Below are positions 1 through 64,000 of a DNA stretch of 64,000 nucleotides, in pieces. The notes beneath the pieces are model-generated. The model made no database searches. It had not been told where the DNA came from and worked only from the letters and a program-made list of their open reading frames with translations. The position numbers were made by a program, and so were the translations under genes. Source of the DNA: Sphyrna mokarran (taxonomy: Eukaryota). Position 1 is the first letter of the stretch. Every line of letters begins with the position of its first letter. The stretch lies in the NCBI GenBank assembly GCA_024679065.1, contig JAGIQG010000077.1, positions 1-64,000 of the forward strand. Reading direction: 5' to 3'.

Positions 1-1965
1 GCATCAGAATTAGGTCTCTCTGCCTTTGATTCTGCACCACCATTCCATTATAGCTGACATGTTTCTCACCCCCATTCTCCTGCCTTTTCCCCATAACCCC
101 GATCCCCTTATTAATCAAGAAACTACCTATCTTTGTTTTAAAGATACTCAATGACATGGTTTCTTCAGCGTTCTGCGGCAAAGAGTTCTACCGACTCTCC
201 ACCCTCTGCTGATTCCTCCTCATCTCTCTTTTAGAGGATCTCAATACACGAGACAATAATAAATCAAATCAAGTCATATAATTATTGAGTTTACAGTATG
301 GAAACAGGCCCTTTGGCCCAATTTCTCCATGCCATCTTTTTTTCTTAATCCCTAAGCTCGTCCCACTTGCCCGCATGTGGCCCATCTCCCTCTATACCCA
401 TCGTATGCATGTAACTACCTAAATGTTTTTTCAAGGATAAAATTGTACCCCCTCTAATACTACATCTGGCAGTTTGTTCCAGATACTTACCATCCTCTGT
501 TTGAAAAAAAATGCGCCCCCTGATATTTTTGTATCTCTGCCCTATCACATTAAAGTTATGCCATCAAGTTTTAGACGCCCCAATCGTTGGGAAAAAAAAG
601 TATTGACTAATTACCTTGTCTATGTCGGTTATTATTTAATAAACCTCTACAAAGTGAGCCCTCAGCCCCCCTACGCTCCAGTAAATAAAAATCAAGTTTA
701 TTCAGCCTCTCCTTATAAGTCAATTCATCAAGACCCAGTGGCATCCTAGTAAATCTTTTCTGCACTCTTTCTAGTTTTAGTCTATGTACTCTAAGAATGA
801 TATGCTTGTCTGTTGTAGCGTGTAAGAAACAACACTTTTCAATGTATCCCAAGCATGTGACAATAATAAATCAAATCAAATCTAAGTACTCGAAGGTCGG
901 TGGTGTTGTGGATGGTCTGGAGGGATGTCAAAAGTTGCAGCAGGACATCGACAGGATGCAAGACTGGGCGGAGAAGTGGCAGATGGACTTCAACGTGGAT
1001 AAATGTGTTGTGGTCCATTTTGGCAGATCCAACGGGATGAATGAGTACACTATCAAAGGTAGGAGTCTCAGCTGTGTGGAAGAGCAGAGTGATCTTGGGG
1101 TCCGGGTCCATAAGACTCTCAAATCGGCCTCCCAGGTGGAGGATGTGGTTAAGAAAGCTTACGGTGTACTGGCCTTCATTCATCGAGGGATTGAGTTCAG
1201 GAGTCAGGAGGTAATGCTGCAGCTTTATAGGACCCTTGTCAGACCACACTTGGAGTACTGTGCGCAGTTCTGGTCGCCTCACTATAGGAAGGACGTGGAA
1301 GCTATTGAAAGGGTGCAGAGGAGATTTACAAGGATGTTGCCTGGATTGGGAGGCATGCCTTATGAAGACAGGTTGAGGGAGCTGGAACTGTTCTCCCTGG
1401 AGAGACGAAGGTTGAGAGGCGACCTGATAGAGGTTTACAAGATGTTGAGAGGATTAGATAGGGTGGACTCTCAGAGACTATTTCCCAGGGCTGAAATGGT
1501 CGCGACGAGAGGGCACAGATTTAAGGTGCAGGGAAGCAAGTACAGAGGGGATGCTAGGGGCATGTTTTTCACTCAGAGGGTGGTGAGTGAATGGAATCGG
1601 CTGCCGTCGGTGGTGGTCGAGGCGAACTCGCTGGGGTCTTTTAAAAGACTTCTGGATGAGTATATGGGATCCAATGGGATTGGGGGTTATAGATAGGTCT
1701 ATGGCTGGGTAGGTTTTGATGTGTTCGGCACAACTTGTGGGCCGAAGGGCCTGTTTGTGCTGTAGTGTTCTATGTTCTATGTAATCTATGAACAGTATTC
1801 TTTATCTTTCAAATGCGCAAGAAACAGCACTTTCTACATTATCCCAAAACATGTGACAATAATAAATCAAATCAAGTCAAATCAAGTTGATGGAGACTGA
1901 TACTTAACTGTCATTCATGCCGTCATTGTTACTTTTTCAAATCTATTTAAATTGATGCCCTCCTC
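1..1965 (+). repeat. Segmental duplication, copy 1 (gene A intron); paralogous to 60453-62820
   Basis: Collinear order of old repeat fragments and unique sequence (e.g. catgccgtcattgttactttttc...atttaaattgatgccctcct in both copies). Confidence 0.9.
891..1782 (+). mobile_element. CR1 LINE, 5'-truncated ORF2 C-terminus (subfamily ending GIGGYR)
   Basis: [33 protein letters not shown]; TTCTATG tail. Confidence 0.95.
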
Positions 1966-2180
1966 AGCCCATCGATCCCACTTCCATACAATCATGGGTG
2001 ATTAATAATGATTTTTAGAATTACTGACATCATGTTGCAAACGTTAATGCACTTGTATTGAGAAGGCATCCTGGAACAAAGTGAGGTAAATTAATTCATC
2101 TCCCTTCTGGCAAAGATGTCAATTTCACCTCTTGTCTATGGTCAGTTTGTGAGGTGCCTGCAGTATATAACTGATCTCAC

Positions 2181-2201
2181 CTTCATTCCCAGATTCACTT
2201 C
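2181..2201 (-). CDS. Gene A probable stalk micro-exon (GSESGNE)
   Basis: ccttttcag|GAAGTGAATCTGGGAATGAAG|gtgaga: 21 nt, symmetric phase 1-1, open in frame after C1 and compatible with the phase-1 TM exon of paralog A'. Confidence 0.6.
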
Positions 2202-3139
2202 CTGAAAAGGATGGCGGGAGTGAATAATAAACTTTAAAAGAGAAATCACTTCTAAACATGAAGGAGAACACCTGAAGGAAGTTTGGGCTAAATGGACATC
2301 GCTGTTTTGAAGGGCGAGTCTCAGCATGAGCTGAATGAAATCTTTCTGCTTGCATTGCTCAAAGATTCTTACCTATATTTAGGAACATAAAGCGAAACGG
2401 GTAAGTGCGTATTAACACGAACCTACCCTGGACAGGTGCAACCCAATGCAGTCTGACATATTTTAACAATTGGGCGCATACAAACGCTAAGATATATATT
2501 GATACACAAACACTCGGACACTTAAACATAGAGAAACACAGACAAACAGACTCAGATATTTCTCTATATGCATACATTTGCAGACACATGTTTAGATATT
2601 TTCAATACATGCATATAGACAGACATGCTCAGATATATATCGATACACACAAATAGACACACCTGCACTTAGTTATCTATTTATGCTCACACCTTGACAT
2701 GCACTCGACGCAGATATTTACTTAGACAAGACATAGACACGCACATCAGATATTTATCTATAAGCACGTGCAAGCTCAAATATATATCTATACATACGTG
2801 CTTATTATAAACTCACACTCAGATATTTATCTATATACACATATTTAGATATATAACTACATGGACAGACGTTCAATTATACACACACGTTTTGTAGTCT
2901 GAGATCACCTACCAACAGACTCAAGAACAACTTCTTCCCTGCTGCCATTAGAGTTTTGAATAGACCTACCTTATAACAAGCTAATCTTTCTTTAAACGCT
3001 AGCTATGACTGTAACACTACATACTGCACCCCTTCCTTTCATTCTCCCCTACGGAGTCGATGAAGATCATCTTTTGTCTGTAGAGTACTCAAGAAACTGT
3101 ACTTTTCACTGTAATGTAATACGCGTTCAATAATAAATC

Positions 3140-3248
3140 AAATGAAATGAAACACACATACGCTCAGGGATATACTTGCGCGAACACAGATACACACAAG
3201 CACGCATACACACACACACACAAACACGCACACACACAGAAGCACACG
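3140..3248. repeat. (CA)n-rich simple repeat next to the gap at 3249-3403
   Basis: Read directly from the sequence. Confidence 0.9.
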
Positions 3249-3502
3249 NNNNNNNNNNNNNNNNNNNNNNNNNNNNNNNNNNNNNNNNNNNNNNNNNNNN
3301 NNNNNNNNNNNNNNNNNNNNNNNNNNNNNNNNNNNNNNNNNNNNNNNNNNNNNNNNNNNNNNNNNNNNNNNNNNNNNNNNNNNNNNNNNNNNNNNNNNNN
3401 NNNTCCAAACATACATATCCCCAGATGGCTGGGATCTACTGAATTAATCCGATTGTCTGTAAATGTGAATTGAATCCTTCGATGTACAGAGTAACATCTC
3501 AC

Positions 3503-3832
3503 CTTTCCGTTTTTCTGTTGTTTTGACCTTCCACACACTCTTGGTCCAGTATTTCCCTGGAGTCCCCAGTTGAACAATACAACTACAGACAGCGCCGCTT
3601 CTCCAAGTGGCCCCCGACACCATGACATGACTTCTGATGCTGTAGGCCCCGTCCTCCTCCATTGTCCGTGGATCACTCGATCCTTCTGTGACCAGACCAG
3701 AAATATTCCAGAAAATAGAAATCTGGTTAGAAGAAACTCCACTGACCAAACACACTAAGGGCACGGTATCATTCACATCCAGCTCAGCCGGCGGGACAAA
3801 TATCTGCACTGCCGTCTTGTTGGTAAAACTGC
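3503..3832 (-). CDS. Gene A exon 3: C1-set Ig domain
   Basis: Acceptor tctgtccag|, donor G|gtgag, phase 1-1. VQIFVPP...VPLVCLVSGV...IFWN...DGAYSIRSHVMVSGATWRSGAVCSCIV matches the C1 pattern (LVCLV, W, DGxYS, W-x-S-G). Confidence 0.93.
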
Positions 3833-3922
3833 CTGGACAGAAATCGGGATATAGTTAACGATTTATTAACACCAAATGGCATTGCTGTGCGCAATCTTAA
3901 TTCATTTCACTTGCTCTCTTAC

Positions 3923-4255
3923 CTCCAACCAGTAGTGTGGGTCCATTCTGGAGCGGTGCATAGCTATACTCATCAGCACAGTAGTAGGAACCCGAGTCAT
4001 TCGCCTGGACATTGCGAATTTCCAGTATCAATTCATGTTTGCCATTGCCTTTTTTAGAAACAAACTTACAATCGTCCCCCTGACAGGGTGGGATATCGAT
4101 TAGTTTCGGCACTTCACCAACATTTTGTTTGTACCAGAAATAGCTGGCCACGAATACCACCTGGGATGTCTGGTGACAGGTTAAATCCACCGTCTGGCCG
4201 ACTTCGGCTGTCACTGTGAAGGGCCTTTGAGATAGAGAGGACTCGGAATCTGTAA
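3923..4255 (-). CDS. Gene A exon 2: V-set domain with germline-fused J-like G strand
   Basis: Acceptor tctctag|, donor G|gtaag, phase 1-1. Translation VTDSESSLSQRPFTVTAEVGQTVDLTC...YFWYKQ...LILEIRNVQANDSGSYYCADEYSYAPLQNGPTLLVG has the B-strand Cys, WYxQ, DSGxYYC and a J-like GPTLLV. An alternative acceptor 6 nt downstream is possible. Confidence 0.93.
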
Positions 4256-4454
4256 CTAGAGAGATTATTCACACATTTTCACATATTTCAACATAGAAAG
4301 TTGCCGTTTCAAAAAAAAAATAAGAATAATCTCATTATTATCTTCAGTTATATTTCTGGAGATTATATCCCAAATTGTGTTTTCTACGCTTGAAAGGAGG
4401 AAGCTGAAAATCCCTTGTACCAATCACTAAGTCGTATTTGCAATGTTGTAGCCG

Positions 4455-4780
4455 GGCGGCATGTGTTTGGCACCATGGGCTCACAGAGCTGAGGACCCGG
4501 GTTCAATTCCTGGCTTGGGTCAGTGTCTGTGCACGTTCTCCCCGTGCCTGCATGGGCATTTCCTCCCACTCATCGGAAGATGTGCTGTTTCGGTGCATTG
4601 GCCGTGCTAAATTCTGCCTCTGTGTCCCCGCACTGGCGCAGGAGTGTGGCGACTGGGGTCTTTTCACGGTAACTTCATTGCAGTGTCGGTGCAAAAAGTA
4701 AAGATTACTCGTCACAGGTAAGGCTCACATTAACACTGGAATGTGAAATTCCCCTGGAAGCCGATTTGTGACACTAATGC
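4455..4780 (+). mobile_element. tRNA-derived SINE (HE1-like) in the gene A leader-V intron
   Basis: gggttcaattcc B-box and gcacgttctcccc...attggccgtgctaaatt core. Confidence 0.65.
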
Positions 4781-4836
4781 TTAAAAAATTAACTTGGCTG
4801 CTGCCATTTTCAATGTCTCACCTGGCAAATACTCAC

Positions 4837-4891
4837 CATGACCCCACAGCGCATGGAGAATGAATATCAGGGATAAAGATTGCTGGGGCAT
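4837..4891 (-). CDS. Gene A exon 1: signal-peptide exon (MPQQSLSLIFILHALWGH-) of a germline-joined VJ-C1 Ig-superfamily receptor
   Basis: ATG at 4891 in good context (AAGATGC), hydrophobic core, 55 nt ending in G|gtgagt (phase 1), in frame with the V exon. Confidence 0.85.
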
Positions 4892-5339
4892 CTTGCACAG
4901 ATGAGCAATATCTCCCTGTTTCCACACTCACACCAGTTTGTTTTTGCTGAGAGGTCCGAGGACTGACCTGGTCTCAGACCCAGTTAATTGTTGCACTTTA
5001 TGATTGGGTGGAAACTGTGACAAGAGACAATGGAAAGTGTGACATAGTACTGATGAAATTGCGCTGCTGAATGTCACGTGCATTTGTCGCACTGTGATCG
5101 CCGCCGACGTGTCACAGGGTCAAGTGATAGAATATTCACACAGAGCTTGACTGGTTTGACACACCGAGGGGACCACAAGATAATCATTGTGCGGATATGT
5201 GCAGAAAATGTGAGTTACAGTTTAATTTATTCTCAGGATATGCAATACGGCGGTTTCGTTGAGAAGGATGAGGGCGGTGATCTCACTGTAACTTAGAGAA
5301 CACTGAAAGGCCTTGTAGAGTGGGCATGGAGAAGATCTT

Positions 5340-5680
5340 CAGAATAGAATAGAATAGAATAATTACAGTGCAGAAGGAGGCCATTTTAGCACTTAGAGAT
5401 TCCACTGACAATGACCCCAGACAGGCGATATATCCGTAACGTATCTTACATTCTGAGCACCCCCCCCACACCCACCTCCCAACACTAAGGGATAATTTAG
5501 CATGGCCAATCCAACAAACCCATACATCTTTGGGTTGTGGGAGGAAGCTGGAGTGTCGACAGGAATCCCACGCCGACACTGGGAGATTGTGCAAACTCAA
5601 CACAGTCACGCAAGGCCAGAATTGAACCCGAGCCCCTAAGAGCTCTGAAATAGTAGTGCTAACCGCTTTGCCACCGTCCT
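5340..5680 (-). mobile_element. HE1-type tRNA-derived SINE
   Basis: A/B-box head at 5620-5675, shared core, CR1-like tail (ttcta)n. Confidence 0.75.
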
Positions 5681-8439
5681 TTAGTTGGAGAGACTCTGCA
5701 CAGACTCAGAGTAAAGGGTTGACCCTTTCGCACCGAGAAGAGAAGGGATTCCTTCAGCCAGAGAGACGTTAATATGTGGAATTCATTGCCACAAAAGGCT
5801 GTGAAGGCCAAGTCATTGAGCATAGTTAAAACAGAGATAGATAGGCTCCTGGTTGGCAAGTGGTTCAAAGGTTTCGAGGATAAGGCGGGAGAATGGGGTT
5901 GAGAAGCATATCAGCCATGATCGAATGCCGCAGCAGACTCGATGGGCAGAATGGCGTAATTATGGTCCTTTATCCTTATGGGCGCATTGCTCGGCGACAT
6001 GTATGATTGATTGGTGGCATTGAGTTGCCATTGTAGAATGTATTGTCTATATTATAGAAGTGTACAACACTTCGATGTTGTGCTGAGCATGACGGAAGTT
6101 AAACTTATCCCTTTTGCCTGACCTTGATCCATATCCCTCTGTATCTTGCATATTCATGTCCTTATCTAAAAGCCCCTGAAACGCCCCTCTCACGCCTGCC
6201 TCCAACACCACCTCAGACAGCGAGTTCCAGACTACTACCACTCTATGTAAACAATTTGCTCCTCACATTTCCTTTGAACTTTCCCCTCCGATTTAAGTAC
6301 ATGCCCCTTAGCAACGGGGAGGAATTTGAAATTTCACAGTAAGTTTTTTGCAGTGTTAATATGAGCCTTACTTCTGACTAATACATTGCATTTAAACTTG
6401 AAAAGGTTGACCCATATCCTCACCTTTGATCCCTGGTTCGTGACACAATCTGCTTGCACAGAAACGGGGAAAGATTTGGATGGACTGTGTGTGAATAAAT
6501 TTGAAACGCAGTGGAAGCTTTAGTGAGTTATTTCGATGCTCCCCTGATGTAGAGAACACACTGTCCGTTGATTGCCAGAATACTTCACTTGTGAATTAAT
6601 TTGCCTATCTTTGACTTATCTTCCAAATTGGGCGTTGAATAAACACACGGACATGATGTCACATTCACCAGGATAGTATACATAAGATCATTCACGCAAT
6701 AGGCTAGTTTTTGTTCATTGTATCAAAACTGGGAGCAGGCAGTCTGCTGTTTGCGGTTTCAAGTTGAGAGGTCCTCCCCAGGCAGTTCTGTGCGTGCAGT
6801 GCCTCAACTTTGAAAACAAGCAATTCACTGACAGCTTCTGGCTTGAAAACATTTCCATCAGTGATGTAAAGTGGATAGAATCTTGGCTCGCGACTTGCAC
6901 CCCTCGATACCGCAGAACATGCAAGCCGTCCTTGTGTGGGTAGAAGCTAGGAGCCGTGGACAGAGACAATGCGCCTCTTTGCTGTCACACCAATCCCTCT
7001 GTTATAGGGTCGACTGACTCGCTTCATTTTCATTCTAGGTCATGCACTTATGGAGGACAGTTCAGGCACTCAGCTACCAGTAGTCGGAAGCCAAACTACA
7101 AATTCATTCTACAAATCTTTTCATATTACAGGAGAAGCGATGGCTGAGTGGCATTATCGCTGGACTATTAATCCAAATACTCAACTGCTGTTCTGCCGAC
7201 CCTGGTTCTAATCCTGCCACAATAGCTGGAGGAATGTGAATTCAGTAGAAGATATGTGGAATTCAAAGTCTACTGATGACCACATAACTATTTTCTATGA
7301 TCTGGGAACCCCCCCCCCCCCCAAACTTCCTCAATACCCTTTAACGAAGGGAATCTGCTCCCCTTATCTATTCTGGCCTACACGTGACTCCGGATACACA
7401 GCAATGTTGTTGACTCTTAACTGCCCCCGGGCAACTAGGGATAGGCAAAAATTGCTGGACAGCCAGCGATGTCCAAGCGATGTGATCCTTTTGTGGCAAC
7501 GCGCGTTTGCCCTTATTGTCCTGACGATTATGTGATATTGTTTCCTGAGGGTTCTTAGAGAATTTACACGTTTCACCGAATTCACTGCAGAACTAGGTCA
7601 TGTTTCCAATGAGAGAATCCAATGAACATCTAATTTGCCCCATTAACAGTTCCAAATGTTTTGTCTGTTAGAATGATGCATAATGACCCTTTGCAATAAC
7701 TGCCACGTTGATCAGGATTCTACTCTTTATTCTCATTGGGATTTGAAGTCTTAAGACAGCTGATAAGACGAGGGCTGATGTTTAGCAGGCACATTTTAAA
7801 ATTAATGGTTTGTTTTAATTTGCATTGGCTTGAAACATCACTTGTAGTTCGTTGGTTTTCCCCTACCCCAACCGGAAATCTGAGTGAACAGCTCCCTCAA
7901 GGCAAAATGAGTGAATGATCCATTTAATAATATTGACCGGTAACTTCATCACTCTTTTGGTCGAGAACTTCACCTTTTTGGTTTCCAGATCATCAGTAAT
8001 CTGTCCTGGCCCCTTCATGCCGAAGATATGCTTAGGGAAACTCACCAATGCCTCTAGTTTCTCAGATGGCTAAGGAAATTCGACGTTTCTGCGGATAAAA
8101 CACATCCTTTCCGGATGTCACACAAGTTGGTACGGCTCCTGCTCTGACCAACACTGCAAAAACTACAAATGGTTGTGAATGAGTTCATCTGTATTTCACT
8201 GTTGTCAAATTATTTAATCAAATCTGATGAACTCATTTATCTGTCATATTGGCACTTCCTGGAATAGGCTGGGGTGCATTATCCACTGGACACTTCTAAT
8301 TGAAGTTTGTTACAAGAGATTCACGCTTGCATTTTTCACTGATGTGCTGGGTTTCCCGTCATTGAGCTTAGAAACATGATTGGAGCTTCCTAATCTGTTA
8401 AATGTCGCAGTTAATACCTCCATTTGCTACTGAATGGAG

Positions 8440-9580
8440 CATAGAACATAGACCATAGAACACTACAGCACAAACAGGCCCTTCGCCCCACAACTTGTGC
8501 CGAACACATCAAAACCTACCCAGCCATAGACCTATCTATAACCCCCAATCCCATTGGATCCCATATACTCATCCAGAAGTCTTTTAAAATACCCCAGCGA
8601 GTTCGCCTCGACCACCACCGACGGCAGCCGATTCCATTCACTCACCACCCTCTGAGTGAAAAACTTTCCCCTAGCATCCCCTCTGTACTTGCTTCCCTGC
8701 ACCTTAAATCTGTGCCCTCTCGTCGCGACCATTTCAGCCCTGGGAAATAGTCTCTGAGAGTCCACACTATCTATTCCTCTCAACATCTTGTAAACCTCTT
8801 TCAGGTCGCCTCTCAATCTTCGTCTCTCCAGGGAGAACAGTCCCAGCTCCCTCAACCTGTCTTCATAAGGCATGCCTCCCAACCCAGGCAACATCCTTGT
8901 AAATCTCCTCTGCACCCTTTCAATAGCTTCCACGTCCTTTCTATAGTGAGGCGACCAGAACTGCGCACAGTACTCCAAGTGTGGTCTGACAAGGGTCCTA
9001 TAAAGCTGCAGCATTACCTCCTGACTCCTGAACTCAATCCCTCGATGAATGAAGGCCAGTACACCGTAAGCTTTCTTAACCACATCCTCCACCTGGGAGG
9101 CCGATTTGAGAGTCTTATGGACCCGGACCCCAAGATCCCTCTGCTCTTCCACACAGCTAAGACTCCTACCTTTGATAGTGTACACATTCATCCCGTTGGA
9201 TCTGCCAAAATGGACCATAACACATTTATCCGCGTTGAAGTCCATCTGCCAATTCTTCGCCCAGTCTTGCATCCTGTCGATGTCCTGCTGCAACTTCTGA
9301 CATCCCTCCAGACCATCCACAACACCACCGACCTTCGTGTCATCGGCGAACTTACTACCCATCCCTCCACTTCCTCATCCAGGTCATTTATGAAAATGAC
9401 AAACAGCAAGGGTCCTAGAACAGATCCTTGGGGTACTCCACTGGTGACTGACCTCCATGCAGAAAAAGAACCATCCACAACCACCCTCTGCCTTCTGCAG
9501 GCAAGCCAGTTCCGGATCCACAAGGCCAAAGCCCCTTGGATCCCATGGCCTCTCACCTTCTCAAGAAGTCTTGCATGTGG
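8440..9580 (-). mobile_element. CR1 LINE, 5'-truncated, near-identical to 891-1782, one frameshift near 9360
   Basis: [18 protein letters not shown], same 3' UTR. Confidence 0.95.
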
Positions 9581-11924
9581 AGCAGGACAGCAGTTGACAG
9601 TGATTTGCTTTAGTTCTGTCTATCGCATGCTGCATTCGCCGTTTGTCACGCAAGTCTTCGTGTGCTGTACCTTAACGACGTTTCATTCTTTTTTAAGGTT
9701 CTGTCCCAGTCAGTACATTGTTCAAGTGAATTTCAAGATGGAGGAATATTGATGCATGAGCTGAGGCGGACAGTATGAGGCAAATAGCAGAACGTTTTCT
9801 TGTCCATGGATGTGCTGTTGGCAAGTAACGTGCTCCAGAGATGTTGGGAACTCAGTGCATAAATCTGCGATTCCATCCGTGTTCAGCCTTTGTAGTACTG
9901 TAGCGCCACCTCAGGGATGGTGTTGGTAATGTCTAAGATTTCCTCGACCGGATCTGATTTCCTGAGTTTGCTGATTTCCTGAGCATGCCGATTTACAGCT
10001 TTTTGTTTTCCTATTCGGGGGTAGGGGGTCGGCCGAGATGGCTGGGGGAGGGGTAGTAGGGAGGGGTCAGGAAAGGTATAGGTACAGAATGTATTTCCTC
10101 TAAACTTAGAAGAGAACACTCCCCCTCCCCCAGATGTTATTAAGGTGGACTTTGAAGTGTGAACTTTGCATTTTTTTCTGCTGTTGTTTTTGGTGTCTCT
10201 ATCAATATGGGGCGATTTTTCCTGATCTATTCTTATTGCACCATTTTTATATCATGAGGTGACAGAAAAACTATCTCAAAGTTCCGGAATCATAAGTGGC
10301 CAATGTCAGACTGGGCGCAGAGTGCCCATTTCATACCCTAAATGTTTCTTTATGGCGATCGATCACGGTTTCGGAGTCTGTATAACCGGGAGATAGTTTT
10401 GGACTGTAACTACAATTACTTCTGTTATCAATTGAAATTTAATTCCACATTTTCCGAATTCTATTGTATATCCCAAACGGATTTGTCTGGATATTTCGAA
10501 GGATGTGACCACCGGTGGACTGTGTCCCTGTTTTTCAATTCAAGTGGTGTATCTTCTTTTAAATGACATTTTGATTTACATATTAATGTCATGGTTTTTC
10601 ATGTGAAATATTTCATGACCAATATTCATCCCAGATTGCCTACAATCCACGTGCCAGTTTCATGTTCTATGCACAACAAATGAACTGATATGAGGCTGAT
10701 TTGACACCTACATATATACATCAGCGGGGGTGAATAAGGAGACACTTGAAACGTTTTTCTTCATTGAACAAAGACCGATATGAAGACAAGAAGGAGGCTA
10801 GAAGTTAAGTGGATTATCTAAGATTCCCAAACGGATCCACTGCAGTCACGGACAGGAACTAAACGGTCAATCTAAATATCAAAGAATCTCAACAAACAAC
10901 TAAACAATGTTAAGATAATGAGTTTTTATTAGTGCTATCGATAATAATAATTACAGAAAGACATGATTGATTTCAATTTTTTTGGTCCTTTCCACGGACG
11001 GGCGAGTTTGAGAATCCCTGGGTCTTTACATGAACACTGGATGGCTTGTGGTAATATTACGGGATTTATTTTATAGATTAATTTGCTATAGGATCTGCAC
11101 CCTAAAGTGCTTGTGTTTCCCTCGCGCCTGCTGTCCTTGCCCTTCGTGTTAATCAAAGGACAAGGGTAACAGAGGGATGAAAATTGCTTTCAATGGGGAA
11201 AATTGCTGCAGTGCATCTTGCCCGTGGTACTCACAGCTGTCACTGTGCATTGGTGGAAGAGGGAGTGAATGTGAATTGTGTGTGAAACAATCAAGTGGGG
11301 CTGCTTTACTCACCTGACCAATCCTTTACATTGCCCATGTCTTGTTGCATGCTGGGACGGAAGGTCTCAGTAACGGAGGAGTTTGGAACAGAACATAGTG
11401 TATCGATATTTAGCCTGTAGGTGACAATTCGAAGTGGAACAATCTTCGGTTGATCTGGACTCAAGAGTTAAAAGTACAGACAGAGAGATGGTTGCCTTTG
11501 GATTTGGGTTACGATTCAATAGCTCCAAATGGAATCCTGCCAAGGTCAGTTCAATCAAGTTGGACAGGTATTGGAGAAGGGCGGTATTGTCAACCCTGCT
11601 GCTGGCTACATGTGGAGAATGATGTGGAAGGAGAGATTATTGGAGTCACTATCCCAAATGACATGTGAGGCCTTGAAATGGACCGTGGCCTGTGAAGGCA
11701 ACTGATTGGAGGGAGGCAGAAATGGAATTATGGTGAAGCTGAGTGTGGAAATGAAATCTTACAGCATATTGGAGGACGTTGGCGAGGAAAGGGATGTTGG
11801 AAATGGGATGTGAACTGGAAAGGACAAAGGTTTTAAGAGTCTAATTCTGGATTGAGGTGAGAACAGCGTCTTTGCAGTGAGGGTTAATTACCAAGGAGAC
11901 GGATCTACTTACAATATAGGCTCA

Positions 11925-12260
11925 GTAAGAAGTCTCACAACACCAGATTAAAGTCAAACAAGTTTATTTGGTAGCACAAGCTACGAGCTTCAGGAGCACT
12001 GCCCCTTCATCAGGTAAATGGGAGTTCCGTTCACAATCAGGGCTTATAAAGACACAAACTCAATTTACAAAGTAATGGTTGGATTGCGAGACTTTATTTA
12101 TAATCAAGTATCGAAGGCGCAGGCAATGTGAGTGGAGAGAGGTTTAAGCGCAGGTTAAAAAGGTGTATATTGTCTCCAGCCAGGACAGTTGGTGAGATTT
12201 TGCAAGCCCAGGCAATTCGTAGGGAGTTACAGATGGTGCATACTCAATCTCACATGAAAC
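11925..12260 (-). mobile_element. Penelope-like element fragment with a degenerate minimal hammerhead core
   Basis: Minus strand CTGATGA-aggggcagtgctcc-TGAA-gctc at 11984-12013; homologous to 48280-48585. Confidence 0.55.
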
Positions 12261-12344
12261 TCTTCCCACTAACAGATCCACTGGAACAAAACTTGTTGTT
12301 GTGCCTGTTGTTCTCCCGCAATCGAGCATAAAACGTGCCAGTCC

Positions 12345-14040
12345 AGTACAAAGAACAACAACAAAGAACAACACAGCACCGGAAACTTCGGCCCAACGAG
12401 CGCGCGCCGCCGTCCTAACGTCTTAATGACATATAGGGACCAATTTGTTACCCAATCAGCTTAAGAGAACATTTTTGGGATGTGGGACGAAACCGGAGCA
12501 CCCGGAGAAAACCCACGCAATCACGGGGAGAACGCGCAAATTCCCACAGACACAGGCCCAAATCCATGTCTCTGCACAGCAACAGCGATAGTCCCTGAGC
12601 TGTCATGGTGCCCATCAGATGGTCCAGTTTAAGCATACACTACCGACGTGAAGCACTAGGCCACTCCTGAAGCAACATCCAAGAGCAGCTCTCGCATGAC
12701 CTGCCGCATGCATGCCCTTGTTGGTCAACAAGGTGAATCGAACATCCTGTGGAAACAAATATGATATTTAAACAGTCCTACTATATCCCTCTATCTGCAG
12801 ACCGTTCATGTGGCTGTCCAAGAGACCCTTAAACAACCCTAGCGTGCCTGCTCCCACCACCTTACTCGGTAGTGCATTCCACACCCCCACTACTCTTTGT
12901 GTGAAAAACTGCCCTCTAATATTCGTCTTATACATAGCCCCCCTCACCCTAAGGCCGTGACCCCTCGTTCTATCCTTTTCTAATGGTGGAAAAAGCTTAC
13001 CACCATTTACTCTATCTATACCCCTCATAATCTTATATACCTCTAATAGATCCCCTCTCAGCCGACGTCTTTCAAGGGAAAACAACCCCAGTGCGTTCAA
13101 TCTTTCCTCGTAAGACAGCCTTTCCATACCAGGCAGCATGCTGGTAAATCTCCTCTGCACTCTCTCCAGGGCCTCCACATTTTTCCGGTAGTACGGCGAC
13201 CAGAACTGGATGCAGTACTCCAAGTGAGGCCTAACCAACGTTCTATACAATTGCAACATTAGACTTCTACTCTTGTATTCTATACCTCTTCCTATGAAGG
13301 CTAACATACCATACGCTTTCTTTATCACATTCTCCACTTGTACTGACACCTTCAGAGACTTGTGAACCTGCACCCCCAGGTCTCTCTGCATCTCTATACT
13401 CCGGATAGTTTTACCTTTTATCCTATAACTCCCCGCTACATTTTTCCGGCCAAAATGCATCACCTCGCATGTATCCGGATTAAATTCCACTTGCCATCTA
13501 TCTGCCCAATCTACCAGCCTATCTATTGTCCTGTTGGATTGGCTGGCACTGCTCCTCATTCCTGCCAATCCAAGCATCTTAGTGTCATCAGCAAATTTGC
13601 TGATCACAGCACCTACCCCCTCTTCCAAGTCATTTATATAAACCACAAATAGAAGAGATCCTAGTACTGAGCCCTGTGGCACGCCGCTAGTGACACACCT
13701 CCAGTTGGAAAAAGAGCCTTCCACTACTACCCGCTGTCTCCTCCTCCCAAGCCAGTTCTCAACCCATCAACATACCTGGCCCTGTATCCCATGCGCCTTC
13801 ACCTTTTCTATCAGCCTACCATGAGGAAACTTGTCAAACGCCTTACTGAAATCCATGTAGACGACATCAACGTCTTGTCCTTCACCAACTGTTTTTGTCA
13901 CCTCTTCAAAAAATTCCACTAGATTTGTAAGGCACGACCTCCCCTTAACGAAGCCATGCTGCGTATCCCTGATCAGATCGCAGCGCTCCAGATGTTCATA
14001 CATCCTGTCCCTGAGGATCCTCTCCATTAGCTTACCAGTC
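12345..14040 (-). mobile_element. CR1 LINE (third subfamily, long 3' UTR, TTCTTTG-type tail)
   Basis: ORFs 13767-14027 and 12768-13724 ([30 protein letters not shown]). Confidence 0.9.
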
Positions 14041-15249
14041 TCCTAAGCATGCCGCCAGTTGCTTTGTCATACAATCATTGAAGTCATGAACGGTACGTTC
14101 CACTAGCCTATGGTTGAAAAGTGATCAGGTGCTGCTAAAATATGTTGGTAACCTTTGGAGAGCATGCATTGTTAGAAATTAGCGCCAGTAAAGTCCTCGC
14201 CGTTTGTAGGAAAACAGTCATCCTGGTATTCCTTCTACACTGGTACCTTGGTATGCCATAATATCTAGATCAATGTCTGAAAAGTAGTGTAGCCCTCTCG
14301 GTGCATCTGCAATCCATTTAAGTAGAAGTGCACCACGATTAAACCCGAGGAACTCATTAATGCCCATAGGCACTCATGGCCCTTCCAAGGCACTCCCAGA
14401 TGTGTAGGAAAGCTAAGGGAGGGCGTATTTGATTTTCCTGGCACCGATCACATTGGTTCACCAACTGTGATAACAACATCTGGAAGATATCTCGGACGAA
14501 GCTCCAAACCAGCGCGTTTTTTCAAATAATCTCAGGGAGACCCTTATTTCGTTGACTTGGAGGCCGTGCGGAGGGCGGAAAAATAATCGGACAGCCGAGG
14601 AGTGACCCCGTCCTCCGCATGAAGTAAGCTTCCTTAATGAGGTATGTTTTCATGTTTCCAAGGATGGTCCTTCGGATCCGCCATGCAGGATCACTGACTA
14701 ATTTTAGGTCAGATAGAATCATTAGAGACGTTAATTTGCACTCTGGCCACTGGAAAGGTCCCCAAAATATTGAGAGCCTTCATTATCCCCTTTTAATGCT
14801 GGTAAGTGAGCCAGGCTTGTGGCAACCAGAGATGTTGCAATGCATCAACATTAACTATCTGGATTCCGGATCGCTGTTCCTGAAGATATTTGCAGGCTGA
14901 CAATAAAGTCGAGCTATATCGGGACAGAGACTTTGGGGAGAAAGGGAGGTGGGACTGGTGGTAGGTGGAGAAAGAATGTGGAATTGCCTTATCCACTTGT
15001 AGAGGCTTAATAGGTATTACAAAGAACAAAGAACAACACCACACGGAAAACACCCAACAAGCCCGCACCACCATTTTAACATTGCGAGTGCACACGTCTA
15101 CCTAAACCTTTGTCTACACCTATTGGGGAATATTTAGGGAAGACTAATTTAGGGACAATTTGATAACACCAATTGTGTTTATGTTTGGTAGCTAATTAAA
15201 TAAACAATCTGAAACTGTTGATGGAAGTTCTGGACACCAAATTCAGCCT

Positions 15250-15390
15250 CGGCTCTGACAAAGGGTTATTCAGAACCCACAGCTCAGAAACGTTGTTCCT
15301 ATTGTCTCTCCACTGATGCTCTCAGACCTGCTGAGATTTTCCAGAATTTCCTGCTTCTATTTCAGATTCCAGCACTAAATTGCTTTCAGC
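15250..15390 (+). mobile_element. Penelope-type short repeat with a decayed hammerhead core
   Basis: ctgacaaagggt...gaaacgtt followed by gatgctctcagacctgctgagattttccag; same family as the arms at 63400-63630. Confidence 0.5.
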
Positions 15391-15719
15391 CAATTTATTA
15401 GAAGTGGCTTTACAACTCTAATCGGCTCTCGGAATCTGTATTGTTGGCTTATTATTCCATCACCTTTTGAAAATTCATTCTGTTGGCTATTTATAGCTGA
15501 AATCACAACCACACCCATTTGCTCAAATCTAGAATTACTAATTTTCCCAGTCTGCTCAGATGCAGACGTGGCGGGTCATGGTCACAAAGCCCTATCATTG
15601 CAGATGTCACCATTACAGATGCCAGATCAGTCTTCTCGAAGGTGTACCTACGGAAAGCGATGGGCTGGGATGGGGTACCAGGATGAGCACTCAGATCCTG
15701 TGCAGATCAGCTGGCGGGA

Positions 15720-16780
15720 ATATTCACAGACATCTTCAGTCTCTCTTTCCAACAGCCTGAAGTCCCTATCTGCTTCAACAATATCATCACCAACCCACTA
15801 CCAAAGTAAAGCCTTAATAAAGCGTGAGGTCCCTATCTACTTCTAGAAGACAATCACCAACCCACTGCCAAAGTGTGCCTTAATAGCTATCGTCATGTGG
15901 CTCTGACATCCATCACTATGAAGATCTTTGAAAGGCTAGTCATGACATAATCAATTCCAGCCTCCCAGACTGCCTGTATCGACGACTTTTTGCCTATCAC
16001 TGCAACCGCTCCGCAGCAGACGTTATCTCTCTAGCCCTGCACTCAATTCTGGAACACAGAGGTAACAAAGGCACCTACGCCAGGCTCCTTTTTTATTGAC
16101 TATAGCTAACCGTCAACACCATTATTCCTACCAAGCACATCTCCAATCTCAATGGCTTGGGCCACGCCCCCTTCCTCTGCCCCTGGATCCTGAACTTACT
16201 AATCCACAGACCACAATCAGTAAGAATAGGCAACAATGCTTGCTGTGATGATCCTCAACACAGGTGCCCCATACGACTGTCTTCTCAGCCCCCAACTATA
16301 CTCCTTATAAACCTATGACTGTCTGGCCAAATTCCCCTCCAGCTCCATTTTTCGAGTTTGCTGATGACATCACGGTCGTCAGTCAGACCTCAAACAATGA
16401 CGAGACAGGATTGTAGGAATGATATCGAGACTCTGGTGAACTGATGCGGCAATAATTATCTCTCCCTCACTGTCAGCAAAACGAAGAAGATTGTCATTGA
16501 CTTCAGGAAGTGTAGCAGAGAACATGCCCCAGTCTATATCAGTGGGAACGAATTTAAACGAGTCAAGATCATTCCTGATATTGCTTTTCTGCTACCATCA
16601 GACTTTGAATGGACCTATCTTGCATTCAGTTGATAGTTGATCTTTCTCTACACCCTAACTCTGACTGTAACACTGCAATCTCACCCTCTACTTTCTTTCT
16701 CTAGTGCTTTGTATGTAGAGCGCATATGAAACAATATCTTTCACTGTATACTCATACATGTGACAATGATAAATCCAATC
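15720..16780 (+). mobile_element. Decayed Rex1/Babar-type LINE RT fragment with 3' end
   Basis: Broken frames reading VALTSITMKIFERLV, YARLLFIDYS, NTIIP, RPQSVRIG, NTGAP, FADD, KTKKIVIDFRK; the 3' end carries an aataaatc-type tail. Confidence 0.8.
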
Positions 16781-16989
16781 AACACATAGACCCGCACACA
16801 GCTAGAATCTCTCTGTCTCTCTCACTCATACAAAGGCGCACACACAGCCGAAATCTCTCTGCCTCCCTCACATACACACGCACAGACGCACACACAAGCA
16901 GAATTTCTCTCGCACACAGGCGTAACCAGGGTCTTTCTCGCTCTCTGAATCACAAGCACACACGTGTAAACGGGCGAACACACACACAC

Positions 16990-17043
16990 CTTTAGCAATG
17001 TACCTTCTGTTGGATACTGTCAGAATAACACAACCAAGTATAC

Positions 17044-17077
<34 letters not shown>

Positions 17078-17587
17078 GCACACACAGAAATAACCTTTAT
17101 CGTTCTCTCTCCCCATCACGCAAACATAGTTTTATCAATCTACCCTTTGCTTGATTATGTTAGAATCACAAACCCCCGCAGACACAGAGACAGCCACAAT
17201 TTATCTGTCTATCTGCCTGTCTTTTTCTTTCACAGACACATGTACACACAAAGAAACACACAGGCCTTTACCAATCTACCCTTTGCTGGAAAATGTCAGA
17301 ATAACACACAAATACATACACAAAATATGCACACACATAGCAACATCTCTCTCTCTCTCATTCTCTGTCACAGACACACACACACACACACACAGACACA
17401 CACACACACAAAACATAAACACGCATGTACCAATCCAGCCTTTCCTGATAATATCAGAATCACATACCCACGCAGACACACAGATAGCCAGAATTCCTCT
17501 CAACCTTTCTCTCTGTTTCTCTTACCCTCTCGTACACAAAAGTACACACACCTTAACCAATCTACCCTCTGCTGGGTAACGTCAGAA

Positions 17588-17631
<44 letters not shown>

Positions 17632-17712
17632 AACACTCTTCCCACTACTGGATGATGTCAGGAACGGACACTTACAAATCCACAATCTCTGCTGGGACTG
17701 TCAGAATTTCAT
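16990..17712. repeat. Compound minisatellite: conserved ~33-bp core separated by variable CA/CT-rich spacers (about 7 units)
   Basis: Variants of caatctaccctttgctggataatgtcagaatcac at about 16996, 17137, 17272, 17431, 17558, 17640 and 17683. Confidence 0.8.
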
Positions 17713-18389
17713 TGGACGCGACATTACCGGAACCAACTTTGTTTAAGATTATTTCGTTGTGTGTTGAGTGTATCACACGCGTTTCACATCACATTGAAAG
17801 TAAGATTTTAGTCTCCACTCGCAGTGGTTCCATTCTTATTGAATACGTTTGTGATTCGCCTCTATTTTATTAGCAGCGTTTTCAATACAGCAACACCCAC
17901 CTCTCAATAAAGAGTCCGGTGCTGCAACCCCGCCTTAAACCTGTAAAACATTTCATATTAGGGAAATATATAAATATAGAAATTAGATTCCTATCTGTTT
18001 ATTCATTGGGTATCAAACACGTATCTGCTTTCACGAGGGATGATGATTAATAAGAAAATAATTAAATTTGGATTAAATAAGATTACTTTTCAAATTGAAA
18101 TATCTAGTCAGTAAACAGAACTATTTGGCTGTTAGACATGACCAATCAATCCANNNNNNNNNNNNNNNNNNNNNNNNNNNNNNNNNNNNNNNNNNNNNNN
18201 NNNNNNNNNNNNNNNNNNNNNNNNNNNNNNNNNNNNNNNNNNNNNNNNNNNNNNNNNNNNNNNNNNNNNNNNNNNNNNNNNNNNNNNNNNNNNNCTGACA
18301 AGAAAATATTAGACTAGAGAGGCATCGGTGTCAGCACAGACTTGGTGGACCAAAGGTTTTGTTTCTGTATTGTAATATTCTTTGTTCTT

Positions 18390-19147
18390 TGCTCACACTC
18401 ATGCTCACAAATACACTGATACACACATATTCACACACACACACACACACACACACACTTCTGTATCCTGTAAGTCTCTGCCGTCCCATGTTGAAAGGGA
18501 AATGTTCCCAATTCCTCACAGTTCATTGCTTCAAAAAAAATGGAAAACGGTTTTCTGGCTCCTCTAGCGGTGAGAGGATTTGCTCTGTATGGGTATTACT
18601 GAAAAAAAAAACTTCTTGCGGGTTCGGAGGGTCAAGCTAACTTCTTGTTGTTTTGAATAACAGCGTCTCCTAATGACGCACACAAACACACACATACAAA
18701 TGCATACACCGACACATGCTCTCTCTCTCTCAGTGACACACACACACACACACATACACAGTCTCTCTCTCACACACACACAGCCACAGACACTCACAAA
18801 CACTTGCACATACACTTATACATTCACACACACGCATTCATACANNNNNNNNNNNNNNNNNNNNNNNNNNNNNNNNNNNNNNNNNNNNNNNNNNNNNNNN
18901 NNNNNNNNNNNNNNNNNNNNNNNNNNNNNNNNNNNNNNNNNNNNNNNNNNNNNNNNNNNNNNNNNNNNNNNNNNNNNNNNNNNNNNNNNNNNNNNNNNAA
19001 AATATTAGACGAGAGAGGAATCAGTGTCAGCACAGACTTGGTGGGCCGAAGGGTTTGTTTCTGTATTGTAATATTCTTTGTTCTTTGTTCACACTCATGC
19101 ACATAAATACACTGATACACACATGTACACACACACACACACAAAGA

Positions 19148-19180
<33 letters not shown>

Positions 19181-19480
19181 TGTTAAACATATATAAACGC
19201 ATACATACACACTCATGCACTTAAACACATTCTCAAACGCACTGACATTCTGACGTGCACACACACACACTCATACATGTATACACACTCATGCCCACAC
19301 TTATAGACACTCAGACAAAAAACAGACATACACTCGCGCACATACACACAGATAAATTCATACACTGACACACACTCACACTTACATATTAAGCTGATTC
19401 ACTGACACACACACTTACTCACACTTCCTCACATATAAACACACTCTCTCATACACTGATATACACTCGAACACTTACAC
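18390..19480. repeat. Degenerate (CA)n/(CT)n tract spanning the gap at 18845-18998
   Basis: Read directly from the sequence. Confidence 0.9.
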
Positions 19481-21459
19481 TTGATGTCTGCGAAATGTCA
19501 CATAGAATCCCTCAGTTTATTAATTGAAGCATTTAGTCTTAAATCAATCAAGTTTGGATAAGCACTTATGAAACATTGCTTGCATATATTTTCCACGTTT
19601 CCTTCAGTTCCAAACACCAAAGTTCTGGAATGATATTAGCATTTTCGGAAAACTCCTGAACATATTAAAGGAGAGCAATGCCAGTCAAAGTAGAGCGTTT
19701 GGGGAAGTCGATATTGAGTTGACATTGCTCTCCAGAGAAACTTGGGTGGAAATATGAAAGAGATGTGTAACACCATGGAAGCGGTGTTTGAGGGAGGGAA
19801 TATTTGATTGTAAAATGCTCGACATAAGGATACCGAGCGGCTAACATTTTAATGTAAGTTTTAAGGATGAAATGGGCATTTAAATAATGTAGTAATGATA
19901 GTTTCAAAATGAATGGCTGATCACCCTGCTAGAATTAAATTGTATAACTCAAGGACTGATTGTGTCAGTAAGTTAGCTAAAACAAATATAACCGGAATGA
20001 TAGGCAGTGGAACAGCTTGATCTTGAGTTTGGACACAGCTCGGCACAACATCGAATGGCCGAAGGGCCTGTACTGTGCTGTACTGTTTTATGGTCTACGT
20101 AACTTAAACTTGGGATGATTATGAAATCGGGCATTGATTAAAGGGACAAATAATGTAATTTTGTATTGGGTACAGAGACTCCAACCTGGGAATTCTGCCG
20201 GAATATCGATTTCAGATAATGTTCTTTCAGGATTAACTGCCAATATTCAATTGGATGTCCAAAACTAGGGTAGATCCAGTTAAGTTTGGGGCACATTTAA
20301 TCTTGCAGATTGCATATTCATGCAGCAGAAATCTCAAACCAGTTGCTCACATTCCTGTTCTGCCCTTAATACCATCTCCAACGCAAACAAACACACCCTA
20401 AAAACGTTCCTGTGAATTAGCTGAAGAGCCGCCGGAAACATATTTGTTCCAAATCCTTATAGAAACCGAATTACACAGGTAACATTTGGTATTGAAGACC
20501 TTCTTCTATATTTAGTTAACTCGGATATTGATACATTTTTAACTATTTCTTGCACAATTACAGTAGTAAATGCAGAATAGAATTTTAAAACCCGCTATCA
20601 GAAATTAGAAGCATTGAGAGGTGAAATTGCATTGCAGGCGATATTCCATCTTATAATGGTGGACATTAAGAGAAAGTTCATTTCCGCTTTGGTCGCCATC
20701 ATAATATTGAGCCCCCAGTCCGTCCGAATTCGTACCGGCCGCACTTTCGGAATTCTCCTTGCAAAAATAAGAATGTTTCAACGACACTATAAAACCCGGA
20801 AACACACGGTGAGTTCTCTGTGTCCCTCTCTTTTCTCGCCAGTTAAGGTTTTGGATCCTCGTTAAAGGCCAGGCGAGCGTAAAGTGTCTGTGGATGAAAA
20901 GTGATCTGTTAGCGTGATACACACCATTATTATAGTGACAGGTGAGACCATTGAGTCCCCCCACTCCTCCGCGTCCCCTCCACTGCATTCAATCGGTTCA
21001 TGGCTGCAAGGTAACTCAACTCACAGTCACCCACTAATATTGAATAATCCTTAATCCCTCCCTAATGTAAATCTAACTGTCGCATCTCCAGAGTTCCAAT
21101 TGCCCAATGCTCTATGTAGCTTTTTAGTGACCAGAATTCCGCCTCGCGTTCTGTGAAGATTTATTATTGTCACATATATGAGTATGCATTAATATGTAAT
21201 GATTCTTGCCCAGTGTACAGACAAAGTTTATCGTGTGTGGAGAATGAAAGGAGAAGGTGCAGATTATAGTGTTACAGTGATAGAGAGGCTTGAAGAGAAA
21301 GTTCAACGTAATATGAGACAGGTCAATTCTAATGTCTGATGGCAGCAGGGAAGGAGCTATCCTTGTGTGACCTCAGAATTATATCTCTTTTTCCCCGAAG
21401 GAAGAAGGTGGAGAAATAAAGCGTATCCGGGATCCTTGTTAATGGTGGCTGTTTATATA

Positions 21460-21960
21460 GAAACATAGAAGATTGCAGCAGGGAGAGGTCATTTGGCCCT
21501 TTGAGTCTGCTCCAGCATTCATTATGATCATGATTGATCGTCCAGCCCAATCGTCTAATCCTACTTTCTCCCCATAAACTTCGCTCCCAAGTGCTATATC
21601 CAGTCGCCTGTTGAACATATTGAATGTTTTGGCATCAACTACTTCCTGTGATAATGAATTCCACAGGCTCACCGAGTGAAGAAATGTCTCCTCACCTCCG
21701 TCCTAAATGGTCTATCCCAAAACCTCAAACTGTGGCCCCTGATTCTGGACTCCCTCCACTATCGGGAACATCCTTCCTGTATTTACTCTGTTTAGCCCTG
21801 ATAGAATTTTAGAAGTCTCTATGAAATCACCCCCCATTCGTCTGAACTGCAGTGAAAACAACTTCAAACTAGTCAATCTCTCCTCATACATGAATCCCGC
21901 CATTCCTGGAGTGAGCCTGGTAAACCTTCGCTGCACTCCCTCCAGAGCCAGAATTTCATT
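21460..21960 (-). mobile_element. Old CR1 3' fragment
   Basis: LEGVQRRFTRLTPGMAG..YEERL; WNSLSQEVVDAK. Confidence 0.85.
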
Positions 21961-22339
21961 CCAAAGTGAGTGCATTTGGTATGTCTCCTGGTCTGCCCAA
22001 GACTACAAGAATTGGAAAGTCCCATTATTCAAATCAGCCTCCCCTCCATTGAGTCTGTCTACACGTCCTGTTGCCTCGGGGAAAGGCAGCCAACATAATT
22101 AAGGACCTCGCCCACCCTCCCACACGCACCCCGGACATTCTGTCTTCCACCTTCTTCCATTGGGAAAAAGATACAAAAGTCTGAGTTCAAGTACCAACCC
22201 ACTCAAGAACAGGTTCTTCTGTGCTGCTGTCAAACTTCTGAAGGGATCTACCTCGCACAAAGTTGATCTTTCTATCTTTCTCTAAATTCTGGGTATGATT
22301 GTAGCACTATATTCTCCACTTTCTCCTTTACTTCTCAAT

Positions 22340-22690
22340 GAACGGTATGCTTTCTCTATGTAGTGCGCAAGAAGCAATACTTTTCACTGTATCCCATACA
22401 TGTGACAGTAATAATCCAAACCTATGTACTCAATGAACGGTATGCTTTGTTTTGCGAGCAAGAAACAATACTTTTCACTGTACTCTGATGCATGTGAGAA
22501 TAATAAACCAAACCTATGTACTCAATGAACGGTATGCTTTGTCTGTATAGCGCGCAACAACAACGCTTTTCACTGAATCCCAAAACATGTGCCAATAATA
22601 AATCTAATCTATGTACTCTGTGAATGGTATGCTTTGGCTGTGTAGTGTGCAAAAAACAATACTTTTCACTGTCTCCCAACGCACGTGCGG
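22340..22690 (+). repeat. Tandem ~95-bp copies of a LINE 3' end (about 4 copies)
   Basis: Unit ctatgtactc..gaacggtatgctttg..caagaaacaatacttttcactgt..catgtgacaataataaa. Confidence 0.85.
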
Positions 22691-22832
22691 TTCCTGATAG
22701 AAAGGGGGATTTAAACTGAAATTTAAAATGGATTAATTTTACACCGAACCCGCTCAGAATTATCAATAAGTCGGTGATAAATGTGTGGATTGAGAGCGCC
22801 GCGGAGTAACAGATTCCCCCCAAAATGTCTAC

Positions 22833-22922
22833 CTCTCTGCCGGTTCCTGCAGATCCTTCTTCCGGCCACAAGGGCCAATCCCAGAAGGAGAAGTGCTGCG
22901 ACCGACAAACCCCCGGAAAACA
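22833..22922 (-). CDS. Gene B transmembrane exon (VFSGGLSVAALLLLGLALVAGRRICRNRQR)
   Basis: Acceptor gatttag|, donor G|gtaga, 90 nt, phase 1-1. About 20 hydrophobic residues followed by a basic stop-transfer stretch; the first such exon downstream of the B C1 exon. Confidence 0.75.
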
Positions 22923-23259
22923 CTAAATCACAGGTGAGCGAGAACGGAGAATCTGCAAAAAAAAACTAAACTTTCAGTCAGCAGAAATCAAGTGTGGAAA
23001 TAATTGAACAAACAAGGATGTTGTTCAATTTAACTGTCCAATTTAACCGAAAAATGAGAAAAAAATTGCACACTTTCCCTTCATGTAATAGAGTTGCATT
23101 TTTACAATAGAACACGAGGCGCGGCAGAAAGAGATAGTGACAGAAAGACTGAACACTTTTTGAATAGGGCACACAGAGAGATGGAGGAAGAGAGTGGAAG
23201 ATTCAGGCAGAGAATAATCATGTCACCCTATAATGCAGAAGAAGACCATTCGGGCCATC

Positions 23260-26200
23260 GAGTCATGGCTGAGGGTCTGGAGCAGGGGGCAGGGCTTCAA
23301 GTTCATAGATCATTAGGACCTCTTTTGGGGCAGGTGTGACTTGTACAGTAAGGACGGGTGGCACTTGAACCCTAGAGGGACTAATATCTTGGCAGGTAGA
23401 CTAGCTAGGGCTACTGGGGGATCTTTAAACTAGAAAAGCTGGGGGGGAGGGGTGGGAATACCGATGGGACGGTGAATAAGGAGGTTCGTTCCCAGGTAGG
23501 GAAGGACTGTAGGCACTCTGAAAGGGGGGTTAGGCAAGTGGTGGAAAAGTGAAATATCCTGACTGAGGGGCTGAGGTGTGTCTATTTTAACGCCAGGAGT
23601 AAATAAGGTAGATGAGCTCAGGGCGTGGATTGCTGCTTGGGAATGTGATGTGGTGGCCATTACAGAGACTTGGTTGTCTCAGGGACAGGACTGGGTACTC
23701 CAGGTGCCAGGATTCAGGTGCTTCAGGAGGGACAGGGTTAGGGGCAAAAGAGGAGGTGGTGTGGCACTGTTGATCATGGACAATGTCATGGCTGTAGAGA
23801 AGGTGGAAGACGTGGAGGGATTGTCTACGGAGTCTCTGTGGGTGTAAGTTAGGAACAGCAAAGGCTCGATAACTTTGCTGGGTGTATTCTATAGGACGCC
23901 CAATAGCGACAGGGAACTTGAGGTGCAGATAGGGAAACAGATCCTAGACAGATGTAGAAATAATAGGGTTGTCGCGATGGGAGATTTCAATTTCCCAAAC
24001 ATCGACTGGAATATCCCAAGGGGTTTGGATGGTGTGGAGTTTGTAAGGTGTGTTCAGGAAGGTTTCCTGACACAGTACGTGGAAAAGCCTACGAGAGGAG
24101 AGTCTGTACTTGACCTGGTGCTAGCTAATGAGTCCGGGGAGGTGTCGGATCTCACGGTAGGTGAGCATCTTGGGAATGGAGATCATAATTCTGTCTCTTT
24201 CACGATAGCGATGGAAAGAGATAGGATCAGGCAGGCTAGGAAGGTGTATGTCTGGAGTAAGGGGAAATATGACAACATTATGCACTTTGGCAGGAACAAT
24301 AAATGTGTAGAGTATAGGGCTAATGGTAGGGCTCTTAATAGTGTTGAGGAACAGAAGGATCTTGGTGTATGTGTCAATAGATCCCTGAAAGTAGGCAGTC
24401 AAGTGGATAAAGTTGTTAAGAAGGCATATGGAGTCTTAGCTTTTATTGGTAGGGGGATTGAATTTAGGAGCCGCAGCATCATGTTGCAACTGTACAAAAC
24501 TCTAGTGCGGCCGCACTTGGAGTATTGTGTGCAGTTCTGGTCCCCACATTATAAGAAAGATGTGGAGGCATTGGAGAGGGTACAGAGGAGGTTTACCAGG
24601 ATGTTGCCTGGTATGGAGGGCAGGTCCTATGAAGAGAGGTTGAAGGATTTGAGGTTGTTTTCGTTAGAAAGGAGGCGGCTAAGAGGGGATCTTATTGAAG
24701 CATATAAGATGATTAGAGGTTTAGATAGGGTGGACAGTGATAGCCTTTTTCCTAGGATGGAGAAAGCTAGCACGAGGGGACACAGCTTTAAATTAAGGGG
24801 TATGAGTTATAGGACGGATATCAGAGGTAGGTTCTTTACTCAAAGAGTGATTAGGGAGTGGAATGCCCTGCCTGCAGCTGTTGTAGATGCGCCAAGTTTG
24901 GTGGCGTTTAAGAGGTTAATTGATAAGTATATGGAAGAGAAGGGAATGGTTTAGTTTGGAGGGGCATTGCTTTTTATTTTGGTCGGCACAACATCGAAGG
25001 CCGAAGGGCCTGTTCTGTGCTGTAATGTTCTATGTTCTATGTTCTATTAGGCAGGTAATTGGACGCATAAACTGGAAGGAGGTGTTCTTGGGGAAGATTA
25101 CAGAAGGAAAGTGGCGGTTTTTCAAGGAATGTTTGTCTGGGGCACTGCAAGACAACGTCCCGAGGAGTCAAGGAGGTTCTGGTAGGACGCGAGAACCGTG
25201 GTGCACGAAGGTAGTGGTGAACCGAGTTAGGAAGGAAAAAAAGGTATATAAAAGATTCAGAGAGCTAGGGGATGTTAGGGATCCAGAGGAGTATAAGGTG
25301 TGTAGAAGGGAACTTAAAAAGGAAATTGGGAGAGCCAGAAGGGGTCATGAGAAGGCCTTGGCAGGTAAAATTAAGGAGAATCCCAAGGCCTTCTACAAAT
25401 ATGTGAAAAGTAAAAGGATGAGAAGAGAAGGGATAGGGCCTACAAATGGTGAAGGGAGAAAAGTCTGTGTGAATCCGGAAGAAATGGCAGAAGTATAACG
25501 AATATTTTGCCTCGGTATTCACAGTGGAAAATGAACTGGGAGATTGCACTGCAGGTTTGAGGCAAATGGAAAAGATTGAGCATGTGGATATTAGGAAAGA
25601 GGATGTGTTAGACCTGTTAAATTGTACCAAGATAGACAAGTCGCCAAGACTGGATGGGATGTATCCCAGGTTATTGTGGGAGGTGAGGGAAGTGGTTGCA
25701 GAGCCCCAGGCGATGATCTTTGCGTCGTCCATGGAAACGGGAGAGATTCTGGAGGATTGGAGGATTGCGGATGTGGTTCCTATCTTTAAGAAAGGGAACA
25801 GGGATAGTCCAGGAAATTACCGACCGGTGAGTTTGACTTCAGTGGTTGGTAAGCTGATGGAAAGGCTTCTGACGGATAAGATATATGAACATTTGGAGAA
25901 GTTTGGACTGATAGGAAATAGTCAGCATGGTTTTGTCAAGGGCAGGTCATGCCTTACAAGCCTAGTTGAGTTCTTCGAAAGTGTGACTGAACACATTGAC
26001 GAAGGAAGGGCGGTGGACGTAGTGTACATGGACTTTAGTAAGGCGTTTGATAAGGTCCCACATGCAAGGTTTCTGGAGAAGGTGAGAGGGCATGGGATCC
26101 AAGGGGCTTTGGCCTTGTGGATCCAGAACTGGCTTGCCTGCAGAAGGGAGAGAGTGGTTGTGGATGGGTCTTGTTCTGCATGGAGGTCGGTAACCAGTGG

Positions 26201-27180
26201 AGTGTCCCAGGGATCTGTTCTGAGACCCCTGCTGTTTGTTATTTTCATAAATGACCTGGATGAGGAAGTAGAGGGATAGGTTAGCAAGTTCGCCGACGAT
26301 ACAAAGATCGGTGGTGTTGTGGATGGTCTGGAGGGATGGCAAAAGTTGCAGCGGGACATAGACAGGATGCAAGACTGGGCGGAGAAGTGGCAGATGGACT
26401 TCAACGCAGATAAACGTGTATTGGTCCATTTTGGCAGGAATAATGGGATGAATGAGTACAATATAAGGGGTAGGAGTCTTAGCTGTGTTGTAGAGCAGAA
26501 GGATCTCGGCGTCCGGGTCCAGAAGACCCTTAAGTTGGCCTCGCAGGTGGAGGAAGTGGTCAAGAAGGCGTATGGTGTACTGACCTTCATTAATCGAGGA
26601 ATAAAGTTCAGGAGTCAGGAGGTAATGATGCAGCTCTATAAGATTGTTGTCAGACCCCAGTTGGAGTATTGTGCGCAGTTCTGGTCGCCTCATTATAGGA
26701 AGGATGTAGAGGCTATTGAGAGAGTTCGGAGGAGATTTACAAGGATGCTACCTGGATTATGAAGATAGGTTGAGGGAGCTGGGACTCTTCTCACTGGAGC
26801 GACGCAGGTTGAGAGGCGACCTGATAGAGGTTTATAAAATGTTGAGAGGGATAGATAGGGTGGACTCTCAGAGACTATTTCCCCGAGCTGAAATGGTCAC
26901 TACGAGAGGACACAGATTTAAGGTGCAGGGAAGCAAATACAAAGGAGATGTCAGGGGTAGGTTTTTCACTCAGAGGGTGGTGAGTGAATGGAACCGACTG
27001 TCGTCGGAGGTTATTGAGGCAAACTCACTGGGGTCTTTAAAGAGACTTCTGGATGAGTATATGGAAACGAATAGGATAGGGGGTTATAGATAGGCCTGTA
27101 GATTGGTCGTTGTGATAAGCGCAACTCATGGGCCGAAGAGCCTGTTTGTGCTGTATTGTTCTATGTTCTTTTTTCTATGA
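23260..27180 (+). mobile_element. Near-full-length CR1 (ORF1 SGNH-esterase C-terminus, APE endonuclease, RT), mutated, host of a nested CR1
   Basis: ORF1 end DLYSKDGWHLNPRGTNILA; APE motifs DVVAITETW and MGDFNFPNIDW; RT motifs [20 protein letters not shown] and FADDTK; several stops and frameshifts. Confidence 0.95.
24281..25045 (+). mobile_element. Younger CR1 (EEKGMV subfamily) nested in the CR1 at 23260-27180
   Basis: The host frame KYDNI|RQVIGRINW is split; atta is duplicated at 24277-24280 and 25046-25049; the insert has its own TTCTATG tail. Confidence 0.92.
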
Positions 27181-27229
27181 GTCTGCGCCACCCTATCCCC
27201 GTCACCTCACGTATTTACTCTGCTAATTC

Positions 27230-27660
27230 TTCTGACTCTCGGCTCAATTGAGCATGGTCAATCCACTTAACCCGCACATCTTTGGACACTAAAGGGCAAT
27301 TTGTCATAGCTAATCTAACTAACCTACATATCTCCGATATTAAGGAACATTTTCCCATGGCTTATCCACCTAACTTACACATTCTTTGACATTAAGGGCA
27401 ATTTACAATGGTTGATCCACCTAGCCTTCAGATCCTTTGACACTAAGGAGCAATTTACCATAGCTGGTCCGCTTAGCCGACACATCCTTTGGCAATAAGG
27501 GACACTTTAGTATTGCCAATCCACCTAACCCGCATATCTTTGGACACAAAGGTGCAATTTAGCAATGGTCAATCCACTTACCCCCCACATCTTTGGACAC
27601 TAAGGGGCAATTTAGCATGGCCAATCCACCTAACCTGCACATCTTTGGAACTTGTGGGAA
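27230..27660. repeat. ~52-bp minisatellite derived from the SINE core (about 8 copies)
   Basis: Unit gacactaaggggcaatttagcatggccaatccacctaacctgcacatctttg; also at 32490-32720, 37985-38340, 41150-41520 and 44510-45145. Confidence 0.9.
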
Positions 27661-28205
27661 AACAGGAGCACCCGCGGGAAGGCCGATGTAATTGAATGGG
27701 GGTGAATTACAGGGAGGCGAAGGGATGAACAAATGGTTTACTGCTGTGCTGAGATAGAGACCAATATTGGGGATATAATCACACATTTCAATTTTAAACA
27801 CTGACAGATTGGTCCCTGACCTTCAGATGCGTCATGATGTTTTAGCCAGATACTAAAAGGGGAAGAGGAGAAGAGGCCATTCGGCCTATCTCATCTATTC
27901 TGCCATCCAACATCACCATCCCTCACCATGTTTACAAACTTCACTTCTCCGTCCTTTCTCTTACTCATTAATCTGTCCGTTCTCACAAATGTGCTTCGGT
28001 GATTGAACATCCACGGTTCGTAACGGTAGCGAAGAAGAGGCAAAATATCAGAAAATCGAACTGGGAGGATTATGATAGGACAGTTCTGATTTAGACATTC
28101 ATGGATGCCCGCAGAGACATTTGTAATTTACAAAGTTAGGCTGCTTTTAGTAAAGTGCCCCGTTATTATTAAATGGATTGAAAAATAGTCATTGTGAATA
28201 GCTAC

Positions 28206-28517
28206 CTTTCTGAGATGAGAAACTGTCACTGAGAATACTGTCACTGGAGTTGACCCGAACAGTGCAGGTACAGCGAGCACCGCTTCTCCAAGTTTCCGCC
28301 GAGAGACTGATGTAACTCCTGACGGTGTAGGTCCCGTCTGGCTCCAGTGTCCCCGAATCGGTCCGTCCCTCGGTATCCCGCCCCAAAACATTCCAGCGGA
28401 CAGGAGAAGAATCGGGAGACACCCCTCTGACCAGGCACATCAAAGGGACCCTTTCCATGGCAGGAATCTCATCCAGCGGTGGGGTGAGGAGGAATATGGA
28501 GGGAGAACCCGCTAAAT
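28206..28517 (-). CDS. Gene B exon 3: C1-set Ig domain
   Basis: Acceptor tttgccag|, donor G|gtagc, 312 nt, phase 1-1. PSIFLLTPP...VPLMCLVRGV...RWN...DGTYTVRSYISLSAETWRSGARCTCTV. Confidence 0.93.
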
Positions 28518-28607
28518 CTGGCAAATGAAACGGAGAACATTGATTAACTGTGGAACAGGACACTTGCTCTGAGATACCCACTGCAATAGATTATTAATGA
28601 AATTTAC

Positions 28608-28946
28608 CTGTAATCACTAATTTGGAGCCATTTCCGAATATTTGAACCCTGTTCTGGTAATTGCGCTTTGCACAGTAATACATCCCGGAGTCATTTATTT
28701 GGGAATCCGTAATGATTAGTGAATAAAGACGCCCATTTTCAGAAATCTGGCTGGAAAATCTCCCGTCAGCTTGGCTGTTCTTGTATGCTGTGTAAACGAA
28801 ATCCATGCTGTTTTTCCCCCTCTGTCTGTACCAGAAGACAGAGCCAAAAGCTTGACCCTGGATGCGGCACCTGAGATTAACAGGACTTCCCGCAGGGAGC
28901 TTCTGAACCGGCGGAGACTGGGACACGGTGACCTGAGACATTGTAA
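28608..28946 (-). CDS. Gene B exon 2: V-set domain with germline-fused J (FGNGSKLVIT)
   Basis: Acceptor tctctttcccag|, donor G|gtaaat, 339 nt, phase 1-1. QVTVSQSP...VNLRC...FWYRQ...GRFS...YSLIITDSQINDSGMYYCAKRNYQNRVQIFGNGSKLVIT. Confidence 0.95.
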
Positions 28947-29119
28947 CTGGGAAAGAGAAATGGAGAGCACAACAGTCACCTCAGGTAATGGAGCATTCCC
29001 TGAATCCTTACACTTCAGAAAGAGGCCATTTGGTCCATCGAGTTTGCACTGATCACAATCCCTCCTATCCCTATTCCCGCAATATTCACACTGCTAATGC
29101 CCTGTTGCGAAGGGGCAAT

Positions 29120-29700
29120 TTAGAACAAAGAACAAAGTAGCACGGGAAACAGGCCCTTCGGCCCAACGAGCCCGCGCCGCCACCCCGATGTTTCCACCTC
29201 TACCCGTGATCCCCGTCCATGTTTATAGATCTATGGATTAAAAACAAAATTTGAGACAATTTAGGGAGAACTTGTTTTGCCAATCCCTTGTTGGACAACA
29301 AGGTGGACCAAAGCACCCGTAGGATAAAAACAAGTACATCAATATCATCATCTATTTACACACTTCCCAGGGACTCCAAAGGCTCATGATCCCTTTTTTA
29401 AATCAGTTTTCTATACCCCTCCATTCCCATTCTGTTCATGTGCCCATCTAAGTATCTCTTAAATAACTCCAGAGTACCTGCCTCTACCACTTTATTTGGC
29501 AGCGCATTCCATACCCCCATCACCCTCTGTGTGAAAAAACTCCCGCTGGCATGCAAATTATACATTACCCCCCCCTCACCCTTAGCCCGTGACTCCTCGT
29601 GCTATTCGAGTCCATCCTAGGAAAAAGCTTAACCCTGTTTACTCTATCTATACCCCTCATAATCTTGTACACCTCTATTAGATCTCCTCTAAGTCTATAG
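29120..29700 (-). mobile_element. CR1 3' fragment (long-UTR subfamily) in the gene B leader-V intron
   Basis: Similar to 12345-13060. Confidence 0.75.
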
Positions 29701-30476
29701 CATGGCTATTCAAACTAATCCGCGCATCTTTAGACTTTTGGGGAAGAGGAGCATCCGGAGTAAACACACGCAGACACGGGTTAAACGTGCAAGCCTGGCA
29801 CTGTGATGTGACAGTGTTAATGCACCGCTGATATCTTAGAGCACTTTCTAATTTTGCTTCGATTCTTCCCCTCCTCCGTTGACTTTGGGAGCTAAAACTT
29901 GTTCAGAAATGTACAACTGACTCTGAAGTTCTACTTGAAAATCTTTCTCCCAAGTCGCCAATATTGTTAAGGGAGCCCGTTACATAGCATATCTCAGGAG
30001 AAATGGCAAATCGGATTAACTCCATTCCAATCATTGTTATGAATCGACGTTGCATTTTCTCAGCAACATTTGATTCATTGTTAAGTTAAACTTGCACGCT
30101 AGATCACAACTTACAGAACTGATGAAGCTCGGGGTGAGGGGACTTTCGGCCCTTCCAATTTGAGTTGAATTTGTGAAAGATGTCACTAATATTATTGAAT
30201 TTCACGCCTTTATATTTGTATCCACTTCACCCATTTTGAAAGTTCCATTTCCCCCGTTTGAAAGTTCCTGTTGGATCTGCTTCCTCCGCCCTTTGAGACA
30301 AAACTTTCCAGATCACAACAACTCAGATGGGTTAAAAAATCCTCTAATCTCCCTCTACTTTTACCAAATTCATATTCCCTTGGTTCCAGAAACTCTTGCC
30401 AACGGAATCAATTTCTGCCTCTTCGCTCTGTCCAAATCCTTCTCCACTCTATCTGAATATAATGAGGATATCTCAC

Positions 30477-30519
30477 CCTGGAAGAGATGGAACAATGCAC
30501 AGATACCAAGGAAACCCAT
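30477..30519 (-). CDS. Gene B exon 1: signal-peptide exon (MGFLGICALFHLFQ-)
   Basis: AGAATGG start context, hydrophobic, 43 nt ending in G|gtgaga (phase 1); joins to VTMS-QVTVSQ. Confidence 0.8.
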
Positions 30520-30680
30520 TCTCCTTGAGCAAGACTGTGAGACTCTGAGCCCCTGACCTAAGGTTCACTGAGAACTCGCTCTTGTTCTCTCTGTGTGGGG
30601 GTGGAGTGGAATGCACGCACTATGTACATGAATGAAAACACGACAGGGGTTTGAAAATAGAACCGAGGTAGAGAGCTCCC

Positions 30681-30695
30681 TGCGGTTTTCCTGTT
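30681..30695. promoter_or_regulatory. Adjacent RUNX (TGCGGT) and ETS (TTCCTG) motifs about 160 bp upstream of the gene B ATG
   Basis: tgcggttttcctgtt; motif match only. Confidence 0.3.
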
Positions 30696-31107
30696 TACTA
30701 CAGGTCCAGTGCTGGCGAGCATTCGGCATGTTCTCCAAATTGCCTCAAATGTCTCACTCTCATCAATTATACCAGACATGGAGTGCAGAGCACCGCTCTT
30801 CCGAATTTGGTAAGGATTCCCAGGTAGTGGAAAAGGTGCAGTTAACATTTCACAACGAATGATACCAGAAATGAGGGCGTGCAACTGTCAGTGAGTCTTG
30901 AAGAGGTTGGAGCTCTTTATCTCTGAAAGAAAAATTGAAAATCGAGAGCTGATCTACTGAAATATTTACAATTATGAAATGGTTCAACAAGGCAGAAGTA
31001 GGATTCCAAAATATTGCAGAATGAATTTGTCGCAAGCAGGAATTCAGCACAAAAATGTAAATTGGAAGAATGGGGGGAATATAGAACTCGATTGCAAAGG
31101 GAATGCT

Positions 31108-31680
31108 TTTGATTTGATTTGATTTGATTTGATTTATTATTGTCACATGTATTGGGATGCTGTGAAATGTACTGTTTCTTGCGCTCTGCACAGACAAAGC
31201 CTACCGTTCAGAGAGTACAAAGATTTGATTATTGTCACACGTATTGGGATATAGTGAAAAGCATTGTTTCTTGTGCGCTGCACAGACAAAGCATACCATT
31301 TATAGATTGCACAGATTTGATTTATTATTGTCACATCTATTGACAGTAAAAAGTATACCTTCTTGCATGCGTAAACGGACAAAACATATCGTTCATAGAG
31401 TATATAGATTTGATTTAGTACTGTCACATGTAATCGGATACTGTGAAAAGTATTGATTCTTACTCACTATACAAAGTATACCATTCATAGAGTGAATAGA
31501 TTTGATTTGTTTTTGTCACATGTATTGGCATACAGTGAAAAAGTATTGTTCTTTTCGCGGTATGCAGACAAAGCACACGATTCATAGAGTACACTGATTT
31601 AATGTATTATTGTGACATGTACTGAGATACAGTGAAAAGTAATATTTCTTGCGCGCTATACAAACAAAGCATGCCGTTGG
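31108..31680 (-). repeat. Tandem ~95-bp LINE-3'-end copies (about 6) with a (GATTT)n tail
   Basis: Reverse complement of the 22340-22690 unit. Confidence 0.85.
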
Positions 31681-34600
31681 TGAAAGGTGATAGTAGTGTC
31701 AGAATCATCGTCAGGATGTAGAGAAAGTTCAATTTAATGCAGTGTGGGTCCATTTTTCGTTGGATAGTAATTCACGTGACAATAATAAATCAAACCAAAT
31801 CAAATTAAAATCTGCCAATTAATAAAAAATCACACTATTAAAGTCATTCTGATTATGGCGTTAGTTGCCCCATTTTCCTCCTCACGTCCACTTGAGACGA
31901 ATGACAAAGATGTATTTTAGCTGGGCAGCTGGATAGACACCAATGAGAGAAAGGAGTGGAAGGACATGTGGATGGAATGATAGAAAGAAGGAATGGGGTA
32001 CCTCTGGAGCATTGACAGCAGCTGATAGGCCGAATGGTGCAAAACTGTTCTGTGCTTTTAATGTAATTGTGTCAGAAAAACATGAAATCAAATCCACCCT
32101 TTGATACTCTGATGTGTGAACTGTTATTGCTGCCTCTATGCTTTACCTGGGCTGCAAAAAGGGCATGGTCCACATTATTTCAGAGAGATTACAGTCGCCT
32201 AGCTTAATGTCAAGCCTGGCACGAACACAGGCTGCCCGCAGGTTCTTGGTAGTCGATGATATATCTTTACTAGTGCACTTACTATTGAAATGTAGGAGAT
32301 TCAGTCAGGTTCATCCGAAACGGGATGCTGAAAATTGACAATTGATAAAGCTTGGATAAATTAACTTATAGAACTATAAAACTCCTATAACGCAGAAGGA
32401 AGGCCATTCATCCCATTGAGCCTGCACAACCAGCAAACCCACCCGGGCGCAATCGCCGTGACCCCACATAGTTAGCCTGCTAATTCCCCTGACACTAAAG
32501 GACAATTTAGCATGGCCGATCGACCAAACCCGCACATCTTTATCCACTAAGGCGCAATTTAGCATGGTCAATCCGGCATTCTGAATATTTTTGGAAATTA
32601 GGGCCAATTTAGCGTGGCCAATCAACTGAGCATGGCCAATCAGACAACTGGCACATACTTGACCACTTCAGGGGCAATTTTGCACGACCAATCCAGAATA
32701 TCTGTACATCTTTGGACATTAGGCCGAAAAGAGGTGTTTAAAATTATGAAGGGCATTGTTAGGGTGAACTGTGGAAAGGTTTTTCCCAAGTCTGAGGTGA
32801 CGAGCACAAGGGGTCACAAGTTCAAGCTCAGGGGAAGGGGGCCAGCAAGGTTCAGCACAGATGTCAAGGGGACAAATCGTACACAGGGTGTGGTGGGGGC
32901 CTGGAATGCACTGCCAAGCAAGGTTTGGATGGTCGAAGGGCCTGTTCCTGTGTTGTACTGTTCTTTGTTCTAAGGGGCAATTAAGCATGGTCAATCCACC
33001 TAACTAGCACATTGTAGGACGTTGGCATTTAAACTTACAGTGTTCTAATTTACAGATCCTGTCCCAGGTGCCCCAATCGTCATTTCTATTAATTTCTGTT
33101 GCTTCTTTTGACAAATCCTCTTAAATCAATGCCATGCAACTTTCGGTATTTTGCCTTTTCATCAATATGGTATTCGTTCTTTTTTTTTACAGAAATGACA
33201 AATGCTGATAGAACACAGAAACAGACAAGGTTCTAAACTCAAAACCAAATAAAAGTAACAGGATTTGATCTATTTAAGCTAATCTACGTCCTTTATCTGA
33301 ATATAGGCTTTCTTAATATAGAGAGAGTAACACTGTTTATTTATTATTGTGCTTCTAGAAAGCCAGCATACCCTTTATTGTGAAAAAAAACTTCGTTAAC
33401 ATGACAGACAAGCCTATTTAAATAGCAGCTGCCTTGTTACTTGTTCTCTACACAGCTTAGTAGTGCACTTGCTTTCGACTGTATGACGATCAATTGACAT
33501 TCTTGATTAACCATTTACCAAGTGGTGGTAGTTATAGGACGGATGTCAGAGTTAGGTTCTCTACTCACAGGGTAGTTAGGGTGTGGAACGCCCTGTCTGC
33601 AGCAGTTGTGGACTCGCCAACTTTAAGGGCGTTCAAATGGCCAGTGGATAGACATATGAATAACATTGGAATAGTTTAAGTTAGAGGGTCATTAGATGGT
33701 TCCACTGGTCTGCGCAAGATCGAGGGCCGAAGAGCCTGTACGACGCTATAATGTTCTACAGTCTATGTACTATGTCCTACGTTCTATTACTGATTAATCT
33801 GAGTGCTTGGGCACAGTACATTTGGTCCCCAACTCCTAATAATCTACCATTGATTCCTAGAACGATAAAGTTGCCCTGTGATGTGAGACTGAAAAAATAT
33901 GTAGAACGGGAAAATGAGACTTCAACGCATTGAAAGGCAATATTTTGAAGGATAGTCACATGCCAGGTCCGAAAGACTTTGATTCCCCCTTGGCTGGAAA
34001 GTATGTCACATAACCTCAGGGTAAAGGAATTGCCATTTCAGAATGCGAGGAGAAGAATTTTCTGCCCCTAGAGGATAATGCATCTTTAGGCTCTCCCCAA
34101 GTGACCTGTCGATGTTCAGTCACTCATAACACGGTCCCTGGAGAAGTGAGACAGTGGTGCTATCCACTGTGTCACCATGCCGCCCAGGAACTCAGTCAAT
34201 GGACTAAAAGTCAACGGTGACTGGCACAAGCAGGATCAATGAATGTAATGTTGTTACTGGAAAATAAGGGCTCAAACTATGGATCAAACACCTAGGCTCA
34301 AAATTCAAATGTGTAAAAAGTATATTGTGTAAAAAGTATTTTGAGTCGGAGCTATTCGCTCTGTTATGAAACAAGAAACTAGTTCGTATTTTGAAGTCAC
34401 AAATATTAGAGGAACATTTATTCAAATGTTCCAATTAGACATCCCAGCAGAATCAGCTGCTTACGTGAAACAAAGCCCTAATTAGGATACGGTTTAGAGC
34501 ACGGTTTTCCATGATACTTACTGTAAAGCGTCAACATGCACCACCCTAACAGACTGAAGACACTTATAAACTGCCAGTGGATCAACTCTTTCGTTTTTGG

Positions 34601-35629
34601 GAGTTCGAGTTGATCCAAAGAGATTAGTAAAACAGTAAATTCAATATTCCAGTTTCCCTACAAGACTCTATAGCAATTATTCCAACAGGGAACGTTCAAA
34701 AGAATGAGGAGGAACAGAGCTGGATGACCAGAGCTAGATCCATATATCTTAATGTGAAGGCCCTAGTAGAACGAATTAGTGCCACAACAGGTTGGGAGGT
34801 GAACAGAGAGGGCGCTCCTTCCGGAATGGTTGAAATGCTCTGCAAAAAAAGCTATGACCTTTAAAGTCAAGGAAAATAGAGATTTTCAGCAGAGAACGGG
34901 GCTTGGCAGCAGATAGAGAAAGACAGAGGGGCGTTGGCTGTGGCCACGCTTGCATGGTGTGACCTTAAGAGAGACGCCTCACTCACAGCCCTTTCGGGGA
35001 CTGTGCAAAAGCAGCAATCGCTGGTCAGATTCTGACGACGTTGAGACAGAAAGTTGTCAGAGACTATAGCTCAATGTGGTTTTTCGCTTGTTTACAGTTG
35101 AGATGCTACGCCTACCCAACTGCCTCCAGAGATCAGACGCTGAGACACAATGTAAAACCGCAGACAGTTGGTCATTCGAGATAGGTTTAGCTGCACAGAG
35201 AACCTGCTGATCTACAATTAAGCTATATTACAGGAAACTATTCAAAAGAATATTTGTCACAATTTGGAAGCATTGCTAGTGTTGATTATAATTTGCAGAA
35301 ACCCCCTCTGATTCACAACAGACGCACTCATTTCATCTGCAGGTCAGAGGAACTGCAGTTTGTACATTCTACACTGAAGCAGCAAATCACTGAGATTTCC
35401 AACATAATTTCAATCAAATTACATATAATTCATACAATATTTTCACTTCTCTTTCTTCGGCAGAAATCATGTGCAATCTCTTTACAGAATGAATTAGATT
35501 GAACACAATTACATTACAACATGCTGGCACACAGCCCCTGGAACTTGGCTTCGATTCCTGCCTGTCACTGTCTGCCTGGAATCTCAATGTTCTGCTCATG
35601 TCTGCGCAGGTTTCCTCTGGGTGTTCGGT

Positions 35630-37465
35630 TAGAACATAGAACATAGAACATTACAGCACAGAACAGGCCCTTCGGCCTTCGATGTTGCGCCGACCAATAT
35701 AAAAAGCAATGACCCTCCAAACTAAACCATTCCCTTCTCTTCCATATACTTATCAACTAACCTCTTAAACGCCACCAAAATGGCGCATCTACAACCGCTG
35801 CAGGCAGGGCATTCCACTCCCGAACCACCCTTTGGGTAAAGAACCTGCCTCTGATATCCGTCCTATAACTATCACCCCTTAATTTAAAGCTGTGTCCCCT
35901 CGTGCTAGCTTTTTCCATCCTAGGAAAAAGGCTATCACTGTCCACCCTATCTAAACCTCTAATCATCTTATATGTTTCGATTAGGTCCCCTCTTAGCCTC
36001 CTCCTTTCTAACGAAAACAACCTCAAATCCCTCAGCCTCTCCTCATAAGACCTGCCCTCCATACCAGGCAACATCCTGGTAAACCTCCTCTGTACCCTCT
36101 CCAATGCCTCCACATCTTTCTTATAATGTGGGGACCAGAACTGCACACAATACTCCAAGTGCGGCCGCACTAGAGTTTTGTACAGTTGCAACATGACGTT
36201 GCGGCTCCGAAATTCAATCCCTCTACCAATAAAAGCCAAGACTCCATATGCCTTCCTAACAACCTTCTCGACCTGACTGCCTACTTTCAGGGATCTATGC
36301 ACATACACACCAAGATCCCTCTGTTCATCTAGACTACTAAGAATCCTACCATTTGCCCTATACTCTACACATTTATTATTTCTGCCATAGTGCATTACCT
36401 CACACTTTTCCACATTAAACTCCATTTGCCACCTCTCGGCCCAGCTCTGCAACTTGTCCAAGTCCCTCTGCAAACTATAACACCCCTCTTCACTATCTAC
36501 CACTCCACCGACTTTAGTGTCATCTGCAAATTTACTAATCCATCCTTCAATACCCTCATCCAGATCATTTATAAAATTTACAAACAGCAGGGGCCCCAAA
36601 ACAGACCCCTGAGGTACACCACTTGTCACCGAACTCCACGATGAATATCTCCCATCAACCACCACCCTCTGTCTTCTATCTGCTAGCCAATTCCTAACCC
36701 AATTAGCTAAATCACCCTCTATCCCATACATCTGCATTTTCTGCAGAAGTCTTCCATGGGCCACCTTATCAAACGCCTTACTAAAGTCCATATATACCAC
36801 ATCAACCGCCTTACCCCCATCCACCTCTTTGGTCACTTTTTCAAAAAACTCAATGAGGTTAGTAAGGCACGACCTACCCTTCACAAAACCATGCTGACTA
36901 TCCCCAATCAATTCATTTCTCTCTAAATAACTATAAATCCTATCCCTAATAATTCTCTCCAATACTTTGCCCACCACAGAAGTAAGACTCACTGGCCTAT
37001 AATTCCCTGGAAGGTCTCTCTTCCCCTTCTTGAACAATGGGACCACATTCGCTATCCTCCAGTCCTCCGGAACCACACCCGTAACCAACGAGGACCTGAA
37101 GATCAGAGCCAGAGGCTCTGCAATCTCCTCTCTTGCCTCCCAGAGAATCCTAGGGTAAATCCCGTCCGGCCCAGGGGACTTATCCAACTTCAAACCCTCG
37201 AGAATATCTAGCACATCCTCCCTATCTACTTCGATACCTTCCAGTTTGCTACCCTGTACCTCAGTGTTCTCCATAACTACATTTACATCACCCTGCGTGA
37301 ATACCGAAGAGAAATATTTATTCAGTACCTCTCCAATCTCCTCAGGCTCCACGCACAACTTCCCACTGCTGTCTATGACTGGCCCTAATCTTGCCCTAAC
37401 CAATCTTCTATTCTTAACATATCTAAAGAAAGCTTTAGGATTCTCCCGAATCCTATCAGCCAAAG
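35630..37465 (-). mobile_element. CR1 LINE, 5'-truncated, long open RT frame (tandem unit 1)
   Basis: 596-aa ORF with the full set of RT motifs; its N-terminal ~25 aa come from flanking DNA. Confidence 0.95.
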
Positions 37466-38799
37466 AGGTTTTCCTCTCACAGTCTGAAAATGTGCAGCCT
37501 TGGTGGATTGCTCCTGCTAAATTGCCTCTTCGTGTCCAAAGATGCAACGTTTAGCCTGATTAGCCACGTAAATTATCCCTTAGTGTTCAAACATATGCAG
37601 GGTAGGTGGATTGACCAGACCCAACTCCCTTTCATGCTTTTCAATGTACCGGATAGAAAGATCGATAATGCTAAATTCATAGGATAGGATCATAGAACAC
37701 CTAATATGTAGATTTCCCCTTTAGTGTCCCGAGGTGCGTAGGCCAAGTGGATGTTCCGCATCTTCTAGGGGCACTTTATCATTCTGGTATTCCAGCTAAT
37801 CTGTCCGTGTCGTCTGGAGGTCGAACTCTCACTGTTTGCATGTGCACTGGCAGGAATACTGAACATGATCAGAGACTGCCTGCAGTGCAGAAGGAAGCAC
37901 TGATTTACCCAGATCCACATCACCCACCTTATCTCTATAACAACACACAATGAACACTAAAAATTCACCTAGAAGATACATCGTTGGCACTAATGGGCAA
38001 TTTAACATCCACACATCTTTGGATACTAAGGAGCAATTTAGCATGGCCAATCCACCTAATTTGCACATCTTTAGCCATTAAGGGACAATTTAGCACGGTC
38101 AATCCACCTAATCTACACATATTTAGACACTAAGGGGCAATTTGGCATGGCCAATCCATCTAACCTGCACATTTTGGTCACTAATGTGCAATTTAGCATG
38201 GCCAATCCACCTAATTTTCACATCTTTAGACAGTAGGGGACAATTTAGATTGGCCAATCCACCTAATCTACGCATAGTTAGACACTAAGGGGCAATTTGG
38301 CATGGCCAAACCACCCTAACCTACACATCTTTGGACATCACCATTTTTGAAACAACAATGCACTTCATTCTTGCTAAGGAATACACATCCCGCGAATGAA
38401 TTGAAATTTAGATGAAATAGAAAACATATCACCAAACAATTAATGTACTGTAACACTCCCTGAAGACATGCTGCCTGTTCATCGCTATGACGCACAGTCG
38501 ATGACCACACTATGTCAAGTGAATGTGGAATTCACCAGCACACCGCACCAAACTTGTGTCATAGTTTCCATTGCACGGCCCGTCATAAATTCCACTGTAT
38601 CTGAAAGAGACCAAGCCCTCTGGGTTTGAGCTAAGGTCAACCTGCAGCCATTAACTCAACAGAAACAAACAGGTCCACAAAACATGTAGAAATAGCCCGT
38701 AAAGATATCCAAAGAATTGTTATATGCAAGATTCATTTTCTTGCTGTTGCAGGTTTATGTTGAGTAAGAGAGGTAAGAACTGTCTGCTAGAATAAGTAT

Positions 38800-40630
38800 T
38801 AGAACATAGAACATAGAACATTACAGCGCAGTACAGGCCCTTCGGCCTTCGATGCTGCGCCGACCATTATAGAAAAGCAATGACCCTCCAAACTAAACCA
38901 TTCCCTTCTCTTCCATAAACTTATCAACTAACCTCTTAAACGCCACCAAACTTGGCGCATCTACAACTGCCGCAGGCAGGGCATTCCACTCCCTGACCAC
39001 CCTCTGGGTAGAGAACCTACCTCTGATATCCGTCCTATAACTATCACCCCTTAATTTAAAGCTGTGTCCCCTCGTGCTAGCTTTCTCCATCCTAGGAAAA
39101 AAGGCTATCACTGTCCACCCTATCTAAACCTCTAATCATCTTATATGTTTCAATAAGGCCTCCTCTTAGCCGCCTTCTTTCTAACGAAAACAACCTCAAA
39201 TCTCTCAGCCTCTCTTCATAAGACCTGCCTTCCATACCAGGCAACATCCTGGTAAACCTCCTCTGTACCCTCTCCAATGCCTCCACATCTTTCTTATAAT
39301 GTGGGGACCAGAACTGCACACAATACTCCAAGTGCGGCCGCACTAGAGTTTTTGTACAGTTGCAACATGACGTTGCGGCTCCGAAATTCAATCCCTCTAC
39401 CAATAAAAGCCAAGACTCCATATGCCTTCCTAACAACCTTCTCGACCTGACTGCCTACTTTCAGGGATCTATGCACATACACACCAAGATACCTCTGTTC
39501 ATCTAGACTACTAAGAATCCTACCATTTGCCCTATACTCTACACATTTATTATTTCTGCCATAGTGCATTACCTCACACTTTTCCACACTAAACTCCATT
39601 TGCCACCTCTCGGCCCAGCTCTGCAACTTGTCCAAGTCCCTCTGCAAACTATAACACCCCTCTTCACTATCTACCACTCCACCGACTTTAGTGTCATCTG
39701 CAAATTTACTAATCCATCCTTCAATACCCTCATCCAGATCATTTATAAAATTTACAAACAGCAGGGGCCCCAAAACAGACCCCTGAGGTACACCACTTGT
39801 CACCGAACTCCACGATGAATATCTCCCATCAACCACCACCCTCTTCTTCTATCTGCTAGCCAATTCCTAACCCAATTAGCTAAATCACCCTCTATCCCAT
39901 ACATCTGCATTTTCTGCAGAAGTCTTCCATGGGCCACCTTATCAAACGCCTTACTAAAGTCCATATATACCACGTCAACCGCCTTACCCCCATCCACCTC
40001 CTTAGTCATTTTTTCAAAAAACTCAATGAGGTTAGTAAGGCACGACCTACCCTTCACAAAACCATGCTGACTATCTCCAATCAATTCATTATTCTCTAAA
40101 TAACTATAAATCCTATCCCTAATTATTCTCTCCAACGCTTTTCCCACCACAGAAGTAAGACTCACTGGCCTATAATTCCCTGGAAGGTCTCTCTTCCCCT
40201 TCTTGAACAACGGGACCACATTCGCTATCCTCCAGTCCTCCGGAACCACACCCGTAACCAACGACGACCTGAAGATCAGAGCCAGAGGATCTGCAATCTC
40301 CTCTCTTGCCTCCCAGAGAATCCTAGGGTAAATCCCGTCCGGCCCAGGGGACTTATCCAACTTCAAACCCTCGAGAATATCTAGCACATCCTCCCTATCT
40401 ACTTCGATACCTTCCAGTTTGCTACCCTGTACCTCAGTGTTCTCCATAACATCACCCTGCGTGAATACCGAAGAGAAATATTTATTCAGTACCTCTCCAA
40501 TCTCCTCAGGCTCCACGCACAACTTCCCACTGCTGTCTATGACTGGCCCTAATCTTGCCCTAACCAATCTTCTATTCTTAACATATCTAAAGAAAGCTTT
40601 AGGATTCTCCCGAATCCTATCAGCCAAAGA
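38800..40630 (-). mobile_element. CR1 LINE, chimeric (tandem unit 2)
   Basis: Same 5' truncation junction as unit 1; 3' end matches 45608; frameshifts. Confidence 0.95.
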
Positions 40631-41978
40631 GGTTTTCCTCTCACAGTCTGAAAATGTGCAGCCTTGGTGGATTGCTCCTGCTAAATTGCCTCTTCGTGTC
40701 CAAAGATGCAACGTTTAGCCTGATTAGCCACGTAAATTATCCCTTAGTGTTCAAACATATGCAGGGTAGGTGGATTGACCAGACCCAACTCCCTTTCATG
40801 CTTTTCAATGTACCGGATAGAAAGATCGATAATGCTAAATTCATAGGATAGGATCATAGAACACCTAATATGTAGATTTCCCCTTTAGTGTCCCGAGGTG
40901 CGTAGGCCAAGTGGATGTTCCGCATCTTCTAGGGGCACTTTATCATTCTGGTATTCCAGCTAATCTGTCCGTGTCGTCTGGAGGTCGAACTCTCACTGTT
41001 TGCATGTGCACTGGCAGGAATACTGAACATGATCAGAGACTGCCTGCAGTGCAGAAGGAAGCACTGATTTACCCAGATCCACATCACCCACCTTATCTCC
41101 ATAACAACACACAATGAACACTAAAAATTCACCTAGAAGATACATCGTTGGCACTAATGGGCAATTTAACATGGCAATCCACCTAATCCACACATCTTTG
41201 GATACTAAGGAGCAATTTTAGCATGGCCGAATCACCTAATTTTGCACATCTTTAGACCATTAAGGGACAATTTAGCACGGTCAAGCCACCTAATCTACCA
41301 TATTAGACACTAAGGGGCATATTTGGGCATGGCCAATCCATCTAACCTCACATTTTGTCACTAATGTGCAATTTAGCATGGCCAATCCCCCAATTTCACA
41401 TCTTTAGACAGTAGGGGACAAATTTGATTGGCCAATCCACCTAATTCTACGCATAGTTGTAGAACCTAAGGGGCAATTTTTGGCATGGCAAAACCCCCTA
41501 ACCTACACATCTTTGACATCACCATTTTTGAACACCATGCAACTTCATTCTTGCTAAGAATACACATCCCGCGAATGAATTGAAATTTAGATGGAATAGA
41601 AAACATATCACCAAACAATTAATTTACTGTAACCCTCCCTGAAGACATGCTGCCTATTCATCGCTATGACGCACAGTCGATGACCACACTATGTCAAGTG
41701 AATGTGGAATTCACCAGCACACCGCACCAAACTTGTGTCATAGTTTCCATTGCACGGCCCGTCATAAATTCCACTGTATCTGAAAGAGACCAAGCCCTCT
41801 GGGTTTGAGCTAAGGTCAACCTGCAGCCATTAACCCAACAGAAACAAACAGGTCCACAAAACATGTAGAAATAGCCCGTAAAGATATCCAAAGAATTGTT
41901 ATATGCAAGATTCATTTTCTTGCTGTTGCAGGTTTATGTTGAGTAAGAGAGGTAAGAACTGTCTGCTAGAATAAGTAT

Positions 41979-43807
41979 TAGAACATAGAACATAGAACAT
42001 TACAGCGCAGTACAGGCCCTTCGGCCTTCGATGCTGCGCCGACCATTATAGAAAAGCAATGACCCTCCAAACTAAACCATTCCCTTCTCTTCCATAAACT
42101 TATCAACTAACCTCTTAAACGCCACCAAACTTGGCGCATCTACAACTGCCGCAGGCAGGGCATTCCACTCCCTAACCACCCTCTGGGTAAAGACCCTACC
42201 TCTGATATCCGTCCTATAACTATCACCCCTTAATTTAAAGCTGTGTCCCCTTGTGCTAGCTTCCTCCATCCTAGGAAAAAGGCTATCACTGTCCACCCTA
42301 TCTAAACCTCTAATCATCTTATATGCTTCGATAAGGTCTCCTCGTAGCCGCCTCCTCTCTAACGAAAACAACCTCAAATCCCTCAGCCTCTCTTCATAAG
42401 ACCTGCCCTCCATACCAGGCAACATCCTGGTAAACCTCCTCTGTACCCTCTCCAATGCCTCCACATCTTTCTTATAATGTGGGGACCAGACCTGCACACA
42501 ATACTCCAAGTGCGGCCGCACTAGAGTTTTGTACAGTTGCAACATGACGTTGCGGCTCCGAAATTCAATCCCCCTACCAATAAAAGCTAAGACTCCATAT
42601 GCCTTCTTAACAACCTTCTCGACTGGACTGCCTACTTTCAGGGATCTATGCACATACACACCAAGATCCCTCTGTTCATCAAGACTACTAAGAATCCTAC
42701 CATTAGCCCTATACTCTACACATTTATTATTTCTGCCATAGTGCATTACCTCACACTTTTCCACACTAAACTCCATTTGCCACCTCTCGGCCCAGCTCTG
42801 CAACTTGTCTAAGTCCCTCTGCAAACTATAACACCCCTCTTCACTATCTACCACTCCACCGACTTTAGTGTCATCTGCAAATTTACTAATCCATCCTTCA
42901 ATACCCTCATCCAGATCATTTATAAAATTTACAAACAGCAGGGGCCCCGAAACAGACCCCTGAGGTACACCACTTGTCACCGAACTCCAAGATGAATATC
43001 TCCCATCAACCACCACCCTCTGTCTTCTATCTGCTAGCCAATTCCTAACCCAATTAGCTAAATCACCCTCTATCCCATACATCTGCATTTTCTGCAGAAG
43101 TCTTCCCTGGGCCACCTTATCAAACGCCTTACTAAAGTCCATATATACCACATCAACCGCCTTACCCTCATCCACCTCCTTAGTCACTTTTTCAAAAAAC
43201 TCAATGAGGTTAGTAAGGCACGACCTACCCTTCACAAAACCATGCTGACTATCTCCAATCAATTCATTATTCTCTAAATAACTATAAATCCTATCCCTAA
43301 TTATTCTCTCCAATACTTTGCCCACAACAGAAGTAAGACTCACTGGCCTATAATTCCCTGGAAGGTCTCTCTTCCCTTCTTGAACAACGGGACCACATTC
43401 GCTATCCTCCAGTCCTCCGGAACCACACCCGTAACCAACGACGACCTGAAGATCAGAGCCAGAGGCTCTGCAATCTCCTCTCTTGCCTCCCAGAGAATCC
43501 TAGGGTAAATCCTGTCCGGCCCAGGGTACTTATCCAACTTCAAACCCTCGAGAATATCTAGCACATCCTCCCTATCTACTTCGATACCTTCCAGTTTGCT
43601 ACCCTGTACCTCAGTGTTCTCCATAACATCACCCTGCGTGAATACCGAAGAGAAATATTTATTCAGTACCTCTCCAATCTCCTCAGGCTCCACGCACAAC
43701 TTCCCACTGCTGTCTATGACTGGCCCTAATCTTGCCCTAACCAATCTTCTATTCTTAACATATCTAAAGAAAGCTTTAGGATTCTCCCGAATCCTATCAG
43801 CCAAAGA
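41979..43807 (-). mobile_element. CR1 LINE, chimeric (tandem unit 3)
   Basis: Same junctions as unit 2; 423-aa ORF. Confidence 0.95.
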
Positions 43808-44345
43808 GGTTTTCCTCTCACAGTCTGAAAATGTGCAGCCTTGGTGGATTGCTCCTGCTAAATTGCCTCTTCGTGTCCAAAGATGCAACGTTTAGCCTGA
43901 TTAGCCACGTAAATTATCCCTTAGTGTTCAAACATATGCAGGGTAGGTGGATTGACCAGACCCAACTCCCTTTCATGCTTTTCAATGTACCGGATAGAAA
44001 GATCGATAATGCTAAATTCATAGGATAGGATCATAGAACACCTAATATGTAGATTTCCCCTTTAGTGTCCCGAGGTGCGTAGGCCAAGTGGATGTTCCGC
44101 ATCTTCTAGGGGCACTTTATCATTCTGGTATTCCAGCTAATCTGTCCGTGTCGTCTGGAGGTCGAACTCTCACTGTTTGCATGTGCACTGGCAGGAATAC
44201 TGAACATGATCAGAGACTGCCTGCAGTGCAGAAGGAAGCACTGATTTACCCAGATCCACATCACCCACCTTATCTCCATAACAACACACAATGAACACTA
44301 AAAATTCACCTAGAAGATACATCGTTGGCACTAATGGGCAATTTA

Positions 44346-44507
44346 ACATAGAACATAGAACAATACAGCACAGAACAGGCCCTTCGGCCTTCGATGTTGT
44401 GCCGACCAAAATAAAAAGCATGCCCCTCCTAACTAAACCATTCCCTTCTCATCCATATACTTATCAACTAACCTCTTAAACGCCACCAAACTTGGCGCAT
44501 CTACAAC
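44346..44507 (-). mobile_element. Short CR1 3'-end insertion specific to tandem unit 3
   Basis: Absent at the homologous sites near 38005 and 41170. Confidence 0.85.
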
Positions 44508-44593
44508 AGGCCAATCCACCTAATCCACACATCTTTGGATACTAAGGAGCAATTTAGCATGGCCAATCCACCCAATTTGCACAATTTGCAATT

Positions 44594-44875
44594 TGCTAGC
44601 ACGAGGGGACACAGCTTTAAATTAAGGGGTATGAGTTATAGGACGTATATCAGAGGTAGGTTCTTTACTCAAAGAGTGATTAGGGAGTGGAATGCCCTGC
44701 CTGCAGCTGTTGTAGATGCGCCAAGTTTGGTGGCGTTTAAGAGGTTAATTGATAAGTATATGGAAGAGAAGGGAATGGGTTAGTTGGGAGGGGCATTGCT
44801 TTTTATTTTGGTCGGCACAACATCGAAGGCCGAAGGGCCTGTTCTGTGCTGTAATGTTCTATGTTCTATGTTCTA
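44594..44875 (+). mobile_element. Short CR1 3'-end insertion specific to tandem unit 3
   Basis: STRGHSFKLRG...EEKGM plus TTCTATG tail; absent from units 1 and 2. Confidence 0.88.
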
Positions 44876-45607
44876 TCTTTAGCCATTAAGGGACAATTTA
44901 GCACGGTCAATCCACCTAATCTACACATATTTAGACACTAAGGTGCAATTTGGCATGGCCAATCCATCTAACCTGCACATTTTGGTCACTAATGTGCAAT
45001 TTAGCATGGCCAATCCACCTAATTTACACATCTTTAGACAGTAGGGGACAATTTAGATTGGCCAATCCACCTAATCTACGCATAGTTAGACACTAAGGGG
45101 CAATTTGGCATGGCCAAACCACCCTAACCTACACACCTTTGGACATCATCATTTTTGAAACAACAATGCACTTCATTCTTGCTAAGGAATACACATCCCG
45201 CGAATGAATTGAAATTTAGATGGAATAGAAAACATATCACCAAACAATTAATTTACTGTAACACTCCCTGAAGACATGCTGCCTATTCATCGCTATGACG
45301 CACAGTCGATGACCACACTATGTCAAGTGAATGTGGAATTCACCAGCACACCGCACCAAACTTGTGTCATAGTTTCCATTGCACGGCCCGTCATAAATTC
45401 CACTGTATCTGAAAGAGACCATGCCTCTGGGTTTGAGCTAAGGTCAACCTGCAACCATTAACCCGACAGGAACAAACAGGTCCACAAAACATGTAGAAAT
45501 AGCACGTAAAGATATCCAAAGAATTGTTATATGCAAGAATCATTTTCTTGTTGTTGCAGGTTTATGTTGAGTAAGAGAGGTAAGAACTGTCTGCTAGAAT
45601 AAGTATT

Positions 45608-47639
45608 AGAACATAGAACATAGAACATTACAGCGCAGTACAGGCCCTTCGGCCTTCGATGCTGCGCCGACCATTATAGAAAAGCAATGACCCTCCAAAC
45701 TAAACCATTCCCTTCTCTTCCATAAACTTATCAACTAACCTCTTAAACGCCACCAAACTTGGTGCATCTACAACTGCCGCAGGCAGGGCATTCCACTCCC
45801 TAACCCCCTCTGGGTAAAGAACCTACCTCTGATATCCGTCCTATAACTATCACCCCTTAATTTAAAGCTGTGTCCCCTCATGCTAGCTTTCTCCATCCTA
45901 GGAAAAAGGCTATCACTGCCCACCCTATCTAAACCTCTAATCATCTTATATGCTTCGATAAGGTCTCCTCTTCACCGCCTCCTCTCTAACGAAAACAACC
46001 TCAAATCCCTCAGCCTCTCTTCATAAGACCTGCCCTCCATACCAGGCAACATCCTGGTAAACCTCCTCTGTACCATCTCCAATGCCTCCACGTCTTTCTT
46101 ATAATGTGGGGACCAGAACTGCACGCAATACTCCAAGTGCAGACTGTCAGGCAAGGAGGAAATGGTCGAGTAAGGGAACCTTGGTGTACGAAAAAAGTTG
46201 ATTCGCTGGTTAAAAGGAAAAAGGAGGCTTATGTCAGGATGAGGCTTGAAGGCTCGGTTAGTGCAATGGATAGCTATAGATTAGCCAGGAGTGAGCTAAA
46301 GAGTGAGTTGAGGAGAGCTAAAAGGGGACACGAGAAGACTTTGGCTGATAGGATCAAGGATAATCCTAAAGCTTTCTTTAGATATGTTAAGAATAGAAGA
46401 TTGGTTAGGGCAAGATTAGGGCCAGTCATAGACAGCAGTGGGAAGTTGTGCGTGGAGCCTCAAGAGATTGGAGATGCACTGAATAAATATTTCTCTTCGG
46501 TATTCACACAGGTAGATGTAAATGAAGTTGTGGAGAACACTGAGGTACAGGGCTGCAAACTGGAAAGTATTGAAGTAGATAGGGAGGATGTGCTAGATAT
46601 TGTTGAGGGTTTGAAGTTGGATAAGTCCCCTGGGCCGTTCGGGATTTACCCTAGGATTCTCTGGGAGGCAAGACAGGCGATTGCAGAGCCTCTGGCTCTG
46701 ATCTTCAGGTCGTCGTTGGTTACGGGTATGGTTCCGGAGGACTGGAGGATAGTGAATGTGGTCCCATTGTTCAAGAAGGGGAAGAGAGACCTTCCAGGGA
46801 ATTATAGGCCAGTGAGTCTTACTTCTGTTATGGGCAAAGTATTGGAGAGAATTATTAGGGATAGGATTTATAGTTATTTAGAGAGAAATGAATTGATTGG
46901 GGATAGTCAGCATGGTTTTGTGAAGGGTAGGTCGTGCCTTACTAACCTTATTGAGTTTTTTGAAAAAGTGACCAAAGAGGTGGATGGGGGTAAGGCGTTT
47001 GATGTGGTTTATATGGACTTTAGTAAGGCGTTCGATAAGGTGGCCCATGGAAGGCTTCTGCAGAAAATGCAGATGTATGGGATAGAGGGTGATTTAGCTA
47101 ATTGGATTAGGAATTGACCAGCAGATAGAAGACAGAGGGTGGTGGTTGATGGGAGATATTCATCGTGGAGTTCGGTTACAAGTGGTGTGCCTCAGGGGTC
47201 TGTTTTGTAAAATAAACAGCCCCTGCTGTTTGTAATTTTTATAAATGATCTGGATGAGGGTATTGAAGGATGGATTAGTAAATTTGCAGATGACACTAAA
47301 GTCGGTGGAGTGGTAGATAGTGAAGAGGGGTGTTATAGTTTGCAGAGAGACTTGGATAAATTGCAGAGCTGGGCCGAGAGGTGGCAAATGGAGTTTATTG
47401 TGGAAAAGTGCGAGGTAATGCATGCACTTTGGCAGGAATAATAAATGTGTGGAGTATAGGGCTAATCGTCGGATTCTTAATAGTGCTGATGAACAGAGGG
47501 ATCTTGGTGTATTTGTGCATAGATCCCTGAAAGTAAGCAGTCAAGTCGATAAGGTTGTTAAGAAGGCATGCGGAGTCTTAGCTTTTATTGGTAGGGGGAT
47601 TGAATTTCGGAACCCCAACGTCATGTTGCAACTGTACAA
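45608..47639 (-). mobile_element. CR1 with inverted 5' portion (3' part 45608-46140 on -, inverted part 46141-47639 on +)
   Basis: The two pieces cover adjacent, non-overlapping parts of ORF2, with a 15-nt gap between QLYK and HLEYC. Confidence 0.88.
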
Positions 47640-48279
47640 TAGTACACTAAAAACTGTAAAAACTGTGACCCCATGTTCAGATGAAAGGAACTACTCTGTT
47701 CATGCGAGTTTGCTTTGTTTTCCTCACATAAATGTTCAGTAAAGGTTCAGTAATGCCCTTTAGGAAGGAAGTTTCCCTTCCTTATCTGCTTTGCCCGACG
47801 TGTGGACACTTGAGCCAGAGTAATGTGATTGATTTTTAACGGCCCTCCAAAAGCAACTAGGGATGGCCAAAAAATGGTGGCCCAGCCAGCAACACCCGTG
47901 TCTCAAAAATGAACATTCAAAAAAGCTTGTGATGGCTTCATTTCACTTTTACATAGTAAAATATGATTTTATTTGAACCCTACATATCAGAGCAATTGGT
48001 TCACTGCACTGTGTTTTCAAAGAGCCAGTTTTTCCCTAAATCCTTCGCTCCTTTTCTCTATTTCCCTCCCTAACTTCCTTTTGTTTCAAAGGGTATTTGA
48101 TAGTAAGCAAGGTGGCTTTGGAATAGAGACACATGTCAGCCAGGCCAGGTGAGAACGATAGATTTCTTTCCCGAAACCAGTTGCATTTTACGACAATCCT
48201 CATTGGTTTAATGGTCATCATTTGACTTCTAAACTCTGATTTCTATTGGAGACAAGATCCCGGTTGAGGTCATCCTCAT

Positions 48280-48585
48280 GAAAGGGGAACTTGGCTATGA
48301 TTTTGTGTTTGGCGAGTATGCATTTTCTTGTATCTTGAACACCGCCTTGGAGACCGCTTACCCGTCACTATGCATCGCTCCACACACATTGCCTGCACCA
48401 GTAAAGACTTGATTAACTGTAAAGACTCGCATTCCAACCATTGTCTTGCAACTGTGTCTCTATCTATATAGACCATGCTTGTGAACCCACCTTTCCTCTC
48501 ACCTGAAAAAGGAGCAGTGTTTCAAAGGTTCTTGATTCCAAATAAATCTGCTGGACTTTATCCTGCTGTTGTGAGATTTCTTACT
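48280..48585 (+). mobile_element. Penelope-like element fragment
   Basis: cacctgaaaaaggagcagtg...aataaatctgctggactttatcctgctgttgtgagatttcttact, reverse-homologous to 11925-12020. Confidence 0.5.
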
Positions 48586-48639
48586 GCCCTACACAATATT
48601 GAAGATTCATTTCCATGGCAACGTTGTTATCATTGTATT

Positions 48640-48980
48640 AACATAGAATTCTACAGTGCAGAAAGAGGCCCTTCGGCCCATTGAGTTTGCACCGAACACA
48701 ATCCTACCCAGGCCCTACCCCCTTATCCCTATACATTATACCCACTAATCCCTCTAACCTACACATCCCTAGACGCTAAGGAGCAATTTCTTAGCATGGC
48801 CAATCAAACTGACCCACATATCTGTGGATTGTGGGAGAAACCGGAGCACCCGGAGGAAACCCACACAGATACAGGGAGAATGTACAAACTCTACACAGAA
48901 AATGACCCGAACCGAGAATCGAACCCAGAACCCTGGAGCTGTAAAGCAACAGTGCTAACCACTGTGCTACCGTGTCGCCC
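48640..48980 (-). mobile_element. HE1-type tRNA-derived SINE, full length
   Basis: Head ggtagcacagtggttagcactgttgc...gggttcgattc, core and CR1-like 3' tail. Confidence 0.85.
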
Positions 48981-51900
48981 TACCAGAATGGTAGGATGCG
49001 ATCTTTATGGAGTTTTGCCTTTTTCTCTAATTTATAATTCAGATGTTACTACTTCTAAGTTTGTGAAGCTTTGCAAGAAAGTTTCCAGTTAGCGATCAAG
49101 GGATTCTCATCACATGGTTACACTGCGTAGGAGTCACATCAGTCTAACTGTTTAGTCTTCAATCACGAGAAGCAATCGGATATGGTTCAATTTGTAGTTT
49201 CACCTATTTAGTAAGTTCCATCTCCCAGACACTGGCAAAGTGGGTTGCCGATTTAATAGATCTCCCATTTGACTATCCCATTCTTTTCAACGAGAACTTT
49301 GTTTATGTTATAAATATAAATGCTGGATAAAATCAGCCGTTCAGCCAGTCCGCGGAGACATAAACGCAGTTTCACAGGCATTCTCTCTCTTCACCATGGC
49401 GCTCAGTGTATACCAATAATTGAGCAAAGATCCTTCGACAGCACTTTCCAAACTCACGACCACTGCTTTGTAGAAGGACCAGAGCAGCTTATGCACGAGA
49501 ACACCACCATCAGCAAGTTTCCCTTCGAGCCACCCACCATCCTGCCTTGGAAATATATTGGTGTCACTAGGCCAACATCCTGGAATTCACTCCCTAACGG
49601 CCATTTTGTCAAACCATAGTAGGTGGTCTGAAGTCTTTCAAGAAGTCAGCTCGCGTCATGAGGACCAGTGAGGATGGGGAACGAATTCTGACCATCCAGC
49701 GACCACCATATCCCAGGAATGAATTAAAAAAAGATCATTTTAGATTCATGTGAGTTGTGCAGAATTTGAACTGTGATGTTGTGTTCGCTTAAACACATCT
49801 CAGTTTAGCATGAAGATCTTGGAATGAAAAAGGGATACATTGCGAGAACACGTTACGCAGAGTAATCTTATTCCTTCCAGCGGATAAGATGATGAGATGG
49901 TCTAATGGCCTTGTTTAAGTTTGAAAAATAATTTGATGAGTTGATGGAGCGAAAGTGTCCTCTTAAGGGGGCGGAGTAGGGGGAGGTTTCCATAACATGG
50001 AGTCAGAGCTTTTAAGTTACTGCCAGAGTGTTTAGGGGTGATGTCAGGGTGCACTTTGCCAGTGTGGACTGGTACTGTGGATCACTGTCCCCCAAGAAGA
50101 TCTTGATGCCAGGATAAATGTCATTTTGTTGGATTATGTTATAGGGCCCCGTGTTCAATTCCGACTCTGGCACATGGCAAAAGACAAACATAACAGAAAA
50201 CACTTGCAATTAAATTCTAATGTATAATTAAAACCAGTTGGTGTAAAAAAAAGTCTGTGTTGACAAGTCACTCAGCTAGTTGAAAGGTAAATAAGGATGG
50301 CCAAAACATACTGGCGAACCGGTGACGCCGCGATCCCACGAATGAACTAATTGAAGAAATAGTGAAGTTTCTCCTTTGGAAAGAAAAGGGCCTAAAGCTT
50401 CCAATGTTTGCAATATCGAAATTGCAACGGATATACATCATCACCTCAATGAAACGTCCTTTGAATTTCACTTTCATAATGAACTATTTATTTTATTCAG
50501 AAGGCCAATGTCATTTACATCAATTGATGTATCGATTCATCAACTGATTTTGTTTATGCTTCACGCTGCCTCCGAAAAATAGCGAGGTTATCCAAGGACC
50601 CCACTTACCACGGACAAACTCTCTTCCACCTTCTTCCATCAGTAAAAAAATACAGAAGATCATGTACCAACCAACTTAAGAACAGCATCTTCCCTGCTGC
50701 CAACAGGCTTTTGAATGAACATACTATTATTACGTGTTGTTTCTCTACACCTATGACTGTAACAATGCATTCTGCACCCTCTCCTAACCTTCTCCCCTAT
50801 GTACTCTCTGAAATGTATGTTTTGTCAGCAAGAAGAAATAATTTTCAGTGTATCCCAATCCATGTAACAATAATAAATCAAATCAAACCAAATTTAATCA
50901 AACATCTCCAAAAAACAATTCTCTCTTCCCATGATCTCTTCATTAAAAAATACACATTATTTCCAGGACAACAGACCACTGTCACAGTGTTTGTAAACTA
51001 CACCAGCCTCCTCCGATCCACATTCTGCCCATCCCCCCACAACATGTTCTATTGTTATCTCCCTCCTGTGTTGATCCAATTTCCCCCTAAATGAGTATCT
51101 GATATTCTACTTAACCAAACCCTGTTGTACGGAGTTCCACATTCTATGCTATTTCTGGGAAAGGTATTTCTCTTGAACTTAACATTGGATCCATGAGGGA
51201 ATAACGAGTGCTGGGAGTCCAATGTTCTTGTGTCCCCTCACTTTCTATACGTATACCCTTTTGAATCTTTCATACATTCCAAGATCTATTTTAGGTCACC
51301 CCGCACCCCCCCCCACCCCCAAGTCGAACAAAGAACAAAGAACAACACAACACAGCACGGGATACAGGCCGTTCGGCCCAACGAGCCCGCGCCGCCATTT
51401 TAACATTGTGAGTGCCCTCTTCTACCTATGACCTTTGTCTTCGCTTACTGGACTACACAATAAAGGAATCATACTCAGATTGAGGGATGACTAATTTAGG
51501 GACAATTTGCTCATGCTGATGCTAATATCATAACATTACATGACTACATTACTGATATCAATCCAATCAAGTTGTTGCCCTCAGTTAAACGTTACCCATC
51601 CCTTCTATACAGGCATACTGTAATCTGGTAATCCAGATTCAACGAACACATTTGGACAGTTTGGACTCACAAATGGAATGCTTGATTTTGGAAACATGTT
51701 GTAACGTATTGGTTCTTTCGATGCTCTCCTTTCTGCTCAAACCCAAATGAAAATGCACAATTCATTAAAAAAATACATAAGATAGAAACATGTATGTCGG
51801 GGCTCTGCAGCAATTAGATAGGACCAAATGTCAGAGTTCTCTTGACATGGTGCAAGTTCCATTAGGCGTTAAGAATGCCCAGTAGGTGGTAAGCCGTGCC

Positions 51901-53057
51901 CCTTTACTCCTTGTTACTGATAACGCAGCCAGAAACGAAATTTGGCATGGCAGTCCTTTGGGCAGACTCCACCAACGCCCTTGCTTTCTAAGAAGGCTAA
52001 GGAAATTCTTTGACTTTAATCAAATGTTAACGATGCAGCGCAATAAAGCATCTTTTCCGGATGGTTCAAATGTTAGTCTGGCTCCTGCTCCTACCAAGAT
52101 CGCAAGACACTATTACCAAAGATTATATATTAAGCCCAGTCCAATGCACAAAGCAACATCTTTTCCAAGGCAGCGGAAGACACTTTTCCAAGACACTTTC
52201 GGCTGATTTGGAAAATCAGCCAGCAGAAGCAAAGATCCTTTGTACCCTGGACATACACTTTTCTACCTCCTCCTGTCGGAAAAAAAGATAGAAATGTCTG
52301 AGGTCACCGATCAAGAACAGTTTCTTCCCTGCTGTCGTCAGACTTTTGACCTCTATTATATTAAGTTCATCTTTCCCTGCACCTCAGCTACGACTGTAAC
52401 ATTACACTGTGCACTCTCCTTTCTTTCTCTATAAACGGTATGCTTTGGCTGCATTGCGTGCAAGAAACAATCCGTTTCACTGTATACAAATACATATGAC
52501 AACAATAATTCAAATCAAACATTCAGGCTTTCTTCAAATGAAGAAGAAACAATTGAAACGATCTTAACTGCGTCATATCCCGGAAAGAGATCGTGAGATC
52601 TTAGTTGTTGATGCTCCTGTTGCCGCCGATTATGCCAATAGATAACTCCTCCATGCCAACCAGCCCATGTGTCAATGCACCTTGTATGTTCATCCAAGCG
52701 ACAGAGTCCGGATTGCTGGGATCTGTGGCAAAACTGTGTGAGATACAATACCTGAAAGAGACAAGGTTAACACTACCTGTTCTGCTTCGGCAGGAAGGAG
52801 AACATCATTCCTCTGAAGTATGGGCATGAACAAAATATAACATACATCATTCTTTCATCAACAAATCACACTGAGTTCAAATGTTGATGGTTAGCTTTGA
52901 ACCAATAACCCGTACAAGGGAGGATGAGGAAGAATACACAAGCAGTGAAGGGTAATGCGTTTTGCTAATTGCAGCACAACAGTTGCGATTGCAAAATTGG
53001 AAAGGAAAACAAAAATTAGATCGAGAGCCAATGTAATACTGACCCAGCTAATAGATC

Positions 53058-53385
53058 ATAGAATCTCATAGTGCAGAAAGAGGTCCTTCCTGCCATTGAG
53101 TCTGCACCGAACACAACCCCACCCTGGCCCTACCACCATAAATTATACCCACTAATCCTCTAACATACACATCACTGGACACTAAGGGGCAATTTGTAGC
53201 ATGGCCAATTAACCTAACCTGTACATCTTTGGACTGTGGGAGGAAACCAGAGTAGCAGGAGGCAACGCACGCTGATACGAGGAGAACGTGCAAACTCCAC
53301 ACAGACAGTGACCCGGGCCGGGAGTCGAACCCATGACCCTGGAGCTGTAGAAGCAGCAATGCTAACCACTGTGCTACCACGCCCC
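53058..53385 (-). mobile_element. HE1-type tRNA-derived SINE, full length
   Basis: Same head, core and tail as 48640-48980. Confidence 0.85.
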
Positions 53386-54919
53386 TTCAAATCATGGATC
53401 TGGTTTGGGGAATAACCCACTTGAAAATGCGTGGAAAACCAGCAACGACAAATCACCCCCTGCCATCATCACCCCCTGCCATCATCACCCCCTCACTTCA
53501 CAAACCACCCTCACACCACCCAAACCCAACCACCCTCTTGCGTTTATTAGCCGTACTAAATTGTCCCTTTGAGTGCAAAGATGCGTCAGTTAGATGGATT
53601 GGCTAAGGCAAATTGCCCCTATCCGCCCAAAAATGACTAGATTAAGTGGATGATCCCTTAGTGCCCAAAGACGTGCGATTCGATACAGATATGGAGGTGG
53701 GGCCTGGGTGGAATTGTTGTCAGTGTTCATTGGGTCGAATGACCTCCTTCTGCTCTGTAAGGATTCTACAATTCTATGATTCTGCTGATTGGTGCCTGAG
53801 GATCTTTTATCTCCCAAAAGGAGAGATTGATTGTTTCTGTTGACCATCTCTTCTGAGATATTGGAGAATAGATGACACGTGAGTGATTTGGAAGAATTAA
53901 TTCCTTCAACAGAAAATTATTGTTAGTGTCATAATTAGGCTTGCATTTACACTGCAAATGAAGTTACTGTGAAAATCCCTTAGATCTTTTGCCGTATTAG
54001 CACTTTCCTGTTTGATCCGTAATTTCGCATCTCATGAGACCAGAGATCACAATTTTAACATCTTTCCCCCTTCCTTGACCGAATAGTATTGCAGCCACAT
54101 CCAATACTGAAGGTGGCGCTGTTGGCAGCCATTTCCTCCACACCAGTTAACTCTGATCAACACTAGAACAGTTACGTCAGGCGGTGCTGTTGACAAATAC
54201 CACGTTTACATGAAATGGCTCTGTTCACAGTCACTCCCAATTGAATGGTTTCTCTCAAAGAGTCACTGCATCTACCGTTGGTGAATATGTTCTCGCTCTT
54301 AGGCAATCCTGTTCACTGTGATTCTCCCTAAAGTAGCTGAACGGTTCTATCAAATCCCTTTTACCATTTCCCCCTTTCCGGGAGAAAAAATGCAAGCATC
54401 TCCACACTCTTCAGAGAACAGAAGATTCCATTCCTAGTGCCAAGATAGCAAATGGCTTCTGGGCACTTCTGACGGCCGTGATACCCTCGCTGTGGTTTTC
54501 CATTCATAATTGTGCGCAACATCCCTTCTTTGAAATGACGAGAATTTTCACAGACTTACATATAAATTGCAGCCTGAATGTTCAATTCCTCTGTAGAGAA
54601 ACTAATTGAATATTTTTTTTACCAAATGACCCTCTCAATTCATTCTGCCAACTTCAATGTTTCAGAATCTGCAGTTCTCTATCTCTTCAATCTGTGATCC
54701 TCTTTAAGTTTTTAACCATATTCCTTACTGGTGCCTGAACTCTTCATAATGGAATGCACAACTTCGTTCTTCTGGGTTAATGTGGATCAGCCAAGTGGTT
54801 GGTTATGTCCGCCTGAAGTCAATAAGACCAGTTGACCATTAGTTGTAGGAGCAAAATTAGGCCATTTGGTCCAACGCGTCTGCTCCACCATCCGGTCATG
54901 ACTGATCGGTTTCTCATTC

Positions 54920-55215
54920 CATAGAAGCCCTACAGTGCAGAAAGAGACCATTCAGTCCATCGAGACCGCACCAACGACAGTCACACCCAGGCCTGATCTC
55001 CTATTTTGTCCGCTAATCCCTCTACCTACGCATCCCACGACACAAAGGGACAATTGAGCACGGCCAATCCACCTAAACTGCAATCTTCGGATCGTGGGAA
55101 GAAACTGGAGAACAGTGAGGATACCCACGCGGACATGGGGAGAATGTGCAAACTCTGCACAGACAGTGACCCGAGCTGGGAATCGCACCCAGGTCCCTGG
55201 AGCTGTGAAACAACA
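54920..55215 (-). mobile_element. HE1-type SINE
   Basis: Core homology to 53058-53385. Confidence 0.75.
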
Positions 55216-56217
55216 TCACTACAATACTCTGCTGCCCAATCCCCTGCCTTTCCGCTGTAACATTTGATTCTCTTATCAATCAAAAGCGCATGAATCTGTT
55301 AAATACATTCAGTGACCTGGCCTCCAGAGTTTTCTGCGGCAATGAATTTCACAGATTCACCACCCTCTGGCTGAAGACACTTCTCCACATCTCAGATCTT
55401 AAGAATTGCCCCGTTACTCCGAGATGTGCTCTCGGATCCTAATCTTTTCTGCTAATGGAAGCACCTTCTATACGTCCACTCGATCCAGGTGTTTTAGTAT
55501 TAAGCAAGTTTCAATGAGATCCCCACCACCCTCTAAACTCCATTGAGTACAAAACCATAGTTCTCAAATGCTCCTCATATTGTCCGACAGATGTAACCTT
55601 CCATCTCCCCCATGATCCTTGCATACCTCGCATATCCTCTTTTCAATAAGGCCTCTTTCCGCAATGTAGGGATACTATCGATCTTAAACCTTTTCAATAA
55701 TGTTTTATCCTTCCAGTAATGAGGTGACCTCAACTCCACACCATATGCTTGTTGTGGACACCTGAGTGAACCGCATTCAGATCCACCCTCAGAACACCAA
55801 CTCAGGCCCCTTTCACCCTCAAACCTCGCACTCAGGTCCACTTCTCCCTCAGACCCACAACACAGTACCCTTTTCCCTCACACTTTCCACTGCATCCCCT
55901 TCCTTGTTCGGGCCTCCTACTCAGGCCTCTTCTGGCCATGTGTCTTGGCACCGCTCGTCCAGGGAGAGCACGGGATTCTTGGCATGGCTGTCACCTGCCA
56001 CATGCACCAGCATTGGTGCAATCACCTCAAATGGAAATGTTAGCATTTAGGAATCTGGGATACTTTCTGCATATTAGGAGGAGAACAACAAAGGAAAAAG
56101 AAAAGAACAGTGCAACGAAAGAACAGGCCCTTCGGGCCACCAAACCTGCGTGGATCTTGATCTAGAACAACCACCTCTAAGCCTTGGTTACTCGCCTGTT
56201 GATTTATCTGTCCAGAC

Positions 56218-56253
56218 GGATAGATAGAGAAATAGATAGATAGAAATAGAGAT
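56218..56253. repeat. (TAGA)n microsatellite next to the gap at 56254-56450
   Basis: Read directly from the sequence. Confidence 0.85.
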
Positions 56254-57334
56254 NNNNNNNNNNNNNNNNNNNNNNNNNNNNNNNNNNNNNNNNNNNNNNN
56301 NNNNNNNNNNNNNNNNNNNNNNNNNNNNNNNNNNNNNNNNNNNNNNNNNNNNNNNNNNNNNNNNNNNNNNNNNNNNNNNNNNNNNNNNNNNNNNNNNNNN
56401 NNNNNNNNNNNNNNNNNNNNNNNNNNNNNNNNNNNNNNNNNNNNNNNNNNTCCGATCAATCATTGAACTCTAACGTTTTCCCTCATTCCAATGTGATTCA
56501 ATGATTGGAGGGGGGGCAATCTTCAGCATTCCGTCATTGCTCACATGTATTACAGCAGTTACTATCCACACCATCCAACTTGTACAGTGAGGCCTTTGCC
56601 TCTTGTCCTCCCTACTTGCACCATACCCTCCTGTCTCCATCATTCCTGCCTTCACACCACCTACAGAATCCTTCTGGATTTGCAGAAAGTGGGGAAGGCC
56701 AAAGTTTTCCTTCAGTTAGAGAAGTGAACCTCCAGGTAAGTTGTACTGCACTGAGTGACACTCGCTTTTTTTAGAATCTGAACTTCCAAAACTTCCAACA
56801 AACTCTTTGCTACTTCCGAGCAAATTCCCAGGGTCATTAATGTCATCCAGTGAGATCTGGATAAGAAAGGAAGGAACAGCTGGCATGACGGCATAGTGAG
56901 CATCGTCCTTTATGCAGCTGCCTCTGTGTGTCTCAGGGCTGTGGCACATTCTAAAATGGATTAACTGGAAACATTTCTTGCACCTACTGCTGGGGAGCCT
57001 GACCCTTGTGTGAACTCATGCTTCCCATTCCTCTCCCTGACCTGGTGCGGGACTGTGTATGAAGGGAGTTCCCAAGAGGGGTTCCAACATCCAATACACA
57101 GTGAGAGTTTGATTGGTGTGACGTTAGCGTTTCTTTAAGAATATGTATATATATATGTATATATATATATAAATCATGATCTCTGAAGCTCTTACAATTA
57201 GTTTTTCTTAGCTCATAGCCTTAGGTGTTGTCATTGGTAGGATGAGAAAAAAGTGTGCCGAACAAGGGTTGGTTTTAAATTGTTTTGTCGCTGTGTCACA
57301 AGCATAACCAAATGAAGTTTCTCTGTCTGTCTGT

Positions 57335-57403
57335 TTTATTGTATTTATTCGTCAATAGAAACATTTGATGCAGCGTGAAAGTCGAAGAAAAATTCATTTT
57401 ATT
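57335..57403 (-). terminator. Clustered AATAAA polyadenylation signals for gene A'
   Basis: tttatt on the + strand at 57335-57340, 57344-57349 and 57398-57403, about 330-400 nt past the stop codon. Confidence 0.5.
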
Positions 57404-57736
57404 TACAGAAAGAAATTTACAAACAATTAACAATCGCATCAGTAACTGGAGTTACAGAATATGGCATTGAAGAGTAAGGAAAACCAAGGAATTATTTCGT
57501 GTGTTACTTCACACTTGCATGGCCTTAATATTGTAGAATATCTTTCACAATGCTGAAGAAACTCGTTACACATTTGACAAAATGAGCCAGTCTTTCTCAT
57601 CTGTGGCCATTATGCGAGGAACATTCAGTAGTTTGAAGCGGATGTACTTGCTCCCATGTTGATTTCCATTGGGCAGAACATACATTGGTAATTCCAGTCT
57701 CCTGTATAATACATCACAGACAAAACTCCCCGATTC

Positions 57737-57808
57737 TCATTTCCGGGTCTGCTTTTTTGACTTTTTTTCCAATGCAGCCAAATCCAGGGAGGCATAGAGA
57801 GGTCCACC
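57737..57808 (-). CDS. Gene A' terminal exon (GGPLYASLDLAALEKKSKKQTRK*) with a YxxL tyrosine motif
   Basis: ttcccagtctcag|GGT (phase 0), TGA at 57739-57737, followed by AATAAA signals. Confidence 0.8.
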   Translation of the reverse strand, partial: GGPLYASLDLAALEKKSKKQTRK

Positions 57809-57909
57809 CTGAGACTGGGAAATATATTCAACAGAAATGATTAAAATAAAGGACTGTTTCCAAAAATTCATTTCAATGTATTTTATTATAATGGGTTCAA
57901 TGCACTCAC

Positions 57910-57959
57910 CTGTATTCTATGTTGCGTTTTCAAGTTCGCCTCTGTTTGACCGTGATCCC
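57910..57959 (-). CDS. Gene A' cytoplasmic exon 3 (DHGQTEANLKTQHRIQ)
   Basis: cgcacag| ... CAG|gtgagt; 50 nt. Only the phase-1 entry frame is open, matching the previous exon; it exits in phase 0. Confidence 0.8.
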
Positions 57960-58169
57960 CTGTGCGTTAAGAGTTAAACTATGAATTGAAACGTCACACA
58001 AGCTATAGAATCTTTAAGGACATAGAAATATCAGTCGCCAATGACCATTGTATGTCAACAGTTTGAAGGCTACTTAATAGAGTCACAAGTAGGCTACATT
58101 AACTCTGCAAGGAAGATACTGTAAAAATTTCCTCCTTGCCACATCCTAGCAGTTGTTTTCCTGTTCTGA

Positions 58170-58362
58170 GGGAGAATTTAGCATCGCCAACTCACCTGAG
58201 TAGCACATCGTTTGGACTGTGGGAGGAGCACACGGAAGAAACACACGCAAACACAGGGAGAACACATAGACTCGCCATAGACAGATACCCAAGCCAGGAA
58301 TCGAACAAAGGTCCCTGATGTTGCGGGAGTGCAGTGCGAACCACTGTGCCACCGTGCCGCTG
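58170..58362 (-). mobile_element. tRNA-derived SINE 5' half
   Basis: ggcacggtggcacagtggttcgcactg head on the minus strand. Confidence 0.75.
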
Positions 58363-58489
58363 CTTTAGGTTGCTAGGCTACAATCATTAACACACAGCCC
58401 ACCTAAATTTTGTCAACACGACAGATATTCCACAATTCTTCAGAGGCAGTTAGATATGACATTGTTGGTGAAGTCGATAGGATTGCATT

Positions 58490-58895
58490 CACTGGGGTTT
58501 AGAAGTGTGAGAGGGAACTTCCAGGAACCTTATAAAATTCTGATAGGATTCGATAGGACAGATTGAAGATCAATGTTCCCGATGGTTAAGGAGTCCAGAA
58601 CGAGGGATAATAGTTTGAGGTTACTGGGGAATCCTTTTAGAACTAAGGTGAGGAGAAATGTTTTCACCCAGAGGGTGGTGAATACATGGATTCACTACCA
58701 CAGAATATAGTTGAGGCCAAAACATGATGTAATTTCAGGAAGAAATTAGATATACGTCTTGGGACTAAAGGAATCAAATGGTATGAGGGGATGGAGGATC
58801 AGGATGTTGAGTTTAATTATCTGCTGTGGTCAAAATGAACAGCAGAGCAGGTTCGAAGGTCCGAATGGCATACTCCTCCTTCTAGTTTCTATGTT
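58490..58895 (+). mobile_element. Old CR1 3' fragment in a gene A' intron
   Basis: ttcacccagagggtggtgaat and a ttctatg end. Confidence 0.75.
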
Positions 58896-59209
58896 AACAA
58901 ATGTAGACAAACAAGTGGCAATTAACAGTTAACTGTAGCATCCTCCGTAAAAGAGGCTGCAAACGAATCAGTCTTTTTGCTAATCCCGGAAACAGTCTTC
59001 TCAGGAAGAAAGCATAATTGTTTCCATCACATATGTTATTCTTGTGTTGTTTTGTGCCAATGAATACAAGGCCAAAAGCCTCGATAATATGATTTTGTTT
59101 GACAAAGTTTAAGTACTCCATTTATTGAAATTTTCTTTCAATCATGTCTCTACAGTTAACTGTCAGTACCAATCAACTGGTGCACTCATCATGAAGTCAT
59201 AGTTCGTGT

Positions 59210-59572
59210 AGGTAGTACATGATGTAGGTAGGACAAGGGAAGGGGATATTAAACAGAAATTTATGGAGTTGGGGTGGAAGCTTAGGACCAAAACAGACAG
59301 AGTGGTTATCTCTGGACTCTTTCCTGTGCCACGGGATAGTTTAGAGAAGAACAGAGAGAGGGAATGTTTGAACTCGTGGCTGCGGGGATGGTGCAGGAGG
59401 GAGAGGTTCAGGTTCCTGAACAATTGGGACTCAATCTGGGATAGAGGTTAGTAGATAAGTTTATGGACGAAATGGGAATGGTTTAGGTGAGTGGGTCATT
59501 GCTTTTTCCTAATTGGTCGGCGCAGCAGAACAGGCCGAAGGGCCTGTTCTCCGCTGTAATGTTCTATGTTCA
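59210..59572 (+). mobile_element. Internally deleted CR1: ORF1 SGNH-esterase fragment joined to the 3' end
   Basis: RVVISGLFPVPR...LNSWLRGWCRRERFRFLNNWDSIW, followed directly by agaggttagtagataagtttatgg...gttctatgtt. Confidence 0.75.
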
Positions 59573-59657
59573 TAGCAACACTTCACCAATCAATTTCCAC
59601 TTCATTCTTTTTTTAATTCTGACATTTAATCGCTGCCAACATTCCAATGAAACTTAC

Positions 59658-59704
59658 CCATTTGTCGCTCCTTATGTCCGTCTCGCTGCCTTCTCTGGCT
59701 CAAG
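59658..59704 (-). CDS. Gene A' cytoplasmic exon 2 (LSQRRQRDGHKERQMG)
   Basis: ccaattttag| ... G|gtaagt; 47 nt, phase 2 to phase 1, open frame. Confidence 0.8.
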
Positions 59705-59939
59705 CTAAAATTGGATATGGGAAAAGAACATCAAACAAACGTTATATCTGGCCTATCACATCTCAGATGCTGCACATTGTTGAAAGTAGAATTGTCTCGA
59801 GATCTTATATAAATCATCGAAAATAGAGGAACACATCGTGGAATCAGTTTTCGGATTGAAATAGGTCTGACAAAATATAAGATAGAGAAAGAGGGGACAA
59901 TGAACAATGTTAAACTTTGCACACTGTTCTCTTACTCAC

Positions 59940-59970
59940 GTGTCATTCCGGGATCCTATTTCTCTGTCTT
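59940..59970 (-). CDS. Gene A' cytoplasmic exon 1 (EDREIGSRNDT)
   Basis: tcttctattttag| ... AC|gtgagt; 31 nt, phase 1 to phase 2. Confidence 0.8.
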
Positions 59971-60075
59971 CTAAAATAGAAGAATATACGATTAGCTTAT
60001 TAAAAACTGCAAAGAGGAAATCATATTGAGGAAAACAAAGAAATTAAAGTGTCTCTAATAACCATTAATTTTCAC

Positions 60076-60177
60076 CTGATCTGCAGTGTTTACAAATCCA
60101 AATGGAAATAAGGACCGATAGCAGAATCAATATGACCAGGACACTGACTCGTACAGGAACCGTCTCTCCGCACCATT
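60076..60177 (-). CDS. Gene A' transmembrane exon (EWCGETVPVRVSVLVILILLSVLISIWICKHCRS)
   Basis: Acceptor tttttctctatag|, donor G|gtgaa, 102 nt, phase 1-1, with a 19-residue hydrophobic run. Not in the ORF track. Confidence 0.85.
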
Positions 60178-60547
60178 CTATAGAGAAAAAAGAACACTTA
60201 GAAACTGCCACCGGTCAAATCACTCTTCTCCGGGGTTCTCTAACCAAATTAAAAATGCAGAGTCACCAAAATAGGGGATGAATGTGGAAAATGAAACAAT
60301 GCTGGTGGGAAAGAGAGTGGAGAGTGAACACACAGAATGGAATTGATGAGACAATATTTGCTTGTGGAGATCGATTAAATGACAGCACTGTCAGAGTTGT
60401 CCTAAATTCACAGTGTATCAGATTGCTTTAGACCATAAGATCAGGAGACACAGGATCAGAACTAGGTTACTCGGCCCATGAGTCTGCACCACCATTCCAT
60501 CATGGCTGATATATTTCTCACCCCCATTCTCTTGCCTTTTCCCATAC

Positions 60548-61000
60548 CTTACCAGGATGTTGCCTGGTACGGAGGGCAGGTCTTATGAAGAGAGGCTGAG
60601 GGATTTGAGGTTGTTTTCGTTAGAAACGAGGTGGCTAAGTGGGGACCTTATCGAAACATATAAGATGATTAGAGGTTTAGATAGGGTGGACAGTGATAGT
60701 CTTTTTCCCAGGATGGAGAAAGCTAGCACGAGGGGACACAGCTTTAAATTAAGGGGTGATAGTTATAGGACGGATATCAGAGGTAGGTTCTTTACCCAAA
60801 GGGTGGTTCGGGAGTGGAATGCCCTGTCTGCGGCAGTTGTAGATGCGCCAAGTTTGGTGGCGTTTAAGAGGTTAGTTGATAAGTATATGGAAGAGAAGGA
60901 AATGGTTTAGTTTGGAGGGTATTGCTTTTTATATTGGTCGGCGCAACATCGAAGGCCGAAGGGCCTGTTCTGTGCTGTAATGTTCTATGTTCTATGTTCT
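60548..61000 (+). mobile_element. Young CR1 3' insertion specific to duplication copy 2
   Basis: Empty site cccataaccc at about 90-99; ata duplicated at the junctions. Confidence 0.92.
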
Positions 61001-61084
61001 ATAACCCTGATCCCCTTATTAATCAAGAAACTATCTATCTTTGTCTTAAAGATACTCAATGAGCTGGTTTCTTCAGCCTTCTGC

Positions 61085-61916
61085 AGAGGGACCTGGACAA
61101 GTTGCAGAGCTGGGCCGAGAGGTGGCAAATGGAGTTTAATGTGGAAAAGTGTGAGGTAATGCACTATGGCAGAAATAATAAATGTGTAGAGGATAGGGCT
61201 AATGGTAGGATTCTTAGTAGTCTTGATGAACAGAGGGATCTTGGCGTGTATGTGCATAGATCCCTGAAAGTAGGCAGTCAAGTCGAGAAGGTTGTTAAGA
61301 AGGCATATGGAGTCTTAGCTTTTATTGGTAGGGGGATTGAATTTAGGAGCCGCAGCATCATGTTGCAACTGTCCAAAACTCTAGTGCGGCCGCACTTGGA
61401 GTATTGTGTGCAGTTCTGGTCGCCACATTATAAGAAAGATGTGGAGGCATTGGAGCGGGTACAGAGGAGGTTTACCAGGATGTTGCCTGGTATGGAGGGC
61501 AGGTCTTCTGAGGAGAGGCTGAGGGATTTGAGGTTGTTTTCGTTAGAAAGGAGGAGGCTAAGAGGGGACCTGATTGAAACATACAAGATGATTAGAGGTT
61601 TAGATAGGGTGGACAGTGATAGCCTTTTTCCTAGGATGGAGAAAGCTAGCACGAGGGTACACAGCTTTAAATTAAGGGGTGATAGTTATAGGACGGATAT
61701 CAGAGGTAGGTTCTTTACCCAAAGAGTGGTTCGGGAGTGGAATGCCCTGCCTGCGGCAGTTGTAGATGCGCCAAGTTTGGTGGTGTTTAAGAGGTTAGTT
61801 GATAAGTATATGGAAGAGAAGGGAATGGTTTAGTTTGGAGGGGCATTGCTTTTTATATTGGTCGGCGCAACATCGAAGGCCGAAGGGCCTGTTCTGTGCT
61901 GTAATGTTCTATGTTG
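61085..61916 (+). mobile_element. Young CR1 3' insertion specific to duplication copy 2
   Basis: 243-aa ORF; empty site ttctgcggcaaag at about 171-183; tgc duplicated at the junctions. Confidence 0.92.
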
Positions 61917-63399
61917 TGCGGCAAAGAGCTCCACTGATTCACCACTCTCTGCGGATTCCTTCTCACCTCTGTTTTAGAGGATCCCAAAACATGAGACAAT
62001 AATAAATGAAATCAACTCGTAGAGTCATAGAATCATTGAGTTTACAGAATGGAAACAGGCCCTTCGGCCCATTTTTTCCACGCTATCCTTTTTATTAAAT
62101 CTCTAAGCTAGTCCCAGTTGCTCACATGTGGCCCATCTCCCTCTATATTCTTCGTACGCATTTAACTATCTAAATGTATTTTTCCAAGATAAAATTGTAC
62201 CTCACTCTAATACTATCTCTAGCAGCTTGTTCCAGACAATCACCACCCTCTGTTTGACAAAATTGTCCCCCGGATGCTTTTGTATCTCTGCCCTGTCATC
62301 TAAAACCTATGCCCTCAATTTTTTGACTCCCCTATCTTTGGGAAAATATATTGACTATCTACCGGACCAGTGTCCCCTCATTATTTAACAGACTTCTCTG
62401 AAGTGACCACTCAGCCCCCTACGCTCCAGTAAAAAAAAAGTCCCAGTCTACCCAGCCTTTCCTTATAACTCAATCCATCAAGTCCCAGTAACATCCTACT
62501 GAATCTTTTCTGCACTCTTTGTAGTTTAGTCTATGTACTCTAAGAAAGATATGTTTGACATTTATTGCGTGCAGGAAACAATAATTTTCACAGTATCACA
62601 AATGTATGTGACAACAATAAATCAAATCAAATCTATATAATCCTTGAACTGTATTCTTTATCTTTCAAACGCACGAGAAACAACACTTCCTGCATTATCC
62701 CAATACATGTGACAATAATAAATCAAACCAAGTCAAATCAAGTTAATGGGAACTGATATTTAACTGTCTTTCATGCCGTCATTGTTACTTTTTCCAATTT
62801 ATTTAAATTGATGCCCTCCTTGTTCTCGGCCCTTTCCGCCTTTGTGAATCGGTTCATCTTCGTTGCTCTGTCCAGCCAATTCAGGATTATCAACACATTT
62901 CTCACATCTCCTCTTAACCTTCAGCTATTACAGGGAACTAACTCTCGATTTTCCACTCCATCCAGTTGACTGAAGTGCCTCATTTTTATGACCATTTAGT
63001 GAATAGTTTTTTTTTCTCTGCACTCTCTTCATATTCATTATAAATTGCGTTGCCAGTAACTGTTCACAATTAAGACAGAATCAGAATCCTGCGAAATGTT
63101 GCTGTTCATTTGAGGTGTTATTGTTGTCATATCTGTTGATATGTAATGAAACATATTGTTTCTTGCGCTCTAAACATACTACGCATATATTTCACAACGT
63201 ACATTGATTTGATTTGATGTGGTTTGATTTATTCTTGTCACACCTATTGGGATACAGTGAAAAAACATTCTCTCTTGCACGCTACACAGACAAGACATAC
63301 CGTTCATAGATTACATAGGGGAGAAATAAATGTGAGGATGCAGAATATATTGTCCCCTTCACAGCTCGGGTGTAGTGAAAGATCAGTTTGATATAAAGT

Positions 63400-63630
63400 A
63401 AAAGCAAAATACTGTGGATCCTGGAACCTGAAAGAAATATAGAAAAAACTGGAAGATCTCAGCAGGTCTGACAGCGTCTGAGGGGACAGAATAGGGCCAA
63501 CGTTTCGAGTCTAGATAACTTTTCGTCGGAGCTTTGAAGAAGGATCGTCTAGACTCGGAATGTTGGCTCAATTCTCTACCCACAGATGCTGTCAGAACTT
63601 CTGAGATTTTCCAGCATTTTCTGGTTTGGT
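63400..63630. repeat. Imperfect palindrome (~90-bp arms, centre agct at 63530-63533) made of two Penelope-type repeat halves
   Basis: The reverse complement of the left arm aligns with the right arm along its length. Confidence 0.85.
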
Positions 63631-63889
63631 ATAACGACTTAAGGCAGCAAGGGAGAAGCTGCTCTTCCGTCTGTTTGTACGTGATTTCAAACTTTGGTAT
63701 CATTTCCCCGATGAAAGAAGGTAGAATACATAGTGTCCGGGCTGAGTGGAGTCCTTGATTATGTTGACAGCTTCTCTAAGCCAGTGAGGAGTGTAGATTT
63801 ACTTCACTCCTTTTCGATTCTGTGACTCGATTTCGACCATCTGGATCCTCTATGTTTTCCAAACAGCCTGACATCTCCAATAATTTGGA

Positions 63890-64000
63890 GGTGGCAGCAT
63901 AGTGGTACAGTGTTTCGCAGTGCTGTCTCACAGGGCCAGGGAACCTCGTTCGATTCCTGCCTTGGGTGCCTGTCTCTGTGGAGTTAACACATTTCCCCCT
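63890..64000 (+). mobile_element. SINE head truncated by the window edge
   Basis: agtggtacagtg...ctcacagggccaggg...gttcgattcc. Confidence 0.7.

Follow-up and report, generated by a model that had tools for sequence, protein, structure and literature searches.

PRARP and the VJC1 genes, among the closest described systems, reportedly consist of a pair of non-rearranging, VJ-joined genes encoding a V domain, a C1 domain, a transmembrane (TM) segment and an ITIM-like tail. Their products are said to form disulfide-linked dimers, and orthologues reportedly occur in bony fish, amphibians and reptiles. PRARP is said to go back to Fu et al. 2019 (J Immunol 202:1992) and the VJC1 genes to Ohta et al. 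2019 (J Immunol 203:1882). PRARP is linked to the MHC (PMC10751288). UrIg and UrIg2 of elasmobranchs also form disulfide-linked dimers, according to PMC12227049, in which UrIg is a secreted protein with three C1 domains and UrIg2 has nine. PMC11926128 describes the motif YxCxV as a hallmark of C1 domains.

Genes A and B of Sphyrna mokarran

The window is a 64,000-nucleotide stretch of the Sphyrna mokarran genome, and all of the family exons described here lie on its minus strand. The C1 exon of gene A (3503..3832) encodes three cysteines, namely the B-strand Cys, the canonical F-strand Cys (codon 3579-3581) and, two residues before the latter, an extra Cys in the Tyr/Phe slot (F-2; codon TGT, 3585..3587). 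Its V exon (3923..4255) is germline-joined with a degenerate J-like end, and its leader exon is found at 4837..4891. The TM and tail exons of gene A lie past the contig start, and are present with an identical C1 copy on another scaffold, C1027 (L093). Gene B has a C1 exon at 28206..28517, again with three cysteines (extra Cys codon TGT, 28270..28272; canonical F-strand Cys codon, 28264-28266), a germline-joined V exon with an FGxG J motif (28608..28946) and a leader exon (30477..30519). Its stalk and TM exon (22833..22952) encodes a conserved stalk Cys and a membrane span without a charged residue. The middle cytoplasmic exon of gene B begins at 22686..22693, where similarity to paralogues ends after approximately seven bases, and the rest of this exon was not found by comparison with paralogues. 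The last exon (20842..20887) encodes the ITIM-like TLYARL, and would probably be read out of frame should splicing bypass the broken middle exon. A third gene (A-type, L106) contributes TM and tail exons at 57737..60177, comprising a TM exon with a stalk Cys (60076-60177) and a last tail exon encoding PLYASL (57737-57814); its C1 exon is at C1404:66049, beyond the window. Both C1 exons of genes A and B have AG/GT borders. No record of RNA support for the gene B exons was found among the matches listed. No recombination signal sequence (RSS) was found within 3000-5500 around gene A or within 27700-31000 around gene B, and the one RSS-like site in the whole 64 kb window is distant from every V exon. 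Genes A and B do not have the layout of rearranging Ig light chain and TCR genes, in which V and J are separate segments that carry RSS.

The motif C-x-C-x-V is present in both C1 exons, as TWRSGAVCSCIVQL and TWRSGARCTCTVRV. A recount of the ungapped VPL...CxV cores gives exactly the 33/64 identities claimed by the sequence-only reading, and includes a stretch of 14 identical bases over the TWRSG codons. Its view that the V domains are far more divergent holds when core is compared with core (V 23/70, 33%; C 52%), but is only weakly borne out over whole exons (V 33/108, 31%; C 38/102, 37%). The C1 assignment itself is supported by Pfam C1-set scores of 41.3 and 38.2 bits for A and B (cut-off 21). 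The gene A domain is predicted to adopt a C1 fold (pLDDT 83.6) with an F strand at residues 82-88, and the best structural matches of the model are Ig C domains (IgG CH2/CH3, Z ~13.9, rmsd 2.9, 103 residues aligned). In this register the first Cys of CxC aligns with the Phe/Tyr of IgG CH3/CH2, with the gene A residue at the Phe of NVFSCSV in CH3, and the second Cys aligns with the canonical Cys. The two exons therefore depart from the typical, non-defining consensus Y/F-x-C-x-V-x-H, having Cys in the Y/F slot and lacking the His four residues past the canonical Cys. Among Ig-type background domains, Y/F occupies the slot in 157/197 and the His is present in 140/197, so that exceptions to the consensus are common among true C1 domains. 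The absence of the His, pointed out by the sequence-only reading, is real but less special, since IgG CH2 and one light-chain-type C domain from the Sphyrna mokarran genome also lack it.

The paralogue cluster and the spread of the CxC motif

Family genes share a layout of leader, VJ exon, one C1 exon, stalk Cys with TM, and a tail with Tyr motifs. One scaffold carries a cluster of 71 or more C1 exons, in which chain type A (at least 34 exons) alternates with chain type B (at least 37); adjacent copies differ in type in 53/70 cases, a value matched by 1/100,000 shuffles. An A/B pair also lies head-to-head on scaffold C894, and A and B have consecutive accessions in Mobula birostris. A Cys in the stalk or the first TM turn is found in 40/43 TM-bearing representatives, and an ITIM-like pattern in 28/43, the middle tail exon of gene B itself being broken. 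An A/B complex was predicted without alignments for the V-C1-stalk regions of a manta-ray stand-in pair (P0051 and P0182), in which the partners had pLDDT of at least 73 and runs agreed on at least 66% of contacts. Its score of 0.41, against 0.00 for the best of three controls, gives weak support to such a complex. The mark for support was reached by 51/78 solved pairs and 2/108 mismatched pairs, and the score falls in a range (0.60 or lower) that holds just 5/78 solved pairs, yet all four passing mismatches. This score may be explained by likeness to Fab or TCR.

The extra Cys was proposed as a family signature, and this is upheld over a wider range than suggested, from sharks to reptiles. 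Within the Sphyrna mokarran genome it occurs in 59/64 family paralogues and in none of 46 other C1 sequences (Fisher p 1e-25, a value overstated because the paralogues are related). It is present in 2/197 Ig-type domains and in 36/36 proteins from 12 other sharks. The motif is therefore rare in ordinary Ig, TCR and MHC C1 domains and conserved among sharks, so that neither of the refuting outcomes named by the sequence-only reading is observed. A profile search by shared words reached sharks only, and a HMMER search extended the family to bony vertebrates. The CxC motif is also found in rays, sturgeon, paddlefish, gar, eel, coelacanth, lungfish, amphibians and turtles. Altogether the extra Cys is carried by 38/58 family representatives, from rays to reptiles, a share biased upward because the search profile itself contained the Cys.

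In a tree built by a quick method, the family is monophyletic against eight Ig/TCR rows (SH-aLRT 99), with long outgroup branches. Clades A and B are separate and each spans the jawed vertebrates. There is also a third clade, and the extra Cys is found in all three. Protein P0146, which in a PDB search resembled TCR-beta and light chains, was used as an outgroup. CxC is a derived mark, given that C1 domains in general have Tyr/Phe at the slot and that the Cys is common to the A, B and third clades. Among the papers listed by literature searches, none dealt with the CxC motif or a shark cluster of the family, although the figures or supplements of earlier papers may show it (Fu 2019; Ohta 2019; Dornburg and Yoder 2022; Flajnik 2023).

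Position of the extra cysteine and its possible roles

Across the 58 representatives, the hydrophobic fraction along the F strand runs 0.95 (extra Cys), 0.09, 0.98 (canonical Cys), 0.36, 0.62 and 0.05, and the position at 0.62 is Val or Ala in 52/58. By this strand periodicity the extra Cys slot is predicted to face inward, and its burial is further suggested by the alignment and by the general C1 fold. The residues that replace the extra Cys among the representatives are core-like (Tyr six times, Val four, Phe three, Leu and Ile two each; His, Lys and Asp once each). Exactly three cysteines are present in the aligned domain of 32/38 representatives with the extra Cys, three more have five, and no fourth Cys column widely common to the 64 paralogues was seen. 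The B-strand Cys (64/64), the C-strand Trp (64/64) and the canonical F Cys (63/63) are constant among paralogues, and 57/58 representatives have the canonical F Cys, the exception being a one-residue shift. The extra Cys is under weaker constraint. In a tree built from 61 paralogues with open frames, these three residues show no amino-acid change, with seven silent changes in the canonical F Cys codon, whereas the extra Cys shows five amino-acid changes among 10 codon changes (Fisher p 0.036). The median column on the same tree has six changes. Some of the five changes fall in likely pseudogenes (L047, with a frameshifted V exon, and L080, which is truncated); L010 has Tyr at the slot with an intact V exon and TM and tail exons present, and L041 has Leu with an intact V exon. 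Tetrapod A chains keep the extra Cys in 0/7 cases and tetrapod B chains in 8/10, and one caecilian has Val at the slot in A and Cys in B. Retention of the extra Cys (38/58, in all jawed-vertebrate groups) is above a purely neutral expectation, with Tyr being one transition away and tolerated.

The reading that best accounts for these observations, and that we hold to be probable, is that the first Cys of CxC replaces the Tyr/Phe of YxC, marks a germline-joined VJ-C1 receptor family from sharks to reptiles and lies buried and unpaired in the domain core, the usual B-F disulfide being formed by the second Cys. The extra Cys would have arisen by one Tyr-to-Cys transition (TAY to TGY) that predates the divergence of A, B and the third clade, and would have persisted because it is tolerated in the packing beneath the EF helix. 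A disulfide between chains, if one forms, would involve the stalk Cys, and A and B would pair in the manner of light chains or TCR chains to form an inhibitory receptor, probably of the PRARP/VJC1 family. A buried free thiol is accordingly the one of the three roles raised by the sequence-only reading that fits best. The inter-chain bond raised with it, by which the extra Cys would join A to B or make homodimers, is highly improbable despite the identical position of the residue in both chain types and the alternation of A and B genes along the cluster. The slot faces inward on the periodicity given above, C1 domains associate by way of the ABED sheet and not the F strand (PMC11926128), loss of the Cys is uncoupled between A and B, and the conserved stalk Cys could serve instead. 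Shared presence in A and B through recent duplication or gene conversion, to which the 14-base identity and the many near-identical copies of the cluster would lend themselves, is scarcely credible and is refuted by the occurrence of CxC in rays through turtles and by A and B clades that each span the jawed vertebrates.

The third role raised, an alternative disulfide, has little general support, the canonical pair never changing in open copies. In a further reading, that of a thiol-disulfide switch, the B-strand Cys would bond now to the canonical F Cys and now to the extra Cys at F-2, and this exchange would regulate folding, trafficking or signalling. Three cysteines per domain are preserved across the whole jawed-vertebrate range, one Mustelus gene model (P0026) has Tyr at the canonical position and the extra Cys still in place, a pattern that would fit a substitute disulfide, and precedents are described for the three-Cys KIR2DL4 D0 domain (10.64898/2026.02.18.706601) and the titin triad (PMC5766482). 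A switch is nonetheless unlikely. The near-invariance of the canonical F Cys (63/63 and 57/58) means that the extra Cys does not substitute for it, and the extra Cys has been lost repeatedly, including from all seven tetrapod A chains. For the i-2 position to reach the B-strand Cys, the F strand would have to slip by two residues, and the buried titin triad is inert while folded (PMC5766482). Another reading is a lineage-limited intradomain disulfide between the extra Cys and a Cys that replaces the EF-helix Trp six residues upstream. This replacement is found in a four-member A subfamily (L060, L061, L063 and L064), in the B gene on C894 (L069) and in a database orthologue (P0046, 69% identical in V), and in 0/197 background domains; it arose at least twice, each time with the extra Cys present, and 10.1101/2024.06.10.598201 describes an interaction of the F-strand Tyr slot with the EF loop. 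Two independent events are, however, too few, the Trp also changes to Arg and Leu, and window genes A and B keep the Trp, so that the bond is inapplicable to them. Such a bond is very unlikely for the motif generally, and within the two small Trp-to-Cys lineages it is a serious though doubtful possibility. Decidedly unlikely, too, is a broader proposal in which the extra Cys is a switch or latent second disulfide in an ancient two-chain, non-rearranging inhibitory receptor that this shark has amplified to about 70 genes, with a germline A x B combinatorial repertoire that would constitute a third antigen-receptor-like system, diversified by duplication and not by RAG.

Two other arrangements were set aside. 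A beta strand could accommodate a vicinal C-x-C bond only under strain, and such a bond would disrupt the invariant B-F pair; for metal binding by CxC the further conserved ligands are missing among the paralogues.

Significance and comparison with known systems

CxC is a useful family marker with a modest mechanism; it is a cheap diagnostic for proteins labelled kappa, lambda, heavy-chain, TCR or even PD-1-like in databases. The cysteine itself is probably a curiosity of structure, barring the demonstration of a redox role. Chains A and B lie nearer to one another than to the tested Ig/TCR rows, so that any heterodimer would have evolved independently of heavy/light or alpha/beta pairing, and the family represents a sister lineage, not a frozen ancestor, of the antigen receptors. 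The large alternating shark cluster makes the ligand and pairing rules of the family testable.

Genes A and B resemble Ig light chain and TCR C regions in their C1 fold, B-F Cys pair, C-strand Trp, EF helix, VJ-C1 layout and Cys after the C domain, but differ in having Cys for Tyr/Phe at F-2, no His at +4, a germline-joined J without RSS, a Tyr-motif tail and an uncharged TM. They share with SIRPs a V domain with a J-like motif, C1, TM and ITIM, and SIRPs have two C1 domains. SIRP clusters were among the look-alikes by features, ranked below V-C1 clusters of ~290 aa (ESM Atlas). No light-chain C exon was found among the 150 candidates scored on each of C1027 and C894, or in C1027:400-600 kb. 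The KIR2DL4 D0 domain and the titin CysB/F/G triad likewise have an odd third Cys besides the canonical pair, but there it sits on another strand and alternative bonds have been observed, whereas in the shark family it is on the same strand, two residues from the canonical Cys, and often replaced. With UrIg and UrIg2, as described in PMC12227049, the family shares an elasmobranch, non-rearranging VJ exon followed by C1; it differs in being multicopy, in its TM and inhibitory-type tail, in its extension to bony vertebrates and in having one C1 exon, followed by the stalk/TM exon, where UrIg and UrIg2 have at least three C1 domains. In Pristis, the accession of a B-type protein (XP_051901910) is adjacent to that of the IgL sigma-2 entry which PMC12227049 cites.

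The family is probably PRARP/VJC1, as judged by the features reported for those genes. It has V and J in one germline exon without RSS, a V-C1-TM architecture with an ITIM-like tail, two gene types as a linked, non-rearranging pair, and orthologues in the matching taxa, namely bony fish, amphibians and reptiles. The 29 named representatives (of 58) include no bird protein, and one Xenopus laevis protein in clade A carries no VJC1 or PRARP name. All 53 MHC class I matches are on C1548, where no family copy is listed; the scaffolds C1027 and C1404 are short and unplaced. Compared with PRARP/VJC1, the pair in the shark is amplified (at least 34 A and at least 37 B C1 exons on one scaffold), and the present family reaches sharks, rays and chimaera and has a third clade.

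Genes A and B in the window

Both receptor genes lie on the minus strand. Gene A has its leader at 4837–4891, its V exon, including a J-like strand, at 3923–4255 and its single C1 exon at 3503–3832, while the corresponding features of gene B are found at 30477–30519, 28608–28946 (again with a J-like strand) and 28206–28517. Each C1 exon passed the Pfam C1-set cut-off, and the core motifs are WRSGAVCSCIVQL in gene A and WRSGARCTCTVRV in gene B. Ungapped alignment of the two C1 cores gave 33/64 identities, exactly as counted in the sequence-only reading; its further claim, that V is more divergent than C1, holds for the cores (V 23/70) but is weaker over whole exons (V 31% vs. C1 37%). No RSS-like sites were found around gene A or gene B. 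The V exon of gene A carries an extra pair of cysteines five residues apart (C-x4-C; 4080–4120) in the C′–C″ region, and in A-type V domains this pair is conserved across sharks, as is a degenerate J motif that lacks FGxG. The intergenic DNA is mostly composed of long open reverse-transcriptase frames (719–1693, 23848–24951, 35760–37550 and 42075–43499 among many), which we take to be of the CR1/LINE type. Strand labels are IMGT-style, and RSS and ITIM motifs follow consensus patterns.

Specificity of the C-x-C motif

In alignment to solved antibody chains, the first cysteine of the motif (the extra Cys) coincides with the F-strand Phe/Tyr and the second with the canonical disulfide Cys. A Tyr codon becomes a Cys codon by a single transition. 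The predicted C1 model (pLDDT 83.6), whose closest structural matches are ordinary Ig constant domains, has a Trp-containing helix at residues 73–77 and an F strand (82–88) that starts at the extra Cys. PMC11926128 treats YxCxV as a C1 hallmark.

The C-x-C motif is real and diagnostic of the family. The 85 S. mokarran family loci yielded 71 distinct C1 sequences, of which the 64 with a length of 83 residues or more entered the alignment. All 64 have the B-strand Cys and the C-strand Trp, and 63/63 have the canonical F-strand Cys; the extra Cys is found in 59/64, the others having Tyr (three), Leu (one) or Gly (one). From 55 non-family C1 loci of the same genome, 46 distinct sequences were aligned, classed by reading as light-chain-, heavy-chain-, TCR- or MHC-like; here the slot holds Tyr (41), Phe (3) or Val (2) and never Cys, and the His four residues after the canonical Cys is present in 44. 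The proposed family signature is thus borne out within one genome (59/64 vs. 0/46). Four light-chain-type C exons at scaffold C838:36026221–36085811 lack the F–G His yet have Tyr at the slot.

Conservation in other sharks, also anticipated, was observed in 37 database proteins from 12 species: among the 36 that reach the F strand, the extra Cys occurs in 36, the canonical Cys in 35 and the His in none. A profile search over 1.84 billion representatives listed 150 proteins, and among these matches 58 new proteins with V-C1 architecture formed the family set; multi-domain Ig chains, V-only rows, a Fab construct, a light chain, a TCR-like chain and a frameshifted model were left out. The extra Cys is found in 38/58, an upper-leaning figure because the search profile itself held the Cys, and the His in 0/58. 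In 197 background C1 domains, drawn from 37 proteins of that list that are mostly Ig heavy chains, these counts are 2 and 140, so the motif is, as expected, rare in ordinary C1 domains. Of the two background cases, one comes from a frog domain resembling an Ig heavy chain, and the Cys change can therefore arise independently.

Role of the extra Cys

Hydrophobic fractions along the F strand of family representatives, starting at the extra Cys, alternate (0.95, 0.09, 0.98, 0.36, 0.62, 0.05), which indicates that its side chain points inward. Of the 20 cases without Cys at the slot, 17 have one of Tyr, Val, Phe, Leu and Ile there. A regular partner is absent, most domains having three cysteines. 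In a tree built from 61 paralogues with open frames (three of 64 were removed for stops or truncation), amino-acid/codon changes number 5/10 at the extra Cys, 0/7 at the F Cys and 0/1 at the B Cys, with a median column of 6; constraint on the extra Cys is thus lower than on the disulfide pair. Among tetrapods it is kept in 0/7 A rows vs. 8/10 B rows, so that its loss is uncoupled between the two chains. A stalk Cys, found in every TM exon sampled in S. mokarran, would be the obvious place for a bond between chains. On these grounds the extra Cys is quite probably a buried, unpaired core residue.

Of the mechanisms originally suggested, a buried free thiol is accordingly preferred, while an inter-chain bond is disfavoured by the stalk Cys and by C1 pairing through the ABED sheet, described as the pairing face in PMC11926128. 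Three observations count against the buried, unpaired residue: for a position open to replacement, it is kept at a high rate across jawed vertebrates; one Mustelus model has the extra Cys without the canonical Cys; and in some lineages the EF-helix Trp has become Cys. In those lineages only, a second disulfide could form between the extra Cys and the EF-helix Cys. The change occurred at least twice independently, giving four cysteines per domain, in A subfamily loci L060, L061, L063 and L064 (scaffold C1027) and in B gene L069 (scaffold C894) with its orthologue P0046. A bond switch is improbable; it is retained because three-Cys Ig domains with switching bonds are known, namely KIR2DL4 (10.64898/2026.02.18.706601) and titin (PMC5766482). 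For the cysteine itself, a structural role is most likely.

Genomic cluster, tails and relatives

Scaffold C1027:609431–2848618 (2.2 Mb) contains at least 34 A and at least 37 B C1 exons, at least 71 in total, these lower bounds including pseudogenes. The types mostly alternate, with 53 of 70 neighbours differing, a value matched in 1/100,000 shuffles. Cluster orientation is mixed, and V exons vary most, by eye, in loop regions. The window contig (C1404) resembles the C1027 end (2.70–2.85 Mb) but differs in gene order. Two C1027 pairs have C1 exons identical to the two of the window contig, at the same 24,703-base spacing. Candidate explanations are an alternative haplotype, a copy-number variant and a duplication in the assembly. 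A separate scaffold of 26.5 Mb holds a divergent A/B pair arranged head to head (C894:2365048–2386281); its B gene is nearer to ray proteins than to the C1027 cluster, and this pair is possibly the ancestral locus.

Gene pairing, stalk Cys and tail motifs suggest heterodimers and inhibitory signalling. Structure prediction for a complex between the A and B ectodomains of manta ray (score 0.41; best control 0.00) lends weak support to pairing. The middle cytoplasmic exon, present in 13/14 sampled B paralogues, stops in gene B after ~7 bases (22686–22693), where unrelated sequence resembling a repeat takes over. Gene B keeps an intact last exon with the ITIM-like motif, but skipping the middle exon would cause this last exon to be read in a frame other than that of the Tyr motif, which a Mustelus isoform also shows. 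Owing to the broken exon and this expected shift of frame, the window's gene B copy may lack an inhibitory tail. Two of the 14 B paralogues, L191 (C1027:794676) and L194 (C1027:1703873), have an Arg within the membrane span, possibly marking activating-type chains or drift.

The 29 of 58 representatives that were named come from rays, sawfish, skate, chimaera, sturgeons, paddlefish, gar, eel, coelacanth, lungfish, caecilian, newt, Xenopus, turtles, alligator and lizards. Full-length members share the layout leader-VJ-C1-stalk Cys-TM-tail; among 43 TM-bearing representatives, the stalk or first TM turn contains a Cys in 40, and 28 carry an ITIM-like motif. In a quick maximum-likelihood V+C1 tree of 72 rows (64 family, 8 Ig/TCR), in which two outgroup branches are long, the family is split from the Ig/TCR rows with SH-aLRT 99. 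The A, B and third clades (93, 96 and 86) all contain the extra Cys. Clade-B member P0092 (XP_029437407.1, Rhinatrema bivittatum) is annotated, probably wrongly, as "programmed cell death protein 1". The accession of P0045 (XP_051901910.1, Pristis pectinata) is consecutive with XP_051901911, given as sawfish IgL sigma-2 in the methods of PMC12227049, which suggests that the family adjoins a light-chain locus in this species.

PRARP is named as a joined-VJ gene in PMC10751288 and PMC11599192. No description of the C-x-C motif or the shark cluster was found in the literature searched, which did not include the four most relevant papers. The motif leads to a large shark expansion within an old receptor family that is poorly annotated. 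The features of this family agree with those of the non-rearranging PRARP/VJC1 family, and membership in PRARP/VJC1 is accordingly likely.

Follow-up and report, generated by a model that had tools for sequence, protein, structure and literature searches.

PRARP and related non-rearranging VJ-C1 genes have reportedly been described by Fu et al. (2019) and Ohta et al. (2019). PRARP chains consist of a VJ domain encoded by a single exon and a C1 domain, followed by a transmembrane (TM) segment and one ITIM/ITSM-like motif; they possess a membrane-proximal Cys and exist as two gene types. SIRP, another system of joined domains, comprises V-C1-C1 paired receptors with several Tyr motifs. PRARP is also mentioned as a joined-VJ gene in excerpts of two papers (PMC10751288, PMC11599192), and an excerpt of a third assigns three C domains to shark UrIg and nine to UrIg2 (PMC12227049). 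With respect to signalling, one study names NxxR as the mark of the FcR-gamma-coupled TMs of LILRA2, NKp46, GPVI, OSCAR, FcalphaR and Xenopus XFL TM1 (PMC2413239).

The DNA analysed here, referred to as the window, is a stretch of 64,000 nt from Sphyrna mokarran (G000:C1404:1-64000; genome of 2.8 Gb). An initial annotation made from the letters alone had proposed that five exons near its end encode a TM segment with an Arg at the outer end and a cytoplasmic tail with a distal YASL. We propose, with a probability of about 0.65, that these exons complete an inhibitory-type, non-rearranging VJ-C1 chain of a disulfide-linked A/B dimer, and that the outer Arg is a recent and non-signalling addition.

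Structure of the gene

When re-derived, the five exons, their phases and their translation were identical to those of the initial annotation, and the Arg, the PLYASL motif and the CKHC lie where it had placed them (Table 1). In the last exon a second in-frame acceptor lies 6 nt upstream (57814), the use of which would add two residues. The five-exon product aligns colinearly with a RefSeq protein of Mustelus asterias (P0001), with 68 of 98 positions identical and a score of 327 versus 51 for the best of 300 shuffles, and five other shark proteins score between 165 and 235. Moreover, close paralogs repeat the same exons and splice sites in a direct comparison. Because the colinear match stands far above the shuffles and the exons recur in close paralogs, the module is not a chance chain and consists of real coding exons.

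Joining the module to VJ-C1 exons within the window was considered and rejected, since those exons, which share the strand, are located downstream and possess TM exons of their own. The ectodomain exons of the gene are found 2-3.4 kb past the end of the window on the same contig, C1404, where the locus (L011) encodes leader, VJ, C1, TM and tail in a 339-residue ORF. The tail is about 70 residues long and includes the Tyr motif. The C1-TM intron yielded no alternative TM exon and no RSS flanks the V exon, the single RSS-like match between 57 and 70 kb being situated in a tail intron. Judged by its sequence, the gene is thus a non-rearranging VJ-C1 receptor chain of type I. Its nearest named proteins are those of the houndshark Mustelus asterias, and Pfam V-set and C1-set domains are found in the window paralogs and in orthologs.

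Table 1. Coordinates of the gene and of related features (contig C1404, numbered as in the window, unless stated otherwise)
Feature	Position	Strand	Remarks
Leader	67433-67379	minus	beyond window end
VJ, single exon	66794-66462, 333 nt	minus	through G strand; beyond window end
C1	66371-66042	minus	beyond window end
C1-to-TM intron, 5.9 kb	60178-64000 (part in window)	minus	
Connecting peptide and TM exon	60177-60076, 102 nt	minus	phase 1-1; AG acceptor, GT donor
Features of the TM exon	Cys 60172-60170; Arg codon 60151-60149; CKHC 60094-60083	minus	membrane-proximal Cys, 19-residue hydrophobic core, juxtamembrane CKHC
Cytoplasmic exon 1	59970-59940, 31 nt	minus	phase 1-2; AG acceptor, GT donor
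Cytoplasmic exon 2	59704-59658, 47 nt	minus	phase 2-1; AG acceptor, GT donor
Cytoplasmic exon 3	57959-57910, 50 nt	minus	phase 1-0; AG acceptor, GT donor
Last coding exon, PLYASL and basic C-terminus	57808-57737, 72 nt	minus	phase 0-stop; AG acceptor
PLYASL, single ITIM-like Tyr motif	57802-57785	minus	last coding exon
3' UTR	57736-57335	minus	AATAAA at 57403-57398, 57349-57344 and 57340-57335
Tail-less type B TM exons	C1027 near 2405457, 2367823, 2172536 and 1930637		

Transcript evidence comes from one RNA-like run (X1; share 0.09), the listing itself recording no run as RNA. A 263-nt contig of this run equals 57433-57695 of the 3' UTR with zero differences, further contigs span the leader-V and V-C1 joints, and another is identical to C1, the match ending exactly at the predicted donor. 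The four junctions among the five exons are absent from the listed joints of the run, which are filled with repeats, and the two shortest exons are uncovered; this is evidence in neither direction. These contigs bear on the idea that the gene is a silent or redundant copy in a birth-and-death cluster, or a duplicate created by assembly. Several paralogs in the cluster are indeed broken, C1404 repeats the region 41 kb away at 99.5-100 % identity, and it mirrors the end of contig C1027, with six of eight exons identical. However, all eight exons of the gene are open with canonical splice sites, and the RNA-like contigs are free of mismatches to C1 and the 3' UTR, so that we regard this explanation as highly improbable. 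C1404 as a whole may be a haplotig or an assembly duplicate of the C1027 end. The 41-kb-spaced repeat (55001-72294 and 96189-113492 of C1404) carries a second copy of the five-exon gene.

Other features of the window include a type A gene at 30519-20843 (minus strand), with a leader near 30519, VJ and C1 at 28950-28198, a TM exon at 22952-22833 and a last exon with TLYARL near 20887, the exon between these last two not having been located. A second type B gene (4268-3447, minus strand) contributes VJ and C1, its TM exon lying off the window; in the copy of this gene on C1027 (L023), the Arg column holds Gly and the TM exon is followed by a GC donor. LINE-like reverse-transcriptase repeats, presumably CR1-like, occupy 719-1693, 8535-9374, 12771-14042, 23575-26759, 35760-43499 and 60482-61830, both between and within genes.

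A family of two gene types

A search with C1, in which 150 of 284 candidates were scored and four partial matches were left out, counted at least 37 type A and at least 33 type B genes in a cluster on C1027, plus one head-to-head A/B pair on C894. The two types alternate along the cluster (51 of 69 neighbours versus 34.9 expected, p 1e-4). The lone pair (C894:2360000-2388000) possibly represents the ancestral locus. The gene studied here belongs to type B, in which the J motif is degenerate; type A chains have FGxG and a TxYxxL motif, and their Cys precedes the TM by a similar distance. In type B V domains, a short C'-D region also holds an additional pair of Cys (L011:2462-2794), and a turtle group (P0059) has a similar pair. 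MHC class I matches are confined to another contig (53 of 53 on C1548), the receptor cluster itself occupying two small scaffolds, C1027 and C1404, and a single pair lying on C894.

The same build is found in relatives from rays, chimaera, bichir, sturgeon, paddlefish, gar, eel, coelacanth, lungfish, amphibians, turtles, squamates and alligators, which bear automatic database names such as 'kappa light chain-like'. No bird protein appears among the 120 listed of 145 matches. In a quick C1 tree of 81 rows, 17 Ig/TCR-type C domains, 13 of them from the Sphyrna genome, form one clade (SH-aLRT 99) that includes no VJ-C1 receptor. A germline-joined Ig light chain was rejected as an identity for the gene, since in this quick tree its C1 falls outside the Ig/TCR clade. 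The tree does not resolve the turtle groups as orthologs of types A and B. Two turtle groups share one contig, which hints that the two-type system reaches reptiles. The build of the shark family fits that of PRARP, and we take the two to be probably related.

Probable pairing of the two chains

A membrane-proximal Cys is present in all 34 type B TM exons. In the predicted model of an ortholog (mean pLDDT 66), a V domain devoid of a C'' strand is followed by C1 and by a TM helix that starts four residues after this Cys. The predicted fold is closest to those of Fab light chains, at about 20 % identity, and sequence and fold searches of the PDB yielded antibody- and TCR-type chains only, among the matches listed. 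Prediction of a complex between the A and B ectodomains of Mustelus lends weak support, scoring 0.56 versus 0.00 for the best control, with at least 74 % of contacts agreeing between runs and a partner pLDDT of at least 79; just 5 of 78 solved complexes, but all four mismatches that passed, score as low as 0.60 or less, and the likeness to Fab and TCR may explain the pass. Since the Cys is invariant, the genes alternate and the Mustelus chains are weakly predicted to associate, the chain probably pairs with a neighbouring type A chain as a disulfide-linked heterodimer.

The tyrosine motif

YxxL is kept in 23 of the 25 type B paralog last exons retrieved, a count in which 22 exons were found by a pattern that favours intact motifs and three by paralog comparison (two of the latter devoid of the Tyr), about nine genes have no retrieved last exon, and four of the 23 sit behind an early stop. 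Among TM-bearing orthologs, 9 of 13 have YASL. The Tyr is therefore conserved among paralogs and orthologs alike; together with the gene structure, this supports the earlier description of the product as a type I receptor with a conserved Tyr motif of its own. That PLYASL is ITIM-like without conforming to the consensus (I/V/L/S)xYxx(L/V) was also borne out, given that position Y-2 is Pro here and in most shark type B chains. The consensus form (V/I)LYASL is found in the Heptranchias and Mobula orthologs.

The Pro at Y-2, as well as the presence of a single motif followed by a basic C-terminus, would suit a Tyr that acts mainly as a YxxPhi sorting signal or as a docking site for partners other than phosphatases, the chain then steering the trafficking of the dimer and not inhibition. 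However, across jawed vertebrates the motif is mostly (I/V/L/S/T)xYxxL, and its absence is specific to the members that have a TM Arg, the pattern expected of paired receptors. We consider a role in sorting unlikely, and favour an inhibitory-type chain as the likely product of the gene.

The transmembrane arginine

The initial annotation had also suggested that the outer Arg might couple the receptor to an adaptor. At the matching column Arg is found in 3 of 34 type B paralog TM exons, namely the gene itself, a near-identical copy and one more, and in none of 13 orthologs, so the residue is conserved in neither group. All three genes belong to a single clade of four (SH-aLRT 99, quick tree), which is nested within genes that have Gly and whose fourth member has Gln; the codons at this column are GGA (Gly), CGA (Arg) and CAA (Gln). 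Read from these sequences, the outer Arg is a recent Gly-to-Arg change. The second Cys of the CKHC, which completes a CxxC, is limited to the same clade and is thus recent as well.

The surroundings of the Arg have been compared with those of receptors that use such a residue. Val occupies position R-3 in place of the Asn of an NxxR, and the best 19-residue hydrophobic window begins directly after the Arg, leaving 19 uncharged residues, enough to span the membrane. The distance from the Arg to a conserved Trp is 17 residues in the gene, versus 16 in the NxxR forms of other sharks and 15 in tail-less members of the Sphyrna family, which places the Arg one to two residues further out; the Trp anchor is misplaced in rows with a later Trp, and the Arg counts were verified by the Cys+7 column. 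(The 'STOP' on L028 results from reading on beyond the end of its shorter exon.) The outer Arg probably sits at the membrane surface and takes no part in signalling.

The competing view is that of a dual receptor similar to KIR2DL4, in which the outer Arg recruits FcR-gamma or CD3-zeta and the tail retains one ITIM-like motif, perhaps as an inhibitory receptor that is beginning to turn into an activating one. Precedents exist: KIR2DL4 combines a TM Arg with a single ITIM (PMC8850630), and rat Ly49 gained a charged TM residue before the loss of the ITIM (PMC2213150). Within the shark family, tail-less members would use a TM Arg, such an Arg has been gained a second time within the cluster, two TM exons of the zeta/FcR-gamma type are present in the Sphyrna genome, at C335:17364945 and C446:11045007, and in the ortholog model the position matching the Arg is the fourth residue of the TM helix. 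On the other side stand the lack of NxxR, the more distal position relative to the Trp, and the Gln that one member of the clade already has at this column. Under the check that the initial annotation had itself proposed, conservation among paralogs and orthologs, the Tyr passes and the Arg fails. Adaptor coupling via this residue is not supported, and we see little chance that the dual receptor is the correct view. The idea of signalling through a charged TM hence loses its support for the Arg of the gene itself and survives at the level of the family, in other members of which the TM Arg lies deeper and a Tyr tail is missing.

Candidate activating members

Such members were sought among 149 representatives, of which 58 were dropped for length, 28 for want of a TM, and 6 either for being Ig/TCR-like or manually. 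In the 57 kept, all with C1 and TM, the Tyr motif is absent from 8 of 8 chains whose Arg is followed by at most 18 uncharged residues versus 9 of the 49 others, the remaining 40 having it (Fisher p 1.5e-5), with a cut-off that was set after seeing the data (at 17, 5 of 5, p 0.0015; at 19, 8 of 9, p 1e-4), representatives that are phylogenetically non-independent, and the gene's own value of 19 right at the boundary. Models from catshark, bamboo shark, epaulette shark and horn shark (P0008, P0016, P0017, P0024) combine NxxR with short tails devoid of YASL, the catshark form having a YxxV in its short tail. The catshark NxxR TM, used as a query against the Sphyrna genome in a search that is itself weak, gave one weak match (E 4.7), to an ordinary paralog, and so did not reveal the catshark lineage there.

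In Sphyrna, a separate type B clade of four genes has the Arg two residues deeper, a Gln in mid-TM and a stop right after the TM, which precedes exons that are still retained (Table 1). One of them has an intact leader, V and C1, a second has a frameshifted C1, and two are devoid of an ectodomain in the assembled DNA examined. The gene near 2405457 (C1027:2405457-2410866) looks intact and appears to be the best activating candidate. At the place of cytoplasmic exon 2, three of the four have unrelated sequence, and the exon was not found in the fourth. Taken together, it is likely that the family includes true activating forms, in which the Arg lies deeper and the Tyr tail is missing. No description of paired forms of the VJ-C1 family was found in the literature searched, a body exclusive of Fu et al. 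2019, Ohta et al. 2019 and their supplements.

TM Arg residues also occur in type A genes of C1027, near 1326039, 1057949, 789463, 935735 and 1709220. In the first two the Arg is placed 17 residues ahead of the cytoplasmic side, and the gene near 1326039 has lost its Tyr motif; in the other three it is in mid-TM, with YxxL kept in two.

A model for the receptor

In the inhibitory-type A/B chain that we prefer, the membrane-proximal Cys would link the two chains into a dimer shaped like a TCR or a Fab. Each chain would bring one Tyr motif, PLYASL from the type B gene and TLYARL from type A, and a phosphatase with tandem SH2 domains, such as SHP-1 or SHP-2, could thereby find two phosphotyrosines on the dimer. 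Counting against the model, PLYASL departs from the ITIM consensus, and one Tyr per chain is weak unless the chains pair. Ligand would be bound by the CDR1- and CDR3-like loops, where paralogs differ most, and inhibition of leukocyte signalling would be balanced by the deeper-Arg, tail-less members, which would recruit FcR-gamma or CD3-zeta.

A more far-reaching proposal, which we find doubtful, sees the four-gene clade as an inhibitory receptor caught in the act of gaining an activating Arg, within an ancient, germline-encoded family of TCR-shaped heterodimers. About 37 A and about 33 B chains, each in 'on' and 'off' versions, might then combine to generate RAG-independent diversity in recognition and signal.

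The five exons by themselves form an ordinary tail already modelled in the databases of other sharks, and the interest sits with the family: probably two-chain and TCR-shaped, non-rearranging, kept from sharks to reptiles and numbering about 70 genes in Sphyrna, with likely on/off pairs of repeated origin. The role of VJ-C1 receptors before RAG can be modelled on it in a testable way. Neighbouring genes with no Arg, with an outer Arg and a tail, or with a deeper Arg and no tail constitute a natural series for the position at which FcR-gamma coupling occurs.

Comparison with known systems

TCR and Ig light chains, taken together with shark UrIg and UrIg2, share with the shark chain the VJ-C1 build, the predicted fold resembling a Fab light chain and the Cys of the connecting peptide. 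In contrast to them, the shark gene has neither rearrangement nor RSS, it encodes its own signalling tail, and its C1 lies outside the Ig/TCR clade. SIRP, compared here by description and absent from the tree, resembles the family in its joined VJ with C1 and in its paired forms, and SIRP-alpha clusters are the next-nearest named Atlas matches (0.95). However, the shark gene has a single C1, a single Tyr motif and a membrane-proximal Cys, and its family is made up of two types that alternate.

The receptors marked by NxxR find their counterparts in the catshark, bamboo, epaulette and horn shark relatives with NxxR and short tails, whereas the Sphyrna gene combines a long Tyr tail with an unconserved Arg outside any NxxR. 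With KIR2DL4 and the relatives of rat Ly49s3 it shares the co-occurrence of a TM Arg and one Tyr motif in the same chain. Their ectodomains are unrelated to it, and the shark Arg is a young residue that lacks conservation and precedes a full hydrophobic span.

With PRARP the shark family shares single-exon VJ and C1, an ITIM/ITSM-like motif after the TM, the Cys and the existence of two types, and its relatives extend to bony fish, amphibians and reptiles as well. The shark family differs in being a cluster of about 70 genes and not a pair, in its likely activating members with a TM Arg, and in having the MHC class I matches of the genome on another contig.
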